A program made the translations under genes and the position numbers. Positions 1 to 64,000 of a stretch of DNA of 64,000 nucleotides are shown here, piece by piece. Each line of letters begins with the position of its first letter. The first letter of the stretch is position 1. The DNA is from Mytilus edulis. Lineage: Eukaryota. The stretch spans positions 61,318,001 to 61,382,000 of the forward strand of contig NC_092350.1 in NCBI RefSeq assembly GCF_963676685.1, given 5' to 3'. The notes beneath the pieces were generated by a model that ran no database searches, was not told the origin of the DNA, and saw only the letters and a program-made list of their open reading frames with translations.

Positions 1-386
1 TTCCATCTTACTTACTATTATATGAATAACATATAAAGTAACATGTTGTGTAATTGTAAAAAAAAGACAAGCCGCGCACTGTCCTCACTGGAACTAAATT
101 CGAAATTGTAAAGAGAGGATTGTGTTAATCGCAACTGTCCTACAACTTAAGAAATGTTACATGAGCAGTGATATTACCTTGATACTATCGACTAATTATA
201 CAAGAAATTTTACAATAAAAATACACTTCGTTCGATAAAAAATTACAAGAATGTGTTTGCTGTCCTTTCTGTTTATTGCTTAGGATTTTCTATAAATATA
301 TGTTATCTCATTGCTGTTGACCATGCCGTTAAAGTTTAAATTGTGTTTTCTTTTATGTGATATAGTGTTCTAAGAATAAAGCATAC

Positions 387-444
387 CTATAAGATCCCAC
401 AAGCCATAACTGTTAATACAGGCCAATGGTCCCCCACTGTCTCC
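387..444 (-). CDS. Serine protease A, exon 6 (GDSGGPLAC, catalytic Ser); final exon lies left of the window
   Basis: GDSGGPLACINSYGLWDLIG; 58 nt with AG/GT; same size as paralog exon 54657-54714. Confidence 0.95.
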
Positions 445-999
445 CTATACAAAAAAGAACTCGATTAAAATAATATATATATGAGTATCGGATTGAAACA
501 AATGATGAAAATTATTAATAGTGCCCATAAAAGTTATTGCAATCTTAAACTGTTAACCGTTAACAAACTGTTAATTAAAGACCAACAAGTTTACATACTT
601 TGTGTCATAAACAACAAAATCTATAAACATCATCATCGTAAAATTAAGCATGTGATATTCTGTTTCTTATAATATTAAATATATATCAAACACGACTAGA
701 CAAACTTTCAGAACGAATCGTGTCATCTTTGATCGAATTAAATAAAAATATAAAAGTAACATATGCTAACTAAATATCTGGTTATCATTAATTAAATGTA
801 TCTAGCATACTTTCAGTGAAAACGGGGTCATAGTGAAGAGTTTAGGACTAAACTCATCGTCAGAAGAGACCCAAGGAATATCAATGTCCAATAAAAGAAT
901 GGAAAAATAACACTGTGTGGCTTGAAATGTCGGCATAGATTTCAAGAGTAATCCCTTCCACCAAACCAAATATTGCAAACATATGAAATGTAATGCTAC

Positions 1000-1142
1000 C
1001 TGACAAAATTCATGTCCACCTGCAGCAGCCCCAGCACATAACATTGTGATTGGATTGTAAGCAGCACCGAAGTAGTTTGTACACTCGGCATCTGGTAGTA
1101 CGCGTTTATAAACTTCTTGAAGTCTATCAGATGTAGAACCAA
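1000..1142 (-). CDS. Serine protease A, exon 5 (DRLQEV...MLCAGAAAGGHEFCQ)
   Basis: LQEV, MLCAG and xxCQ motifs; AG at 1144-1143, GT at 999-998; phases consistent. Confidence 0.93.
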
Positions 1143-2188
1143 CTAAAACAAGTAATGTAAATAAATAAAATGAAAATTAGCTTGAGGTTGACCGTTGATT
1201 TATCTTCATATATACTTTATTATTTTGATGTTGCCTCGATTTTCAATGCATTTTTATCATTGAAATTATATCCAGATATTCAAATCATTAAAATGATATT
1301 CTATTCAGGGCAGCAAAACAAATAACTCTATGATGTCAAATGATTTTCAGTTGATACTGAGAAAAGAAACGAAAGATCGTCTACATATTTCAACAACACT
1401 TTAAGTTATCTAATGTAAAACAAAATATAAGGGTTTTATTCACATGACGTCATACTTTCTTTTTTTGTTTTGTTAATTGAAAATGTAAAATACTACAGCC
1501 TGACTGTTTTCAGATTGTCCAAAAAAATAATTTTCAACGTTTGGTTCCAATTTCTAGTTGGTAAAACATGGTAAATTTCAGACTCATTTCGTGAAGGGGA
1601 AGACAGCCATGTCTGATTATGTCACAAACGAACACATTATTTGTAACATACAATTAAACAATTCGTTCAAACAATTGTTAAAGAACATATTATTCCATTG
1701 TATTCCAGTGTATATGGAAAGGAAGTTATAAGTATGAGAGATCTACTAAAAGCTATTACAAAGTAAACACCATAAGTTAATTCTAATACAGAAAAACGTT
1801 ATCGACTTAGTTTGTTCTAGTTAACAATGATATAGTTAGATGTTTGCTAGTAGAATTCTGTAATTAATCATTTAGTAGTATCATAACGACAGTTGTGACT
1901 GATTGAGTTGACAACGCATTTCTTGATACTTAATTTGCCTTTTAGAATGAAATATAATCAAAGATTCAATTTTGAATGCAAACATTTTTTTCCTTAATTT
2001 TTAAGTTTATTTAAATAATGTCTATTTAGATTTGGCTGTGTTTGACATGTTTAGGTGCATGATTACTATCAATTAACATAAATCATTTGTTATAGTTGAT
2101 GTGTTTAACAATTCCAAAATATAATTTTATTATATCGTTTGCACAAATATTGCTATTCTTTACTGTGACAAACTAATATTCATTTTAC

Positions 2189-2460
2189 CTTCAGAGGTAG
2201 TACCCCATCCTGTTACGACACATAGTTGATACCAGTAATCACGTGATGGAACTGACGTAAGACATATTGGACTTACATCATCGTTTTCTATAACTGTCTG
2301 TGAGAGTTTCATGATTGTAATATCATTGTCAAAGGTTCTTGAATTATATTGATTGTGACTGATAATTGATTGAACATAATACGATCTCTGGTTCTGTTCA
2401 TTGGCAGAACGTGAGTGTACTCCAGTATCGATGGTCCAATCTCCTGGTCTGTTTTCCGTT
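2189..2460 (-). CDS. Serine protease A, exon 4 (FDNDITIMKL with catalytic Asp; PICL; TGWGTT)
   Basis: 272-nt open exon with AG/GT boundaries and DNDI, PIC and GWG motifs; paralogous to 62738-63009. Confidence 0.95.
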
Positions 2461-3355
2461 CTTCAAAACAAAAGCAATTCAATTATATCATTGTAATGTT
2501 AATATCTGACAGGAAAAGTATAGTTTTTCCAGTCAGCTCGTTTTCTATTGTCGAAAAGTGATTGGCATATGTTATTTTGTGTTTCAGGCCGTGAAATGTG
2601 TAAACTTGGATATAGAATGGGGAGTGGTGCCATGGGGAATTGTATCATGTGTATATCGTGTAATTTAGAATGGTATGTTGTGTAATTCGGATGAATAATG
2701 TATCTTGAGATAGGACCAATGATGTAGGCATATCAAGTAGAAATTTGAATTGCATGAAAACGGAAGAAAATTTGTCTATCATATTTTTTTTTTCTTTCTC
2801 ATAAACAAATTTACTGGTCGTTGTCAACAACATTCGACAATGCATCATTGTATTAAAGTTTGCTCCACAAACTTGAAAATTGTTTCATAAGTCGGTTTTT
2901 ATTTGTAATCCGGATTTGTTTTCTCTAAATCGATGTATGACATTTGAACAGCAGTATACTACTGTTGCCTTTATCAAGCGAATACCAGTCAAATATAACT
3001 TTTTCAATCTATATCTGCTAAATACTTCATAGCTTAAAGTACCAAAAAATATTCTCACGTTTACCGATTCGGCGGGTTTTTTTTTTAACCTAATTATGAT
3101 CCTGATTGTTCATCAAGCTATATATGGAGGCATTATTTATGGACATTGTATATTTAAAAAAAATGTGTGCAGATGCGACACAATGATAGATATTGATACA
3201 AATGGGTGTCAAAGAGCTTCTATCAGTTTGCTTTAGGTGACCTTTGGAACATTAACTGCCTTAGAATCTAGTACAAAGATGTTTCAAATATTTTAAGATC
3301 TATCCTTATATGCATGTTTTTAATTAAAATCCAATGATCAAAATAATCAACATAC

Positions 3356-3459
3356 CCATCAACACAGTGAGCAGCCGTTAAAACTACAAGTTGGCCATCG
3401 TTATTTCTGATTAAGACACCTCCACAAGTCAGTGTACTTGTTCTGTACCTTAATATTAC
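3356..3459 (-). CDS. Serine protease A, exon 3 (CGGVLI...VLTAAHC, catalytic His)
   Basis: Translates VILRYRTSTLTCGGVLIRNNDGQLVVLTAAHCVDG; AG/GT boundaries; 104 nt; near-identical to 63393-63496. Confidence 0.95.
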
Positions 3460-4424
3460 CTACAAAATCCATACCAATTGCATTAATTGGAACATATTGA
3501 ACCTAAAGATATACGTGTTGATTTTAAACAAGGGTGATTTATCTTCTATACTGTTTTATTTTCCGATGCATTGAGATTTAAATGTACACTTTCATATTTT
3601 ATGAAATACGTATCAAAGGAAATTGCATAAAAAATTATTAAAGAGAGATTCATTCCTTTTCCCTAAAATAGATATAATAATGACAACTTTGCATCCGCTG
3701 TGCAGCATTTCGAGTTCCGTATACAAGACATTAACCTGATTAAACCACATATCTGTAACTATATTTCTAACACAATGCAATGCTATACATGTATTAAACG
3801 AAATATAGATGCACAAAAGACACGACAGTCTATTATATGATAAAACAAATATGGAATTATTTAAAGACTCTTTTATCTCGTGCTTCAGGTTCTGCCTAAA
3901 TATGGCATACTATATGAATATCATTTGAATATCTTATGAAAGTGATGTAAAATTCTGTTACTAATAATCCCGACACGTATGTTTTATGCATACATTAAGA
4001 ATATAAAATGGTCTTAAACTGTAAGGCAACCCGGAGACGATATATACAATTGTATTTTACTAAATTATAAATGAACGATAGTCAACCCATAATATAACGG
4101 ATATATTCTTGTTTAAACTTAACGTTTTGATGGGGAAAAAATACTGAATCATTTAAACAATAAATTAAAAAATAAATAAATAATAATTAAAAAAAATAAA
4201 TAATAAAGAATCAAACTTTATTTCAACAATCATCAGAAGAGTTAGTTGCAGCCTAAAGGAACATACCAATTTTTTATCAAAATTTTGCAGCTTTTCGTCG
4301 AAGATAAACTTGTTCCACAAAAGCAAATAAACATTGAGTATGCCACATAACTGATTTGTTTAAAATCGTGTAACATGTGTAATACATTCAAGAATTTCCC
4401 TATATTCTAAGGGATATAATTAAC

Positions 4425-4660
4425 TGTTTGCAAAAGTGTAAATTATTCGAAATACTAAGGATTTGTTTTTATTCTAAGCAAAGTATACCTTAGCCGTATT
4501 TTGCACAACTTGTTTAGGAACTTTGGGTCGTCAATGCTCGTCAACATTTTACTTGTTTTGCTTTCTATTTGTTTTTATCTGAGCGTCACTGATGCGTTTT
4601 ACGTAGACGAAACGCACGTCTGGCGTAAAACATTATAAGCATGTATGTTTGATAACTATG
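4425..4660 (+). mobile_element. Degenerate retrozyme copy (hammerhead at 4583-4626, core mutated to CUGAUGC)
   Basis: Reverse-complement homolog of 19724-19970, lying in an intron of protease A. Confidence 0.8.
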
Positions 4661-5356
4661 TAGCAATTTTGAAACCATGAATTCTTGAAAACTTACTTCT
4701 GATGCAAGTCATGTTCCCATACAACTGATTGAACTAAATCCTACTTTAAATGAAGTCAAACTATTTCTCTAAATAAACCTATTGGGATATCTACAACATT
4801 TAATTTAATTTTATTTTGATAAAATACGGTATTCAACAGGAGCCTCTGATTCTGTTATGATACAGGGTTTAAGAATGATAAACTGATAAGGCGAATACAA
4901 CATGAAAGCCAATTATATTTTAGATTTAAAGTGATATAATTTTGTAACCCGGATTTGTTTTTTTCTATCGATTCATGAGTTTCGAACAGCGGTTTACTTC
5001 TGTTGCCTTTATAAGAAAGTATATCTCAAGATAAATGATTATTTCTTTTGAATTAAAGAAAAAATCATTGGCAATAAAAATAGCATGAGAATAGAATTGT
5101 TTCAAAAAACGGCTTTCTTGGTAAATCATCATCATGAACACCAGGTGTCGGATAAACAATTTTTTGTTATCAAATATTTTAAACATTTCAGGGCATCAAA
5201 ACAAAAACATAACCTTTACAGCATAGTAAAGTTCTTTTACACGTTGAGAACTACAGACAATTTATTGCTCACATTGTCAAACCGCAAAGTAAGTTTAACA
5301 TGTTTAATTTGGTTGAACTGATGACCTGAAATGACAACATTTGAAATAAAACATAC

Positions 5357-5472
5357 CCTCCACGGCCAGCTATGCGGAATCGACTCCCTTCCAACACCAT
5401 ATGTAGAAGAAGGAATCGGATGTGGTGGAAATGTTTGGTCTCCACATCCTGTATTCATTAAAATATGTGCAC
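5357..5472 (-). CDS. Serine protease A, exon 2 (propeptide CG and activation region ...STYGVGRESIPHSWPWR)
   Basis: AG acceptor at 5474-5473 and GTATGT donor at 5356; PHSWPW is the typical S1A N-terminal motif; 116 nt, phase 1 to 0. Confidence 0.9.
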
Positions 5473-6029
5473 CTATGTTATAAAAAACGCAATGCTTTAT
5501 ATTTTATATTTTATAGTTTTAGTTTCTGTTAAATCTCTGAAAACAGTAGCGTTAATGCTGACAAATATATCTAGTATGTAAGTGAAAATATACACACAGA
5601 CACTGATAAAAATATAAAACATGAACCCACAAAATAAATATTTAAGTGTCAAAACTTTTCTAGATAAAAGGATTAATAATGTGGAAATTTTTCAAAAAAA
5701 AAGTGGAATATATATATCAATGAATCAAAATAAAAAAAACGAGTAAAAAATTAAACTGAATAAAGTTGGTAAAATAAATAGCCCCCCAAAAAAAGTATAA
5801 AATAAGATTGCTATTACAAATTATCAAATATAAGTTAAAAATTTGAAAACGTATTCAAAAGATGAAAAAAAGGAATATTACCATGTTAAAAATATAATTA
5901 CTGAAATGAAAAATATGTGTGCTACTAAAAAAAACCATACAGTGTACATATTATAAATGAAACATATCTCCAGTTAAAAGAAAGGTTCGATAAATCAAAA
6001 GCAGGCTAACGTCTATGGCACAATGTATC

Positions 6030-6375
6030 ACAGAAACGAATTTAAGGGATTAAAAATGCTTGTCCAAAAAAGTGAGTTTTTAAGTTCTTTTTGAATACAG
6101 GCACCGACTTTGCATTTTGAAGTTTTTTTTGGTAATGCATTCCAAAGGATGGCCGCTGCTTGGTCAAATCTTCTATTGCCGTAGGTTTTGGTTCGCACAA
6201 TAGGAGTTACGAGTGTTAAGTTGTTTTCAGACCTTAATGATCTTGATGGCCTGTATAAATTTATAAGTTCACTAAGATATAATGGCGCTTCATGTTTCAC
6301 GGACTTGAATACATATAATAATATTTTGTATTGCACCCTGTATTGCACAGGCAGCCAGTGAAGAGACTCAAGACT
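6030..6375 (-). mobile_element. 3' end of an L2/CR1-group LINE ORF2
   Basis: LHWLPVQYRVQYKILLYVFK...APLYLSEL...RSLRS...YGNRRF..AAA.LWNALP is the characteristic L2/CR1 C-terminal domain. Confidence 0.88.
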
Positions 6376-6914
6376 TCAATAATGAACTCCGGGGAAAATT
6401 CTAAATATGTTTTCGGTCTATATATACTAGATTGTACAATGTCTGAATTGTAGCCAACAATAAATCTTACTGGGCGATTGATCATATAATTATGATACTA
6501 GTGTATATTTATATACTAGAAAAAGAGTGTTACGTGAGTTTAATATATACATAAGGCACATAACCGGTGGAAGTTACCAAAAGAATATTCAATATTATTA
6601 GTCAAAGACAAACTGACAATGTCATTGCAAAAGACGAAAATGTGTCAGAGACAAACAAAAGTCAACAAAACTCAGAATAGAAAACCAAATTCAATTATCA
6701 TTACCCAACAAAGAACCGAGGGTGATCTCATGTGCTACAGAAGGTACTAAGCAGATATGTTGTGTTGCTTAAAGAAATACACTTTCCGTGAAGTTATATT
6801 CCTAAAAAAGAGGACGGGATTACCTCATCTTCACAACTTGGAGCCCTTGGTTTAAGACTTCCTGGTAAGTAACAGTCCTATATCATGATTTTGTTAATAT
6901 ATAGTTTTTGTATG

Positions 6915-7960
6915 TTCTATAAACTTATCTTGTCTTAGGAAGGGATAAATACTACTTTGTAAAGGATCGTTTTGATTCAAACAAAAAATTCTCTGAAACT
7001 GCCATTATCAAGATGCTTGATTTCTTGATTGACAACATATGTGTTACGCTCGGAGGACGTGTTTTTCAACAGACTATCGGCATTCCACTGGAAACCAATT
7101 GTGCCCCTCTTTTTGCCGACTTGTTCATTTAATTATCATGAGGCTGACTTCATACAGTAACTTGTTAGGAAGAAATTTAAGAAGTTAGCAGTATCCTTTA
7201 ACTCTACTTTCCGCTGTATAGATGATGTTTTTTCACTAAATAGTTCAAAATTTGGTGACTATGTTGAACGCATCTACCCCATTGACCTAGAGATAAAGGA
7301 TACAACAGATACAGTTAAGTCGGCCTCATATCTTGACTTACATCTACAAAATGAGAGGCAGTTGAAAATAAAACTTTGAGACAAAAGGGATGATTTTTGC
7401 TTTCCAATTGTGAACTTTCCAGCAGCACCTGCATACGGTGTATACATCTCCCAATTGATACGATATTCCCGTGCTTGCTTGTATTTCCTTTTATGATTTT
7501 TTTGATAGAGGGTTGTTGCCCACAAGGAAGCTATTAAATCAAGAGATCCAAACAGTGAAGTTGAAATCATCACTTCGTAAATTTTACGGACGCCATCACG
7601 AGTTGGTTGTCCGTTATGGAATAACCATTTCACAAATGATATTGGATATGTTCCTTACGTCGTAACTACAATCCTCTTCCCTTTCATGAATGTGACCTAC
7701 ATAATTAGACTATTTACAGGATTTGTTATCACATAAGCTTGCAACATGTGGAGATGGATCTTCTTACCCTTCCGGAGCACCTGAGATCAATCGTATATTT
7801 CGATGGGGTTCGTGTTATTTATTCTTTAGTTTTCTATGTTGTGTCATTTTTACTATTGTTTGTCTGTTTGTATTTTTTCATATTTAGCCATTGCGGTGTC
7901 TGTTTATTTTCGATTTATAAGTTTGACTGTCTCTCTGGTATCTTTCGTCCCTCTTTTAGC
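6915..7960 (+). mobile_element. 5'-truncated, decayed Penelope-like retroelement (RT C-terminal half and 3' region)
   Basis: MLDFLIDNI...FQQTIGIP...NCAPLFADLF, (C)IDDVFSLN, LEIKDTTDT, PAYGVYISQLIRYSRA; homologous to 28100-28570. Confidence 0.88.
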
Positions 7961-8044
7961 GTATTAAATGTATATAGTTTTCCATCAATCATGTTCCTTG
8001 GAACACGTTTTGAAATATTCTAATTGTTTGGTAGCAATCAATTG

Positions 8045-8470
8045 TTGCAATAAAAAGTAAAATAACAACAACGAAAAACGAGAACTAATGGCAAAATTGA
8101 AAGTTCAAACACTTCAAACAAATGTATTATAACTGTCATCATACTGGCATGTTATCGTCATTTTCTTAAATGTCTTAAACATGGTTTTATAGCTAGCTAA
8201 ACCCCTTTGTCAGTCGAATAAAATTCCATTATTATATTAACAACGATGTGTGAACAAATATAAAAAAACGGACATAATAGGGAAAAAGCACATTAACATA
8301 AACGAAAGACAAGAACACAAAATTTTACCACAGCAAAATAACACTATTACGGGACGAACAAGTACTGCTCCACGTCAAATGAACTCTACCTAAATTATAT
8401 TAAACAGTAAAAATAATAATTTACAAAGACAAATAAAAAACTACTGTAAAATGTTATTAATATGATCTCA
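8045..8470 (-). repeat. Decayed copy of the 3' non-coding region of the Penelope-like family found at 27-29.7 kb
   Basis: Matches 28880-28945 directly and 29300-29720 as reverse complement. Confidence 0.6.
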
Positions 8471-8611
8471 TCTAAAATTGTTACAAACTAGTACATTTGT
8501 TTGATAATTTTATTAATGCGTTAAAATGTGTATACATACAATGGCGTCATATTACACATCAAATTTAAGTTACATTACTTTTCAAAACTTAAATAATTCT
8601 AGAAAACATAC

Positions 8612-8657
8612 CGAAGGTAGCTTCAATTACCACAGCAAATAATGCCAGGCGTCTCAT
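8612..8657 (-). CDS. Serine protease A, exon 1 (signal peptide MRRLALFAVVIEATF-G)
   Basis: ATG at 8657, hydrophobic signal-like peptide, GTATGT donor at 8611; phase 1 matches the next exon. Confidence 0.75.
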
Positions 8658-9594
8658 GTTGAATAATATGTTAACAAACTGCTTATCACTATACTTGTTT
8701 GTTCTGTTTAAATGAAAACATACCATTTGGGGAATACAAATTGATTTTGTTTTTATAATGTAATATTCTGTATAATATGTCAAATCATGTTATCATTATT
8801 TCGATTCATTCGACTTTTTATTTTCATCTATTTCAGATCCAATTTTGTTTTTATTATAAATAAAGATTTGTGTCACCGTTTAAAAGTTACCCTTTTTGTC
8901 CTCTTTTTTGTTATATCTCTGGTCTTGTTTACTAGTCTACACTTCCGAATCACGTAAGAATTTGACTAAGAGTTTCTTATCTAGTGATATAGATGCCTTT
9001 ACTTGATATATAAGCACATACAGTTTATGTCAGCATTTTATATGAGATTGAACTTTATAATTTTTAACATTTGGTTTTTGGAAATGATGTTAAATCCAAC
9101 ATGAAATATGCAACAACCTTATTGAAACTGTATGAAAAGTAATTCTCCCACTAAATGCTTCAATATTAGTCAGATTTGGGTCGTTTTTTAGTTTGAAATA
9201 ATTTGAAATAAGTTACATCACGCTATTTATGGAATATTTTGAAATTTTGCAACATTCTGCCTCAATGTCTGTTACACTTAGTATCCAGGCGCGCAAACAC
9301 GAATCTTAATCATTTTGTTTTATTGTTTGTTTGTTCGTTATAACAATATTAAATGTGTTGAATTTTTTTATAACATTGAACATATTAAAACAGTTGCATA
9401 ATAAAATTATATTTAAAAATGTACCTCATTCAAATATTTCTTTTTTACTGTTTTATTTTAGATATCATCTCTTTAGAAAATAAAATGTCGTATTTTGATT
9501 TCGGATAGTGAAAACATGTGTTGCATTTTTATACACTAAAATTGAAATGACACTCGATGACTGTATATAATACACTAGTAATTTTTATACTTAT

Positions 9595-9825
9595 ACCATT
9601 ATCAACACTCTTCAAAAATACCAGTCTTATAATTGTGGACTTCAGACGAGCATTTACTCTCTAAAAGACTCATCAGTGACACCAAAGCACTTAAGCCCAA
9701 AAATATCATAGGGTTTTGCAAAATTAGCTAAGATTAACTATTCCTGGGTTTGAAAAAAAAGTAATATCAAACAGTTGAAAGTTTTGTTAACAGTTCATTG
9801 ATACTTGTGGCGGTATCATTATTAA
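9595..9825 (-). mobile_element. Highly decayed retrozyme copy
   Basis: CAGACGAGCATTT...AAGACTCATCAGTGAC...GCTAAGATTAACTATTCCTGGG is colinear with the 360-bp unit. Confidence 0.6.
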
Positions 9826-9899
9826 GTCGTCTCAATTTTTTTTAATTTCAAGAAGAAACAAATCACAAAAATCGGTAAAATTCGTAGTAGTTTAAGGTC

Positions 9900-10720
9900 A
9901 ATCACCTCATTGACGATTTCAATTATTAACTTCAAACTTTTCCAACAAAAAATTCAACTATGATTGATTGACTGAGTCTTTTAGGTTGTTTTTCTTCATA
10001 TAAACTTTCTTGGCACTATATTTGTTTTGTCACTAACGTTTTCTTTTTGTTGATTACACATTGTCATATTCGTTAATTAGGTAGACAGTACATTTGTAGA
10101 TCTTGTCTAACTAAATACATATGTTTGCCCAATATCTATAACACTTTCAATGTAATGTTTTTTAACATGCTGACTATTTTCACCTTGTCATTTTGGTTTA
10201 GTTATAAACCAAAAGCTGAAACTGCTTTTAACATGTAAAACTTATTTTACGCAGTTGAATTCCATGTAATTTTACGCTGTTTCTATCAAATAAAATATTA
10301 AAAACCCAGAAATCATGAAATTTATATATTGACTGTGAAAAATTGAAACCAAATTGGACATGTCTTAAATGACAACATTATTTAAATACACCTCTATCGA
10401 ACTTATTAGGGGGTAGATAAAATTTGAAAAATTATCAGCTTAGGAATAACCCTCCTGATAAACCAGGCTATAGGGAATGCATTGTTTTCACTTCAAAAGG
10501 TAACATTCAGGATTTTCCCACTGAATCCAAGATACAGTCTTCGTTATTAACGTTTTATATTCTTCCAAATATTCTTATGATCTAAGTTCGTGAATTATGT
10601 AAAAGTTAATTATTTTAACTTTTGTTCTGGACTGGGATGATATTATCTTTGTTTATAATGTCTGCCTTATCTACAAGGGTTGTACAGTATTATATTAATC
10701 CTTTGAACTAAAAACATACG
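9900..10720 (+). repeat. Extra copy of the TRIM upstream module with no coding exon of its own
   Basis: Colinear with 25780-26700 and 12250-13000 (TGTAGATCTTGTCTA, CTATCGAACTTATTAG, CTGATAAACCAGG, AAAAGGTAA, GTTCTGGACTGGGA). Confidence 0.7.
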
Positions 10721-12640
10721 CGAGGTACAGATTAATGATTTTTTTTAAAGGGCGAGATTCCATAACACATTATACATATAACAGTTAAATTCAAGGCGAA
10801 AAACAATTGTACAAATATACGCTAAAAACGATATATTCGTTACTCTCTGTTTTCATTGTGTATAACTACTACAAGTTAAATTGAGAAACGCAATAGGGAT
10901 TGTGCCAAAGCGACAACAAACTGACCATAGGGTAAACAACAGTCGAAGGCCACCAATGGTTCCTCAATGTAGCGAGAAATTCCAGCACACGGAGGCGTCC
11001 TTCACCTGGCCCCTTAAAAACTATGTATCCTAGGACGTATACAGTGATAATGGATGTCATACTAAACTCCGAATCATACACAAGAAACTAAAATTAAAAT
11101 TCATACAATGCTAACAAAGGTCAGTAAGTAAGTAAGTATCTACTTATCGAAACTTGGGTGTACGCTTTATTCTGCTTTTGTAAATCTGCAAATGCACGTT
11201 TGAAATCTTGTTCATTTAAAAAGACCAGGGAACGAAACTGTAACTCTTTTAGTTATCTCTTCTATCAGTATACACGTAAATTTTCCCTAAGATTTAAGAT
11301 TTACATTAAAAAAAAAAAAAAAGAACGAACCACAAAAATGAAGTCCAATTCACATACATGTACGTATAATCATTAAAAATATCTTTTCTATGGGAACATT
11401 TTGTTTTTAATTTTATAAAATTAATTAGCTACAAAATAGTGCCATCAACCATATCTCTTTTTCTTGTTTCTTTTACAAATACAGCAAGAACTTATAAATC
11501 AATAGAGGTTTTAATTCATTTAAATTGTAGTAAACCAAGGAAATTAAACATTGTTATGGCCTTGACCTTATTTTTTCATATTCCAGTGGTGAGATAAGGT
11601 TTTCTATTATGTTTCTAACTTATAAATTAAACTTTGAAATTAAAGATATTTTGTATATTAGCTAATTACATGTACTTGAATGAGAAAAACCTATTTAATG
11701 TTTCTTTTCAATACTGTTTTCAGTTTGAGATTTAATTGTTAAATTTAGAAATCATTTAAAAAAAACCAGTTGTAGATCTAACCGGCAAAGTTGACATTAG
11801 ACAAATTTGGCTGTACCTTTTAAGGTTATACTTTTTCGTAAAACTGGTGTGTATTCGATTGTTTATACATCTTCTGCTTGTAATACGCTAAACTTTCCAA
11901 TATTTTTTAGATTTTAGCCATGCAATTCTTTTTTCTCATTATTACTTTGATTTGTACACAATATCCTTCTATAGACAAGTAATCACTAACCAATCAATAA
12001 AACAGACAGGTAAAATTGTTATCAAATGGCAAGAACTACTATAACGAGTCGACAAAAGATTTCGGTCATGTTGATATACTTGAATCTGGGTTTTTCCCTA
12101 ATCACGTTCCTGCTTAAAGTTTCTTTATCGACAGTCTCTCTATTCTGTTATTTATTGATTTTTGGGGTATATCTGGGGAACTTTTATTACCTAAATTTTA
12201 GTGTTTCTAAAATCGTGTTCTTGTTACTAAAGATTTCTTCCTTTCGCTAATAAGTGTTGACAGATCTTGTTTAGGTATCATCGGTTTTGTATTTTAAATT
12301 TTCTTTCGATTTATTTGTTTTCAAGATGATAGCAGGAAAACGTTGCAAAGAAAGAAAATATCAGTTGTAATAAGCCCCAAATTGGTTGTTTAATTTATCT
12401 GAAATTTTGAATGTATCTTAATCTGCTGATCAGTTTCACCCTGTTATTAATTTTTTTTTTAAATATCAAACTTACATTTGCGTTTTGATTTCACCGGGAA
12501 AAACTTCTATGTTATTGTATACTGAAATGATATAATTTAAAGAAAAAGTTTAGAAACATTCAACATAATAACGTTAACCGTTAATACGCCCCAATCAAAC
12601 TTATTAGTGTGTAGATAAACTCCAAACATGTAGTAAATAA

Positions 12641-12712
12641 ATCAGTCACGTTATTGATAACTTTTCTGATAAACAAGGAGGGCGGTAATGAACATTCACA
12701 TTAAAAGGTAAT
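12641..12712 (+). promoter_or_regulatory. Putative first (5') exon of TRIM-like copy 1: TCAGT initiator-like motif to AAG|GTAAT donor
   Basis: Module recurs at ~10432-10504, 26381-26453, 44588-44649 and 45200-45262, always ending in AG|GTAA; each coding exon has an acceptor just before its ATG. Confidence 0.5.
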
Positions 12713-13289
12713 ATATTAGAATGTATTCGATATTTCTGAGTTGTATTCTTTCTAATTATCGATTACAAAAGTCACAAATATCGATTTGAAATTTTTCCAA
12801 AGATAATTATGACCTTAAATCGAACCGTTTGTAAAAAATTTATAATTTCAACTTTCTTTCTCGACAGGGACATACCATATATTAATCATCAGTTATAGTA
12901 TGTCCCAGTGATTGTGCAAAATATATTCTTCTTCATAATACTTTAATGTCTAAAAGGATTTGAACATTACTATACCAATCCTTGGAACTATATATTAATA
13001 TACATGTATAAACGTTCAATGGTCTATTCATATAACAGGTTCAGGAAATTGTATTTGATTACATGGTTTATGCATCTCTGATATCAGTATACAGAAACTG
13101 ATTTTTATATTTTTACCCAAGAACACAAAAAGAATAGCTTTAAATAGGGAAGTCCACATCACAGATGTGTAACCATTTAACATATTCTTTCTGAACAAAT
13201 GGTGTTTTGATAAGTTTAACATTATATATCTACAAAATAGTACCAATAATAGTAAATAGTTATCAAAGGTACCAGGATTATAATTTAGT

Positions 13290-13333
13290 ACGCCAGACGC
13301 GCGTTTCGTCTACATAAGACTCATCAGTGACGC
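13290..13333 (-). ncRNA. Type I minimal hammerhead ribozyme (intact core) in retrozyme fragment 13250-13452
   Basis: Minus strand reads GCGUCA-CUGAUGA-GUC-UUAUGUA-GAC-GAA-ACGCGCGUC/UGGCGU: canonical CUGANGA and GAAA boxes, GUC cleavage triplet, palindromic stem III. Confidence 0.88.
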
Positions 13334-13767
13334 TGATATCAAAATATTTATAAAGCCAAACAAGTACAAAGTTGAAGAGCATTGAGGATCAAAAATTCCA
13401 AAAAGGTTGGGCCAAATACGGCTAAGGTAATCTATGCCTGGGATAAGAAAACCCATGCTTAATGTGTACACAAGTACCTAAAAAATTGTTTTTGTCCTAT
13501 TCATGATAGAAAAATCATTATAAAAGTCTTTTAATGCTTTACATGATTCAATAATTTATGTATTTGTTTACTTCAGCAAGATTTTTTTAATGGAGATATC
13601 TTTTTCTTGTTGAATGAGAACATAATAACCTGATTACAAAAACACCCATATATAAAACATGCGATAACGTGTGGCAGTGTTAAAAGGTTATCAGTATTTG
13701 TATCTGTAATTGATGTAATATCAGTATTATCCAACTTCAATCCGATGATTATTTATTATTGGTAGCT

Positions 13768-14105
13768 AAAGCTGGGGTCACAAATTCACGATTTTTACTG
13801 CCGTCCTTGACAGGACTATTCCCGATTAAAATTTGTTTCAAAGTCTGATCAAGATCCTGTGAATCGTGGATGGAGTTTCAAACTTTAATTAAAATTTGTA
13901 AAAAAAAACAATTTTAATTACGACAAAAATCAGATATTGTTCAGGAAGCGTCGATATTCAACCGTTTCCAAATGAATTTGTTCTGATAATCCCTTTCTCG
14001 ATCCGATTCTAATCCGATTTGTATCTTTCACATGGTAAAAAACGACCGAGTCTGTCAGGACTTCGTCCCGATTCTACAGAATGTAATCCGACAGAGATCA
14101 GACAG
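13768..14105. mobile_element. MITE-like insertion in the intron of TRIM copy 1
   Basis: Absent at the equivalent intron position of copies 2 (~21580) and 5 (~45885); internal CAGGACT..CCCGATT repeats. Confidence 0.55.
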
Positions 14106-14633
14106 CTCCATTTAGATGACTGATGATCATAGTTTGCTTGTATCAATAAAAAATAAAAATTATTTATTGGTGGTTGCTAACCCAATACGATAAATAACTA
14201 TTTTTTCAAACGACCAATCGCTGTATCTGAGACCCTAAGATACTAACCTTTATAATTAAATGGAATCTACATTGAATTTCTTGATTTACATTTCGACTGT
14301 ATTTATATAAAGAATCGAATGCCAGATTTTATCAACCTGCAATCATTTGAATTCATTTTATGTTTATTTTGGGCGATGACATAACTGTGGAATGAGATAA
14401 AAGAACACAATTCCGAATTTGAAATATATGTAGTATTGATTGGTTGATTGATTTGTATTAAACGCCACAGTACGCACGGCTATATTATGAAACCTGTTTT
14501 AATTGGTATAGGAAGCCGGAGTACCCGGAGAGATTCGACGCACTGCGACAGTAAACTAAATTAAGTCACCACGTTAGATGTGTCATTGTGTGAAACTTTT
14601 AAATCACCTATTGTTATTTGTAGTTTGTGTTTA

Positions 14634-16313
14634 ATGGCGACATCATCTCAGAGCTGTGGTGTATGTGACCTCCGCCACCTTACCAAACCATCCATAGTCT
14701 GGTGCACAGAATGTGACGAGGGACTATGTACAGAATGCAAGGAACATCATAGCTTGTCGAAGTCATCGAGAAGCCATTACGTCATACCTTTTACTGAATA
14801 CCAGAAATTACCAGCTGATATACTTAAAATTACTCAGTACTGTACTAAACATGACAAAAAGTATCAAATGTATTGCAAGAAGCATGCATGCCCCTGCTGC
14901 AGCAAATGCATCGTCGACAGCCATAAAGAATGCCGAGATTTTGTTGAATTAGATGACGCCATTCACAATATCAAAACCTCTAATGTCATGTGCGAAATAG
15001 AGGAAACATTGGTTGAAGTAGCAGAAAATCTACAGAAAATTCGCCAGCATCAAACTGAAAATCTGACGACATTTAAAGAAAGTAGAATGGAAATAGAAAA
15101 AGAAATGAAGACGATCAGAATAAATATCAACAAACATCTCGACACACTACAAGATGATTTAATTAAACAACTATATGCGAGAGAAGAAAAAGAAAACTCG
15201 AAAATTTTGCAGTTATTGTCATCACTAGAAAAGCAAGAAAAAGAAATAGCAGAATGTCAGAGAAACTTCATGAACATCAAGCAATATGCAACAGATCTTC
15301 AAGTGTATCTTTCAATTAAAAAGATAGAGGAGGAAGTTTATATCCAAAATCAATTTCTGCTGTCGTTAAAGGAAAGCAAGAATTTCAAACAACTTCTTGT
15401 TTTCATATAAGATCAACACCTCCATCAAGAATATCATGTCCGATATCATCAGTTTTGGGGAAGTGCGTATTGAAGCTAAACCTTGCAACATTGTTCTGAT
15501 TAAGAAAAAGTCCAAACAAGCCCAAATGATGGTACCGACCGGTCAATCTAGACCCATTGAAAAAATAAACCTAACGCTACAAAAGACCTTCGACACTCAA
15601 GGAATCCAAACTAACGGATGTTGCATGCTGCCCGATGATAGATTTGCATTAACTTACTATTATGATGGTCATCTAGTTATATTTAACATGAACGGGTTAA
15701 AAGACTTTGAGGTGAAGATGTCATGGCACGTTTTTGATATAGCGTACATCAGTGAAGACAATGCAATACGAAGAAGTGTATTACTATTATCGACTTGGAA
15801 AAGAAACAAATTAAGAAAACAATTTCACTTGATTCTAATTGTTATGGTATTGCATTGAAAGAAAATCGTTTGATTTATTCCGGTAACGACAAAGGGATAC
15901 GAATGATTAATCTGCATGACGAGTCTATAAGTACAGTAGTTCGAAATAAAATGCCAAAACACTGTTGCACTGCATCATTTAGGGACAATATATATCATAC
16001 AAACAATGGAACACACACTGTTACATGTTATAATCTACAAGGTGAAATGCAATGGACATTCCAAAATAAAAGCATTCTTAAGATTCCTCTCGGTATAGAT
16101 GTAGATATTGATGGTAATGTGTACGTGGTGGGATACCAATCTAACAATGTGGTAGTTATCTCCCCTGATGGACAACGGCATAGAGAAGTGTTGACAGCAA
16201 GTGATGGTCTAAGTGAACCTGTCTCACTGCATAATAGTGGACCAAATAATCAATTGCTAGTAGCGAACTACAGAAACACAGCTCGTTTGTTCAATATCAT
16301 TCGAACAAGTTAA
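14634..16313 (+). pseudogene. TRIM-like copy 1 (B-box/coiled coil/NHL-like propeller), disrupted by a +1 frameshift near 15395 and a ~22-nt deletion near 15765
   Basis: ORFs 14580, 15397 and 15795 join into a full paralog of 46421..48115; TAG acceptor at 14621-14623 just before ATG 14634. Confidence 0.88.
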
Positions 16314-16482
16314 ACCATTGTTGTGAAATTTTTCTATTCAATAAGCATGGATTCTTTTTCAAGAACCCACTGTGCTTTAACAATGAGAGAGCCTTTGGCA
16401 AAACTCATTAAGGCTACAATAGCTCATTATCGAGTAATGTTGTCTGACGAGTATTTATCACTGAAACTTCGGACCGATAAAT

Positions 16483-16570
16483 AGACAATAATAGTGCATT
16501 GACAGAGCCTCGCATTTCCCCGTTTCTAAGCCTCATTCTTATATGTCAAGTCAATGCACTATTATTGTCT
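16483..16570. repeat. Hairpin with perfect 21-bp arms (AGACAATAATAGTGCATTGAC)
   Basis: 16483-16503 is the exact reverse complement of 16550-16570. Confidence 0.9.
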
Positions 16571-17052
16571 TTATACTGCAATCACAAAAAAAATAATTCC
16601 AATTGTTGTTTAATGTGTTAAAGTTATTATTTGATTTATATATTGGGAAACTTCCCCCTTTTATAAAAAGGCCTCACATCATGCAGGCGGAAAAATATAC
16701 AGCAAAATGAAATGTACATCTACCTGTTGAAACTAGCAATCGATGGTGAACGAATTTGTTTGAGAATGAACTAAATACCAACAATAAGCATAAAACATAA
16801 TGATTTATAGTTTGCAAACCATAAATATTAACAAGTGAAATATGGTTTTTTTTTTCAAAAAATTGCTAAAGAAATAAGTTTGAGTCGTTGTATACATTGA
16901 AAACAAGAACAGGTTGAATAATTAATTATAGTTTCGGCCATTTCTATTTAAATATTCATGAGGAAAAGTGATATTAGATCAGTGACTGTATATGACATAG
17001 AAATATACGGTCAACGCATTTTGACTGCTCAAATAGAACGAGTGCAGTATAA
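16571..17052. mobile_element. Non-autonomous DNA element with TTATACTGCA...TGCAGTATAA inverted ends
   Basis: Perfect 10-bp inverted repeat at both ends; no coding capacity. Confidence 0.55.
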
Positions 17053-17099
17053 ATCTGAAATAAGTTCAATTACAAAAATGAAAAGACACTGCATTTAAC

Positions 17100-17482
17100 T
17101 TTTATTTACGTTAACATTAACATTTATATTAATGTCTAATTCCTGGTTTCCAATACAGATTTTTTTCGACACTTCCTGTTTAAAGGCACACCTCCGCGAA
17201 TACTTCGACATGCGTCTCGTCACATTGTCTCGCTAGTTCTTTTGTACTCCCTCACAGCATCACTCCGGTGTCCAGTTACCTCTGATATAATTTGTTCATC
17301 AACACCACATTCATACAAACGGGTTGCAGCTGTTGCACGTAATGAATGGTTTGACCTAAATCCACCGAGTACTGAATCTGTGCACATTTGCCCGACTGTT
17401 GCAGCTAGGGTGTTTATACTAATTGGTTGTGCTGTGTACCAAATGTTTTCCTTTGGTTTAGATAAAGGCCTCAGATAAAAAA
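17100..17482 (-). mobile_element. Crypton/DUF3504-type tyrosine recombinase C-terminal fragment (pseudogenic)
   Basis: Minus strand reads FYLRPLSKPKENIWYTAQPISINTLAATVGQMCTDSVLGGFRSNHSLRATAATRLYECGVDEQIISEVTGHRSDAVREYKRTS, with HxLR, GH and catalytic Y motifs. Confidence 0.88.
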
Positions 17483-19670
17483 AAAAACATTAGTTTTTGT
17501 CTGTTCTAGGCTGAAATGAAAAAGTTGAATCTTTAATAAATAAATAAGGGAGTTAGGGAAACTGACATCCTGCTCAATTAAGATTAAGAATCGAACACAT
17601 GACACTTGCATGATTTTGAACGCCTCGAATAGGAAAAAAAATTATATACCAAATCAATACAGAATTACTATATTCAATGTAAGCAATGGATTCCGTAAAT
17701 ACTATTTAATATATATAAACAGTTGTCCTTCAACAAGAACATTCATGAAATGTTTGCCACTGGACGTTAAACAACCAACAATCAATCAATCAATATTGAA
17801 TTCTAAACTGAGTAAAGAAAAATTAGCAACATATATTCTAACTTAAGAAAAAATATATTAAAAATGTCCAAAATGGGGAAATAATTTGTAAACGTTCATT
17901 CTTTATTCATTTAAAAGGTTATCAGAAATAAAGATTATAAGTTATCAAATATAATTCATAGTGATTTTTTTTATAAATAACTAACATGAATTATCTTTAG
18001 TTAGTTGGTTAAGGAAGGTTTCATATATCATGTATATTATTACAGCTTATTTACTACTGCTTGTACAGTAAAACTTTGGTTGGCTTGCTTGCTTTGTTTG
18101 TATTATTGCTTATTCAAGCTTTGTAATTAAGATTGACATCTCTAAACAATATATATATGACATAGTCAAACCTGTATATATATCATATTTGAATTTAATT
18201 GAACTTGATTGTACAATAAACAAACAAAGCAAGCAACCAATTTACCAAAGTCTTCCTCTACATGCATTAGGAAATTAGCTGTAAAATGCTTTTTATATAC
18301 CAAAAACCAGACATTTATCAAATATATATAATATATGGAATTTGAAAAAAAAAAGAAAATCATGATGTATCGATTACTATGGAACTGACACATACTTACT
18401 ATAAGTACAAGGAAAAGGCAAAGAAACGACAGTTTTATAGCCGTTTTTTATATCTAAAAGTTAATAGAAACGATTTCGACATGGGGTAAAAACTCGCAAG
18501 ATGTACAACCCGATAAATGACTTAAGACATGACATTGAAGAGACACGAGACAAGGTGCCCTCGGCACTACCTCAAAGTTCAGATAAGTTACCTAATATGC
18601 CACCACATTTAACCGACATATATCAATGTTCAATCGACTCAATTCAACCTATTTCATTCCAACCAATTAGACTGAAAGCGATTCAAGAACAATAACAATA
18701 ACATGTTACATATTGATGAACATTTTTATTTTCACTATTTGTTTTTGTATATTCAGTCATATTTGCAAATGTATGCGTTCTAGAAATAACCAAACTATTC
18801 TATTTATATTTAAAAATTAATTGATAACAAGTTCAAGAACATGAAGACTATTTTTGAAGAATCATTACTTAATTTCCGAAGTTATTTAAAATTCTTTGCG
18901 GACAATCTTGATATTTATAACGTTTTTCCGCCATCTTGAAAATGGGAGCCATATTGGATTTTTCTGAGTGGGTCCATAGCTAAAATCAAAGGGTATATAA
19001 CCAAGAACTACTGTGCAAAGTTTCATGATTTCCTCATCAAGTGAGCAATTCTGCTCTATATCTGCACCAATCAGCCGGACTATTAAAGATGTATTCGATA
19101 TTTCTGAGTTAAATTCTATCTTATTAACGTTTTGAATTTTCCAAAGATTAAAAAAGTTTTATTATTTTAACTTTCGTTCTGTGCTGGGACATACCATATA
19201 TTTATCATCCGTTATATTATGTCCCAATTCTAGGGCAAAATACATTCTCCTTCATAATGCCTTTATTATCTACAAGGATTTCAATTTTACTATACCAATC
19301 CTTGGAACTATATATATATAATAACGTTCAATGATCTATTCATTAAACAGGGTCATGAATTTGTATTTAGTATATGCATCTCTGCTATCGATATACAGGT
19401 GCATATTCTCATATTTTTATCCCTGAAAACAAAAATAATAGCTTCAAATAAGGAAGTCCAATTCACAGATGTATAATCATTTAACATATCCTTTCTGATC
19501 AAATGGTATTTTAATTAGTTTAACATTATATATATAGCTACAAAATAATGCAAATAACCGTAAAGCCATGTTTAATGTGAACATATTCTACTAGTACATA
19601 AGAATTGTTTTTGTCTTTTAAGTAATAGAAAAAATAAAAATAAAAGAGTTCTAATGCATGACTATGTTAT

Positions 19671-20511
19671 AGATAATGCATATTTTAAGGTTTATCTTGT
19701 CGTAGAACACATCTAGGGGTGTCAGTAGTTATCAAAGGTACCAGGATTATAATTTAATACGCCAGACGCGCGTTTCGTCTACATAATACTCATCAGTGAC
19801 GCTCAGATCAAAATAGTTATATAGCCAAACAAGTACAAGAAGAAGTTGAAGAGCATTGAGGACACGAAATTCCAAAAAGTTGTGCCAAATACGGCTAAGG
19901 TAGTCTATTCCTGGAATAAGAAAATCCTTGTTTTTATCGAAAAAACTGAAGTTTGTCAACAGGAAATTGATAAAAATGACCATATAATTGACATTCATGT
20001 CAACACCGTAGTGCTGACTACTGGGCCGGTGATACCCTCGGGGACGAAACGTCCATCAGCAGTGGCATCGACACAGTGGTGTAAATAGTTATCAAAGGTA
20101 CCAGGATTATAATTAAATACGCCAGACGCGCGTTTCGTCTACATAGGACTCATCAGTGATGCTCAGATTAAAATGGTAATTAAGCCAAAGTACAAAAGTT
20201 GAAGAGCATTGAGGACCCGAAATTCCAAAAAGTTGTGCTAAATACGGCTAAGGTAATCTATTCGTGGGATAAGAAAATCCTTAGTTATCTCGAAAAATCT
20301 AATGTTTTGTCAACAGGAAATTTATGTTTGATATTCATGTCAACACCGCAGTGCTGACTACTGGGATCGTGATACCCTCGGTGATGAAACGTCCACCAGC
20401 AGTGGAATCGACCCAGGATTGATCAAATGAAAGACCGACCGTAGGGAGGTCTTTCATTGGGCAATCATGACACCCCGACTAAAAGTTAAAACCCTAAAAT
20501 ATGCATTATCT
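19671..20511. mobile_element. Palindromic MITE interrupted by the retrozyme
   Basis: AGATAATGCATATTTTAAGG...GGGGTGTC on the left pairs with GACACCCC...CCCTAAAATATGCATTATCT on the right; central hairpin AATGAAAGACC/GGTCTTTCATT. Confidence 0.75.
19724..20416 (-). mobile_element. Non-LTR retrozyme: about two tandem 360-bp units, each with a hammerhead (19759-19802, 20119-20162)
   Basis: Direct repeat with period 360 (CCAGGATTATAATT at 19741 and 20101); hammerhead core on the minus strand in both units. Confidence 0.88.
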
Positions 20512-22280
20512 GACTTATATACCGTCAAAAAGATATTATTGTCTACCGATCGCACTAAAGAGATAAATTCCTTTTTGATCCGTTCACGTTTTTATACGTC
20601 CTACGGCTCATTTGGAATGTGAGCATGTGAAATAAAAGCTCACTAATTAATTTAAATATAAACGTTTGAAATAAGTAGTATCTAGATTCAATAAAGTTAT
20701 TACTGTAACTGCCGGAAGTAAGACACAAAGTGAAAAATACAAGTCACTTTGTAAGTATAATTTGTTGTACCGACCAAGTTTATGAAAAGAGGTCCTATGG
20801 TTTTTTTTTCTATGTGTAGTGGCGTATTAAGAAATTTTCGTAAAAGGGTGGATACTAAATTCCTAAGAGAGTTTTTTCACAAAAAAGGGGGTCGCGCACA
20901 CACCATAAATTCACCTCTGTTAATGCATTTTTTTAAACAGAGAACCGGGATTTAATTCTATACTCCCCGACCCCCATTGTGAGGTACGTGTCTGTTATTC
21001 AATAGAATTATAAGAAATTTTATCTGTTGATCATTTGACAGAGTAAAAAGTAAAATATAGATGTAAAAAATTAAGAACTGATGTACGGAGTAGGAACTCG
21101 TGATGCATGTACATGTAACACGAAAAAGGAATATCAATGCATGTAGGTCAAATTAAATTCGCGTCAATGGCGATTTTTTGTTAAATCTATCAAAGATGGA
21201 ACTTTATAAAAAATAAATTCCACAATTGACAACAACAAACTATCAAACGATTAAATGTTGTAGTAAATTATATGCCTTGAGCCATATTTTTTTTTGATAC
21301 ATGGTATCGTCCGGGTTGATTCTTCAAAAGAATGACCTATCGCTATGAAAGAAAAAAACTCCATATAGGTATATACGATTTAATAATTAATGTATTTGTA
21401 ACTACAGCAAGGTTACTTTTTTTTAGATATCTTTGTCCTGTAACATAAGAACCTAATAACCCTTTGCAAAACCACCCCTATATGTAACATGCAATTATTA
21501 AGTGTGACGATGTAAAAGGTTTATCAGTATATTTATTTGTAATTCATTAAATATATCACTATTATCCAACTCTAATCAGATAATTGATGAAAATAGCTGG
21601 CTTGTATCAGTCCATAATCAAAACTAAACTGTTGTGGTTGCTTACCCATTACGATAAATGTTTCAAACGACCAATCGCTATATCTGTGACCCTTAAATAC
21701 TAAACTTTATATCTAGATCAAATCTAGATTAATTTCTTTATATACATTTCGACTATCTTTTATAAAAAGTTAAATGCCCGATTTTATCAATTTCAAATAT
21801 GTGACTCTGAATGCTACACAACTTGCAATTAATTGATTTTATTTTCATTTTCATTTTAAGCGATGATATATAAAGGCAACAGTAGTATACCGATGTTCGA
21901 AAGTTATAAATCGATTGAAGGAAAACAAATCCGGGCTACAAACTAAAACTGAGGGAAATACATCAAATATAAGAGGAAAACCACAAAACAACAGAAATAC
22001 CAAAGTGCAAAAAAAAACACGGCATTGCAACTCACACAGAAACGAATTATAAGATAACTGTAGAATGAGATAGATGAGCATAATTCCGAATTTTAAATAA
22101 ATATATTATGACTATATTATGATTCAAACCTGTTTTAATTGATAAAGGAAACCGGAGTACCCAAAGAGAAACACGTACTTCGACAGTAAACTAAATTAAG
22201 TCACCACGTTAGATGTTTGATGTTGATTGGGTGTTGTTGTTTGAAACCTTTAAATCAGGTATTGTTATTTGTAGTGTTTA

Positions 22281-23962
22281 ATGTCAACATCATCTCAGAG
22301 CTGTGGTTTTTGTGGCATTCGTCAAATTACCAAAGCACCTATAGTCTGGTGTACAGAATGTGACGAGGGATTATGTACAGAATCAAAGAACATCATAGCT
22401 TGTCGAAGTCATCGAGAAGTCATAGCGTTATATCTTTCACTGATTACCTGAAATTACCAGATGATATACTTAGAATTACTCAGTACTGTAGTAAACATGA
22501 TAAAAAGTATCAAATGTATTGCCAAAAACATGAATTCCCCTGCTAGGGCAAATGTATCGTGGAAAGCCATAACGGAAGCCGAGATTTCGTCGAATTATAT
22601 GACGTCATTCACAATGTCAAAACCTTCAATGCGATGTGCGAAATAGAGGAAACATTATTTGAAGTTGCAGAAGATCTACAGAAAATTCGTCAGCATCAAC
22701 AGGACAATCTGACGACATTTAAGGAAAGTAGAAAGGAAATTGAAAAAGAAATAAAGAAGACAAGAATAAAGATCAACAACCATCTTAAAAAATACAAGAG
22801 GATTTAATGAAACAGCTATATGCAGTAGAAGAAAAAGAAAACTCGAGAATTTGTCAGTTATTGTCATCAATAGAAAAGAAAGAAAAGGAAATAGCAGAAT
22901 GCCAAAGAAACATTATGAACATCAAGCAACATGCAACGGACCTGCAAGTGTTTCTTTCAATGCAAAAAAATAGAGGAGGACGTCTATAGCAATAATAAAT
23001 TGCTGCAATAGCTTGAAGAAAGCAGGAATTTTAAGCAAATTTCTCTTTCATATAAGACCAACATCTTTATCAGGAATATCATGTCCGATATCTTAACTTT
23101 TGGAGAAGTGCGTATTGAGGCTAAATCTTGCGATATTGCGATAAAAGGCGAAACAAGACAAATGATGATACCGACCGTTCAATCAAAATCCCTTGAAAAT
23201 ATAACACTAATGATACAAAAGACATTCAACACTCAAGGAAACTCAATCTACGGATGTTGCATGCTGTCGGATGGTAGATTGGCATTTACTTACTACTGGG
23301 ATTGTAAGGTAATTATATTTAACATGAACGGATTTAACGACTTTGAAGTGAAGATGCCTTGTGAAGCGTTTGATATAGTGTACATCAGTGAGGACAATAC
23401 ATTGGCTGTTACATCTGGTAGTTCCGATAAGAATTGTATTACTATTATAGACTTGGAAAAGAAACAAATCAAGAAAACCATTTCACTAGATTCCAACAGT
23501 TATGGCATTGCATTGAAAGATAACCGATTGATTTATTCCGGTTACGACAGAGGAATACGAATGATCAATCTGTACAACGAGTCTTTTAGTGACATAGTTC
23601 GGGACGAGATGCCCTGTGAATGTTACATTGCAATATTTAGGGACAATATATATCATACAAACAATAAAACAAACACTGTCACATGTTACAGACTACAAGG
23701 TGAAATACAATGGGTATTCAAAAATGAAAGAGTTCTGAGGTATCCTCGGGATATTGATGTAGATATTGATAGTAATGTGTCCGTGGTGGGCTTCGAGTCA
23801 AACAATGTGGTAGTTGTCTCCACTGATGGACAACGACATAGAGAAATACTGACAGCAAGTTATGGTCTTGATAATTCTATTTCAATTCAGTATAGTGGTC
23901 CAAAGAATCAGTTGCTAGTCGCGAATTTGAGTGACAAGGCTCATTTGTTTAATATTTATTAG
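22281..23962 (+). pseudogene. TRIM-like copy 2, multiply disrupted pseudogene
   Basis: MSTSSQSCGFC...WCTECDEGLCTE, then a -1 frameshift near 22384, in-frame TAG near 22544, frameshifts near 22790 and 22965 and a TAG near 23009; the propeller part (23081..23962) is still open. Confidence 0.92.
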
Positions 23963-24189
23963 ACAAAGTTCAGAGTTAAAACTTCTCTCCCTTTAGATCA
24001 TTCTGTACAGTGTTTATAATTACTGGATTTCGGAATCCTATTTTGTAAATATAAGCTGTTATATAATATTTAGTGTTCATTTGGAACAAAATAATGCATT
24101 CAATGAAATATAGTGTTTGGGCTAATAACAACAGTGCCTTATATGCATGAAGAGTATACTTAAGTTAATATTAATTGATATTTCTTTGT

Positions 24190-24620
24190 TTACCCCCCGC
24201 GCGTATCGTTGGATATAATATTAATATCAATTACTATTATATTCAACGATACGCGCTGCGAAAAAGACAGAAATATTCTGTGTCTCTCCGTCTGTGCATC
24301 CGTCCGATCGTCCTTCTGTTCTGGTTAGCGCTGTCACATGAACAATTCTGGCCAGATTTAAATAAATCTATATCAGTAATATTTTATGTTCGAAAATCAG
24401 TACTGATGAACTGTTTGTAAAGGAGTTTTTTTTCAAAAAATAAAAATCATATTTGAAATTGTAAATGCTCTCTTGCCTACTTATTTTGTAGGATTGTTAT
24501 GAAGTGTTTATATAAGCAATGTCTAAGACGAGTTCTTAAAGACGGGTAGATCAACTTTTTAAAAGAAAGTCTGTCCTTTAAAAAAAATTATACTGAAAGT
24601 TGTATTGTAAGCGCTCTCAA
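24190..24620 (+). mobile_element. Helentron-associated (HINE/DINE-like) repeat with a CCGT/CTGT microsatellite; related copy at 58585-58980
   Basis: TTACCCCCCGC head followed by TCCGTCTGT...TCCGTCCG microsatellite and a degenerate body. Confidence 0.45.
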
Positions 24621-26380
24621 ATCTACATTTGTTGTTATAATTTAAGGAAATGTATATTACTTTTGACCTTAATTATTTATCCCTTATAAATTTTATTAAC
24701 TATGAATTTGCATTCAGGTATTATCAAAGATCAAATTTATTCGTTGACATACACATTCATACGTAAGTACGAATTGATATTAAAACTTGATGTTGTATTT
24801 CAAGGGAATGCATGCCCAACATTTTATAACTATTTAGTTACAAAAATATACAAGAACATGACGAAGATTAGAGAATAAAGGGGTGTTAAAAATATAAAGA
24901 ATAGGAAATAATGGGCAACAAAGATAAAACCATGAGAAAAAGTTCTAAATATGAAGGAAGTACACCACTAAGCCATGGCCCCATTGCTTTCTATGTTAAA
25001 TTCCTCAATTTCTAGCAAACACAGTTCTTTTGTTTTAAGTTCAAATAAAGTAACAATCATTGCATGTCAAAGCAACACTTTATGGTGTCTCGTACTGAAA
25101 AAAATCAACATACCTAATAATAATGGCATATAAGAAAGAACTGGTTCCCGGAACTTCGGATGTACCAAAACAGGTACTTCAGATCTGACAAACAGGAAAA
25201 ATGTACCATCTTTATAAAATTTGGTGCGGTTATTTTAATATTCAAAATTATAAGTCAAAAACTGTTCTACAATGATCACCAGTCATTCAGCTTTCATTTG
25301 ATACAAACAATACCTAAATATTCTACATATTTTTAAAGTTACACTCATGCGTGGGAACTATTTTGTGTTAAATATGTACAACTTTCGTATGTGCTTTCTG
25401 GCCAGGCCGAATTAGTGGTGTTACACATAAAGAACAAAGAAATAAACTACAACTTATTCAGACCCCATGTATGACAAAAACAGCCACTAACGTGATTCTT
25501 AACATAAAAAAGTCGAAGTTATTCATATATATATCAACCTTTAAATGTAGCCTAATGGAATAAACAATACGTACATGTAAACATAAAATCAGTACAGTCA
25601 TTAGAAAAGGACGTATATCGATGATAACGGCCGTATAAAACAACATGTAATAGATATCAACAGCTCACGTTAAAATAATACAGTAATACACTATATGGTA
25701 TCAAAGAATGATCACAGAAGCCTGTTAAAACAAACGTTAAAATATTTTCAAATTTTCATGATTAAAACTCCTATAAGCAGTCACCTGACTATTCCAGTTA
25801 TTGACTTGAAATTTTATACAGCAAATAATCAACTGTCATTTTAGACTTTGGCTCTTCCTTTTTTGTTTAAATAATATATAAACTTTCTTGGCCTTAAATT
25901 TGTCTTGTAAGTTATGTTTTCTTCTTGTCACTAATTAAAGACCGGACTTGTTTGTAGATCTTGTCTAGCTGATAATTTTCATACTTAAAATTTCTTTCTG
26001 TCTACTAGTTTTGAAGATGATAGCAAACAATAACAACTGCGAAATTTGCTTAGAATTGAAATATTCAGAGGCAATAACCACCAAATGAGTTGCCATATTT
26101 CTTTGAAACTTTCAATGTCAATGTATCTTGTCTCGCTAATAATTTCACCTGGTTATTTGACTGGTTAAGATTTTGAGATACAAGGCAAACCTAGCACGTG
26201 GTTTTCACCGGAAAACGTTTGGTTTGTTGTATCCAGAAATAATGAAATAGACGAAAACATGTATGAAAAAGCAAAGTCGAAGAAATTTAAAAATATGCAG
26301 AATGATTACGTTTATTTTTAATACACCCATATCTGACATGTAGATTAAATTTAAACATTCAGGCATTTATCAGTTTCTAA

Positions 26381-26453
26381 ATCAGTCACTTTATTGATAA
26401 CCTTCTTGATAAATCAGGTGGTCGGGAATGAATATTGAATATTGCAAGGTAAT
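26381..26453 (+). promoter_or_regulatory. Putative first exon module of TRIM-like copy 3
   Basis: ATCAGTCAC...GATAAATCAGG...CAAG|GTAAT, homologous to 12641-12712. Confidence 0.5.
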
Positions 26454-27074
26454 TTTTAAAGATTCAATCGATACTTCCTATATTAATTCTTTAGTTACGT
26501 TTTCTATTCTTTCAAATATACGTATGATCTAAATTCGTGTAATTTGTAAAAGTTTATAATTTTATGGTTCGTTCTGGGCTGGGACTCAATATTTATTCAT
26601 CTTCATTTATGTTATGTACCTGTTATAGGACAAAATATTATCTGTATTTATAATGTCTTAGATTTGATCAGTACTATACCAATTCTAGAAGCTAAATATA
26701 TATATTATATATATGTACATGTTCATGTCAAGAAACGATACTGTATTTGGTGTATATAACTCTGCTATCAATAAACAAGTAAATTGGCTCACAGACCCCC
26801 CCCCCCCCCGAAAAATAAAAAAAAAGTTGAAATGGCGTAGGTATAACCATTTAACATATTAGTTCAACCGATTTTTTTCCTTTTTTTTCCTTTTTGTTAA
26901 AAGAAAATAAGGAATAAGAAAATAAGAAATAAGTATTTCATGTATAAAATTGTACTGTGTCATGCGATTCCGTTTGGTGTGTAATAATTTGATAATTAAA
27001 TGTTTTGTCTAAACAATTTACAAGAAATATATCAACATAATCCAACTAACACTACAATTTATAATTTTAATTAG

Positions 27075-29720
27075 AGGGAACCTCTGACATGTGACTGTTC
27101 CCACTCGCCTTACAAGTACAGCCCCTCTGGTCATGTTATTACTGGGAATCTAAACATAATTCAACATGAAAATCCCCGAAAGGTGATTTCTCGTGGTCCC
27201 AAGTTTAGAGAACCCCAACACATCAATTGGAACCATAACTTCAAAATAATTATAGATTCCATTGAGGACTACGCCAGGTCATGGGCTAAACGAGAAGAAG
27301 TTCAACTGGACACTTTGTCACAATGGGTCAAAACAATCAGGTCTCTGATAAAACGTCGCATTCATAAGTTGAAATACTGTGTAAATGATCGACCTGGGTC
27401 CATTTTCAGTGGCAGAGAGGCTGTAAAATGTCTATCATCTCTTCAAGATAAGTATGTTGTTGTTCCTGCGGACAAAGCTTCAAATAATATTGTCTTTATA
27501 TGTAAATCGTATTACTACGATTAGGAATAAATGAGCACTCAGGTAATCCTACATACAAAAGCATATCATTTGACAAGGATGAGATTTCGGCGAATCATAA
27601 GTCCTTCATAGCTTCTATGAACATTGCATTGAACAACAAATCGGAGGACTTACCTTGTTTGTATTGGATACCTAAACTTCACAAAATTCCGTACAAACAA
27701 CGGTACATTGCCGGCTCATCTGCATGTTCTACTAAAGAATTGTCCATTAGATTGACTAAAATTCTGTCCGCAGTTAAAGAGGGTCTTCAGATATACTGTG
27801 AAACTGTTTACTCGCGTAGTGGTATTAACCATATGTGGATTCTTAAAAACTCTAAAGAACTTCTGGATAATTTTAAATCTCGGTCTTTTTCTGAAATTAG
27901 TTCTATCAAAACTTTTGATTTTTTAACCTTGTATACAACCATTCCCCATGTGAAATTGAAAAACCGTCTAAAAGAAATAATCCACAATGCTTTTCATCAT
28001 AAAAATGGTAGCATACGCTATAAATTTATCACTTTGGATACCATAAGGCATATTTTGTTAATAAGGAACAAAAGGGTAAAATATACTACACAGAGGAACA
28101 AGTGATCAGTATGCTGGAGTTTCTTATTGACAACATATTTGTTGAATTTGGAGGTAGACTTTTTCAACAAATTGTCGGCATTCCTATAGAAACGAACTAT
28201 GCGCCTCTCCTTGTCGACCTCTTCTTATTTTCATATGAATCAGAGTTCCTTCAGACACTTGTCAAAAACAAGAAGATCAAAGAAGCCTGGTTATTTAATT
28301 TCACTTTCAGATATATTGATGATGTTCTTTCCATTAACAATCCGAACTTTTCTGATTGGGTTCCATTAATATACCCACCAGAACTAGAAATTAAAGAGAC
28401 AACAGACACGGCTTCCTCCGCCTCAATTTTAGACTTTTACCTCGAATTTGACATACACAGTCATCTCAGTACCAGAATTTATGAAAAACGAGACGATTTT
28501 AATTTTGAAATTATCAATTTTCCCCACCTTAGTAGTAATATACCAACTTCACCTGCATATGGAATATACATTGTCACGTAAAGTAGCTATAACAAAAAAA
28601 ACCAGACTTAACAGTAAAAGTAATAATAATAAATAAAATAATTGTGCGGTTCAAAGTATGACGGGATACATAAGTACAGAGTCATGTCAAATGTATATCA
28701 TAAAAAAACAGACTTAACAGAAAAAGTAGTATTAATGAATAAAATAGTTTTGTCATTCAAAGTATGACAAGATCCGTAAGTAAAAGTTATATTAATAAAT
28801 GAAATAATTTTGTCGTTCAAAGTATGATGTTTTACATAAGCACAGACTCACATCAAATGAATATCTCAAAAAACTGACTTAACAGTAAAAGTAATATTAA
28901 TAAAGACAAATAAAAGAATACTATAACACGTAATTAAGAAGATAACCAACGTCAGTACGCAAAATCTATACTTCAAGACCATCTTGTATTATTTGTGAAG
29001 TTGATACGGAATATTTATCAACAAGTTCTTGGTAGCTTCCGATGAACTTTTTTTTAGAAAAAGGATGAGACGTTCTTTGACATACCCCTGGTTCATCAAC
29101 TTTCTGTTCAGACACTGGTGACGTTTTACAAAGTCTGAATAGGAGCTGAAAGGTCTTGAATACCGAATAAGTTGGCTCTGCATTTATGTATGCCGTCATA
29201 CTTTGAACGACAAAATTATTTTATGTCTTCCTGTGCGAATTTCAAACGCGCAATTTTACACCAGTAATGAAAACCTTCCATCCTTTATTGGTAGACTTTA
29301 AATAGATAAAGAAAATCGTATAAGATAGGCAAAATGAGAATGTTAAATTTCATGTATGCCTTTTTGTGCTTCTTCGTTACATTTGTTGTTTTATAGTGAT
29401 TACGATGATAACATAATGTTGACTGCTGTACCCCTATTTTTGACATTTTCACTCTTTGAGTATGTTTGTTTTGATCACACATCGTTGACAATGTAATGGA
29501 ATTTGATGCGACTGTCATATAAGTGAGAGGTTTAGCTAGCTATAAAACCAGGTTCAATCCACCATTTTCTACATTAGAAAATGCCTGTACCAAGTCAGGA
29601 ATATGACAGTTGTTATCCATTCGTTTGATGTGTTTGGACTTTTGATTTTGCCTTTTGAGTTTGGACTTTCCTTTTTGAATTTTCCTCGGAGTTCAGTATT
29701 TTTGTGTTTTTAATTTTTAT
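27075..29720 (+). mobile_element. Penelope-like retroelement (frameshifted RT) with an internally inverted segment, in the 5' intron of TRIM copy 3
   Basis: VPADKASNN, LYWIPKLHK, TFDFLTLYTTIPH, QIVGIPI...APLLVDLFL and RYIDDVL motifs; the C-terminus SQLIRYSR...DGLEV is on the minus strand at 29183-28966. Confidence 0.92.
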
Positions 29721-29974
29721 ATGATCAATGGAAATGACTGAGTTGTTTTAGTCAACAGTCATGATTAATTAGAATTTATCCTCTAACTCAATATGATAAA
29801 TAGCTGCACGTTTCAAACGAACAATTGATGTTTGTAAAACCTAAAGATAATGTACTTTATGTTTAAAGCAAATCGAAACTGAATTTCTTGATTTGATATA
29901 AATTTCAATTACCCTATTTTACAATTTCGATTATTTGACTATTGGAACGGTTTCCATTTGGGAATATGTACTGT

Positions 29975-30100
29975 TGATTGATTGATTATTGGTGTTAAAC
30001 GCCACTTTCGCCACTCGGCTAACTTATAGCGGTCAGTTTTTATTTGTAAAGGAGACCGGAGTTCCCGGTTATAACCAACGACCTCCGACAGGCAAAATAA
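29975..30100. mobile_element. SINE remnant upstream of the splice acceptor, shared by TRIM copies 1, 2, 3 and 5
   Basis: (TTGA)n, TTAAACGCCAC and GGA.ACCGGAGT.CCCGG motifs at 14440-14560, 22130-22200, 29975-30100 and 46225-46330. Confidence 0.6.
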
Positions 30101-30214
30101 ATTAAGCCATGCAGGTTGATGTTGGTGGTTGATAGGGTGCTGTTGTTTTAAACTTTTACATAAAACTATTGTTATGACTGATCTTTTTTTATATTAATTT
30201 TAAGCTTGTGTTTA

Positions 30215-31912
30215 ATGGCGACGTCATTTCAAAACTGTGGTGTATGTGAACTCCGTCACATCACAAATCCATCCATTGTCTGGTGTACAGAATGTGACGA
30301 GGGACTATGTACAGAATGCCAGGAACATCATAGTTTATCTAAGGCATCTAGGAGGCATAGTGTGATACCGATTACCGGTTACCAGAAATTACCAACTAAT
30401 CTTCTGAAAGTTACTCAGTACTGTAGCAAACACAATGAAAAGTATCAAATTTATTGCCAGATGCATGAAAGTCCCTGCTGCAGCAAGTGTATTGTTGAGG
30501 ACCATAAAGATTGCCAGGATATCGTCAATTTAGATGACGTCATTCATAATGTCAAAACCTCCAATGCCCTACTCGAGATAGAGGACACATTAGTTGAAGC
30601 AGCAGAAAATATACAGAAAATTCGCCAGCACCAACAGAACAATCTGTCGACTTTATATGAAAAGAGAAAGGAAATTGAAAATGAAATAAAGAATATTAGA
30701 ATAAAGATCAACAGTCATCTCGATAAACTACAAGAAGATTTATTGAAACAACTCTATTCGATCGAAGAAAAAGAAAACTTGAAAATTTGTCAGTTATTGT
30801 CAAAATTAGAAAACAAAGAAAAAGAAATAAAAGAATACCAAAGAAATATTATGAACATCAAGCAACAAGCAACAGACCTTCAAGTGTTTCTTTCCATGAA
30901 GCAAATAAAAGAAGGCGTATATAGCAAAGGTATATTTCTGCACTCGATTATAGAAGGCGAGGAGGGACATTGTTTTTCATATGAGATCAACCCCTCTATC
31001 CAGAATATCATGTCCGATATCGAAAGTTTCGGAGAGGTGAATATTGAAGCTAAACCTTGCGATATAGTTCTGACCAAAAAAAAGGCCAAACAAGCCCAAG
31101 TGATGGTACCACAATTAACCGTTCAATCAAGATCCATTAGAAATATAAAGCTAACGATACACAAGATCATTAACACTAAAGAAAATGTCTTCAGCTGTTG
31201 CATACTACCTGATGATAGAACGGTGTTTACTTTCTTCATTGAATCGACAGTAAAGGTATTCAACAATAAAGGATTAAAAGGCTTTAAGGTGAAGATGCCG
31301 TGTGAACCTTTTGATATAGTGTACATCAGTCAGGATAATACATTGGCTGTTACATCTGGAGGTTCAGCGAAAAATTGTATTACCATTATAGACTTGGCGA
31401 GAAAAAAAATCAGGAAGATAATTACACTGGATTCGCATAATTATGGAATAGCACTGAAAGATAATCGATTGATTTATTCCGGTTACGACAAAGGTATATG
31501 CATGATCAATATGTACGACGAGTCAACGCGTGACATACATGACATAGTTAAAGATGCAATGCCAAGTGAAAGTTACATTGCAACATTAAGGGACAATATA
31601 TATTATACTAACAACGTCACAAACGTTGTAACGTGCTGTAATCTAAAAGGTGAAATACAATGGACATTCCAAAATGAAAGCGTTCTGAAGAGTCCTCGGG
31701 GTATAGATGTAGATAGTGATGGTAATGTGTACGTGGTAGGGATATTGTCAAACAATGTTGTAGTTATCTCCCCTGACGGACAACTACATAGTGAAATATT
31801 GACAGCAGCAGATGGTCTAAATAGACCTTCCTCGCTTCATTATAGTGAACCAAGGAACCAGTTGCTAGTTGCAGGCTACAATGACAAGGCTCATTTGTTT
31901 GATTTTATTTGA
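30215..31912 (+). CDS. TRIM-like copy 3, intact RING-less B-box1/B-box2/coiled-coil/NHL-like beta-propeller protein (565 aa)
   Basis: CxxC...WCTECDEGLCTECQEHH (B-box 1), C.KH...YC..H..PCC..C...H (B-box 2), E/K/Q-rich heptads, and PRGIDVDSDGNVYVV...NNVVVISPDG NHL-type blades; acceptor TAAG at 30201-30204. Confidence 0.93.
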   Translation: MATSFQNCGVCELRHITNPSIVWCTECDEGLCTECQEHHSLSKASRRHSVIPITGYQKLPTNLLKVTQYCSKHNEKYQIYCQMHESPCCSKCIVEDHKDCQDIVNLDDVIHNVKTSNALLEIEDTLVEAAENIQKIRQHQQNNLSTLYEKRKEIENEIKNIRIKINSHLDKLQEDLLKQLYSIEEKENLKICQLLSKLENKEKEIKEYQRNIMNIKQQATDLQVFLSMKQIKEGVYSKGIFLHSIIEGEEGHCFSYEINPSIQNIMSDIESFGEVNIEAKPCDIVLTKKKAKQAQVMVPQLTVQSRSIRNIKLTIHKIINTKENVFSCCILPDDRTVFTFFIESTVKVFNNKGLKGFKVKMPCEPFDIVYISQDNTLAVTSGGSAKNCITIIDLARKKIRKIITLDSHNYGIALKDNRLIYSGYDKGICMINMYDESTRDIHDIVKDAMPSESYIATLRDNIYYTNNVTNVVTCCNLKGEIQWTFQNESVLKSPRGIDVDSDGNVYVVGILSNNVVVISPDGQLHSEILTAADGLNRPSSLHYSEPRNQLLVAGYNDKAHLFDFI

Positions 31913-32159
31913 GGTCTTTCTTTGCAATATTTTGAATTAATGGGTTTCCGAAACATGTTTCGTTTATTTTGTCAGCTATAAAATATTAAGTGATTGTTTG
32001 AAAAACAATATTATGCATTCAATTATTGTATTTATTGAGCTTTGTACTACATAGACACGATGAGCCGGATTTTTAATGTGACCGATCACAAGGTAACCGA
32101 CCTTATGGAGACATGTCACCCTTCAAGTACACATAATTCTGACTCCGAGCAGACTTCAT

Positions 32160-33270
32160 ATTTCAATGAATGTAATCTATGAATTACTGGTAAATGTTTA
32201 AGTCAGGGATTTCGTTACCACAAATTACTTTAAACCTTTACTAAATTCTTCCATAGATATAAAGATTAGTTTTGAAGTTTGGTTGTTCTTGATGAAAACT
32301 TAATTCAAACGGGATAGCACCCGCTCATTTGTACGGAGATGTTGTATATCGAGCCCGGAAACTTGGAAACGATCCGGGTAAACTTATTGATCCTTTGATA
32401 ATCTCATTCTAAAATGTTATTAATTCAACACTGTAGTATTTCAATATTGTTTTTATTTCTATTTATACTGATTTTGTTATCAGTAAATTGAGATCAAACT
32501 TTAAATATTATTTGTATATATATGCACACCATGTCTCTACAATCTGCCGATACCTTTATCTTGTCATTGCACAAGGTCATGTTTTTCTCAGACTGTTTAT
32601 GACGTCTTCACACTTAAACCATTGGAGGTTGCATGCGTACTGATTGATATTTTTGTCTTAGATAAAATTGATAATGGAAAGTGCCAAGAGGCAACAACCC
32701 GACCAAAGGACAGAAAAACAGCAGAATGCCACCAATGGGTCTTAAACACGGCGAAAAAATCCCACACCCAGGGTCGGCTTCAGCTGTTCCCCAAACAAAA
32801 AGTGTACTAGTTCAGTGAATGTGCATAATTTTTTTCATTAGTTGTTTTTGGCTTTAAATTAGCTGTCAATAAATGCAAGAACTCTGAGATATGTACTTAT
32901 TGTTTTTCTGTTGTGGGGATGTCTAAGTAACCGTCCAGGTCCACTCTGTGTTTTTTGTATTTCTATGTGTATCCATCTGATAAGTTAAGCCTTTTTCAAC
33001 TTATTTTCATAGTTTGTTCTTATGTTGTACTGTTACACCACTGTCCCAGGTTAGGGAAGGGTTGGCGCCTTCAAATGAGTTTAACCCCGCCACATTCTGT
33101 ATGTGCCTGTCCCAAGTCAGGAGCATGTAATTCAGTGGTTGTCTTTTGTTGCTCAGTGTGTAATATATTTGTTTTTCGTTCATTATTTTGTACATAAATT
33201 AGGCCGTTAGTTTTCCCGTTTGAACTGTTTTACACTTGTCATTTTGGGGGCTTTTATAGCTGACTATGCG
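32160..33270 (+). mobile_element. Decayed 3' part of another Penelope-like family with its terminal repeat region
   Basis: Remnant ITGKCLSQGFRYHKLL..FTKFFHRYKD...NGIA..HLYGDVVYRARK, followed by repeats shared with 49350-50750. Confidence 0.65.
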
Positions 33271-33899
33271 TTATGTTGTTCCGTTCCATTACGTTTAGTG
33301 CCTTATCTGGATGACTATTGGTATTTGTGGAACTGAACGGGTCAAAGCAAACTTTACATATTTGATGTATTTTTTATTTATCTTCGTTTTTTGTGTACTT
33401 AATCATTATTTGTTACATGTTGTGCCATAATTAAGTATGGATGTATTCCTTAACAGAGAAATTTCACAGATGTGAAAGTAAATATATGATACCAATCGAT
33501 TTTGAAAATTTCTGACCTGTCATTCCAGAGTTATCGGACTTTGGACCATCAAATAAATTAAGGGTAATAGTTTATAAGTTATGCAATAAATCTTGTATGA
33601 TGCAGCATATAGCAATGTTATTCAGAGAAGGCAAAATTATGCATTATTCCGATATTGAATACCCGGTGGAATACTCCTAGTTTTACAAGTATATACAATA
33701 TTTATCATGTCTCGAGGCTTTCATACACATTGGTGACCATATATCTACTATTTCATGCTGACCAATATGACCTTATCCAAATTACAAGGAAACAATATGA
33801 ACCGATATTTGTTAGCTAATGCACGGCTGAAAATCTAGATCGTGCACCTAAAGTGTTCCTCTACTAATTTTAAGTTCTAGTGCCTATCCGAAAGCAAAT

Positions 33900-34185
33900 G
33901 TTTTTACTAGAGTGGAATAGTAGCTTTCCTTTGGTGTATTTGGCAAAGCCTTTCCTATTTTCAGGTCCTCAATGCGTCTCAGCTTTGCACTTTATTTGGT
34001 CTTGTAACTATATAACCAAAAAAGTTGTAGCTTTTCAATATCTTTACTAAGGTGGAATAGTAGCTTTCCTTGGGTGTATTTGGCAAAGCCTTTCCTATTT
34101 TTAGGTCCTCAATGCGCTTCAGCTTTGCATTTTGTTTGGTCTTGTAACCATGTAACAAAAAAATTGTAGCTTCTCAAAATCTTTA
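33900..34185 (+). repeat. Two-copy tandem repeat with a 140-bp unit, derived from the retrozyme body
   Basis: TTTACTA.(A/G)GTGGAATAGTAGCTTTCCTT at 33903 and 34043; contains GTATTTGGCA...GGTCCTCAATGC as in the 360-bp unit. Confidence 0.8.
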
Positions 34186-37100
34186 ACATTATAAATAAAT
34201 ATTTAATACATACACTATCATGGTAAGCCATTCACAGCTGCTCAAATTTCCCTGGACTAATAAAATCTTTAGTTGAAAAATACAGAATCTATTCTTCATT
34301 AATTATTTTTTGAACAAATAAATCGTCATATCAATAATCACTGATAGAATTGACAAATCTAATATATTTTTGATATTTTCCTTTCTAAATATAGACGTCA
34401 AAATTAAACTCATTAAAGTAAGAATCAGTTGTTGACGAATTGTATGATGAACCATTCTGATTGGTCCAGAATATTTAAGGAAAACTATCAGATACACAAT
34501 TTATAAATTGGAGATAGCCGTATGTTGATATTGATGATTTATGGTAAACCTAGAACAAATGTGAAATATATGAAAATAAGAAAATATATATATTTATAAA
34601 CATAAATGTTAACCTGATAATTATGTTTGAGCTTTCTTAAAGTTCAGCACTACTTTATTTAAGGAAAAGGTTTCTGTGGGTAAGCATATACCAAAGTCGC
34701 ATCAGTATCTATCCCAGATAAATCATATGGGTCTTAGAAAATTGTTTAATTCCAAGTGTTTTTGTTTGATAGAGAACATTAATGTTCCTAAATAGCAATC
34801 CTGAGCTGTTTTTATAGGATGGCACGGCAACTGACTCTCGGAAAGTTTTTTCAGCATAAAAACAGAAAGCTATTTCTACATTGTTTTATGTCTGTTAATG
34901 CTATTATAGAAATATCTTAAGTAAGTACAAAATTTCGGCAAATTGTTGTCTCTTTCAGATAAGATTGATATGATAGTCACTTGCCCTTAAAAAAAACGAA
35001 TGTCGAACCTTGCATTTGCCAATTTGGAGCTTTTTCTTCTTATCAGAAAATGCAAGATGGTCGTCACCGTGGAACACAGTTGAACATAGAACCCTCTGAG
35101 AAAAAAACATAGAAAATGCTCATAAAATATCTGGTGGGGGCACAACCAATACATAATTTCTGTAGAGAAAACACTGTCAAGCATACTAACAAAAATTTAA
35201 CAATTACTATCCACACTGATCTGTGTCCACACTTGTTACATTTGAATAAAATGCATTTCTTGCCATTAAATCTTTCATTGCAAAAAGTATATATAATTAT
35301 GTAAGAAAGATTAGAGTTATCCCTCTTTATATTAGACATTATGTTTATGATAGTGATGTTATCAACCAATAAGTCGTGTAAGAATGCATTTAAGTTATCA
35401 TATTATTTATCTGTATTTGCTTTGATTTATATACCTGTGTTTTGGCACTGTGATTAGGTTTATAAAAAAAATAATTTGAATTTGAATTTATACCCGAGTC
35501 AAACTTTTAGGTTCGTGAAACAATAAATAATGATATGACAGTATATTACCTTTCTAACGTCACAATACCCAAATTGCACCTATTTAGCAAACATAGCAGC
35601 GAAATTCTTACAAGTTAGATACTAAACAATTCGTTTTTTTTTTTTTTATAATTTGACATTATGCTCGTCTTTCAAGTAAGTAAATATATCTAAATATTCA
35701 CAAAACTTTCAACAGATGGTGTATTCACTGGGTAAAGTAAAATCTACGGAAACGTCGCCATGCGATATCCACAAAACGTCATCTTTTAAAAAAAAAAAAA
35801 AAATATGTAACGAGCACCATTTTTTTTAAAAATGAATAGTTAGCATGGACTTATGTCAAATTGATCGAAATATTTGAAGAAAAAAAAACAACATGATCTG
35901 TGATTCGATTTTTAAGGTTGTGAATTTAAGCATGAATGCAATTTGGGTCCTCTTCATTACAAAATCATGGAAAGTTTTGTTTGGGTCATAAATAAATGTA
36001 GGCGAAAAAACTGTCAAAATAAGTGCAATTTGGGTACCATCACGTTATATATGTATGTCAATTAAAAAGCAACTAACGGTATGGTGCGAACACGGGTAAA
36101 TTTATAAGTCGATACAATCATCTTAGTCGCTATAAGACACATACCCAACTTTGGACCTATGTTGTAGGCCTTCCGAGAATATAGCCTCCTTTATCTTTAG
36201 GTCCAGCAAGCCGTAGGCCAGTGCCTTTCACTTGCGACTAGTGTGACAATACGATCCCAACCAAAAAGATGTGGTTGATCTCATGTGCTCCGGAAGGGTA
36301 AGCGCATATCAATACCACTTTCCCCGGTTACCTAAGGGCATCGGTTACCTCAGGGCCTACATTAGCGGACCTTTCTTCCACCTGCATATCATGCGCCTTG
36401 ATGAATTACCATTATCAAATCAATATCAATCCTTTTGTGATTATTTTTTGGAGAGCCTCACATGTATATAATATATAGCCTATATTGCGATTTAAATTAA
36501 AACGCGATTCCTTAGACGTACAACCTGTTTCTCGCTTATCGTTCCACTGTAAAACTAAAATACTATTTGTTATTGTAATGCAATAAAATTGAGAATGGAA
36601 ATGAGGATTGTGCCAAAGAGACAACAACCCGACCAAAGAGCAGACAACAGCCGAATGCCAACAATGGGTCTTTTTTCTGTTTACTCCTTTACTATATCAA
36701 TAACATACTGTTTGTCAGGTTTTTGTATCCCCATTCATCGCAAAAATGGTAAAGTATAACAAACAAATTAAAAATGCGGACTTTTAAATTGTAGCAGGTA
36801 AAAGCTTTTACCTCAAATTAACAAATCTAACTTGAATATTCTGCTTGACTTTCCAAAATCAATTACATTTGTATTTTATTTTGTCGTTACACAAGTTAGG
36901 TGTGATCTATTTTTGTTACTTATTTCATTATTATAAAAAAAAATGCAGAAAGATTCAAATAAAAGAATAATAAAAAGTGTGTGGATTAACGAAAAGGACT
37001 CTTGACAATCCGATAAGACATACCAGACTTTCAAAAAGTATCTTGTTGGCTTCAATAAATAAATAAACAATAAATTTGTATCTGTGAAAATTTATTGTAT

Positions 37101-38370
37101 TTCGTCTTTCTACTGGGAATGATTGTCATCAGATTTTAAACGTTTAATGTTACCTCAGTTCTTCGATTTTTAGGCATGATTAAATTAATTGGCGCTATTT
37201 TCTTATTATTTTCTAGCTTGATCGTCTTAATATTGTTCCCTAGCTAATTTGTTAGCTAGCTTGATACGTCTTATTTTTAACTATAGCTTTATACGTCTTA
37301 TTTTTTCTACATTATAGATATAGTAAAATGCAAACATCGTTAAAAAGATATCAGGGAAAACAGTCCGCATAGTTAAATTGTTTTTGTTGGGTTTTTTTTA
37401 CCGGTATTTTATCTATTGTTTCTTTTTTGTAGGTAACAAGTGTACCAAACTGGAAGTGGGCTCCATCCGTAAAATATTCAGTATGCCGTCGGAATATACA
37501 AATATTAACAATAATACTGTAAAACTTGTCAAAAACAGCCGGGTACCAGTCTTATCTAACAGCAGACGAAAAGCGCGCTAATAGCCGCATGCCGTACATC
37601 ACGTTATTTCGCGTATTTTCAACATAATAAACAACGGTGCCAGCCTAAATAAACATGTCTTAGGATTATTCACACAACCGTGTGCAACAAGACTGTGAAT
37701 ACGGCGGTAAGTGTATTTGGCCAATTTGCAAACTTATTTATTTGAATGATTTAAGTACGAAATTTGGCATCCTTTACCTGGTCCCGGAATTATGGGTTCA
37801 CATTTTAGCCCTCCCTTACTTTTACATTCTGTTTTTTTTCCAGTATTTTTTTCTTTCTTTTTTTTTTAAGCGCCACTTACAATATTTAAGTACAAATGAA
37901 AACTACATTAAAATTTAGTAATTATAATATTACAAGAGAAGATGATATACATGAGTGATTACCCTGTCATCACGACAAAGATTGGAGATTCTAATGCAAT
38001 TTGGATGTAACTATTTTTTTCATTGGCTAAAAGTTGCCGTCAAATCCACAGTTGACCAGGCGTAACTAAGGAGGGACCCGCCATTTTGAATTGATTGAAT
38101 CAACAAATGTTCGATTACTACTACATAATTGAAAATAAAACAACACCAACCTCGAATATGCCGTTTTAATGTAATTTTATCCCAATTTGAAGCGTACAGG
38201 TAACGTAATAACCTCCAGTTTGTAAGTTTTCATTTGTATGACGTCGCGTTTAGCCATGACGTCTTTGTTTCAAAATCATTCATGAAGTTTCGCGGATTTT
38301 TTTCTGTTTGTCAAATTTAGACATTTTTCAAGTTTTATCGTATTTTTTCTTTTTGTAATGCATTAGAATC

Positions 38371-38535
38371 GGAATAACAGTACTGTAGTTGAAGAGTTGC
38401 CACCGTAAATTTTGATTTGACGGTCGCAAATCTCCGTTTTACTGTCTCCGCTACGCGTCGCCAGTAAAACTTCATTTGCGACCGTCAAATCTACAATTGA
38501 CGGTGGCAACTCTTTAACTACAATACTGTTATTCC
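38371..38535. repeat. Long imperfect palindrome (~165 bp), probably the end of a non-autonomous DNA element
   Basis: GGAATAACAGTACTGTAGTTGAAGAGTTGCCACCGT... pairs with ...ACGGTGGCAACTCTTTAACTACAATACTGTTATTCC; followed by TTAA. Confidence 0.88.
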
Positions 38536-39189
38536 TTAATTGAAGAGTTTAGGGGACCAAACCCGTGTCCCCATAAAGTAAATAAAAAAACAACTCAACA
38601 ATGGCCTGATCTGTCACATGTATGCAATACAATACAACACAAAGTTTTTTATTGTCAATTATGACGCCCAATAATTTGAGCAGTACAATTAATTTCAATT
38701 TCATACAAGTGATTACATATTGATTACATTGATTATTTAACAATTAAACAAAGTCAAGTCTTTTTCAACCAAATAAATTCTACAGAAAAGATATATATAT
38801 ATTATAGTTTTGCAATATAATATAGATGGCATCATTTACTGAAATTGAAGTCTTTTGAAATAATATACTCGAAATACTTTGATAAAAAAAACTAACAAGA
38901 AAATAAGAACGGAGGCCCCCATTTTATCTTTTGGTTGTCTGAAAACAAATTCCGAGATCTATTTCCATGAATGGTTGAAAATCATATCAGCAATTTTCTT
39001 TTCTTATCATATACCATTGCATTACATTTTGCATATTGGTTAAAAATGTCATAATCATTGGAAAATAAACCATTGACTTGGCGTCATTTTCATTTTGGGG
39101 TACGAACAATGAAATCAAACATGGGTCTTCAGATTAGTACGTTTATTTTTCTTGAATTTTAATTCATTCCAGACTTCTCTTGCATTGGA

Positions 39190-40830
39190 AAAAGCTATGT
39201 GAGGAAAATGTTTAAGACATTAACAAGGAAATAGAACTTATTCGCCAGGGAGAAAAAGGCTCGTCGAGTTAACAAAAAAGGACAGCAAAGTTTATCCTCG
39301 CTATCGAGCTAAAATAAAGCAGCTTCAAAATTATAAAAGTGACGTTGAAACCCTTGCAAAAAAATTCCCAAATTGTATACAGAGGGACTGTAACGTGTTT
39401 ATTCCACTCAGCAGACAAAAATGTCTTAACAAACTGTACTGCTGCCTACGAAAACGCTTTAGAAAAACACGAAAAAATGAAAAGTTCGACTTGACTACCG
39501 ACATTCGAAGACGCTTTGGAGACTCTTTCGAAAAAACTGTCTTTTCCGAAATGAAGCGGAAATACTTTCGGAAATATTTCCGAAAGTTGGGAATTGAAAC
39601 GGAAAATTTGACACCAGCATTAATGGCGACGGATAAGAAACACCGTGCAAAGACCATCAAAATCGTTATTTATGATCGCATTTTTGCTTTTAAGCATATG
39701 TTAGGAGTCCCACTATTGAGCCGAATAAACGAAGTTCAAGAAATCATAAGACCTCGTTCATCACTGTCATTGCTTACACGCAGTCTCAGACTTTCAACAA
39801 ATATTCTCAGAAAGACTTAGCTTCTAAAAGTCTTGAAGTTAACAGGCATCCACTTAATACAATAATCGAGTATTTTGTAAACAGGAAATTAACTCCGTAC
39901 GAAAGTTGTGCCGAATCCGCGGAGGATTCCGACCCTTGTTCGCAGAACGAAACTTCAATGACGAAAAGCTTTAGTCGCTCTTTGTCTGCTCAAGACTACA
40001 GTAATGGTAAACAAAAAGTTTCAAAAGAAAAATTCAACGATGATCACTGTACGCGTAGTAAACAAATTCAGCCAGAATGTCCTTTTGGTCCTGTTTCTAT
40101 TATAAAAAACAAACCATTTCCAACATTCGTCGGCAAAATTGAGCCAAAGTGTCCTGCTCAATCAGAACCTTTTGCCAGGAACAATAGTTTTACGCAGAAG
40201 GAATCATCCAAGTTAGACAGTTCTTGTAATACAGCAGTTGTTGCAGTTGATATTGATTCCCTACAAAACCAACAAAACAAACCAATAATCCATATACCTC
40301 AAGCCGAATCAACCATATTGGAAAATCCCTGTTCGCTGACCTCATACACTGACAACACTAGCAGTCTTATTAAACGACCAACCCGGAATCTCATAGAAAT
40401 TCCTTGTCGATCGACGTCTATTGAAATTGACACTACTTTTGCAAGTCAAAAACGAACCAAGCCAGAATTTCTGAGTCTCTCGACGCATGAAATTGACAAT
40501 TCAATACAATTGAAAAATGCTGACCACAAGATGTCTGACGATCATTGCCTTGTTGAAAACTCAACCAATTATGAGACCTCAGCTACATTGGACTCTTGTC
40601 TTATAACCGATTAGGGAAAACTTAAAGATCGGAAATCTGCTGTTATTGTAATTTCTGAAAATCCTACTGAGCAAATGAAACCGGAAGGTAAATGTCATCT
40701 GCTTTTTCCACGTGGTCCTCCGCTACATAGAATATCGTCGACTCCCAGTCAGAAAAGCACAGAAGAAATTCATTGTAAGATTGAAGGTCATGCAATAACG
40801 AAAAGGCCACAATCAGGTCAGGAAGCCAAA
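39190..40830 (+). other. Decayed or orphan coding-like region (basic N-terminal part, Ser/Thr/Pro-rich C-terminal part), function unknown
   Basis: Higher GC than the flanks and adjacent same-strand ORFs of 141 aa (39395..39820) and 218 aa (39958..40614); no motif recognised. Confidence 0.4.
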
Positions 40831-40916
40831 TGATTATTTTCTGTTTTTGTTGGTTGTTGATCAAGGTGATGTTGTTAACTTTTAAATAAGGTATTGTTAT
40901 TTGCAGTGTGCGTGAA

Positions 40917-41330
40917 ATGGCGACAGCTATTGAGACCTGTGGTGTTTTTGAGCTCCGTCATATCACTAAACCAACCGTATTCTGGTGTTCTGGATGTGAT
41001 GAGAGACTATGTACAGAATGTCAGGAGCATCACAGTTTGTCAAAAGGAACCAAAAACTATAAAGTGATACCAATTACTGAATACACAAAATTACCAGCTG
41101 CTGTACTTATGATTTGTCAAAACTGTACTAAACATGATAAAAGGTATAAAATGTATTGCCAGAAGCATGCATTTCCGTGTTGCAGCAAATGTATCGTGGA
41201 CAGCCACAAAGAATGCCTAGATTTAGTCGAACTAGATGACGTCATTCACAATGTCAAAACCTGTATTACCATGTGCGAGATAGAGGAAACAAAGGAATAT
41301 CTATACGACGAGTCTATACGTGACATAGAC
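40917..41330 (+). pseudogene. TRIM-like copy 4, truncated: B-boxes, a large internal deletion, then a LINE insertion
   Basis: B-box sequence with a lost ligand (CGVF for CGVC); EIEET is joined directly to the propeller fragment LYDESIRDI; LINE sequence follows immediately. Confidence 0.9.
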
Positions 41331-42772
41331 ATTTAACAATAATTGGTAAAATAACAGTTATCAAATCATTGATTATACTAAATTTTACCTTTTTAACATC
41401 CGTTTCACATATTGAAAAAGAATATATTGTTAAATTTAAAAAAAATGATCTATAACTTTTTATGGAAAAGCAAAAGAGAAAAGGTTAAACGCACAGTACT
41501 TAGCTTTGGTGAACTAGATGGGAGTTTAAAAATGATTAACATACATAAATACATAGAATCTATCAGAATTGGTTGGATCAAAAGGTTAATTAATTGAGAT
41601 CTAAAACAATTGGAAAGTTAATCCACTTTGGAAAAGATTTCCTTATCTTTCACATGAATATTGATAACACTGACTCTATTCAAAAGTTAAAAGAGATGCC
41701 AAAATTGTATTTCAACATTGTAAAAGCATGGATAGTTAATAAAAATGTACAACAGCCAAAAAACTTCAGATCTATACGTCAAGAAGTTATTTGGGGAAAT
41801 CATTTCATAAAGATAAAATAATAAATGCCTTTTATTTGAAAACTGGATAAAAAGTAATAGTATCTTTGTTTATGACATCATTGAAGAAAATGGTCATATA
41901 GAAGAAAATTTCAATTTACAAAACCTGAAAATAAAAGTAACTGGATGTCAGAATTTTACCAATTAAAGAAAGCTTTTCCAGGAGAATGGTTAAAGATTTT
42001 AAAACAGGAAAATTCAAAGAAAACTAAAGTAAAAACGTCATATGCAATTCATATTAATAATAATTGTAATAAAAAAGAAAACTTAGAAAAAGAAGATACC
42101 AGAAAAATTTATAATATATTAATTAAGAGTGAAATTGAAATACCTGTTGGTTTTTACAAATGGAAGACAATGCCTAACCTTGAATACATTAAGAGTCTTT
42201 AATGTAATATGTTAAAGTTTGTTCATCATTTTTTAAACGATAATAAATACAAAGTGTTCCGTTGGAAATTGCTACACTTTATTTTACCTTGTAAAGTTTT
42301 ATTGAAAAAGTGGAAGATGTGCGATATTTCAAATTGTCACTATTGCAACACCACAGAGGATTATGATCACATGTTTCTTAAATGTCACTTTCTTGATAAT
42401 TTCTGGAGTAAAGTAAAAAAAAACTCATAGAAAAACTGAATATTAATAATAATATTCTAACATTAAAAAATTTAGTATGGGGTTATAAATAAATGATGAG
42501 CAATACTATGAAATTAATTACTTGATTACAATTATAATGATTTGTATATATAAGGCAAATTATATGTCTGAACAGAAAACAAAATCTTTAGATGTATATT
42601 CTGTATTTAAAGCAGAATTCATGTACAACTACACAATGTAGGCAACTAGTAAACACACTACGAATAAATGTCTACTTGATAAAGTTGTCAAATTGTTGTA
42701 ATAATTTTTATGTTTGCAAATGTATAATCTAGCAAAAAAAGAAAAAAAAAAGGTTAATAATAAAAAAAAAAT
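41326..42772 (+). mobile_element. 5'-truncated Tx1/L1-clade LINE with an A-rich tail
   Basis: RHLTIIGKITVIKSL, IYNFLWKSKREKVKR...DG.LKMI, IWGNHFI, FRWKLLHFILP, CHYC...EDYDHMFLKC...FW (CCHC zf-RVT); poly-A at 42734-42771. Confidence 0.92.
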
Positions 42773-43857
42773 CTAGATCCGTATCTGATTTAGAGAAATA
42801 ATTTTACCTATCACCGATAAGCGTGGAGATAACGGTATTTGTTATCCACTGTTTTTTATCGTTAAAAAAAGGAAAAAAATATTTACATACTAATTTTTTT
42901 CAGAATCGAAAAAACCTATATTATAATATATGTTCATACATACCTCTGAATTGCTTATATTAATCATAAATCACTATTAAAACTGGTATTTTCCAAACCA
43001 GGAAGAGATATCAATCCAATAATAGAAAATCGATAACGGCAAGTGTGAATTATTTCCGGAAACTTTTTTCCAAACAAGCTAGATATACATATTGATATGA
43101 TAAATTAAAATTTCATATATACTTATTTATTTACGGTTGAAAATGAAATATTTATAATATAGTTTAGTTAAATTGTAATGTATTATTGTTAAACAGAGAG
43201 AAATCCTGGATTTCTTGTTAAAATAAAGATAACTTCACTAGAATGCTGGATGTTAACAGCAAGCAATATATTGTTGAATTAAAAAAAAACATATTCAGCC
43301 GCAATTTAACATAGGTATTGATTTTATAATTTTTTTACAGGGTGTGTCGTAAGTGCCGTGTGGAGACAGTAGAGTGCCTCCCCGTGCTTCATGTTTATGC
43401 TCTTATAATATTCTAGCTAAGGGATTGTGTGTCCGAGCGAGAACTTCCCTAGTTCATTACTTTAGGAATGTTCATCAAAAAGTAATATTTTTCCTACGGG
43501 TCTCGAGGCCAATACAGCAAACCTTGAATCTATACCAGTGCCAATACAGAAACAGCCAGTTGATAAAACTACGATACGGCCTTGATCTTATTATCTTTTA
43601 TGTTTTTATCTCATAAATGATACATAAAAACTAAAGATATTGTATGTATAACTTAAATTACATATGCATGTAAACACCTGACTGTATCTTTTTGATACTG
43701 TTTTCAATTTGAAACCTTCTAATTAAATATAGAAATTATTTAGAAAAAAACAGTTGTATTCCCAAATGGCAAAGTTGACACTAAAATTTCTATTTTTCTA
43801 TTTTTAAGTTTTTAGCCACGCCATTCTGTTTCTCATTGATACTTTAAATTGTACACA

Positions 43858-45430
43858 ATACCCTTCTATAGACTAGATTTCACTAAACAATCTATAAAAA
43901 CAGGTGAAAATTGATATAAAATGGCAACAACTACTATAACGAGTCGACAAATGATATCTGTCGTGTTGACTTACCTCAATGTCTGTGGGTTTTTAATGAT
44001 CACGTTCCTGCTTATAGTTTCTTTCTCAATTTTTGACAGTCTCGCTATTCTGTAGTTCATAGATCTTTTATGATTTCTAGGGAATTTGTATTACCTTAAC
44101 TTTAGTGACGTTAAAATTGTGTTCTTGTTCCTTAAGTTTTCTTCTTTTCGCTAATTCGTGAGACCACATATTTTCATAGATCTTGTATACATGTTCATTT
44201 TTACTTCCTAAATTTTCATGGGCTTTTTACTTGTTTTCAAGATGATGGCAAGAATACTGCAAAATTTGCAAAGAATCAAACGTTCAAGTATAATAAGCCC
44301 CAAATGGATTGTCCAATTTATCTTAAATTTCACGTAGAATGTATCATAATCTGGTGAACATTTTCACCCTGTTATTAAACTTTTTTTTAGGATATTAATC
44401 AAAAACTTGCGGTTGTTTTCACAAGGAAAATTTCTGGTTGGTTGTGTACTGACATAGGAAAAATTCGTAGAAAAAAATTAAAAAAGAAATAGTTTTAGAA
44501 ATGTTCAACATAATAAGTGTATTGTTAATACGCCCCTATCGAACTTGTTAGTGTGTAGATAACATCCCGACATGTATCACTTAATAAATCAGTCACGTTT
44601 TGTGATAAACCAGGAGGGCGGATATGAATATTTAACATTAAAAGGTAATCTTTTATGATTTATTCGATATTTCTGAGTTGAATGCTTTCTAATTATCGTT
44701 TTGAATTTTCAAAAGATAATCATGACCTAAATACGAACCATTTGTAATAGTTTTATAATTTTTATTTTCGTTCTGGGGTCGGGGCATTTTTATCTTCAAT
44801 TATGTTATGTCCTAGTTCTAGGACATGTCCCATACCCTTCTATAGATTGGTTTTCACTAATCAATCTATAAAAAACAGGTTAAAATTGATAAAAAATGGC
44901 AACAACTACTATAACGAGTCGACAAATGATATCTGTCATGTTAACGTACCTCAATGTCTGTTGGTTTTTTTAATGATAACGTTCCTGCTTATAGTTTCTT
45001 TCTCGATTTTTGACAGCCTCGCTATTCTGTAATTCATAGATCTTTTATGATTTCTGGGGAACTTGTATTACATAAACTTTAGTGACGCTAAAATTGTGAA
45101 ATAGATTTAAAAATGTTCAACATAATAAGTTTATTGTTAATACGCCCCTATCGAAATTGTTAGTGTGTAGATAACATCCCGACATGTATCAGTTAATAAA
45201 TCAGTCATAATTTTCTGATAAACCAGGAGGGCGGAAATGAATATTTAACATTAAAAGGTAATCTTTTAGGATTTTTTCGATATTTCTGAGTTGAATTCTT
45301 TCTAATTATCGTTTTGAATTTTAAAAAGATAATCATGACCTAAATACGAACCATTTGTAATAGTTTTATAATATTTACTTTCGTTCTGGGGTCGGGGCAT
45401 TTTTATCTTCAGTTATGTTATGTCCCAGTT
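43858..45430 (+). repeat. Tandem duplication of the promoter/first-exon region of TRIM-like copy 5
   Basis: 43858-44825 is repeated at 44830-45430; the second unit lacks about 370 bp (junction near 45099); both keep the AAAAG|GTAATC donor (44645, 45258). Confidence 0.85.
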
Positions 45431-45508
45431 CTAGGTCAAAATATACTTTTCTTCATTATGCCTTTATTGTCAAAATGGTTATGTATAGTATTAACTTATC
45501 TTAGGACA

Positions 45509-45570
45509 TGTTATCAAAGGTACCAGGATTATAATTGAGTACGCCAGACACGCATTTCGTCTACATAAGA
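45509..45570 (-). mobile_element. Short retrozyme fragment, truncated inside the hammerhead
   Basis: GTTATCAAAGGTACCAGGATTATAATT...ACGCCAGACACGCATTTCGTCTACATAAGA. Confidence 0.75.
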
Positions 45571-46420
45571 AATTATCAAAAAAAAAAACGCTCACGGGTT
45601 TATATATTATACAGGTTCAAGAAGCGAAACTGTTTTTGGTATATGTATCTCTGCTATCATTATACAGGATATATGTTCTCATATTTTGTCACTAGAACAC
45701 AAACAGAAATGAAATGATTAGATAATTTATGTATGTGTCTACTTTACCCTGATATTTTTTTTCTACCATTCTAAATATGGTTGTACTGTTGTATGTGATT
45801 AATTGTTGTGTTGTCCAACGTTTATCACTATATTTATTTGACCAACTGCTAAACAAGATAAAAAAATTACATTATCCAAATCAGATCGTCAATGGAAATA
45901 ACTGGCTTATATCAGTCCAAAATAAAAATGTGTGTAACCCATTAAGAAAATAGCTCTGTTTCAAACACACTTTCGCTGTATTTGAGACCCTAAACGATTA
46001 ACTTTTCCCTTAAAGCAAATTTTCACTAAATTTCTTGAGATACATGTATATCCACTATCATGTATACAAAATTAAATGCCATATTGTATCATTTCACACG
46101 GGACGCTTTATAGCTGCAATAATTCATATTTCATTTCATTTTCATTTCATTTCAGACGATTGAATAACTTAAGAATGAGATAAATCAGAATAGTTCCGAT
46201 TTTGAAATATATATATAGAATTGAATTGATTACTGTTATTAAACGCTACTGTCAGTATAAATTGCTATATTTTGAAACCTGCATTTAATTTATGTAGATA
46301 CCGAAGCACCTTGACGGGAAACTAAATTAGGCTACCATGATGTTCGATGTTGGGGTTAAAATTGCGTTGTTTTTGTTTTAAATTTGTAAATCAGCTATTG
46401 TTAATTGTAGTTTGTGTTAA

Positions 46421-48115
46421 ATGGCAACTTCATCTCTGAGCTGTGGTGTTTGTAACCTCCGTCACGTTAACAAACCACCGATAGTATGGTGTACAGAATG
46501 TGACGAGGGACTATGTACAGAATGCAAGGAACATCATTGTTTGTCTAAGGCATCCAGGAGCCATTGTGTGGTGCCATTTACTGAATACATGAAATTACCA
46601 GCTAATGTACTTTCAATTTCTAAGGATTGTACTAAACACAATAAAAAGTATCAAATGTATTGCCAGAAGCATGAATTTCCCTGCTGTAGCAAATGTATCT
46701 TGGAAAGCCATAACGAATGCCGAGATTTCGTCGATTTAGATCAGGTCATTCAAAATGTCAAAACATCCAATGCCATGTGCGAGCTAGAGGAAACTTTAGT
46801 TGAAGTAGCAGAAAATCTAGAGAAAATTCGCCAGGATCAACAAGAAAATCTGGCGATATTTAAAGAAAGTAGAAAGGAAATAGAAAAAGAAATAAAGAAG
46901 ACCAGAATAAAGATCAACAACCATCTTGACAAGCTACAAGAGGATTTAATGAAAAAACTCTATGCGGAAGAAGAAAAAGAAAACTCCAAAATTTGTCAGT
47001 TATTGTCATCATTGGAAAAGAAGGAAAAAGAAATAGAAGAATACCAGAGAAACATTGTGAACATAAAGCAACATGCAACGGATCTTCAAGTATTTCTTTC
47101 AATGAAAAAAATAGAGGAGGACGTAAACAGCAAAAACAAATTCCTGAAGTCACTTGTGGAAGGCAAGAATTTCAATCAAATATCTCTCTCATATGAAATA
47201 AATACCTCTATCAAGAAAATCTTGTCCGATATCAGAAGTTTTGGAGAAGTGCGTATCGAAACTAAATCTGGCGAAATTGTTTTGATTAGGAAAAAGGTCA
47301 AACAAGCCCAAACGATGGTACCAACCGTTCAATCAAGATACACAATTGAAAATATAGTGTTAATGAAACAAAAGACCATCAATATTCCAGAAAACCAAAT
47401 CCATGGATGTTGCATATTGCCGGATGGTAGAATGGCATTTACTTTATACACGGAGTGTAAGGTAATTGTGTTTAATTTGAAAGGGTTAAAAGATTTTGAA
47501 GTCAAATTGTCGTGTTACGCGTTTGATATAGTGTATAACAGTGAGGATAACACATTGGCCGTCTCATCTGGTGGTTCATTTCAGCAGTATATTACCATTA
47601 TAGACTTGGCGAAGAAACGAATCAAGAAAACAATTTCACTAGATTCCACCAGTTATGGCATTGCATTGAAAGATAATCGATTGATTTATTCCGCTAGAGA
47701 CAAAGGAATACGAATGATGAATCTGAATGAAGAGTCTATAAGTACAATAGTCCGGGACATCTTACCCCATGACTGTCACACTGCATCATTTAGGGACAAC
47801 ATATATCATACAAACAGAGAAACAAGCACTGTGACATGTTATAATCTACAAGGTAAAATACAATGGACATTCTTAAATCAAAGCGTTCTGGAGAATATTC
47901 AAGGTATAGATGTAGATAGTGATGGTAATGTGTACGTTGTGGGGAGCGTATCGAACAATGTTGTAGTTATCTCCCCTGATGGGCAACGACATAGAGAAGT
48001 ATTGACAGCAAGTGATGGTCTCATGATTCCTGTCTCACTACATTATAGTGGACAAAACAATCAGTTGCTAGTCGCAAACTTCTCTAACACGGCTTATACG
48101 TTTGATGTTATTTAA
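46421..48115 (+). CDS. TRIM-like copy 5, intact RING-less B-box/coiled-coil/NHL-like propeller protein (564 aa)
   Basis: Uninterrupted ORF with the same domain motifs as copy 3; acceptor TGTAG at 46406-46410. Confidence 0.93.
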   Translation: MATSSLSCGVCNLRHVNKPPIVWCTECDEGLCTECKEHHCLSKASRSHCVVPFTEYMKLPANVLSISKDCTKHNKKYQMYCQKHEFPCCSKCILESHNECRDFVDLDQVIQNVKTSNAMCELEETLVEVAENLEKIRQDQQENLAIFKESRKEIEKEIKKTRIKINNHLDKLQEDLMKKLYAEEEKENSKICQLLSSLEKKEKEIEEYQRNIVNIKQHATDLQVFLSMKKIEEDVNSKNKFLKSLVEGKNFNQISLSYEINTSIKKILSDIRSFGEVRIETKSGEIVLIRKKVKQAQTMVPTVQSRYTIENIVLMKQKTINIPENQIHGCCILPDGRMAFTLYTECKVIVFNLKGLKDFEVKLSCYAFDIVYNSEDNTLAVSSGGSFQQYITIIDLAKKRIKKTISLDSTSYGIALKDNRLIYSARDKGIRMMNLNEESISTIVRDILPHDCHTASFRDNIYHTNRETSTVTCYNLQGKIQWTFLNQSVLENIQGIDVDSDGNVYVVGSVSNNVVVISPDGQRHREVLTASDGLMIPVSLHYSGQNNQLLVANFSNTAYTFDVI

Positions 48116-49354
48116 ACAAATTTATAGTTAAAACTTTTCTTACTTTAGACCATTCTTCGCAGTGTTTTTGATACCCAGATGTTGGAAACTTATTTTGTTA
48201 ATTTTTGACAGAAATATAATATGTAGTATTTGTTTTAAACAAATCATTCGCCAATTAATTATACTTATCATGCTTATAGGTGTTATATTATTAAAAATGT
48301 ATATTCTAATAAATTTGATGGAATGAGAGCAGTTTTATTATCACGTGACAGAAAGATCTTGCCGGTTAAAAAATTTGATATAAATTAAACAATGACAATG
48401 CGGTGTTAATGCTAATGGGACAACTATCAAACCGAGACCAAATGGTGTGGTTGTTAGTATCTGTAGATTACTGAAATTAGTGATTCTATCAAAAAAGTAC
48501 TATCAGCACCAAATTCTCAAAATATCAACTACTTGCAACAGGTACTAACATAATCATAACATAACTCGCCAATATATCACCACTGTATAATACATCATGT
48601 TAGTTCACATGCTTCAGCTGTCAGGTCACTGTATTATTGGTAGTCTGTTTTTATAAAACTATGAACGCTTGGTCAACAGTATTTGGTTGGTTGACTGGTG
48701 AGAGAGTATGTTGGTGACATATGTCGTGTTAAGCAATTAGCTTTAAGTTAGAAATACGTAGTATGTGCACTTAGTAATATACTTTATAAATCAACATCAT
48801 TTTGTTATTTGATTGGTTAGGAATAAGATATGTCGGTAAAATATGTCATACTTCAGTGGTCAATTTCAAGTTTGTAGGATGTAGACTTTTCCATTTTAGT
48901 TAACATGGTAGGTCAACATCATTTTGTTTGGTTAATTGCATATAAGGAGAAGATTTCTTCATATAACCTTGACCTGAATTATGGTTTTGAATATTGTATC
49001 ATAATTAGTAGATATCAGAAGAAGTGGAATGAGTGCCCCATTCTAGTAATAATTTGTAAAAGTGAAGTATCATTATGATTATAGGTCAAAGAACGGTCTT
49101 TAACACGGAGCCTTGGCTCACATTGAACGGCAAGCTTAAAAAGTCTTTTTTTTTCTTTCTGATTTTACATGATCGAATTACAATATGTATGATGATTATT
49201 TGCAATGAGGTTATGTTTTGGATATTCCTCGGAGTTTTGTATTTTTGGGATTGTACTTTTTACCATGACCTTAAATTCATGCTTCAACTTTCACTTCATG
49301 TTATACTTTATAAGCTTCACAGATCAAATTTATTCGTTCATTGTGGGTCAATTT

Positions 49355-50750
49355 GTGTTTGATTGAGTTAACCCATTCCAATTTATAGTTTATAGCATGT
49401 CTTTCTTTGTTGTGATGTTATACTATTGTTTCAGAAAAGGGAGAAGGTTTGGAACCATTTAAACGTTTAATCCGATTGCAATTGTTTGCACCTGTCCTAA
49501 GTCAGAAATTTAATGTTCAGTCGTTGTCGTCTGTTTATGTGGGTCATGAATGTTTCTCGTTTTTCGTTTCTTATATAGATTAGATCGTTAGTTTTCCCGT
49601 TTGACTGTTTCACACTGGTAATTTTTGAAGCCTTGTATAGCTTGCTGTTCGGTGGGAGCCTAGGCTCTGTGCTGAAGACCTATAATGGTTTACTTTTATA
49701 AATTGTAACTTGGATTGAGAGTTGTCTCATTGACACCCGATCTTCCTTTAAATATAAAAAAGATGTTGTGTGATTGCCAATGAGACAAGTCTCCACAAGA
49801 GACTACACGACACAGAAACTATCTTCTATAGGCCACCGTACGGCCTTCAACACTGAGTAAAACTCATACAGCACAGTCAGCCACACAATTCAAACGAGAA
49901 AAACTAACGGCCTAATCTATGTACAAAAGAATGAAGGAAAATCATTAATGAAACAAACGACAAACAATTAGTTTGACTTGGGAATGGCACATGCATACAG
50001 AATCCCCCTAACCTGGGACAGTGTTGAAACAGTACGACAGAAGAACGAACTATAAAAATCAGTTGAAAAGACTTAACTCATCAGATGGAAACACATAAAA
50101 TACATCTTACAAAGACACAGAGTGTTCGTGATCGGGTACTTGTATATCCCAACAATAAAAAGACACTAAATACAGATCTGAGAGTAATCGCAGTTACAGG
50201 TCTACATGTAACCATAAGTAGAAATTACTATGAATATATTCTTTTAGACTATAAAGCATACTCATTAAAAGAAACTGTTTCGAATAAATGATGCATCATT
50301 TCAAGCAAAACATCCAATTTAATCATACGTTTTTTGATTGAGTTAAGTCTGCCAATTGATATTTTATCTTATGTTTTTCTTTGTTGTGATGTTATGCTAT
50401 TGTTTCAGAAAAAAGGGAGACGGTTTGGATCCATTAAAACGTTAAATCCCGCTGCAAATGTTTGAACCTGTCCTAAGTCAGGAATCTGATGTACAGTAGT
50501 TGTCGTTTGTTTATGTAATATATACGTGTTTCTCGTTTCCCGTTTTGTTTATATAGATTAGACCGTTGGTTTTCCCGTTTGAATGGTTTTACACTAGTAA
50601 TTTTGGAGCCCTTTATAGCTTGTTGTTCGGTGTGAGCCAAGGCTCCGTGTTGAAGGCCGTACTTTAACCTATAATGGTTTACTTTTTAAATTGTTATTTG
50701 TATGGAGAGTTGTCTCATTGGCACTCACACCACATCTTCCTATATCTAAT
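49355..50750. repeat. Cluster of related dispersed repeats (49355-49750 and 50330-50750 direct; 49760-50195 inverted relative)
   Basis: Shared GATTGAGTTAA...CCTGTCCTAAGTCAG...GAGAGTTGTCTCATTG blocks; also related to 32990-33265. Confidence 0.8.
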
Positions 50751-51959
50751 GAATGTGGAAATTAACTTAAAGACGTTAGATTTTGAAACCGTTAATGATA
50801 TCAGATCTAAGATGACATCGGTTTCTTTTCGGACATTTCAAATTAGCAGTTACAGGTCTAAACATAACTATTAGTAGAAATTACTATGAATATATACTTT
50901 TAGACTTTACAGTATACTAAATAAAAGAAAATGTTTTGAAAAAATGATGCAACAACATTTCAAGCAAAACAATACTAACAGCCATTTTGATCAACCGAAT
51001 ATTAAAAAGGAATATGATGTCCAACGGAACTTCATATTTAATATTTTGCTTTTAATATTTTTGTTCGTCAACGAAATTTAATTAATTCTATTCAAATTAT
51101 TAATTAGTAAATATGGCACACCATGTAAGTCGGGACCGGCAGGTTTCTGGTTCTCTACAATCCCAAAACCACCACCAAATGATAAGTAACGCAACAGGTA
51201 TATATGTGGAGTAGAAAATTTTTTACCCTTTCGAAGCACTTGATTAAAGTCCTGTTTGTTTTTTTACCTCTTAAGTCATTTGTTTTATATTACAAATTAG
51301 AATCACGGTATTGTTGTCAAGAGACAAATTTCCATCAGATACCAAATAAAGAAGAAACCAGCTTATATACATCATGGTAGGGAAATCATTAAACAAAAAA
51401 CGAATATGATATGCAGCAACAAACGGAAACCAATGAATTAATGGCTGACTTGAGATGAGCACATAAAGAATGTGGATGAACCAAACATGGGAACAACTAT
51501 AAAAACTTCTCTGCTTGATAAAAACCATAAGAATAACTACCAAAACAAACACCAAAGACTCAAGGTGCTGAGTACCGCAGTTATTGCAAACTAGCTCGAA
51601 GCAAAAATTACCATACGCCTCGACAAAAGTTAAGCAACACCAGATAATTTTCCAGTATCGTTTTTTAATGAATTCATAACTAATCGAAGTATCTATTTAG
51701 TGAACTGAATTTGTGTTTTAGATAACACATAGAATATTAATGATCGAATGTTGGACTATTTATTTTTTGGCAAATGGTTGTAAAATAACAAACTAAAATA
51801 CAAGATACAGTTTCAATGTATACTGAAGTTTTTGAAAAGTGTGCTCTGAACTATACACAAAGTTCCTTCAAAAACTCGAGAGTGACAATTTGGAAATACA
51901 TCAAAGTACAATTTAGGTCAGTAGTGTATCCTCTACTTTTCTTGAAAAATTCATCCACA

Positions 51960-52340
51960 CATCATAATTGTCCATGAATATTGGTATAGTTGAAAGATTG
52001 TGATTGTCAAAAATATTCCGGATGTCGTTTTTGCGATATTTGTGACCCATCATAGTCCCATCAAGGACATAAAGGTCCATTTGAATGAAAAATATCCACA
52101 AACTGTCAACCCCTAAACACCAAACCAAGGATGGGATGTTTCCTATATTCTGTATATGGAGGACGCCATTCGAGCATGCGTCCATCAATATGATGTAGGA
52201 GGAATCTGCACTCGTTAGACCAATGGACTCGAATCCATTATATCAAAGTCCAATTTCGGTGACTACGTGACCAATGATGTCCAGCTTGACTATGCCTACG
52301 AGTCAACAATGGTCCTTTGACTGGTATACGAGCACGTAAA
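51960..52340 (-). mobile_element. Tc1-like transposase fragment (decayed)
   Basis: RARIPVKGPLLTRRH...WSRSHRNWTLI*WIRVHWSNECRFLLHHIDGRMLEWR (the WSDE motif decayed to WSNE), then DLYVLDGT...IFMDN. Confidence 0.82.
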
Positions 52341-52525
52341 TTTGAACAATTAAGTACACAGTTAACAGTTACATTTTATTGCACGAAACAAAAATATTTA
52401 GGTATTGCTTAACTTTTGACGAGCTGTATAATATAAAAATCATATATATAGATGTGTGTTTTGAAAATTTCTGTCTTATGAACATCTCTATACATAATGT
52501 ATATGTACACATTTATTTAGACCAT

Positions 52526-52623
52526 CTAAGCGTTATTGATGATCCATGTCAAATAGTTATATACATCTACATACACACTTGGTAAGCTTTGTCCAGCGCA
52601 TCCATATGCCCAGCTTGATATTC
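52526..52623 (-). CDS. Serine protease B, last exon (GISSWAYGCAGQSLPSVYVDVYNYLTWIINNA*)
   Basis: Typical S1A C-terminus (SW.YGC...P.VY...Y..WI); TAG at 52528-52526; minus-strand AATAAA at 52517-52512. Confidence 0.93.
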
Positions 52624-53214
52624 CTAAAAACATATACATTGTTAACATGTATAAACTACAATTTTACAGATTGTCGTTGAAGAGAAGCATATGTAATTTC
52701 ATAATGAATACCAAAAATATACCTGTAATTTCATTTTCATTCAAAATATAAGAAAATATAGGAGTTGCTGGGAAAAATTAAAGGCATATCATAGGGAAAT
52801 AGCAAATTGGTTTCAAATAAGCCCGAATAACAATTATTTCGCGAAGCATTTCTTTTCGACAATAAATGAAAACAACGGTAAACTTTGCTTGTGAATATCT
52901 GTGTCATTTTGGTCTGTTATGGAGTGTTGTCTCATTCGCAGTCATACCATATCTTCCTTTTTATATATAAATAAACCCTGATTTTTATCAATAACACATA
53001 ACTCCCGGTTTTTAGTTCAGTTCGTGTTGTTTCTTATTTATTATTTATAGCTGTTGATGTAAATGTCCTTTGGATTTTTTAGTCTTTGTTTACACCTGGT
53101 TTTGATTGTTATTGTATATTTGCAGTGTATTGTACTACTTTTAAGACAAAGGATATCAACGTCATAGAAAGTCTTCCAGCTTAAATTATGGATAACTGAT
53201 TTATAGGATGTATA

Positions 53215-53345
53215 TAGTTATCAAAGGTACCAAGCTTATAATATGCTACTCCAGACGCGCGTTTGTCTACATAAGACTCTTCAGTGACGCTCATTCAGAT
53301 AAAAAAAAGTTAAAAAGCCAAACAAGTATAAAGTTGAGGAGCATT
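53215..53345 (-). mobile_element. Retrozyme fragment with an inactivated hammerhead (G of the GAAA box deleted)
   Basis: GCGTTTGTC instead of GCGTTTCGTC; otherwise matches 13255-13385. Confidence 0.8.
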
Positions 53346-53848
53346 ATAACCTCGTTGACACACTATTTTATGGCCCATTTTAACAGGACCAACTTATAAG
53401 GTTAACATAACTTTAAAAACCATGTCCCAATTATTTTTTTTAAATGTACACCACCCTCCCTTTTTTTTACTATTTTATGAATAAGATATAAATAAAACCG
53501 TGTTGGTAGCTTTAAAAAAAAACCTGACAAGCTGTACATTGTGCTAACTGGGAAATAACCTCAGTTTAAATCTGTCAAACAGACAGTTTTAAATATTGTG
53601 CTTATAATTTGGTAGCAAGGCGAACGTATCCTATACGTATGATTCATTATTGCCGTTGTAATCAAATTTATTGGAAGGCCAAGTTGAAAAGTAATGGACT
53701 CAAAATCAAAAAATAATGTCAAATATTGCCAAGGACAAGTAATTATGGGGGTCGAAAAACTAAATCAAATAAGATAAAAATAAAAATCGAGAAAAAAAAT
53801 TAATGCAAAATGCTTGATACATCAGCAAAAAATATTAAGGGTTTAACA

Positions 53849-54065
53849 TTTAAGGTGGTACCTAACACTTTAGCTAAAATTAATTTGGCTCGTTTAATTT
53901 TCTTAAAATTTTGACAAAGTATTTACTTTGAACCTTTGACAAAAATATAAAATTTTCAAAAAAATTGAACCAACTGTTTAATCAGAAAAATTACACTGGT
54001 TATATAGCAGTTTGACAAACACTTATTTTGATCATTGACAAGCTTAATATTCCCTTATGAACACA
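53849..54065. mobile_element. MITE-like fragment starting TTAAGGTGGTACCTAACAC
   Basis: TTAA followed by a purine-purine terminus and a repeat-like body; the other end is not evident. Confidence 0.4.
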
Positions 54066-54656
54066 ACGTCATTACAACGTTCTGCGTTATTACGTGTTCA
54101 ATTTACGTGAAAGAAATTCATTATATTTTAGATACATCCAGTCTTGCCAGAGAACCATTTGAAAATAAAAAAAAAAACAGGTAAAGTTAATTCAATACAT
54201 TATTTTGCTAGTTTTAAAATATCTTTGGAATTTAAAGCAGAGCAGAAAATTTGTTCTAGATACTTTAGGACTGAAACTTTTACAGAGAACAAACATATTC
54301 TGAATGATCTAAACTAGTTAATTTCTAGGATAGAACTTCTTTCTACAGTTTTAAAACAGATTATTCGCAGAGTTTTGAAGAGATGATAGTGATAATCCAA
54401 ACTGTTCACTATGGGCAATATTACATTATATGATATTTGCGACTAGTTATACAGGAAAATGACAAAACTTAAACGGAGGTAAAACACTTAATTCAATCAG
54501 AAAAGTACTAGAATGAGTTTGCTGTGTCGCCTGTATATATATATATATTGGATTCACATGACAATAGGATATTTCAAAGCTGTTGCCCCGGCCGTGTATG
54601 TAATATTGAAATTGTGTTCCTTTCTATGTTAAATTATGCTCTAAAATTAAATATAC

Positions 54657-54714
54657 CTATAAGATCCCACAATCCATTACGATTCAAACAAGCAAATGGT
54701 CCACCACTATCTCC
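54657..54714 (-). CDS. Serine protease B, exon 6 (GDSGGPFAC)
   Basis: GDSGGPFACLNRNGLWDLIG, 58 nt, AG/GT. Confidence 0.95.
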
Positions 54715-56351
54715 CTGTACAAAATAGAATTCATAGTCGACTAAAACATTTTCTACTTTTACATGTTTTATTCATATGGAAACACATAGACATGATGACA
54801 AAGACATACCGGTATTTGTTAGAGTTCGAAATAAAGCCTTAACAACAACGCACTTGAATATTGACAGTAAATAAGATTACTAAACCAACAAAAACATTAT
54901 CTTCTAACACAGAACGTTGACATTTATTTACCGTCTTTCCTGAGACATTGTATGCTGAATAGTACATGCAGATTATAGAATTGTCTAATGATAGTTGTAG
55001 ATCCGTATCTCTCTTGTTTTTTTTTCTCTTTCTTATTAGTCAATTATCATATAATATCAATCGATTATCAACGTAACGATATATCATATGATTCATGTGA
55101 TTGCTTGCGTATCTAAGTATAAAAATCATCTGATAAGTGAACCTTGAAACAATTCAATAAAAAAGAAAAACAACGGCCTACGACATGTAAAATAACAATG
55201 AGAAAATGAATGCACTAAACTAAAAAAACCCATTAAACATGTTAAATGCCAGGTTCAATATCACTGGCACAGAAATAATGTTGATGAATTTAAATTACCC
55301 AAAACTACTGGTTTTTGCACAGTAGTATAACAGTATCATACATAAACAGTAAAAATCAAATGAAAATGGCCTAACTCATATTGCTTCTTGTAAAAAAATA
55401 AAGATCTACGAGAAGTCATAGTAACTGAAATCAAATTAATGACAAACGGCAAAAAAAAAAAACGAAGAATGACCAACATACAAACGTATACAAAACACAA
55501 TTTTTTTTTTAAATACTGAATAATTGGAATCACGCCAAAAAACAGGGTGTATTTTATGGTTCACTTGATTGATTATCAGATCCTTTTCCAGACGTGGCAC
55601 CTGTTGAGTTCTCACAAACCCGGTAATAAGTCTAATACGGTATTATACGGTATGGCACACTCCAAGAAATGAGGATTGTATTACGGTTACGACAATTGTA
55701 ACATCTCCACTGTCGTCTATGAAATAAATATTCCATAACGGTCTACCAACTCTCGATGGCGTTTATAATATTTTCGAAGGGTTGATTTGAACTTCATCCT
55801 TTAGAAATCTAGGTGCTCACGCAAGCTAAAACGGGACCTGCTTTTATCCGAAGGTTTTGTTGGGCTCGTTTTGTTCAGTTTCTATGTAATGTTAAAAGCC
55901 GTACCTTAATCTGTAATTGTTTACTTTTATAAATTGTTATTTGGATGGAGAGTTGTCGCATTGACACTCATACCACATGTTCCTATACCTATGCTGTCTG
56001 ATTGTCTTTTCTCTTCTGTTTGCCATGACATTTTCAGTTTATTTTAGACTAATAAGTTTAAGTGTCCCTTTTGCTTCTTTCGCTTCGTTTTATAATTGGA
56101 AAGCTGATTATCTTTTATCAAATAAACCTAGCATATATTCAGTGAAGACACGACCATAGTGAAATCACGGCCACAATGAAGAGTGTTTGATTGAATAACA
56201 CTATAATAAGATATCCAATGATTATCGATGTTCAAATATAAAGAAAAAAATCAATATGGAGCTAAAACGTGTCGTTAATTTCAGCATAGAGATTCCAGTG
56301 TATTCCTTTTCACCTTAGCAAATATTGCAAATCTATGAAGTGTATTAATAC

Positions 56352-56491
56352 CTGGCAAAAGTCATTTGCAGCAGCAGCCCCAGCACATAACATTGTGCTT
56401 GGATTGTAAGCAGTACCAAAGTAACTTGAACAGTCGGCATCTGTTAGTACGGGTTTGTATACTTCTTGAAGTCTATCAGATGTAGAACCAC
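56352..56491 (-). CDS. Serine protease B, exon 5 (MLCAGAAAANDFCQ)
   Basis: Paralog of 1000-1142, one codon shorter (140 nt), AG/GT boundaries. Confidence 0.93.
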
Positions 56492-59400
56492 CTAAAATAA
56501 GTAATGTAAATCAATAAAATGCAAATAAGTTTAAGGTTAACCGTTGACTTATCTTCATATATTCTTTATGATTATGATACTTGCTCGATTTTTCAATGTG
56601 TTTTTATCAATCCAAATTATTTCCAGATGTTCAAATCTTTAAGATGTTTGGGTTTTTTTTGGCAGCAAGACGATAACCTTGCTCTAGTTGATGTTGTCAA
56701 GTGTGTTCTAGTTTGTACTGAGCACAGAGGTATAAGATCCGCCCACATATTTGAATGACACTATTTCAATTGTTCATATATTTGCAGCAAACGTGAAATA
56801 GATTGAATATTAGATAACATTCCTTTTTAAAGAAGTTTTCTTTATACTTCTTTATTCTTATAATTCACACTAAAACGCTCGATTGAATCGAAATTCTAAA
56901 AGAAAACAATTACTAAGGTTCATAGAATGTCAACAGGAACAAAAACGTGTTTCACTTTTGTTTCTTTTCTGATATATGTAGTTTTTTTATTTTATTTACA
57001 TGAAGTCATAACGTTTTTTTAATTGTTTTGGTTAATTGAAAATGTAAAAGACAACGGCTTGACTGATGTCAGATTCACAAAAACAAAGAATTATGTAAAT
57101 CAAATAAAGTTAATTAATCTAAATCATTTAAATGGATGGACAAAAAGATATATGGAACCATCCGGACCTGAAGGTCCATATTGTATTCGAAATAAAATCA
57201 AACGGTAAACACATTTGCTGCACCAAATGAGTAACTGGACAATACGTTTCTCTTCAGTCATACTCGAGACCAGATAATTTTAAAATCCAGTAACTAATAC
57301 AAACGTTTAAGGACATTCGGGATAACAGTTCAAATGTCAATTGCATATTAGTAATTGCTATTACTGCATCTGGTGTTAAAATGACAACCGTTTTAAACCA
57401 ATTTAATCAGAATGTTAAAAAAGAAAATTGTTCTGGAATTCATCGACAGAAAACTCTAGTTTTTAAAGGACAAGGTATGATAAGGGCCGTTTCTGGCCCC
57501 CCTTTTTCGAGAATTTTTAAACTTTAAAGTTGAAACCCATCACGCCTGTGTAATGAACTGCAGTATCTGATCGTCCATGTAGAATCTTATTTTAAGGTGT
57601 TGTGTACTCAAATATGTTCAAACTGAGACCTTGAAAAGCCCTAAACGACGAAAAGTGTAAAAATTCAACAATTTCGTCATGTTCGGAGACAAAATTTTAC
57701 ATCAGCGCCAACGTAGACCATCTTGAAATTTTCAACCAACAACTGTACTCTTATGTATCTTTCACATAATAAAATATCATGGTGGTCTACGTTGGCGCTC
57801 ATGTCTAAAAATTTGAAAAATAATCCGATTGTTTACATATTTTGACAAGTCATTATAATACGTCACAGTGAACGGCACGGGCACGAAATCATTCCGGGAT
57901 CCATAAATGATCAGAATATCACGTACGGATTGTTTTATGTCATATCCAGTCATCAAGACATGTCACTTTCTTTAAGAAATATGTTGTACGTGAAATTAGA
58001 CCAATAATGATCAAAATAGTCTAACACTGTGCAGCCAAATACAGAGTTGTGTCCCTTGAAATATGGTGAATTAATTTGTATTCATTATAATTTTCAAATA
58101 TTCAACGAAATCTCACAAATGAATTTTATAATAAATTCTCAATATATTCAAACTCTTTTTGTAGTTCTGAAGAAAATCATTTCATCAAAACGTATATATT
58201 TTGCACTTTGAAATTTTCTATTTAACCATCTACAAAAAAATAGATTATGTATCATATCAATTTCGTGCACAATTTTGTTGCCGGAAGGTTTAGGACTTCA
58301 CCAGTGCAAGGTCTATAATTTAATAGTTATTTGAACAGACTGAATAAGAATAGAAAAATCACTTGTACATGTATCATATATTACTTGCATAAATATAAAT
58401 TGGATAAGACACATGGCAAACAAACTTATGAAGTATGTGCAAAAAAGACACATGTATTTTGTGTGTCTTGAGTTCTATGTAAGTGACAAAATTTCATGCC
58501 AAACCTATACCGATTCCTGGAGTGCACTGGTACTTCTTACCTAGCTGTTTAATGTACATGTACACTATGTCCTCTTAATACTATTTCACATTCCCCCCCT
58601 CCCCTTACAGAACAAAATGTCGAGCACGTTCGTTTATTTAGACATGTTAGATCAGTTCGTCCATCCATCCGTCCGTTCGTCTGTTTCTGTCTGGACATAT
58701 ACGTCTAGCTATCTCCTTCAGTTTTTTTTTACCTAAAAAGCTTTTTATTTATAATAGAGGTGTGTACATGTATGTCTACATGGTTTTGATTTTTTTATAA
58801 AATTTTCTTTAAAATATCCGGTATAGTTGGTACAACCTATAAATATAAAGAGTCGGTTATCATCCTACAGTTTTTGAGATACAGCTTTAACACCTAATAG
58901 GTTTACTGTACACATAATTGAAGCATGTATTGCCATCGGATTTCTATTATTCTAAAAATATTCTAAAAATGTCAGATTTTTGGACTTAGTCAATATTTCT
59001 TGCTACTTCAAAAACAGTTAGGGTAGTTGTTGAATATTCACAAAAAAATGGCAGTTGAACTTGTTTTCCCTCTCACTTGCTATTGTAGGCACAACTTGCA
59101 CTACTAGTATTACAGTTTTATATCCCTAATACAATAAATAAGATTTTTTAGTTAACTTCAAATATTTATTCAATACCGCGAAGGTTGAACTTGGTGAATA
59201 CTACAGCCGATTTCATTGAGTGTGAAGTCAAAGGTAATATTTTTAGTTAGCTTGCTTGTTAGATGAATCATAAAGTCATTGTTAGGTCAGGTTAACTACC
59301 CTCCTTTAAGAATATACTAGTCCAGCAGATTACCAATCTATCTGGCTGATGGACTATGCTACTTCGAAAGGAAGGTAGAAAACCTTACATAATAATGACT

Positions 59401-59584
59401 TCACAGTTCAGCTAACAATCAAGCTTACCAAAGATTTTACCTTTGGCTTCACACTCAATGAAATCGGTTGTAAACCTTGAAAGTTGAAACCTTTTGGCTG
59501 GACATTCAGTCTTGCAAGTGAAGACATTCAGAATGAAAATAATAAAATAATAAATAGATCAACATTGAAAGGAGAAATTAAGGT

Positions 59585-59640
59585 TGAAGGCGGGGATCGA
59601 ACTCACAACATCAGTGTTGACTGGCTAGTGATTACAGAAG
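59585..59640 (-). mobile_element. tRNA-derived SINE head fragment
   Basis: Minus strand GTTGTGAGTTCGATCCCCGC is a Pol III B-box; there is no complete cloverleaf. Confidence 0.5.
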
Positions 59641-59865
59641 TACACATGTTCCCTATGATACGATATTTCTAATTTTAATGCCAAATTAGAGATGTTGCCC
59701 CATTTTCACGGTAAACTATACTGGGGACACATTTTTGTTTATTTTACCTATTAACTTGTTAATGTTTATACTTACTAATTATTATGTCACAATATGATTT
59801 GTATTTATCCTTTTTTTTTTAATAAACCGACCATTTCTTTGATAGCTATCTTTTATTTAATACTA

Positions 59866-60325
59866 AAATTGAGAATGAAATGGGGAATGTGTCAAAGAGA
59901 CAACAACCGAAGGCCACCAATGGGTCTTCAATGCTGCGAGAAACTTCGCATCCTGGGGTATCTTTCAGCTGGCACCCAAAGAAATATAAAATTGAGAATG
60001 GAAATGGGGAATGTGTCAAAGAGACAACAACCCGACCAAATAAAAAACAACAGCAGAGGGTCACCAACAGGTCTTCAATGTAGCGAGAAATTCCCGCACC
60101 CGGAGGCGTCCTTCAGCTGGCCCCTAAACAAATATATACTAGTCCAATGATAATGAACGTAATGTATACTAGTTCACTAATAATTGACGTCATACTAAAC
60201 TCCAAATTATACTCAAGAAGCTAAAATTGAAAATCATACAACACTTAAAAAGGTCAGAGTCTCCTGACTTGGGACATGCGCAAAAATGCGGCGGGGTTAA
60301 ACATTTTTTTTTGGAGATCTCAACC
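59866..60325 (+). repeat. Abundant dispersed repeat (AAAATTGAGAATGGAAATGGGGAATGTGTCAAAGAGAC head) with a tandemly duplicated head; other copies at 10877-11125, 32665-32820 and 36586-36670
   Basis: Direct sequence similarity among four loci in the window. Confidence 0.85.
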
Positions 60326-62737
60326 CTGTTTTTGGTAACAGCATATGATTTAATATTTACATCATCAAGATATAATAATAATGCCAAAAACCTACTTCGG
60401 TTTACAAAACAAAACAAAACATTATTTAACCGTTGCTAAGCACTATTTTGGTTGCTAATCTTTTTATCAGCATGATATACAATTGACTTGCTTTCATTTC
60501 TTACTGCTAGTTATTCTTGCATGTATTAATCTAACTAAACTGATTTTACTCTAATTTGTACAATTAAAATCAAAAGGTTTTTTTTTCTAGTTCAATTTAA
60601 TTTCTATCTTTTTTGGCTGTTGCTAAGCAACTTTTAGGTTGCTATGGTCAATTTCATTTTCTTGAAAAAAAATAATGATGACTCAGACATCATATATATA
60701 AAGAAAATCATATACAGTAGCTAAATCTTTAAATATTGCTATATCTATACCTTATATGGCCAAAATTACAAATTTTGAACCGTTGCTAGGCAAAAATGTT
60801 GTTGCTAGGTTGTTGCTAAGCATTTTTTTAAACTGAAATTGAAGTGACTTTTCATTTGCAAACTCAAGTTAGTGTTAAACAAACAATATTATTTTGAATT
60901 ATGCTAATGTGTAATGAGAAAGCAATGCATATGTGATAATTTGGCTATTTAATTAAACCGTTGCTAGGCAACCTTCCTTTCACCGGAACATAAAAAAATC
61001 ATATTTTTGAATAGTTTCTATACTAAGGCTATCAATGATGTATATATAAACTTATTTGGGAAGGGGGCCAAAAACGCCTCTTATCATATCTTGTCCTTTG
61101 TTTCAAACTTTTTCGGTTCCTTTATTATATTTATCTTTGTCACGAAATATCCACAGTAAGCATTTTTTAGTATTTACAGTTTTGTCTTATTCAGCGCCAT
61201 TTTATACCTTCCTACTTGAACAAAAATTAAGACTGATTTCGAATTGGTGAATGGGAACACAGCCATGCCTGGCCATAGTGATGTCACAAAGAACACTTTA
61301 TTTGTAACAGACCAAACAATTGTTAAAGAAACATATTCTTCCACTGTATTCGACGAAAACACAAACCTTAAGTTGAAACGAAGTGAGACTGAGAGATATT
61401 CTAGAAGTTATCAAAAAGTATGCACCATTTATTAGTTGTGATAGATCACAACGGCTATCGACCTAATTTGTTCTGGTTCAACAATGATTTTAATTTGCTC
61501 AATAAGATATTACCTTACAATATTTTGGTAAAAATGTTGTAATTGATAATTGAGTTGTATCATAATATAGGTTGTGGCTGATTTGGTAGAAAAAAACATT
61601 TCTTTATACATAATTTTTACTTTAGAAAAAAACCTAGTCAAACCTTTGAATTTGAATGCAGACATTGATGTTTTTTAATTGTTTTAGTGATTGGTCCCAA
61701 CCTTCAGTAAAATATATTCTTCTGAATCATTTAACCGTCCGGAATTAGTCCGTATACACAATTAACAAATTGAATTAAAAGCCTTAAGTTAACGGAAACC
61801 TGAAAATGATAACTCTTTCAAATTAGCAGAAGCACAACTTGATGTTTGTAGTATCAGTATATGGATAAACAACTTTAGAAGGATTTGAAAGCCCATAATA
61901 GATACATGTAATCTATTGCCAAAAATCCTTCAAAACTAGAACGTTCACAAATGAGGGGAAAATACAAACCCGTCACAAAACTCCTTGATAAATGAAACGG
62001 GAGCAAACTCTCATGCAGGAGAGATAGGTCAGGTGTTCCTGCATTTGTTTAACCTGAGAATTCTAAATTAAGATTTTGCTTGGAAATTGCAATGGTTGAA
62101 TGCATAGAAAAGGGATAATTCCCAAAAACGAATCCGTTATATGGGATGCACAGTTTGAATAAATATACTACTTCGGGTGAAGATCTTATATTTGAAAGAA
62201 TGCACAACCTATGTTCAATTTTTAATCCTGTCCAACCGAGAGACTATCAAGAATTCGTGTATTAAGTGCAAAAATGACAATTTGCATGTACTTGAGATAA
62301 AAAAAAGTTTTCCTTTGAGATAAATTTTCACCAACCCGTATCCTAATCGGTTCCAATAGTTAACATTTTTTGGATAAACTGTATAAAGAGAGAAAACTGG
62401 AGTTCAATGATGATATTGAAATACAAAATACAAATAACTATGCATCAGACCAAGCACTGAGTCATACTGACATTGAGATGAGTGTATTGTCTATCAAATC
62501 ACCAAGATGACTTCCGTTACCGGAATGATATAAATAAATACATTCCCTTAACTTTGCTATGAAGGATTTCGAGCTTATTTCAAGAATGATAGAGGAAGAT
62601 GATAGGTGCATGCGTACTATCATGTAACATAAAACATTTGTAAGTTTACGTGTTTAACTTTTCCAAAATATTATTTTATCAAATCGTTTACACAAATATT
62701 ACTATTCTTAACTGTGACCCACTAATATTCATTTTAC

Positions 62738-63009
62738 CTTCAGAGGTAGTACCCCATCCTGTCATGACACACAGTTGATGCCAGTAATCACGTGATGGAA
62801 CTGACGTCACACATATTGGACTGACATCATCGTTTTCTACAACTGTCTGTGTGATCTTCATGATTGCAATATCATTGTCAAAGATTCTTGAATTATATTG
62901 ATGGTGACTGATAATTGATTGAAAATTATACGATCTCTGGTTCTGCTCATTTGCAGATCTTGAATGTACTCCAGTATCGATGATCCAATCTCCTGGTCTG
63001 TTATCTGTC
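62738..63009 (-). CDS. Serine protease B, exon 4 (FDNDIAIMKI; TGWGTT)
   Basis: Core of ORF 62688..63116; 272 nt; AG/GT boundaries equivalent to gene A. Confidence 0.95.
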
Positions 63010-63392
63010 CTTTCAAACGAAAGCAATTTAAATATATCATTGCAATGTTTATATCTAACATCTGAGAACAAACATAATATTCTATTTTTTCTGGTCAGCT
63101 CGAATTCTACTGTCAAAAATTGATTGGCAGATGTTCTTTATTTGTTTCAGGCCGTGAAATGTGTTAACTTTGGTATAGAATGGAGAATGGTGTCATGGGA
63201 AGTGTAACATGTGTATATCGTGTAACTTAGAATGGTTTGTTTTACATTCGGATGAATAATGTATCGTGAGATAGTACCAATGATGTAGGCATATCAATTA
63301 TAAATTTGAATTGCATGAAAACGAATGAAAATTTTCCTATTAGATTTTTTTTCCTTTCACATAAACACATGTATTGCTCTTTGTCAACATAC

Positions 63393-63496
63393 CCATCACC
63401 ACAGTGAGCAGCCGTTAAAACTACAAGTTGGCCATCGTTATTTCTGATTAAGACACCTCCACAAGTCAGTGTACTTGTTCTGTACCTTAATATTAC
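63393..63496 (-). CDS. Serine protease B, exon 3 (TAAHC); exons 1-2 lie beyond the right edge
   Basis: Near-identical to 3356-3459 with the same splice sites; ends TAAHCGDG. Confidence 0.93.
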
Positions 63497-64000
63497 CTAC
63501 AAAATACATACCCATTGCATTAATTTAAAAATGTTGAACCTTAAGATATACGTGTTGATTTTAAACTAAATTGATTCATCTTCCATACTGTTTCATCCTG
63601 ATTACACCACTTATCTAAAACTGTATTTCTTACACAATGTAATGCTATACATGTAGCAAACGAAACATAGATGCACAATAGTCACAAAGGTCTATAAAAT
63701 GAGGTTAACGTCATAAGAAACGAGTGATCGGTGTAAATTAATTTTTCCAATTCTTGAACAAATGCATACAAACATCATAAACTTAGTCTTCTGTGCACGA
63801 ATTAACATTTTTTTCCTGTAAATTTCGTATAATCGTCAATTTTTTTTCAATCGGTCAGCGTATTTGTGAAAATATGGCAAGTAATTAAAGTGCGTGTTTT
63901 GAAGCCGAAGTTTAACGATTGTTACCTGTTTGTCAACAAGGACATCCATGCGTATTGTGATCACCGGATTTTTACGAGATGGGTCACACTAAGGTCACTT

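Follow-up and report, generated by a model that had tools for sequence, protein, structure and literature searches.

The closest described systems are the TRIM-NHL proteins of Marin's subfamily C (TRIM2, TRIM3, TRIM32/Thin, TRIM71/LIN-41, TRIM56 and Mei-P26, together with the TRIM-like Brat and Wech), which have the same two B-boxes, coiled coil and six-bladed propeller as the mussel genes described here. The part missing from Brat and Wech is the RING. Both are TRIM-like genes without part of the RBCC in the sections of Marin's survey considered here (PMC3503706). Human TRIM56 has a B1-B2-coil-NHL-like layout, as do the mussel genes, and is described as antiviral through E3-independent and E3-dependent actions in the consulted part of a recent account (PMC11768893). 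A bivalve-expanded B-box orthogroup has been tabulated (PMC8382680, in part). Bivalve expansions of B-box or 'TRIM2/3-like' genes have been treated either as RING E3 ligases or without regard to architecture, selection on the propeller being unmapped in the portions of these accounts used here. A search of the open-licence literature found no account of the mussel family or of selection on its propeller, and B-box, NHL, propeller and TRIM genes are absent from the main text of two papers on mussel presence-absence variation (PMC7653742, PMC10514466).

The window, a stretch of 64,000 nucleotides from Mytilus edulis, contains an array at 14634-48115 of five co-oriented genes, all on the + strand, with a B-box1/B-box2/coiled-coil/NHL-like organization, as located by tblastn and alignment. 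The array shows tandem duplication and decay, which agrees with the birth-and-death history proposed in the initial annotation. Of the five, copies 3 and 5 alone are intact. Copy 3 (30215..31912, +) is a single-exon ORF of 565 amino acids encoding B-box1, B-box2, the coiled coil and the six-bladed propeller; it is 98% identical to M. galloprovincialis protein P0020 and has a 97% identical twin (L021) 130 kb downstream. Copy 5 (46421..48115, +) is a single-exon ORF of 564 amino acids. Copies 1 (14634..16313, +) and 2 (22281..23962, +) are full-length pseudogenes by tblastn and pairwise alignment; copy 1 carries two 11-base deletions near codons 379-384 (blade 2) besides its frameshifts around codons 254-256, and copy 2 has five frameshifts plus a stop in frame at 22544. 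Copy 4 (40917..41336, +) is truncated to its B-boxes plus the initial coil residues, its homology ending at 41291. An ESM Atlas search with the ORF at 39224-39817 gave no usable match. Regarding transcription, RNA contigs 98-99% alike to copy 3 were found, and in a single raw-read run the two intact copies were covered to a depth below 1. Expression of both intact copies, as considered in the initial annotation, is seen at a low level for copy 5; the copy 3 signal, also low, may belong to its twin.

The domain organization was examined in copy 5. The two B-boxes (residues 8-100; 46442..46720, +) correspond to Pfam PF00643, which scores over the cut-off in copies 1, 3 and 5, and their zinc-ligand Cys/His residues show no variation across 129 sequences. 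Long helices at residues 117-247 (46769..47161, +; AlphaFold2, DSSP) form a predicted coiled coil made of helices 117-218 and 221-247, with pLDDT mostly 80-93. The predicted C-terminal propeller (residues 314-563; 47360..48109, +; AlphaFold2, Foldseek, VIA) has six blades of four strands each, and its top Foldseek and VIA matches are TRIM NHL domains, with VIA Z values of 32.3 for the TRIM3 NHL (rmsd 2.1 A, 245 aligned), 32.2 for TRIM2, 31.6 for Thin and 29.5 for Brat, consistent with the NHL-type fold first proposed. The designed protein Pizza6 and bacterial PknD match nearly as well (Z 29-30.5), so descent is not fixed by the fold alone. Because the Pfam NHL repeat reaches only 17.3 bits in copy 3, under its cut-off of 20, we label the propeller NHL-like. 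Pfam, AlphaFold2 and Foldseek gave a propeller and no B30.2 (PRY-SPRY) domain at the C-terminus.

The genes differ from canonical TRIM (RBCC) genes in that the B-boxes and predicted coiled coil are present and the N-terminal RING is missing. No RING pattern occurs in the six frames of the window, an in-frame TAA stands right before the copy 5 ATG, and none of the 120 homologues listed of 278 has a RING Pfam match. Among 150 RING matches scored out of 391 candidates, two were on the same chromosome, each more than 40 Mb away. At the sequence level these observations support the absence of a RING from the array genes. A hidden upstream RING exon was ruled out for copy 5 by the in-frame stop and by RNA coverage, which begins at the splice acceptor AG (46409-46410) and is zero over 45900-46403. 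Only 11 of 61 family genes have a stop codon separating the ATG from its nearest AG, but over the 61 genes the AG-to-ATG distance is spread among the three phases (40/13/8), as would not be the case for a conserved coding junction. For copy 5, a putative promoter and a first exon that is short and non-coding lie at 45098..45257 (+), as suggested by loose read ends, a motif and alignment. This exon ends in an AAG|GT donor, and an internal ATG in it runs into a stop after 3 codons; its junction is putative, with no reads spanning it. The block has a tandem duplicate ending at 44644, and candidate counterparts, each with a donor, precede copy 3 (26285..26448, +; 71% match to the copy 5 block) and copy 1 (12542..12707, +; 80% match), the block being absent upstream of copy 2. 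A direct search with the paralogue-derived first-exon motif found none in the window or the genome; a mismatch-tolerant scan did locate the block.

At least 143 family matches are present in the genome, 58 of which are without a long stop-free frame. Two features go beyond the initial annotation. Segments of domain scale have been exchanged between copies, uncoupling head from stalk, and RING-bearing, intronless, collinear sister genes exist elsewhere in the genome (L071-L090). Twenty sampled sisters gave no selection signal (2dL 1.9), the sample being very diverged and of low power. Clusters of B-box plus NHL proteins in the ESM Atlas are chiefly molluscan.

All 24 loop strings quoted in the initial annotation as hypervariable were found at the stated copies, and the six loops that they represent lie without exception on the propeller's predicted top (DA/BC) face. 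Since two of the four quoted copies are pseudogenes, selection is not demonstrable from the window alone and genome-wide paralogues were needed. Among 24 near paralogues the mean pairwise identity is 0.73 in the B-boxes, 0.67 in the coil, 0.69 in the strands and 0.64 in the bottom loops, falling to 0.53 in the top DA loops and 0.32 in the top BC loops, and this contrast between loops and scaffold exceeds chance. Copies 3 and 5 are 67-70% identical in the scaffold and 45% (28/62) in the top loops. The scaffold had been claimed to be 'constant', but omega is around 0.3 across the B-boxes, the coil, the strands and the bottom loops, which is ordinary purifying selection. Selection was tested in two sets of intact paralogues with no gene in common, near (24 genes) and far (37 genes), with M0 trees as input to the codon models and class-level alpha estimated on a grid. 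The comparison of M8 with M8a gave 2dL of 106.7 in the near set and 88.5 in the far set, with omega 1.9-2.7 at about 4-5% of sites, almost all in the DA/BC loops. An excess of nonsynonymous change in the top loops had been set beforehand as the test on which the interpretation could fail, and that excess was found; 15 of 19 selected sites in the near set and 19 of 20 in the far set fall within the 63 top-loop positions, compared with one and none, respectively, of 46 bottom-loop positions (Fisher p 0.002 and 1e-5). Twelve selected sites are common to the two sets (p 6e-6 even when only the 63 top positions are considered), namely copy 5 residues 326, 344, 346, 366, 385, 387, 410, 426, 509, 535, 536 and 554. 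When trees were built separately, the propeller gave 2dL 103 and the N-terminal half no signal (2dL 1.1).

To our knowledge bivalves have no adaptive immunity. Adaptive change almost restricted to one face of the predicted propeller is what an intracellular immune recognition repertoire would be expected to show. We consider it probable that this large RING-less TRIM-like family, with its positively selected predicted top face, serves as a germline-encoded set of cytosolic proteins binding ligands of parasites or viruses, these ligands being fast-evolving and probably proteinaceous. The share of Y/F/W at the selected sites (0.14, versus 0.08 at other top-loop sites and 0.01 at bottom-loop sites) adds to the case. 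Overall, the initial interpretation is partly supported. Positive selection leaves its driver unnamed, and the ligands could instead be self or conspecific (reproductive conflict, allorecognition, selfish germline elements, transmissible cancer cells), or the proteins could be interchangeable, non-immune substrate adaptors of host ubiquitin ligases, for which the RING-bearing collinear sisters might supply the ligase. We regard this as unlikely: family size and rapid birth and death best fit immune families such as finTRIM/btr, as these are described in the consulted part of PMC3137616, and the proteins start at the B-box with no obvious signal peptide, as read from the sequence by eye, which argues against gamete-surface roles.

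A further explanation, which we judge distinctly unlikely, is relaxed constraint, in which the top loops drift in redundant duplicates and omega above one is an artefact of rate variation and gene conversion. Its appeal is that, taken together, the top loops have an omega close to one (0.94 in the near set and 0.81 in the far set, with dS about 1.2 times the average) and that many family matches are decayed. However, the bottom loops, presumably similarly exposed, have omega of 0.26-0.40, the BC loops reach 1.39 (CI 1.24-1.60; beta/alpha 1.28), and two gene sets with no member in common share 12 selected sites. With one gene per tight cluster 2dL was 78. Regarding gene conversion, segment-specific trees gave 2dL of 68, 8 and 33, and a recombination null gave at most 7.5 in 12 runs. 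As to rate variation, a null without selection in which site rates vary 0.6-1.5x reaches 2dL 6-51, so the size of the likelihood ratio test is inflated; with synonymous-rate variation allowed, the far set retains no sites, but the near set keeps 13 (11 top). Cross-validated close pairs have pN about twice the local pS (0.195 versus 0.104, p 0.001; 0.244 versus 0.115, p 1e-5), the tests being weaker against same-site pS (p 0.31 and 0.011; all top loops p 0.11). The selection signal thus persists under the recombination controls but is weaker under varying synonymous rates.

Least probable is a family of diversified sequence-specific RNA binders of the Brat/LIN-41/TRIM56 kind chasing viral or transposon RNAs: TRIM-NHL domains, among them several RNA binders, give the best structural matches, the same face binds RNA in Brat (PMC4015489, in part), and the selected sites contain basic residues (K/R 0.17) as well as aromatic ones, but the RNA-binding TRIM-NHLs have electropositive tops or patches in the same source, whereas top-loop net charge here, by a crude residue count and not an electrostatic surface, averages -1.3 over 61 genes, is zero or below in 47 and +3 or above in only 4, with -6 in copy 5 and -4 in copy 3.

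For a repertoire of cytosolic binders, TRIM biology suggests that an antiparallel coiled-coil dimer would present two heads and that the B-boxes would add avidity. Output without a RING, the least certain step, might be steric block or scaffolding, as in the E3-independent activities of TRIM56, or might be borrowed from the RING-bearing sister proteins of the same genome. Oyster TRIMs, so called by name, show differential expression in families with resistance and with tolerance, and their transcripts track disease resistance and tolerance, in the consulted parts of two studies (PMC6971885, PMC9892467). A possible, though doubtful, extension is that NHL propellers make up an intracellular, germline-encoded 'antibody-like' system in mussels and probably in other molluscs, in which RING-less heads in their hundreds, with a paratope under selection and recombination, would pair through their coiled coils with each other or with RING-bearing sisters, recognition and ubiquitin-ligase output being split as in sensor/helper NLRs.

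Compared with known systems, the mussel family combines features found separately elsewhere. TRIM-NHL genes are few and conserved, with a conserved binding face, whereas the mussel family has more than 140 paralogues with intronless CDS, a top face that is positively selected and for the most part not basic, only 10-16% identity and no filamin domain. TRIM56, encoded by one gene, has a RING and a disordered linker and binds RNA; it resembles the RING-bearing sisters more than the genes of the window; the automatic name 'E3 ligase' is wrong for the RING-less subfamily. As for 'TRIM-like' transcripts of oysters, recurrently tied to disease resistance, the mussel result offers a position-level map of the candidate binding face: in each of two separate gene sets the adaptive signal is carried by about a dozen positions of a single propeller face, the rest of the protein being conserved. 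Fish finTRIM/btr/trim35-like genes and primate TRIM5alpha likewise show lineage-specific arrays, selected loops in the C-terminal ligand-binding domain and recombination between copies, in the part of PMC3137616 considered here. These carry a B30.2 (PRY-SPRY) head and are described as RBCC-B30.2 proteins, whereas the mussel genes have two B-boxes, no RING and an NHL-like propeller, suggesting that this kind of propeller, a conserved binder of RNA or protein where it is known, can take the part that B30.2 has in TRIM5 and the finTRIMs.

The array consists of five paralogues on the + strand, all in the same orientation, as identified by six-frame translation and tblastn. As read in the assembly sequence, copies 1 (14634-16313) and 2 (22281-23962) are full length and frameshifted, and copy 4 (40917-41336) ends shortly past the B-boxes. 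Copy 3 (30215-31912; 565 aa) and copy 5 (46421-48115; 564 aa) each retain an intact ORF in a single exon, and the two proteins are 65% identical. The array reported in the initial annotation was thus confirmed, together with all 24 of its variable loop strings, each found where it had been placed. A multi-exon gene for a trypsin-like serine protease lies on the minus strand on either side of the array (180-3840 and 54431-63702); the two are paralogous, with 66-93% DNA identity in blocks. A frameshifted reverse-transcriptase-like remnant at 27075-28578 (+), presumably Penelope-like from its motifs and with no Pfam match, sits within the putative first intron of copy 3; a related piece is found at 7007-7654, and a short minus-strand ORF at 6031-6375 appears, from a motif, to resemble a LINE reverse transcriptase at its C terminus. 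Two overlapping + strand ORFs, 39224-39817 (198 aa) and 39694-40611 (306 aa), lie closely upstream of copy 4, and RNA depth is nil over 39324-40651; the former has no usable match in the ESM Atlas, its sole match of any kind being a below-threshold one to HEPN_RiboL-PSP (E 0.006).

Searching the genome with the propeller of copy 5 yielded 1459 initial candidates, of which 142 were scored, and the family has at least 143 matches, 85 of the 143 listed having a stop-free frame of at least 550 aa. By position, the listed matches form a + strand array at 61.27-61.48 Mb with at least 15 copies (copy 4 counted), seven of them intact, and a - strand array at 60.0-60.97 Mb with at least 13 copies, six intact. 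A M. galloprovincialis protein is 98% identical to copy 3, and the best relative of copy 5 among the 120 homologues listed is at most 75% identical; every named homologue among the matches listed is from Mytilus. These observations amount to birth-and-death evolution, as the initial annotation had proposed. Several paralogues of this genome match M. edulis-labelled proteins at 100% identity. Copy 3 and a family locus 130 kb away (L021, C7:61.479 Mb; 97% identical) could be a recent duplicate or an uncollapsed haplotype, as could some other close pairs.

In Pfam, the B-box family passes the cut-off (two stretches each in copies 1 and 3) and the NHL repeat stays below it. An AlphaFold2 model of copy 5, built with a 129-sequence alignment (mean pLDDT 85.7, >89 over the propeller; pTM 0.50), predicts B-boxes, helices (117-247) and six four-stranded blades (314-563). 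The NHL domains of TRIM3, TRIM2, Thin, LIN-41/TRIM71, NHL-2, Mei-P26 and Brat score best against it in Foldseek and VIA, with 10-16% identity. In PMC4015489, b-c and d-a loops define the top face of NHL propellers. Faces were assigned by strand order in the predicted secondary structure (63 top-loop, 46 bottom-loop and 141 strand positions), and all six loops previously quoted as variable are of b-c or d-a type, on one face as claimed.

For the analysis of selection, 70 loci were gathered, comprising the 30 best matches of the copy-5 propeller search and 40 chosen for long open frames. The intact-ORF filter kept 61 and left out eight broken loci and an intact one (L008) whose start pattern was missed. 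The 61 genes kept were split by identity to copy 5: copy 5 itself and its relatives at 61-74% form the near set (24 genes), and those at 42-53% the far set (37 genes). GY-type site models were run with our own script on a fixed M0 tree (IQ-TREE), with scale and kappa on a grid and naive empirical Bayes posteriors. M8 was favoured over M8a in the near set (2dL 106.7; omega 2.65 at 4.8% of sites) and in the far set (2dL 88.5; omega 1.92 at 4.4%). Nineteen near-set sites have a posterior >0.9, of which 15 are top-loop, with Q494 at the start of a strand A, Q545 on the bottom and two outside the propeller; in the far set they number 20, all top-loop except V538, and 12 sites are common to both sets. 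The predicted excess of nonsynonymous change in top-face loops is therefore observed. Near-set omega is 0.31 for B-boxes, 0.32 for the coil, 0.35 for strands, 0.40 for bottom loops, 0.73 for DA loops and 1.39 for BC loops.

Each analysed on its own tree, the propeller gave 2dL 103 and residues 1-313 gave 1.1, and plain null simulations reached at most 4.2 in 10 runs. One gene per tight cluster (16 genes) gave 78; three propeller segments, each with its own tree, gave 68, 8 and 33, whereas 12 runs of a null that gave every segment a separate tree never exceeded 7.5. For 11 non-overlapping close pairs, drawn from 26 pairs with pS <0.16, and at sites picked in the opposite gene set, pN was 0.195 versus a local pS of 0.104, and 0.244 versus 0.115. 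Other controls weigh against selection: no-selection simulations with whole-site rates varying 0.6-1.5-fold gave 2dL 6-51 in 10 runs (dS of the top loops is about 1.2 times the average), under a free-dS grid model 13 sites survived in the near set, 11 of them top, and none did in the far set, pair tests versus same-site pS gave p 0.31 and 0.011 (0.11 with all top loops pooled), and indels adjoin sites 385-388. Consequently, the near set supports selection well at about a dozen sites, and in the far set the support comes mainly from site recurrence and the pair test. This selection map is solid enough to guide experiments.

Close paralogues can be far more diverged at synonymous positions in one half than in the other. 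The pair L012/L016 has 3/178 synonymous differences in the N-half versus 35/157 in the propeller (p 8e-10), L051/L057 shows the opposite pattern (46/186 versus 8/167; p 9e-8), and over the 11 close pairs pS is 0.058 versus 0.095. This suggests that stalks are kept alike, and heads exchanged, through gene conversion or unequal crossover. The C1:66.69-66.90 Mb array is the clearest case of uniform stalks with diversifying heads. This young array (L009, L012, L014, L016 and L025) has near-identical N-halves (pS 0.02-0.05), a top-loop pN of 0.16-0.20 and patchy propeller divergence.

No RING pattern was found in any of the six frames across the window, and a TAA abuts the copy-5 ATG on its 5' side, in support of the family being RING-less. 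In RNA alignments at 80% likeness, coverage of copy 5 begins at the 46409 acceptor, and four runs have no depth further upstream; in a paralogue, five RNA reads have a short 5' end that does not align. This end has 4 mismatches in 24 with a block ending AAG|GT at 45257, found again upstream of copies 1 and 3. From these matches we infer that copy 5 may have a short non-coding first exon ending at 45257. The putative block also occurs as an orphan extra upstream of copy 1 (10378-10499) and, duplicated in tandem, ahead of copy 5 (44486-44644). Elsewhere in the genome, intronless RING ORFs of 630-700 aa are many; all 20 sampled from 150 scored RING matches, picked because their open frame spans 640-680 aa, join a RING to a collinear homologue of the window's genes (21-25% identity). 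These sisters (L071-L090; C6, C10, C12 and C13) are tandem, intronless and RING-B1-B2-coil-NHL-like, with 630-670 aa, and on C10 two of them, L083 and L090, are no more than about 150 kb from a RING-less cluster. Relative to the 20, the 61 genes without a RING group in a single clade (FastTree support 0.83, midpoint root); because similarity to copy 5 was the criterion for choosing them, this suggests a single RING loss only weakly. The RING-bearing sample has variable top loops, with an omega of 0.38 versus 0.21 for bottom loops, and no selection signal among its 20 genes (2dL 1.9).

RNA contigs match copy 5 over 343 bases with no differences (X1, taken as RNA) and 384 bases with 8 (X2, recorded RNA). 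For copy 3 or its twin, the contig matches span 549 bases with 7 differences and 222 with 2. Depth over genes is low (3-11), and zero in intergenic bins such as 39324-40651 and 43972-45299 in the X1 and X2 runs; the one raw-read run has depth <1 over copies 3 and 5.

The selected face is enriched in aromatic residues, and protein-binding surfaces are often rich in them. Its net charge averages -1.3 (range -10 to +6); because it is not consistently basic, a Brat-like RNA-binding platform shared by the family is argued against. The earlier interpretation is partly supported: a RING-less birth-and-death array with a selected top face is borne out, and an RNA-binding face as in Brat is not supported. 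We consider it fairly probable that the family is a repertoire of cytosolic binders in a host-parasite arms race. Its immune role and ligands are what we infer, and, by analogy with TRIM biology, coiled-coil dimerisation, avidity and an effector step may be expected.

B-box expansion in bivalves and immune-linked TRIM expression are already published (PMC8382680, PMC6971885 and PMC9892467), and PMC9334734 and PMC5549309 give domain counts. No description of the family's selected propeller face was found in the open-licence literature. The family shares its layout with Brat and, except for the RING of the latter, with TRIM56 (PMC11768893). It is TRIM-like in Marin's sense (PMC3503706). It works in like manner to the fish finTRIM/btr arrays (PMC3137616); however, having neither B30.2 nor RING, it is not a member of them.
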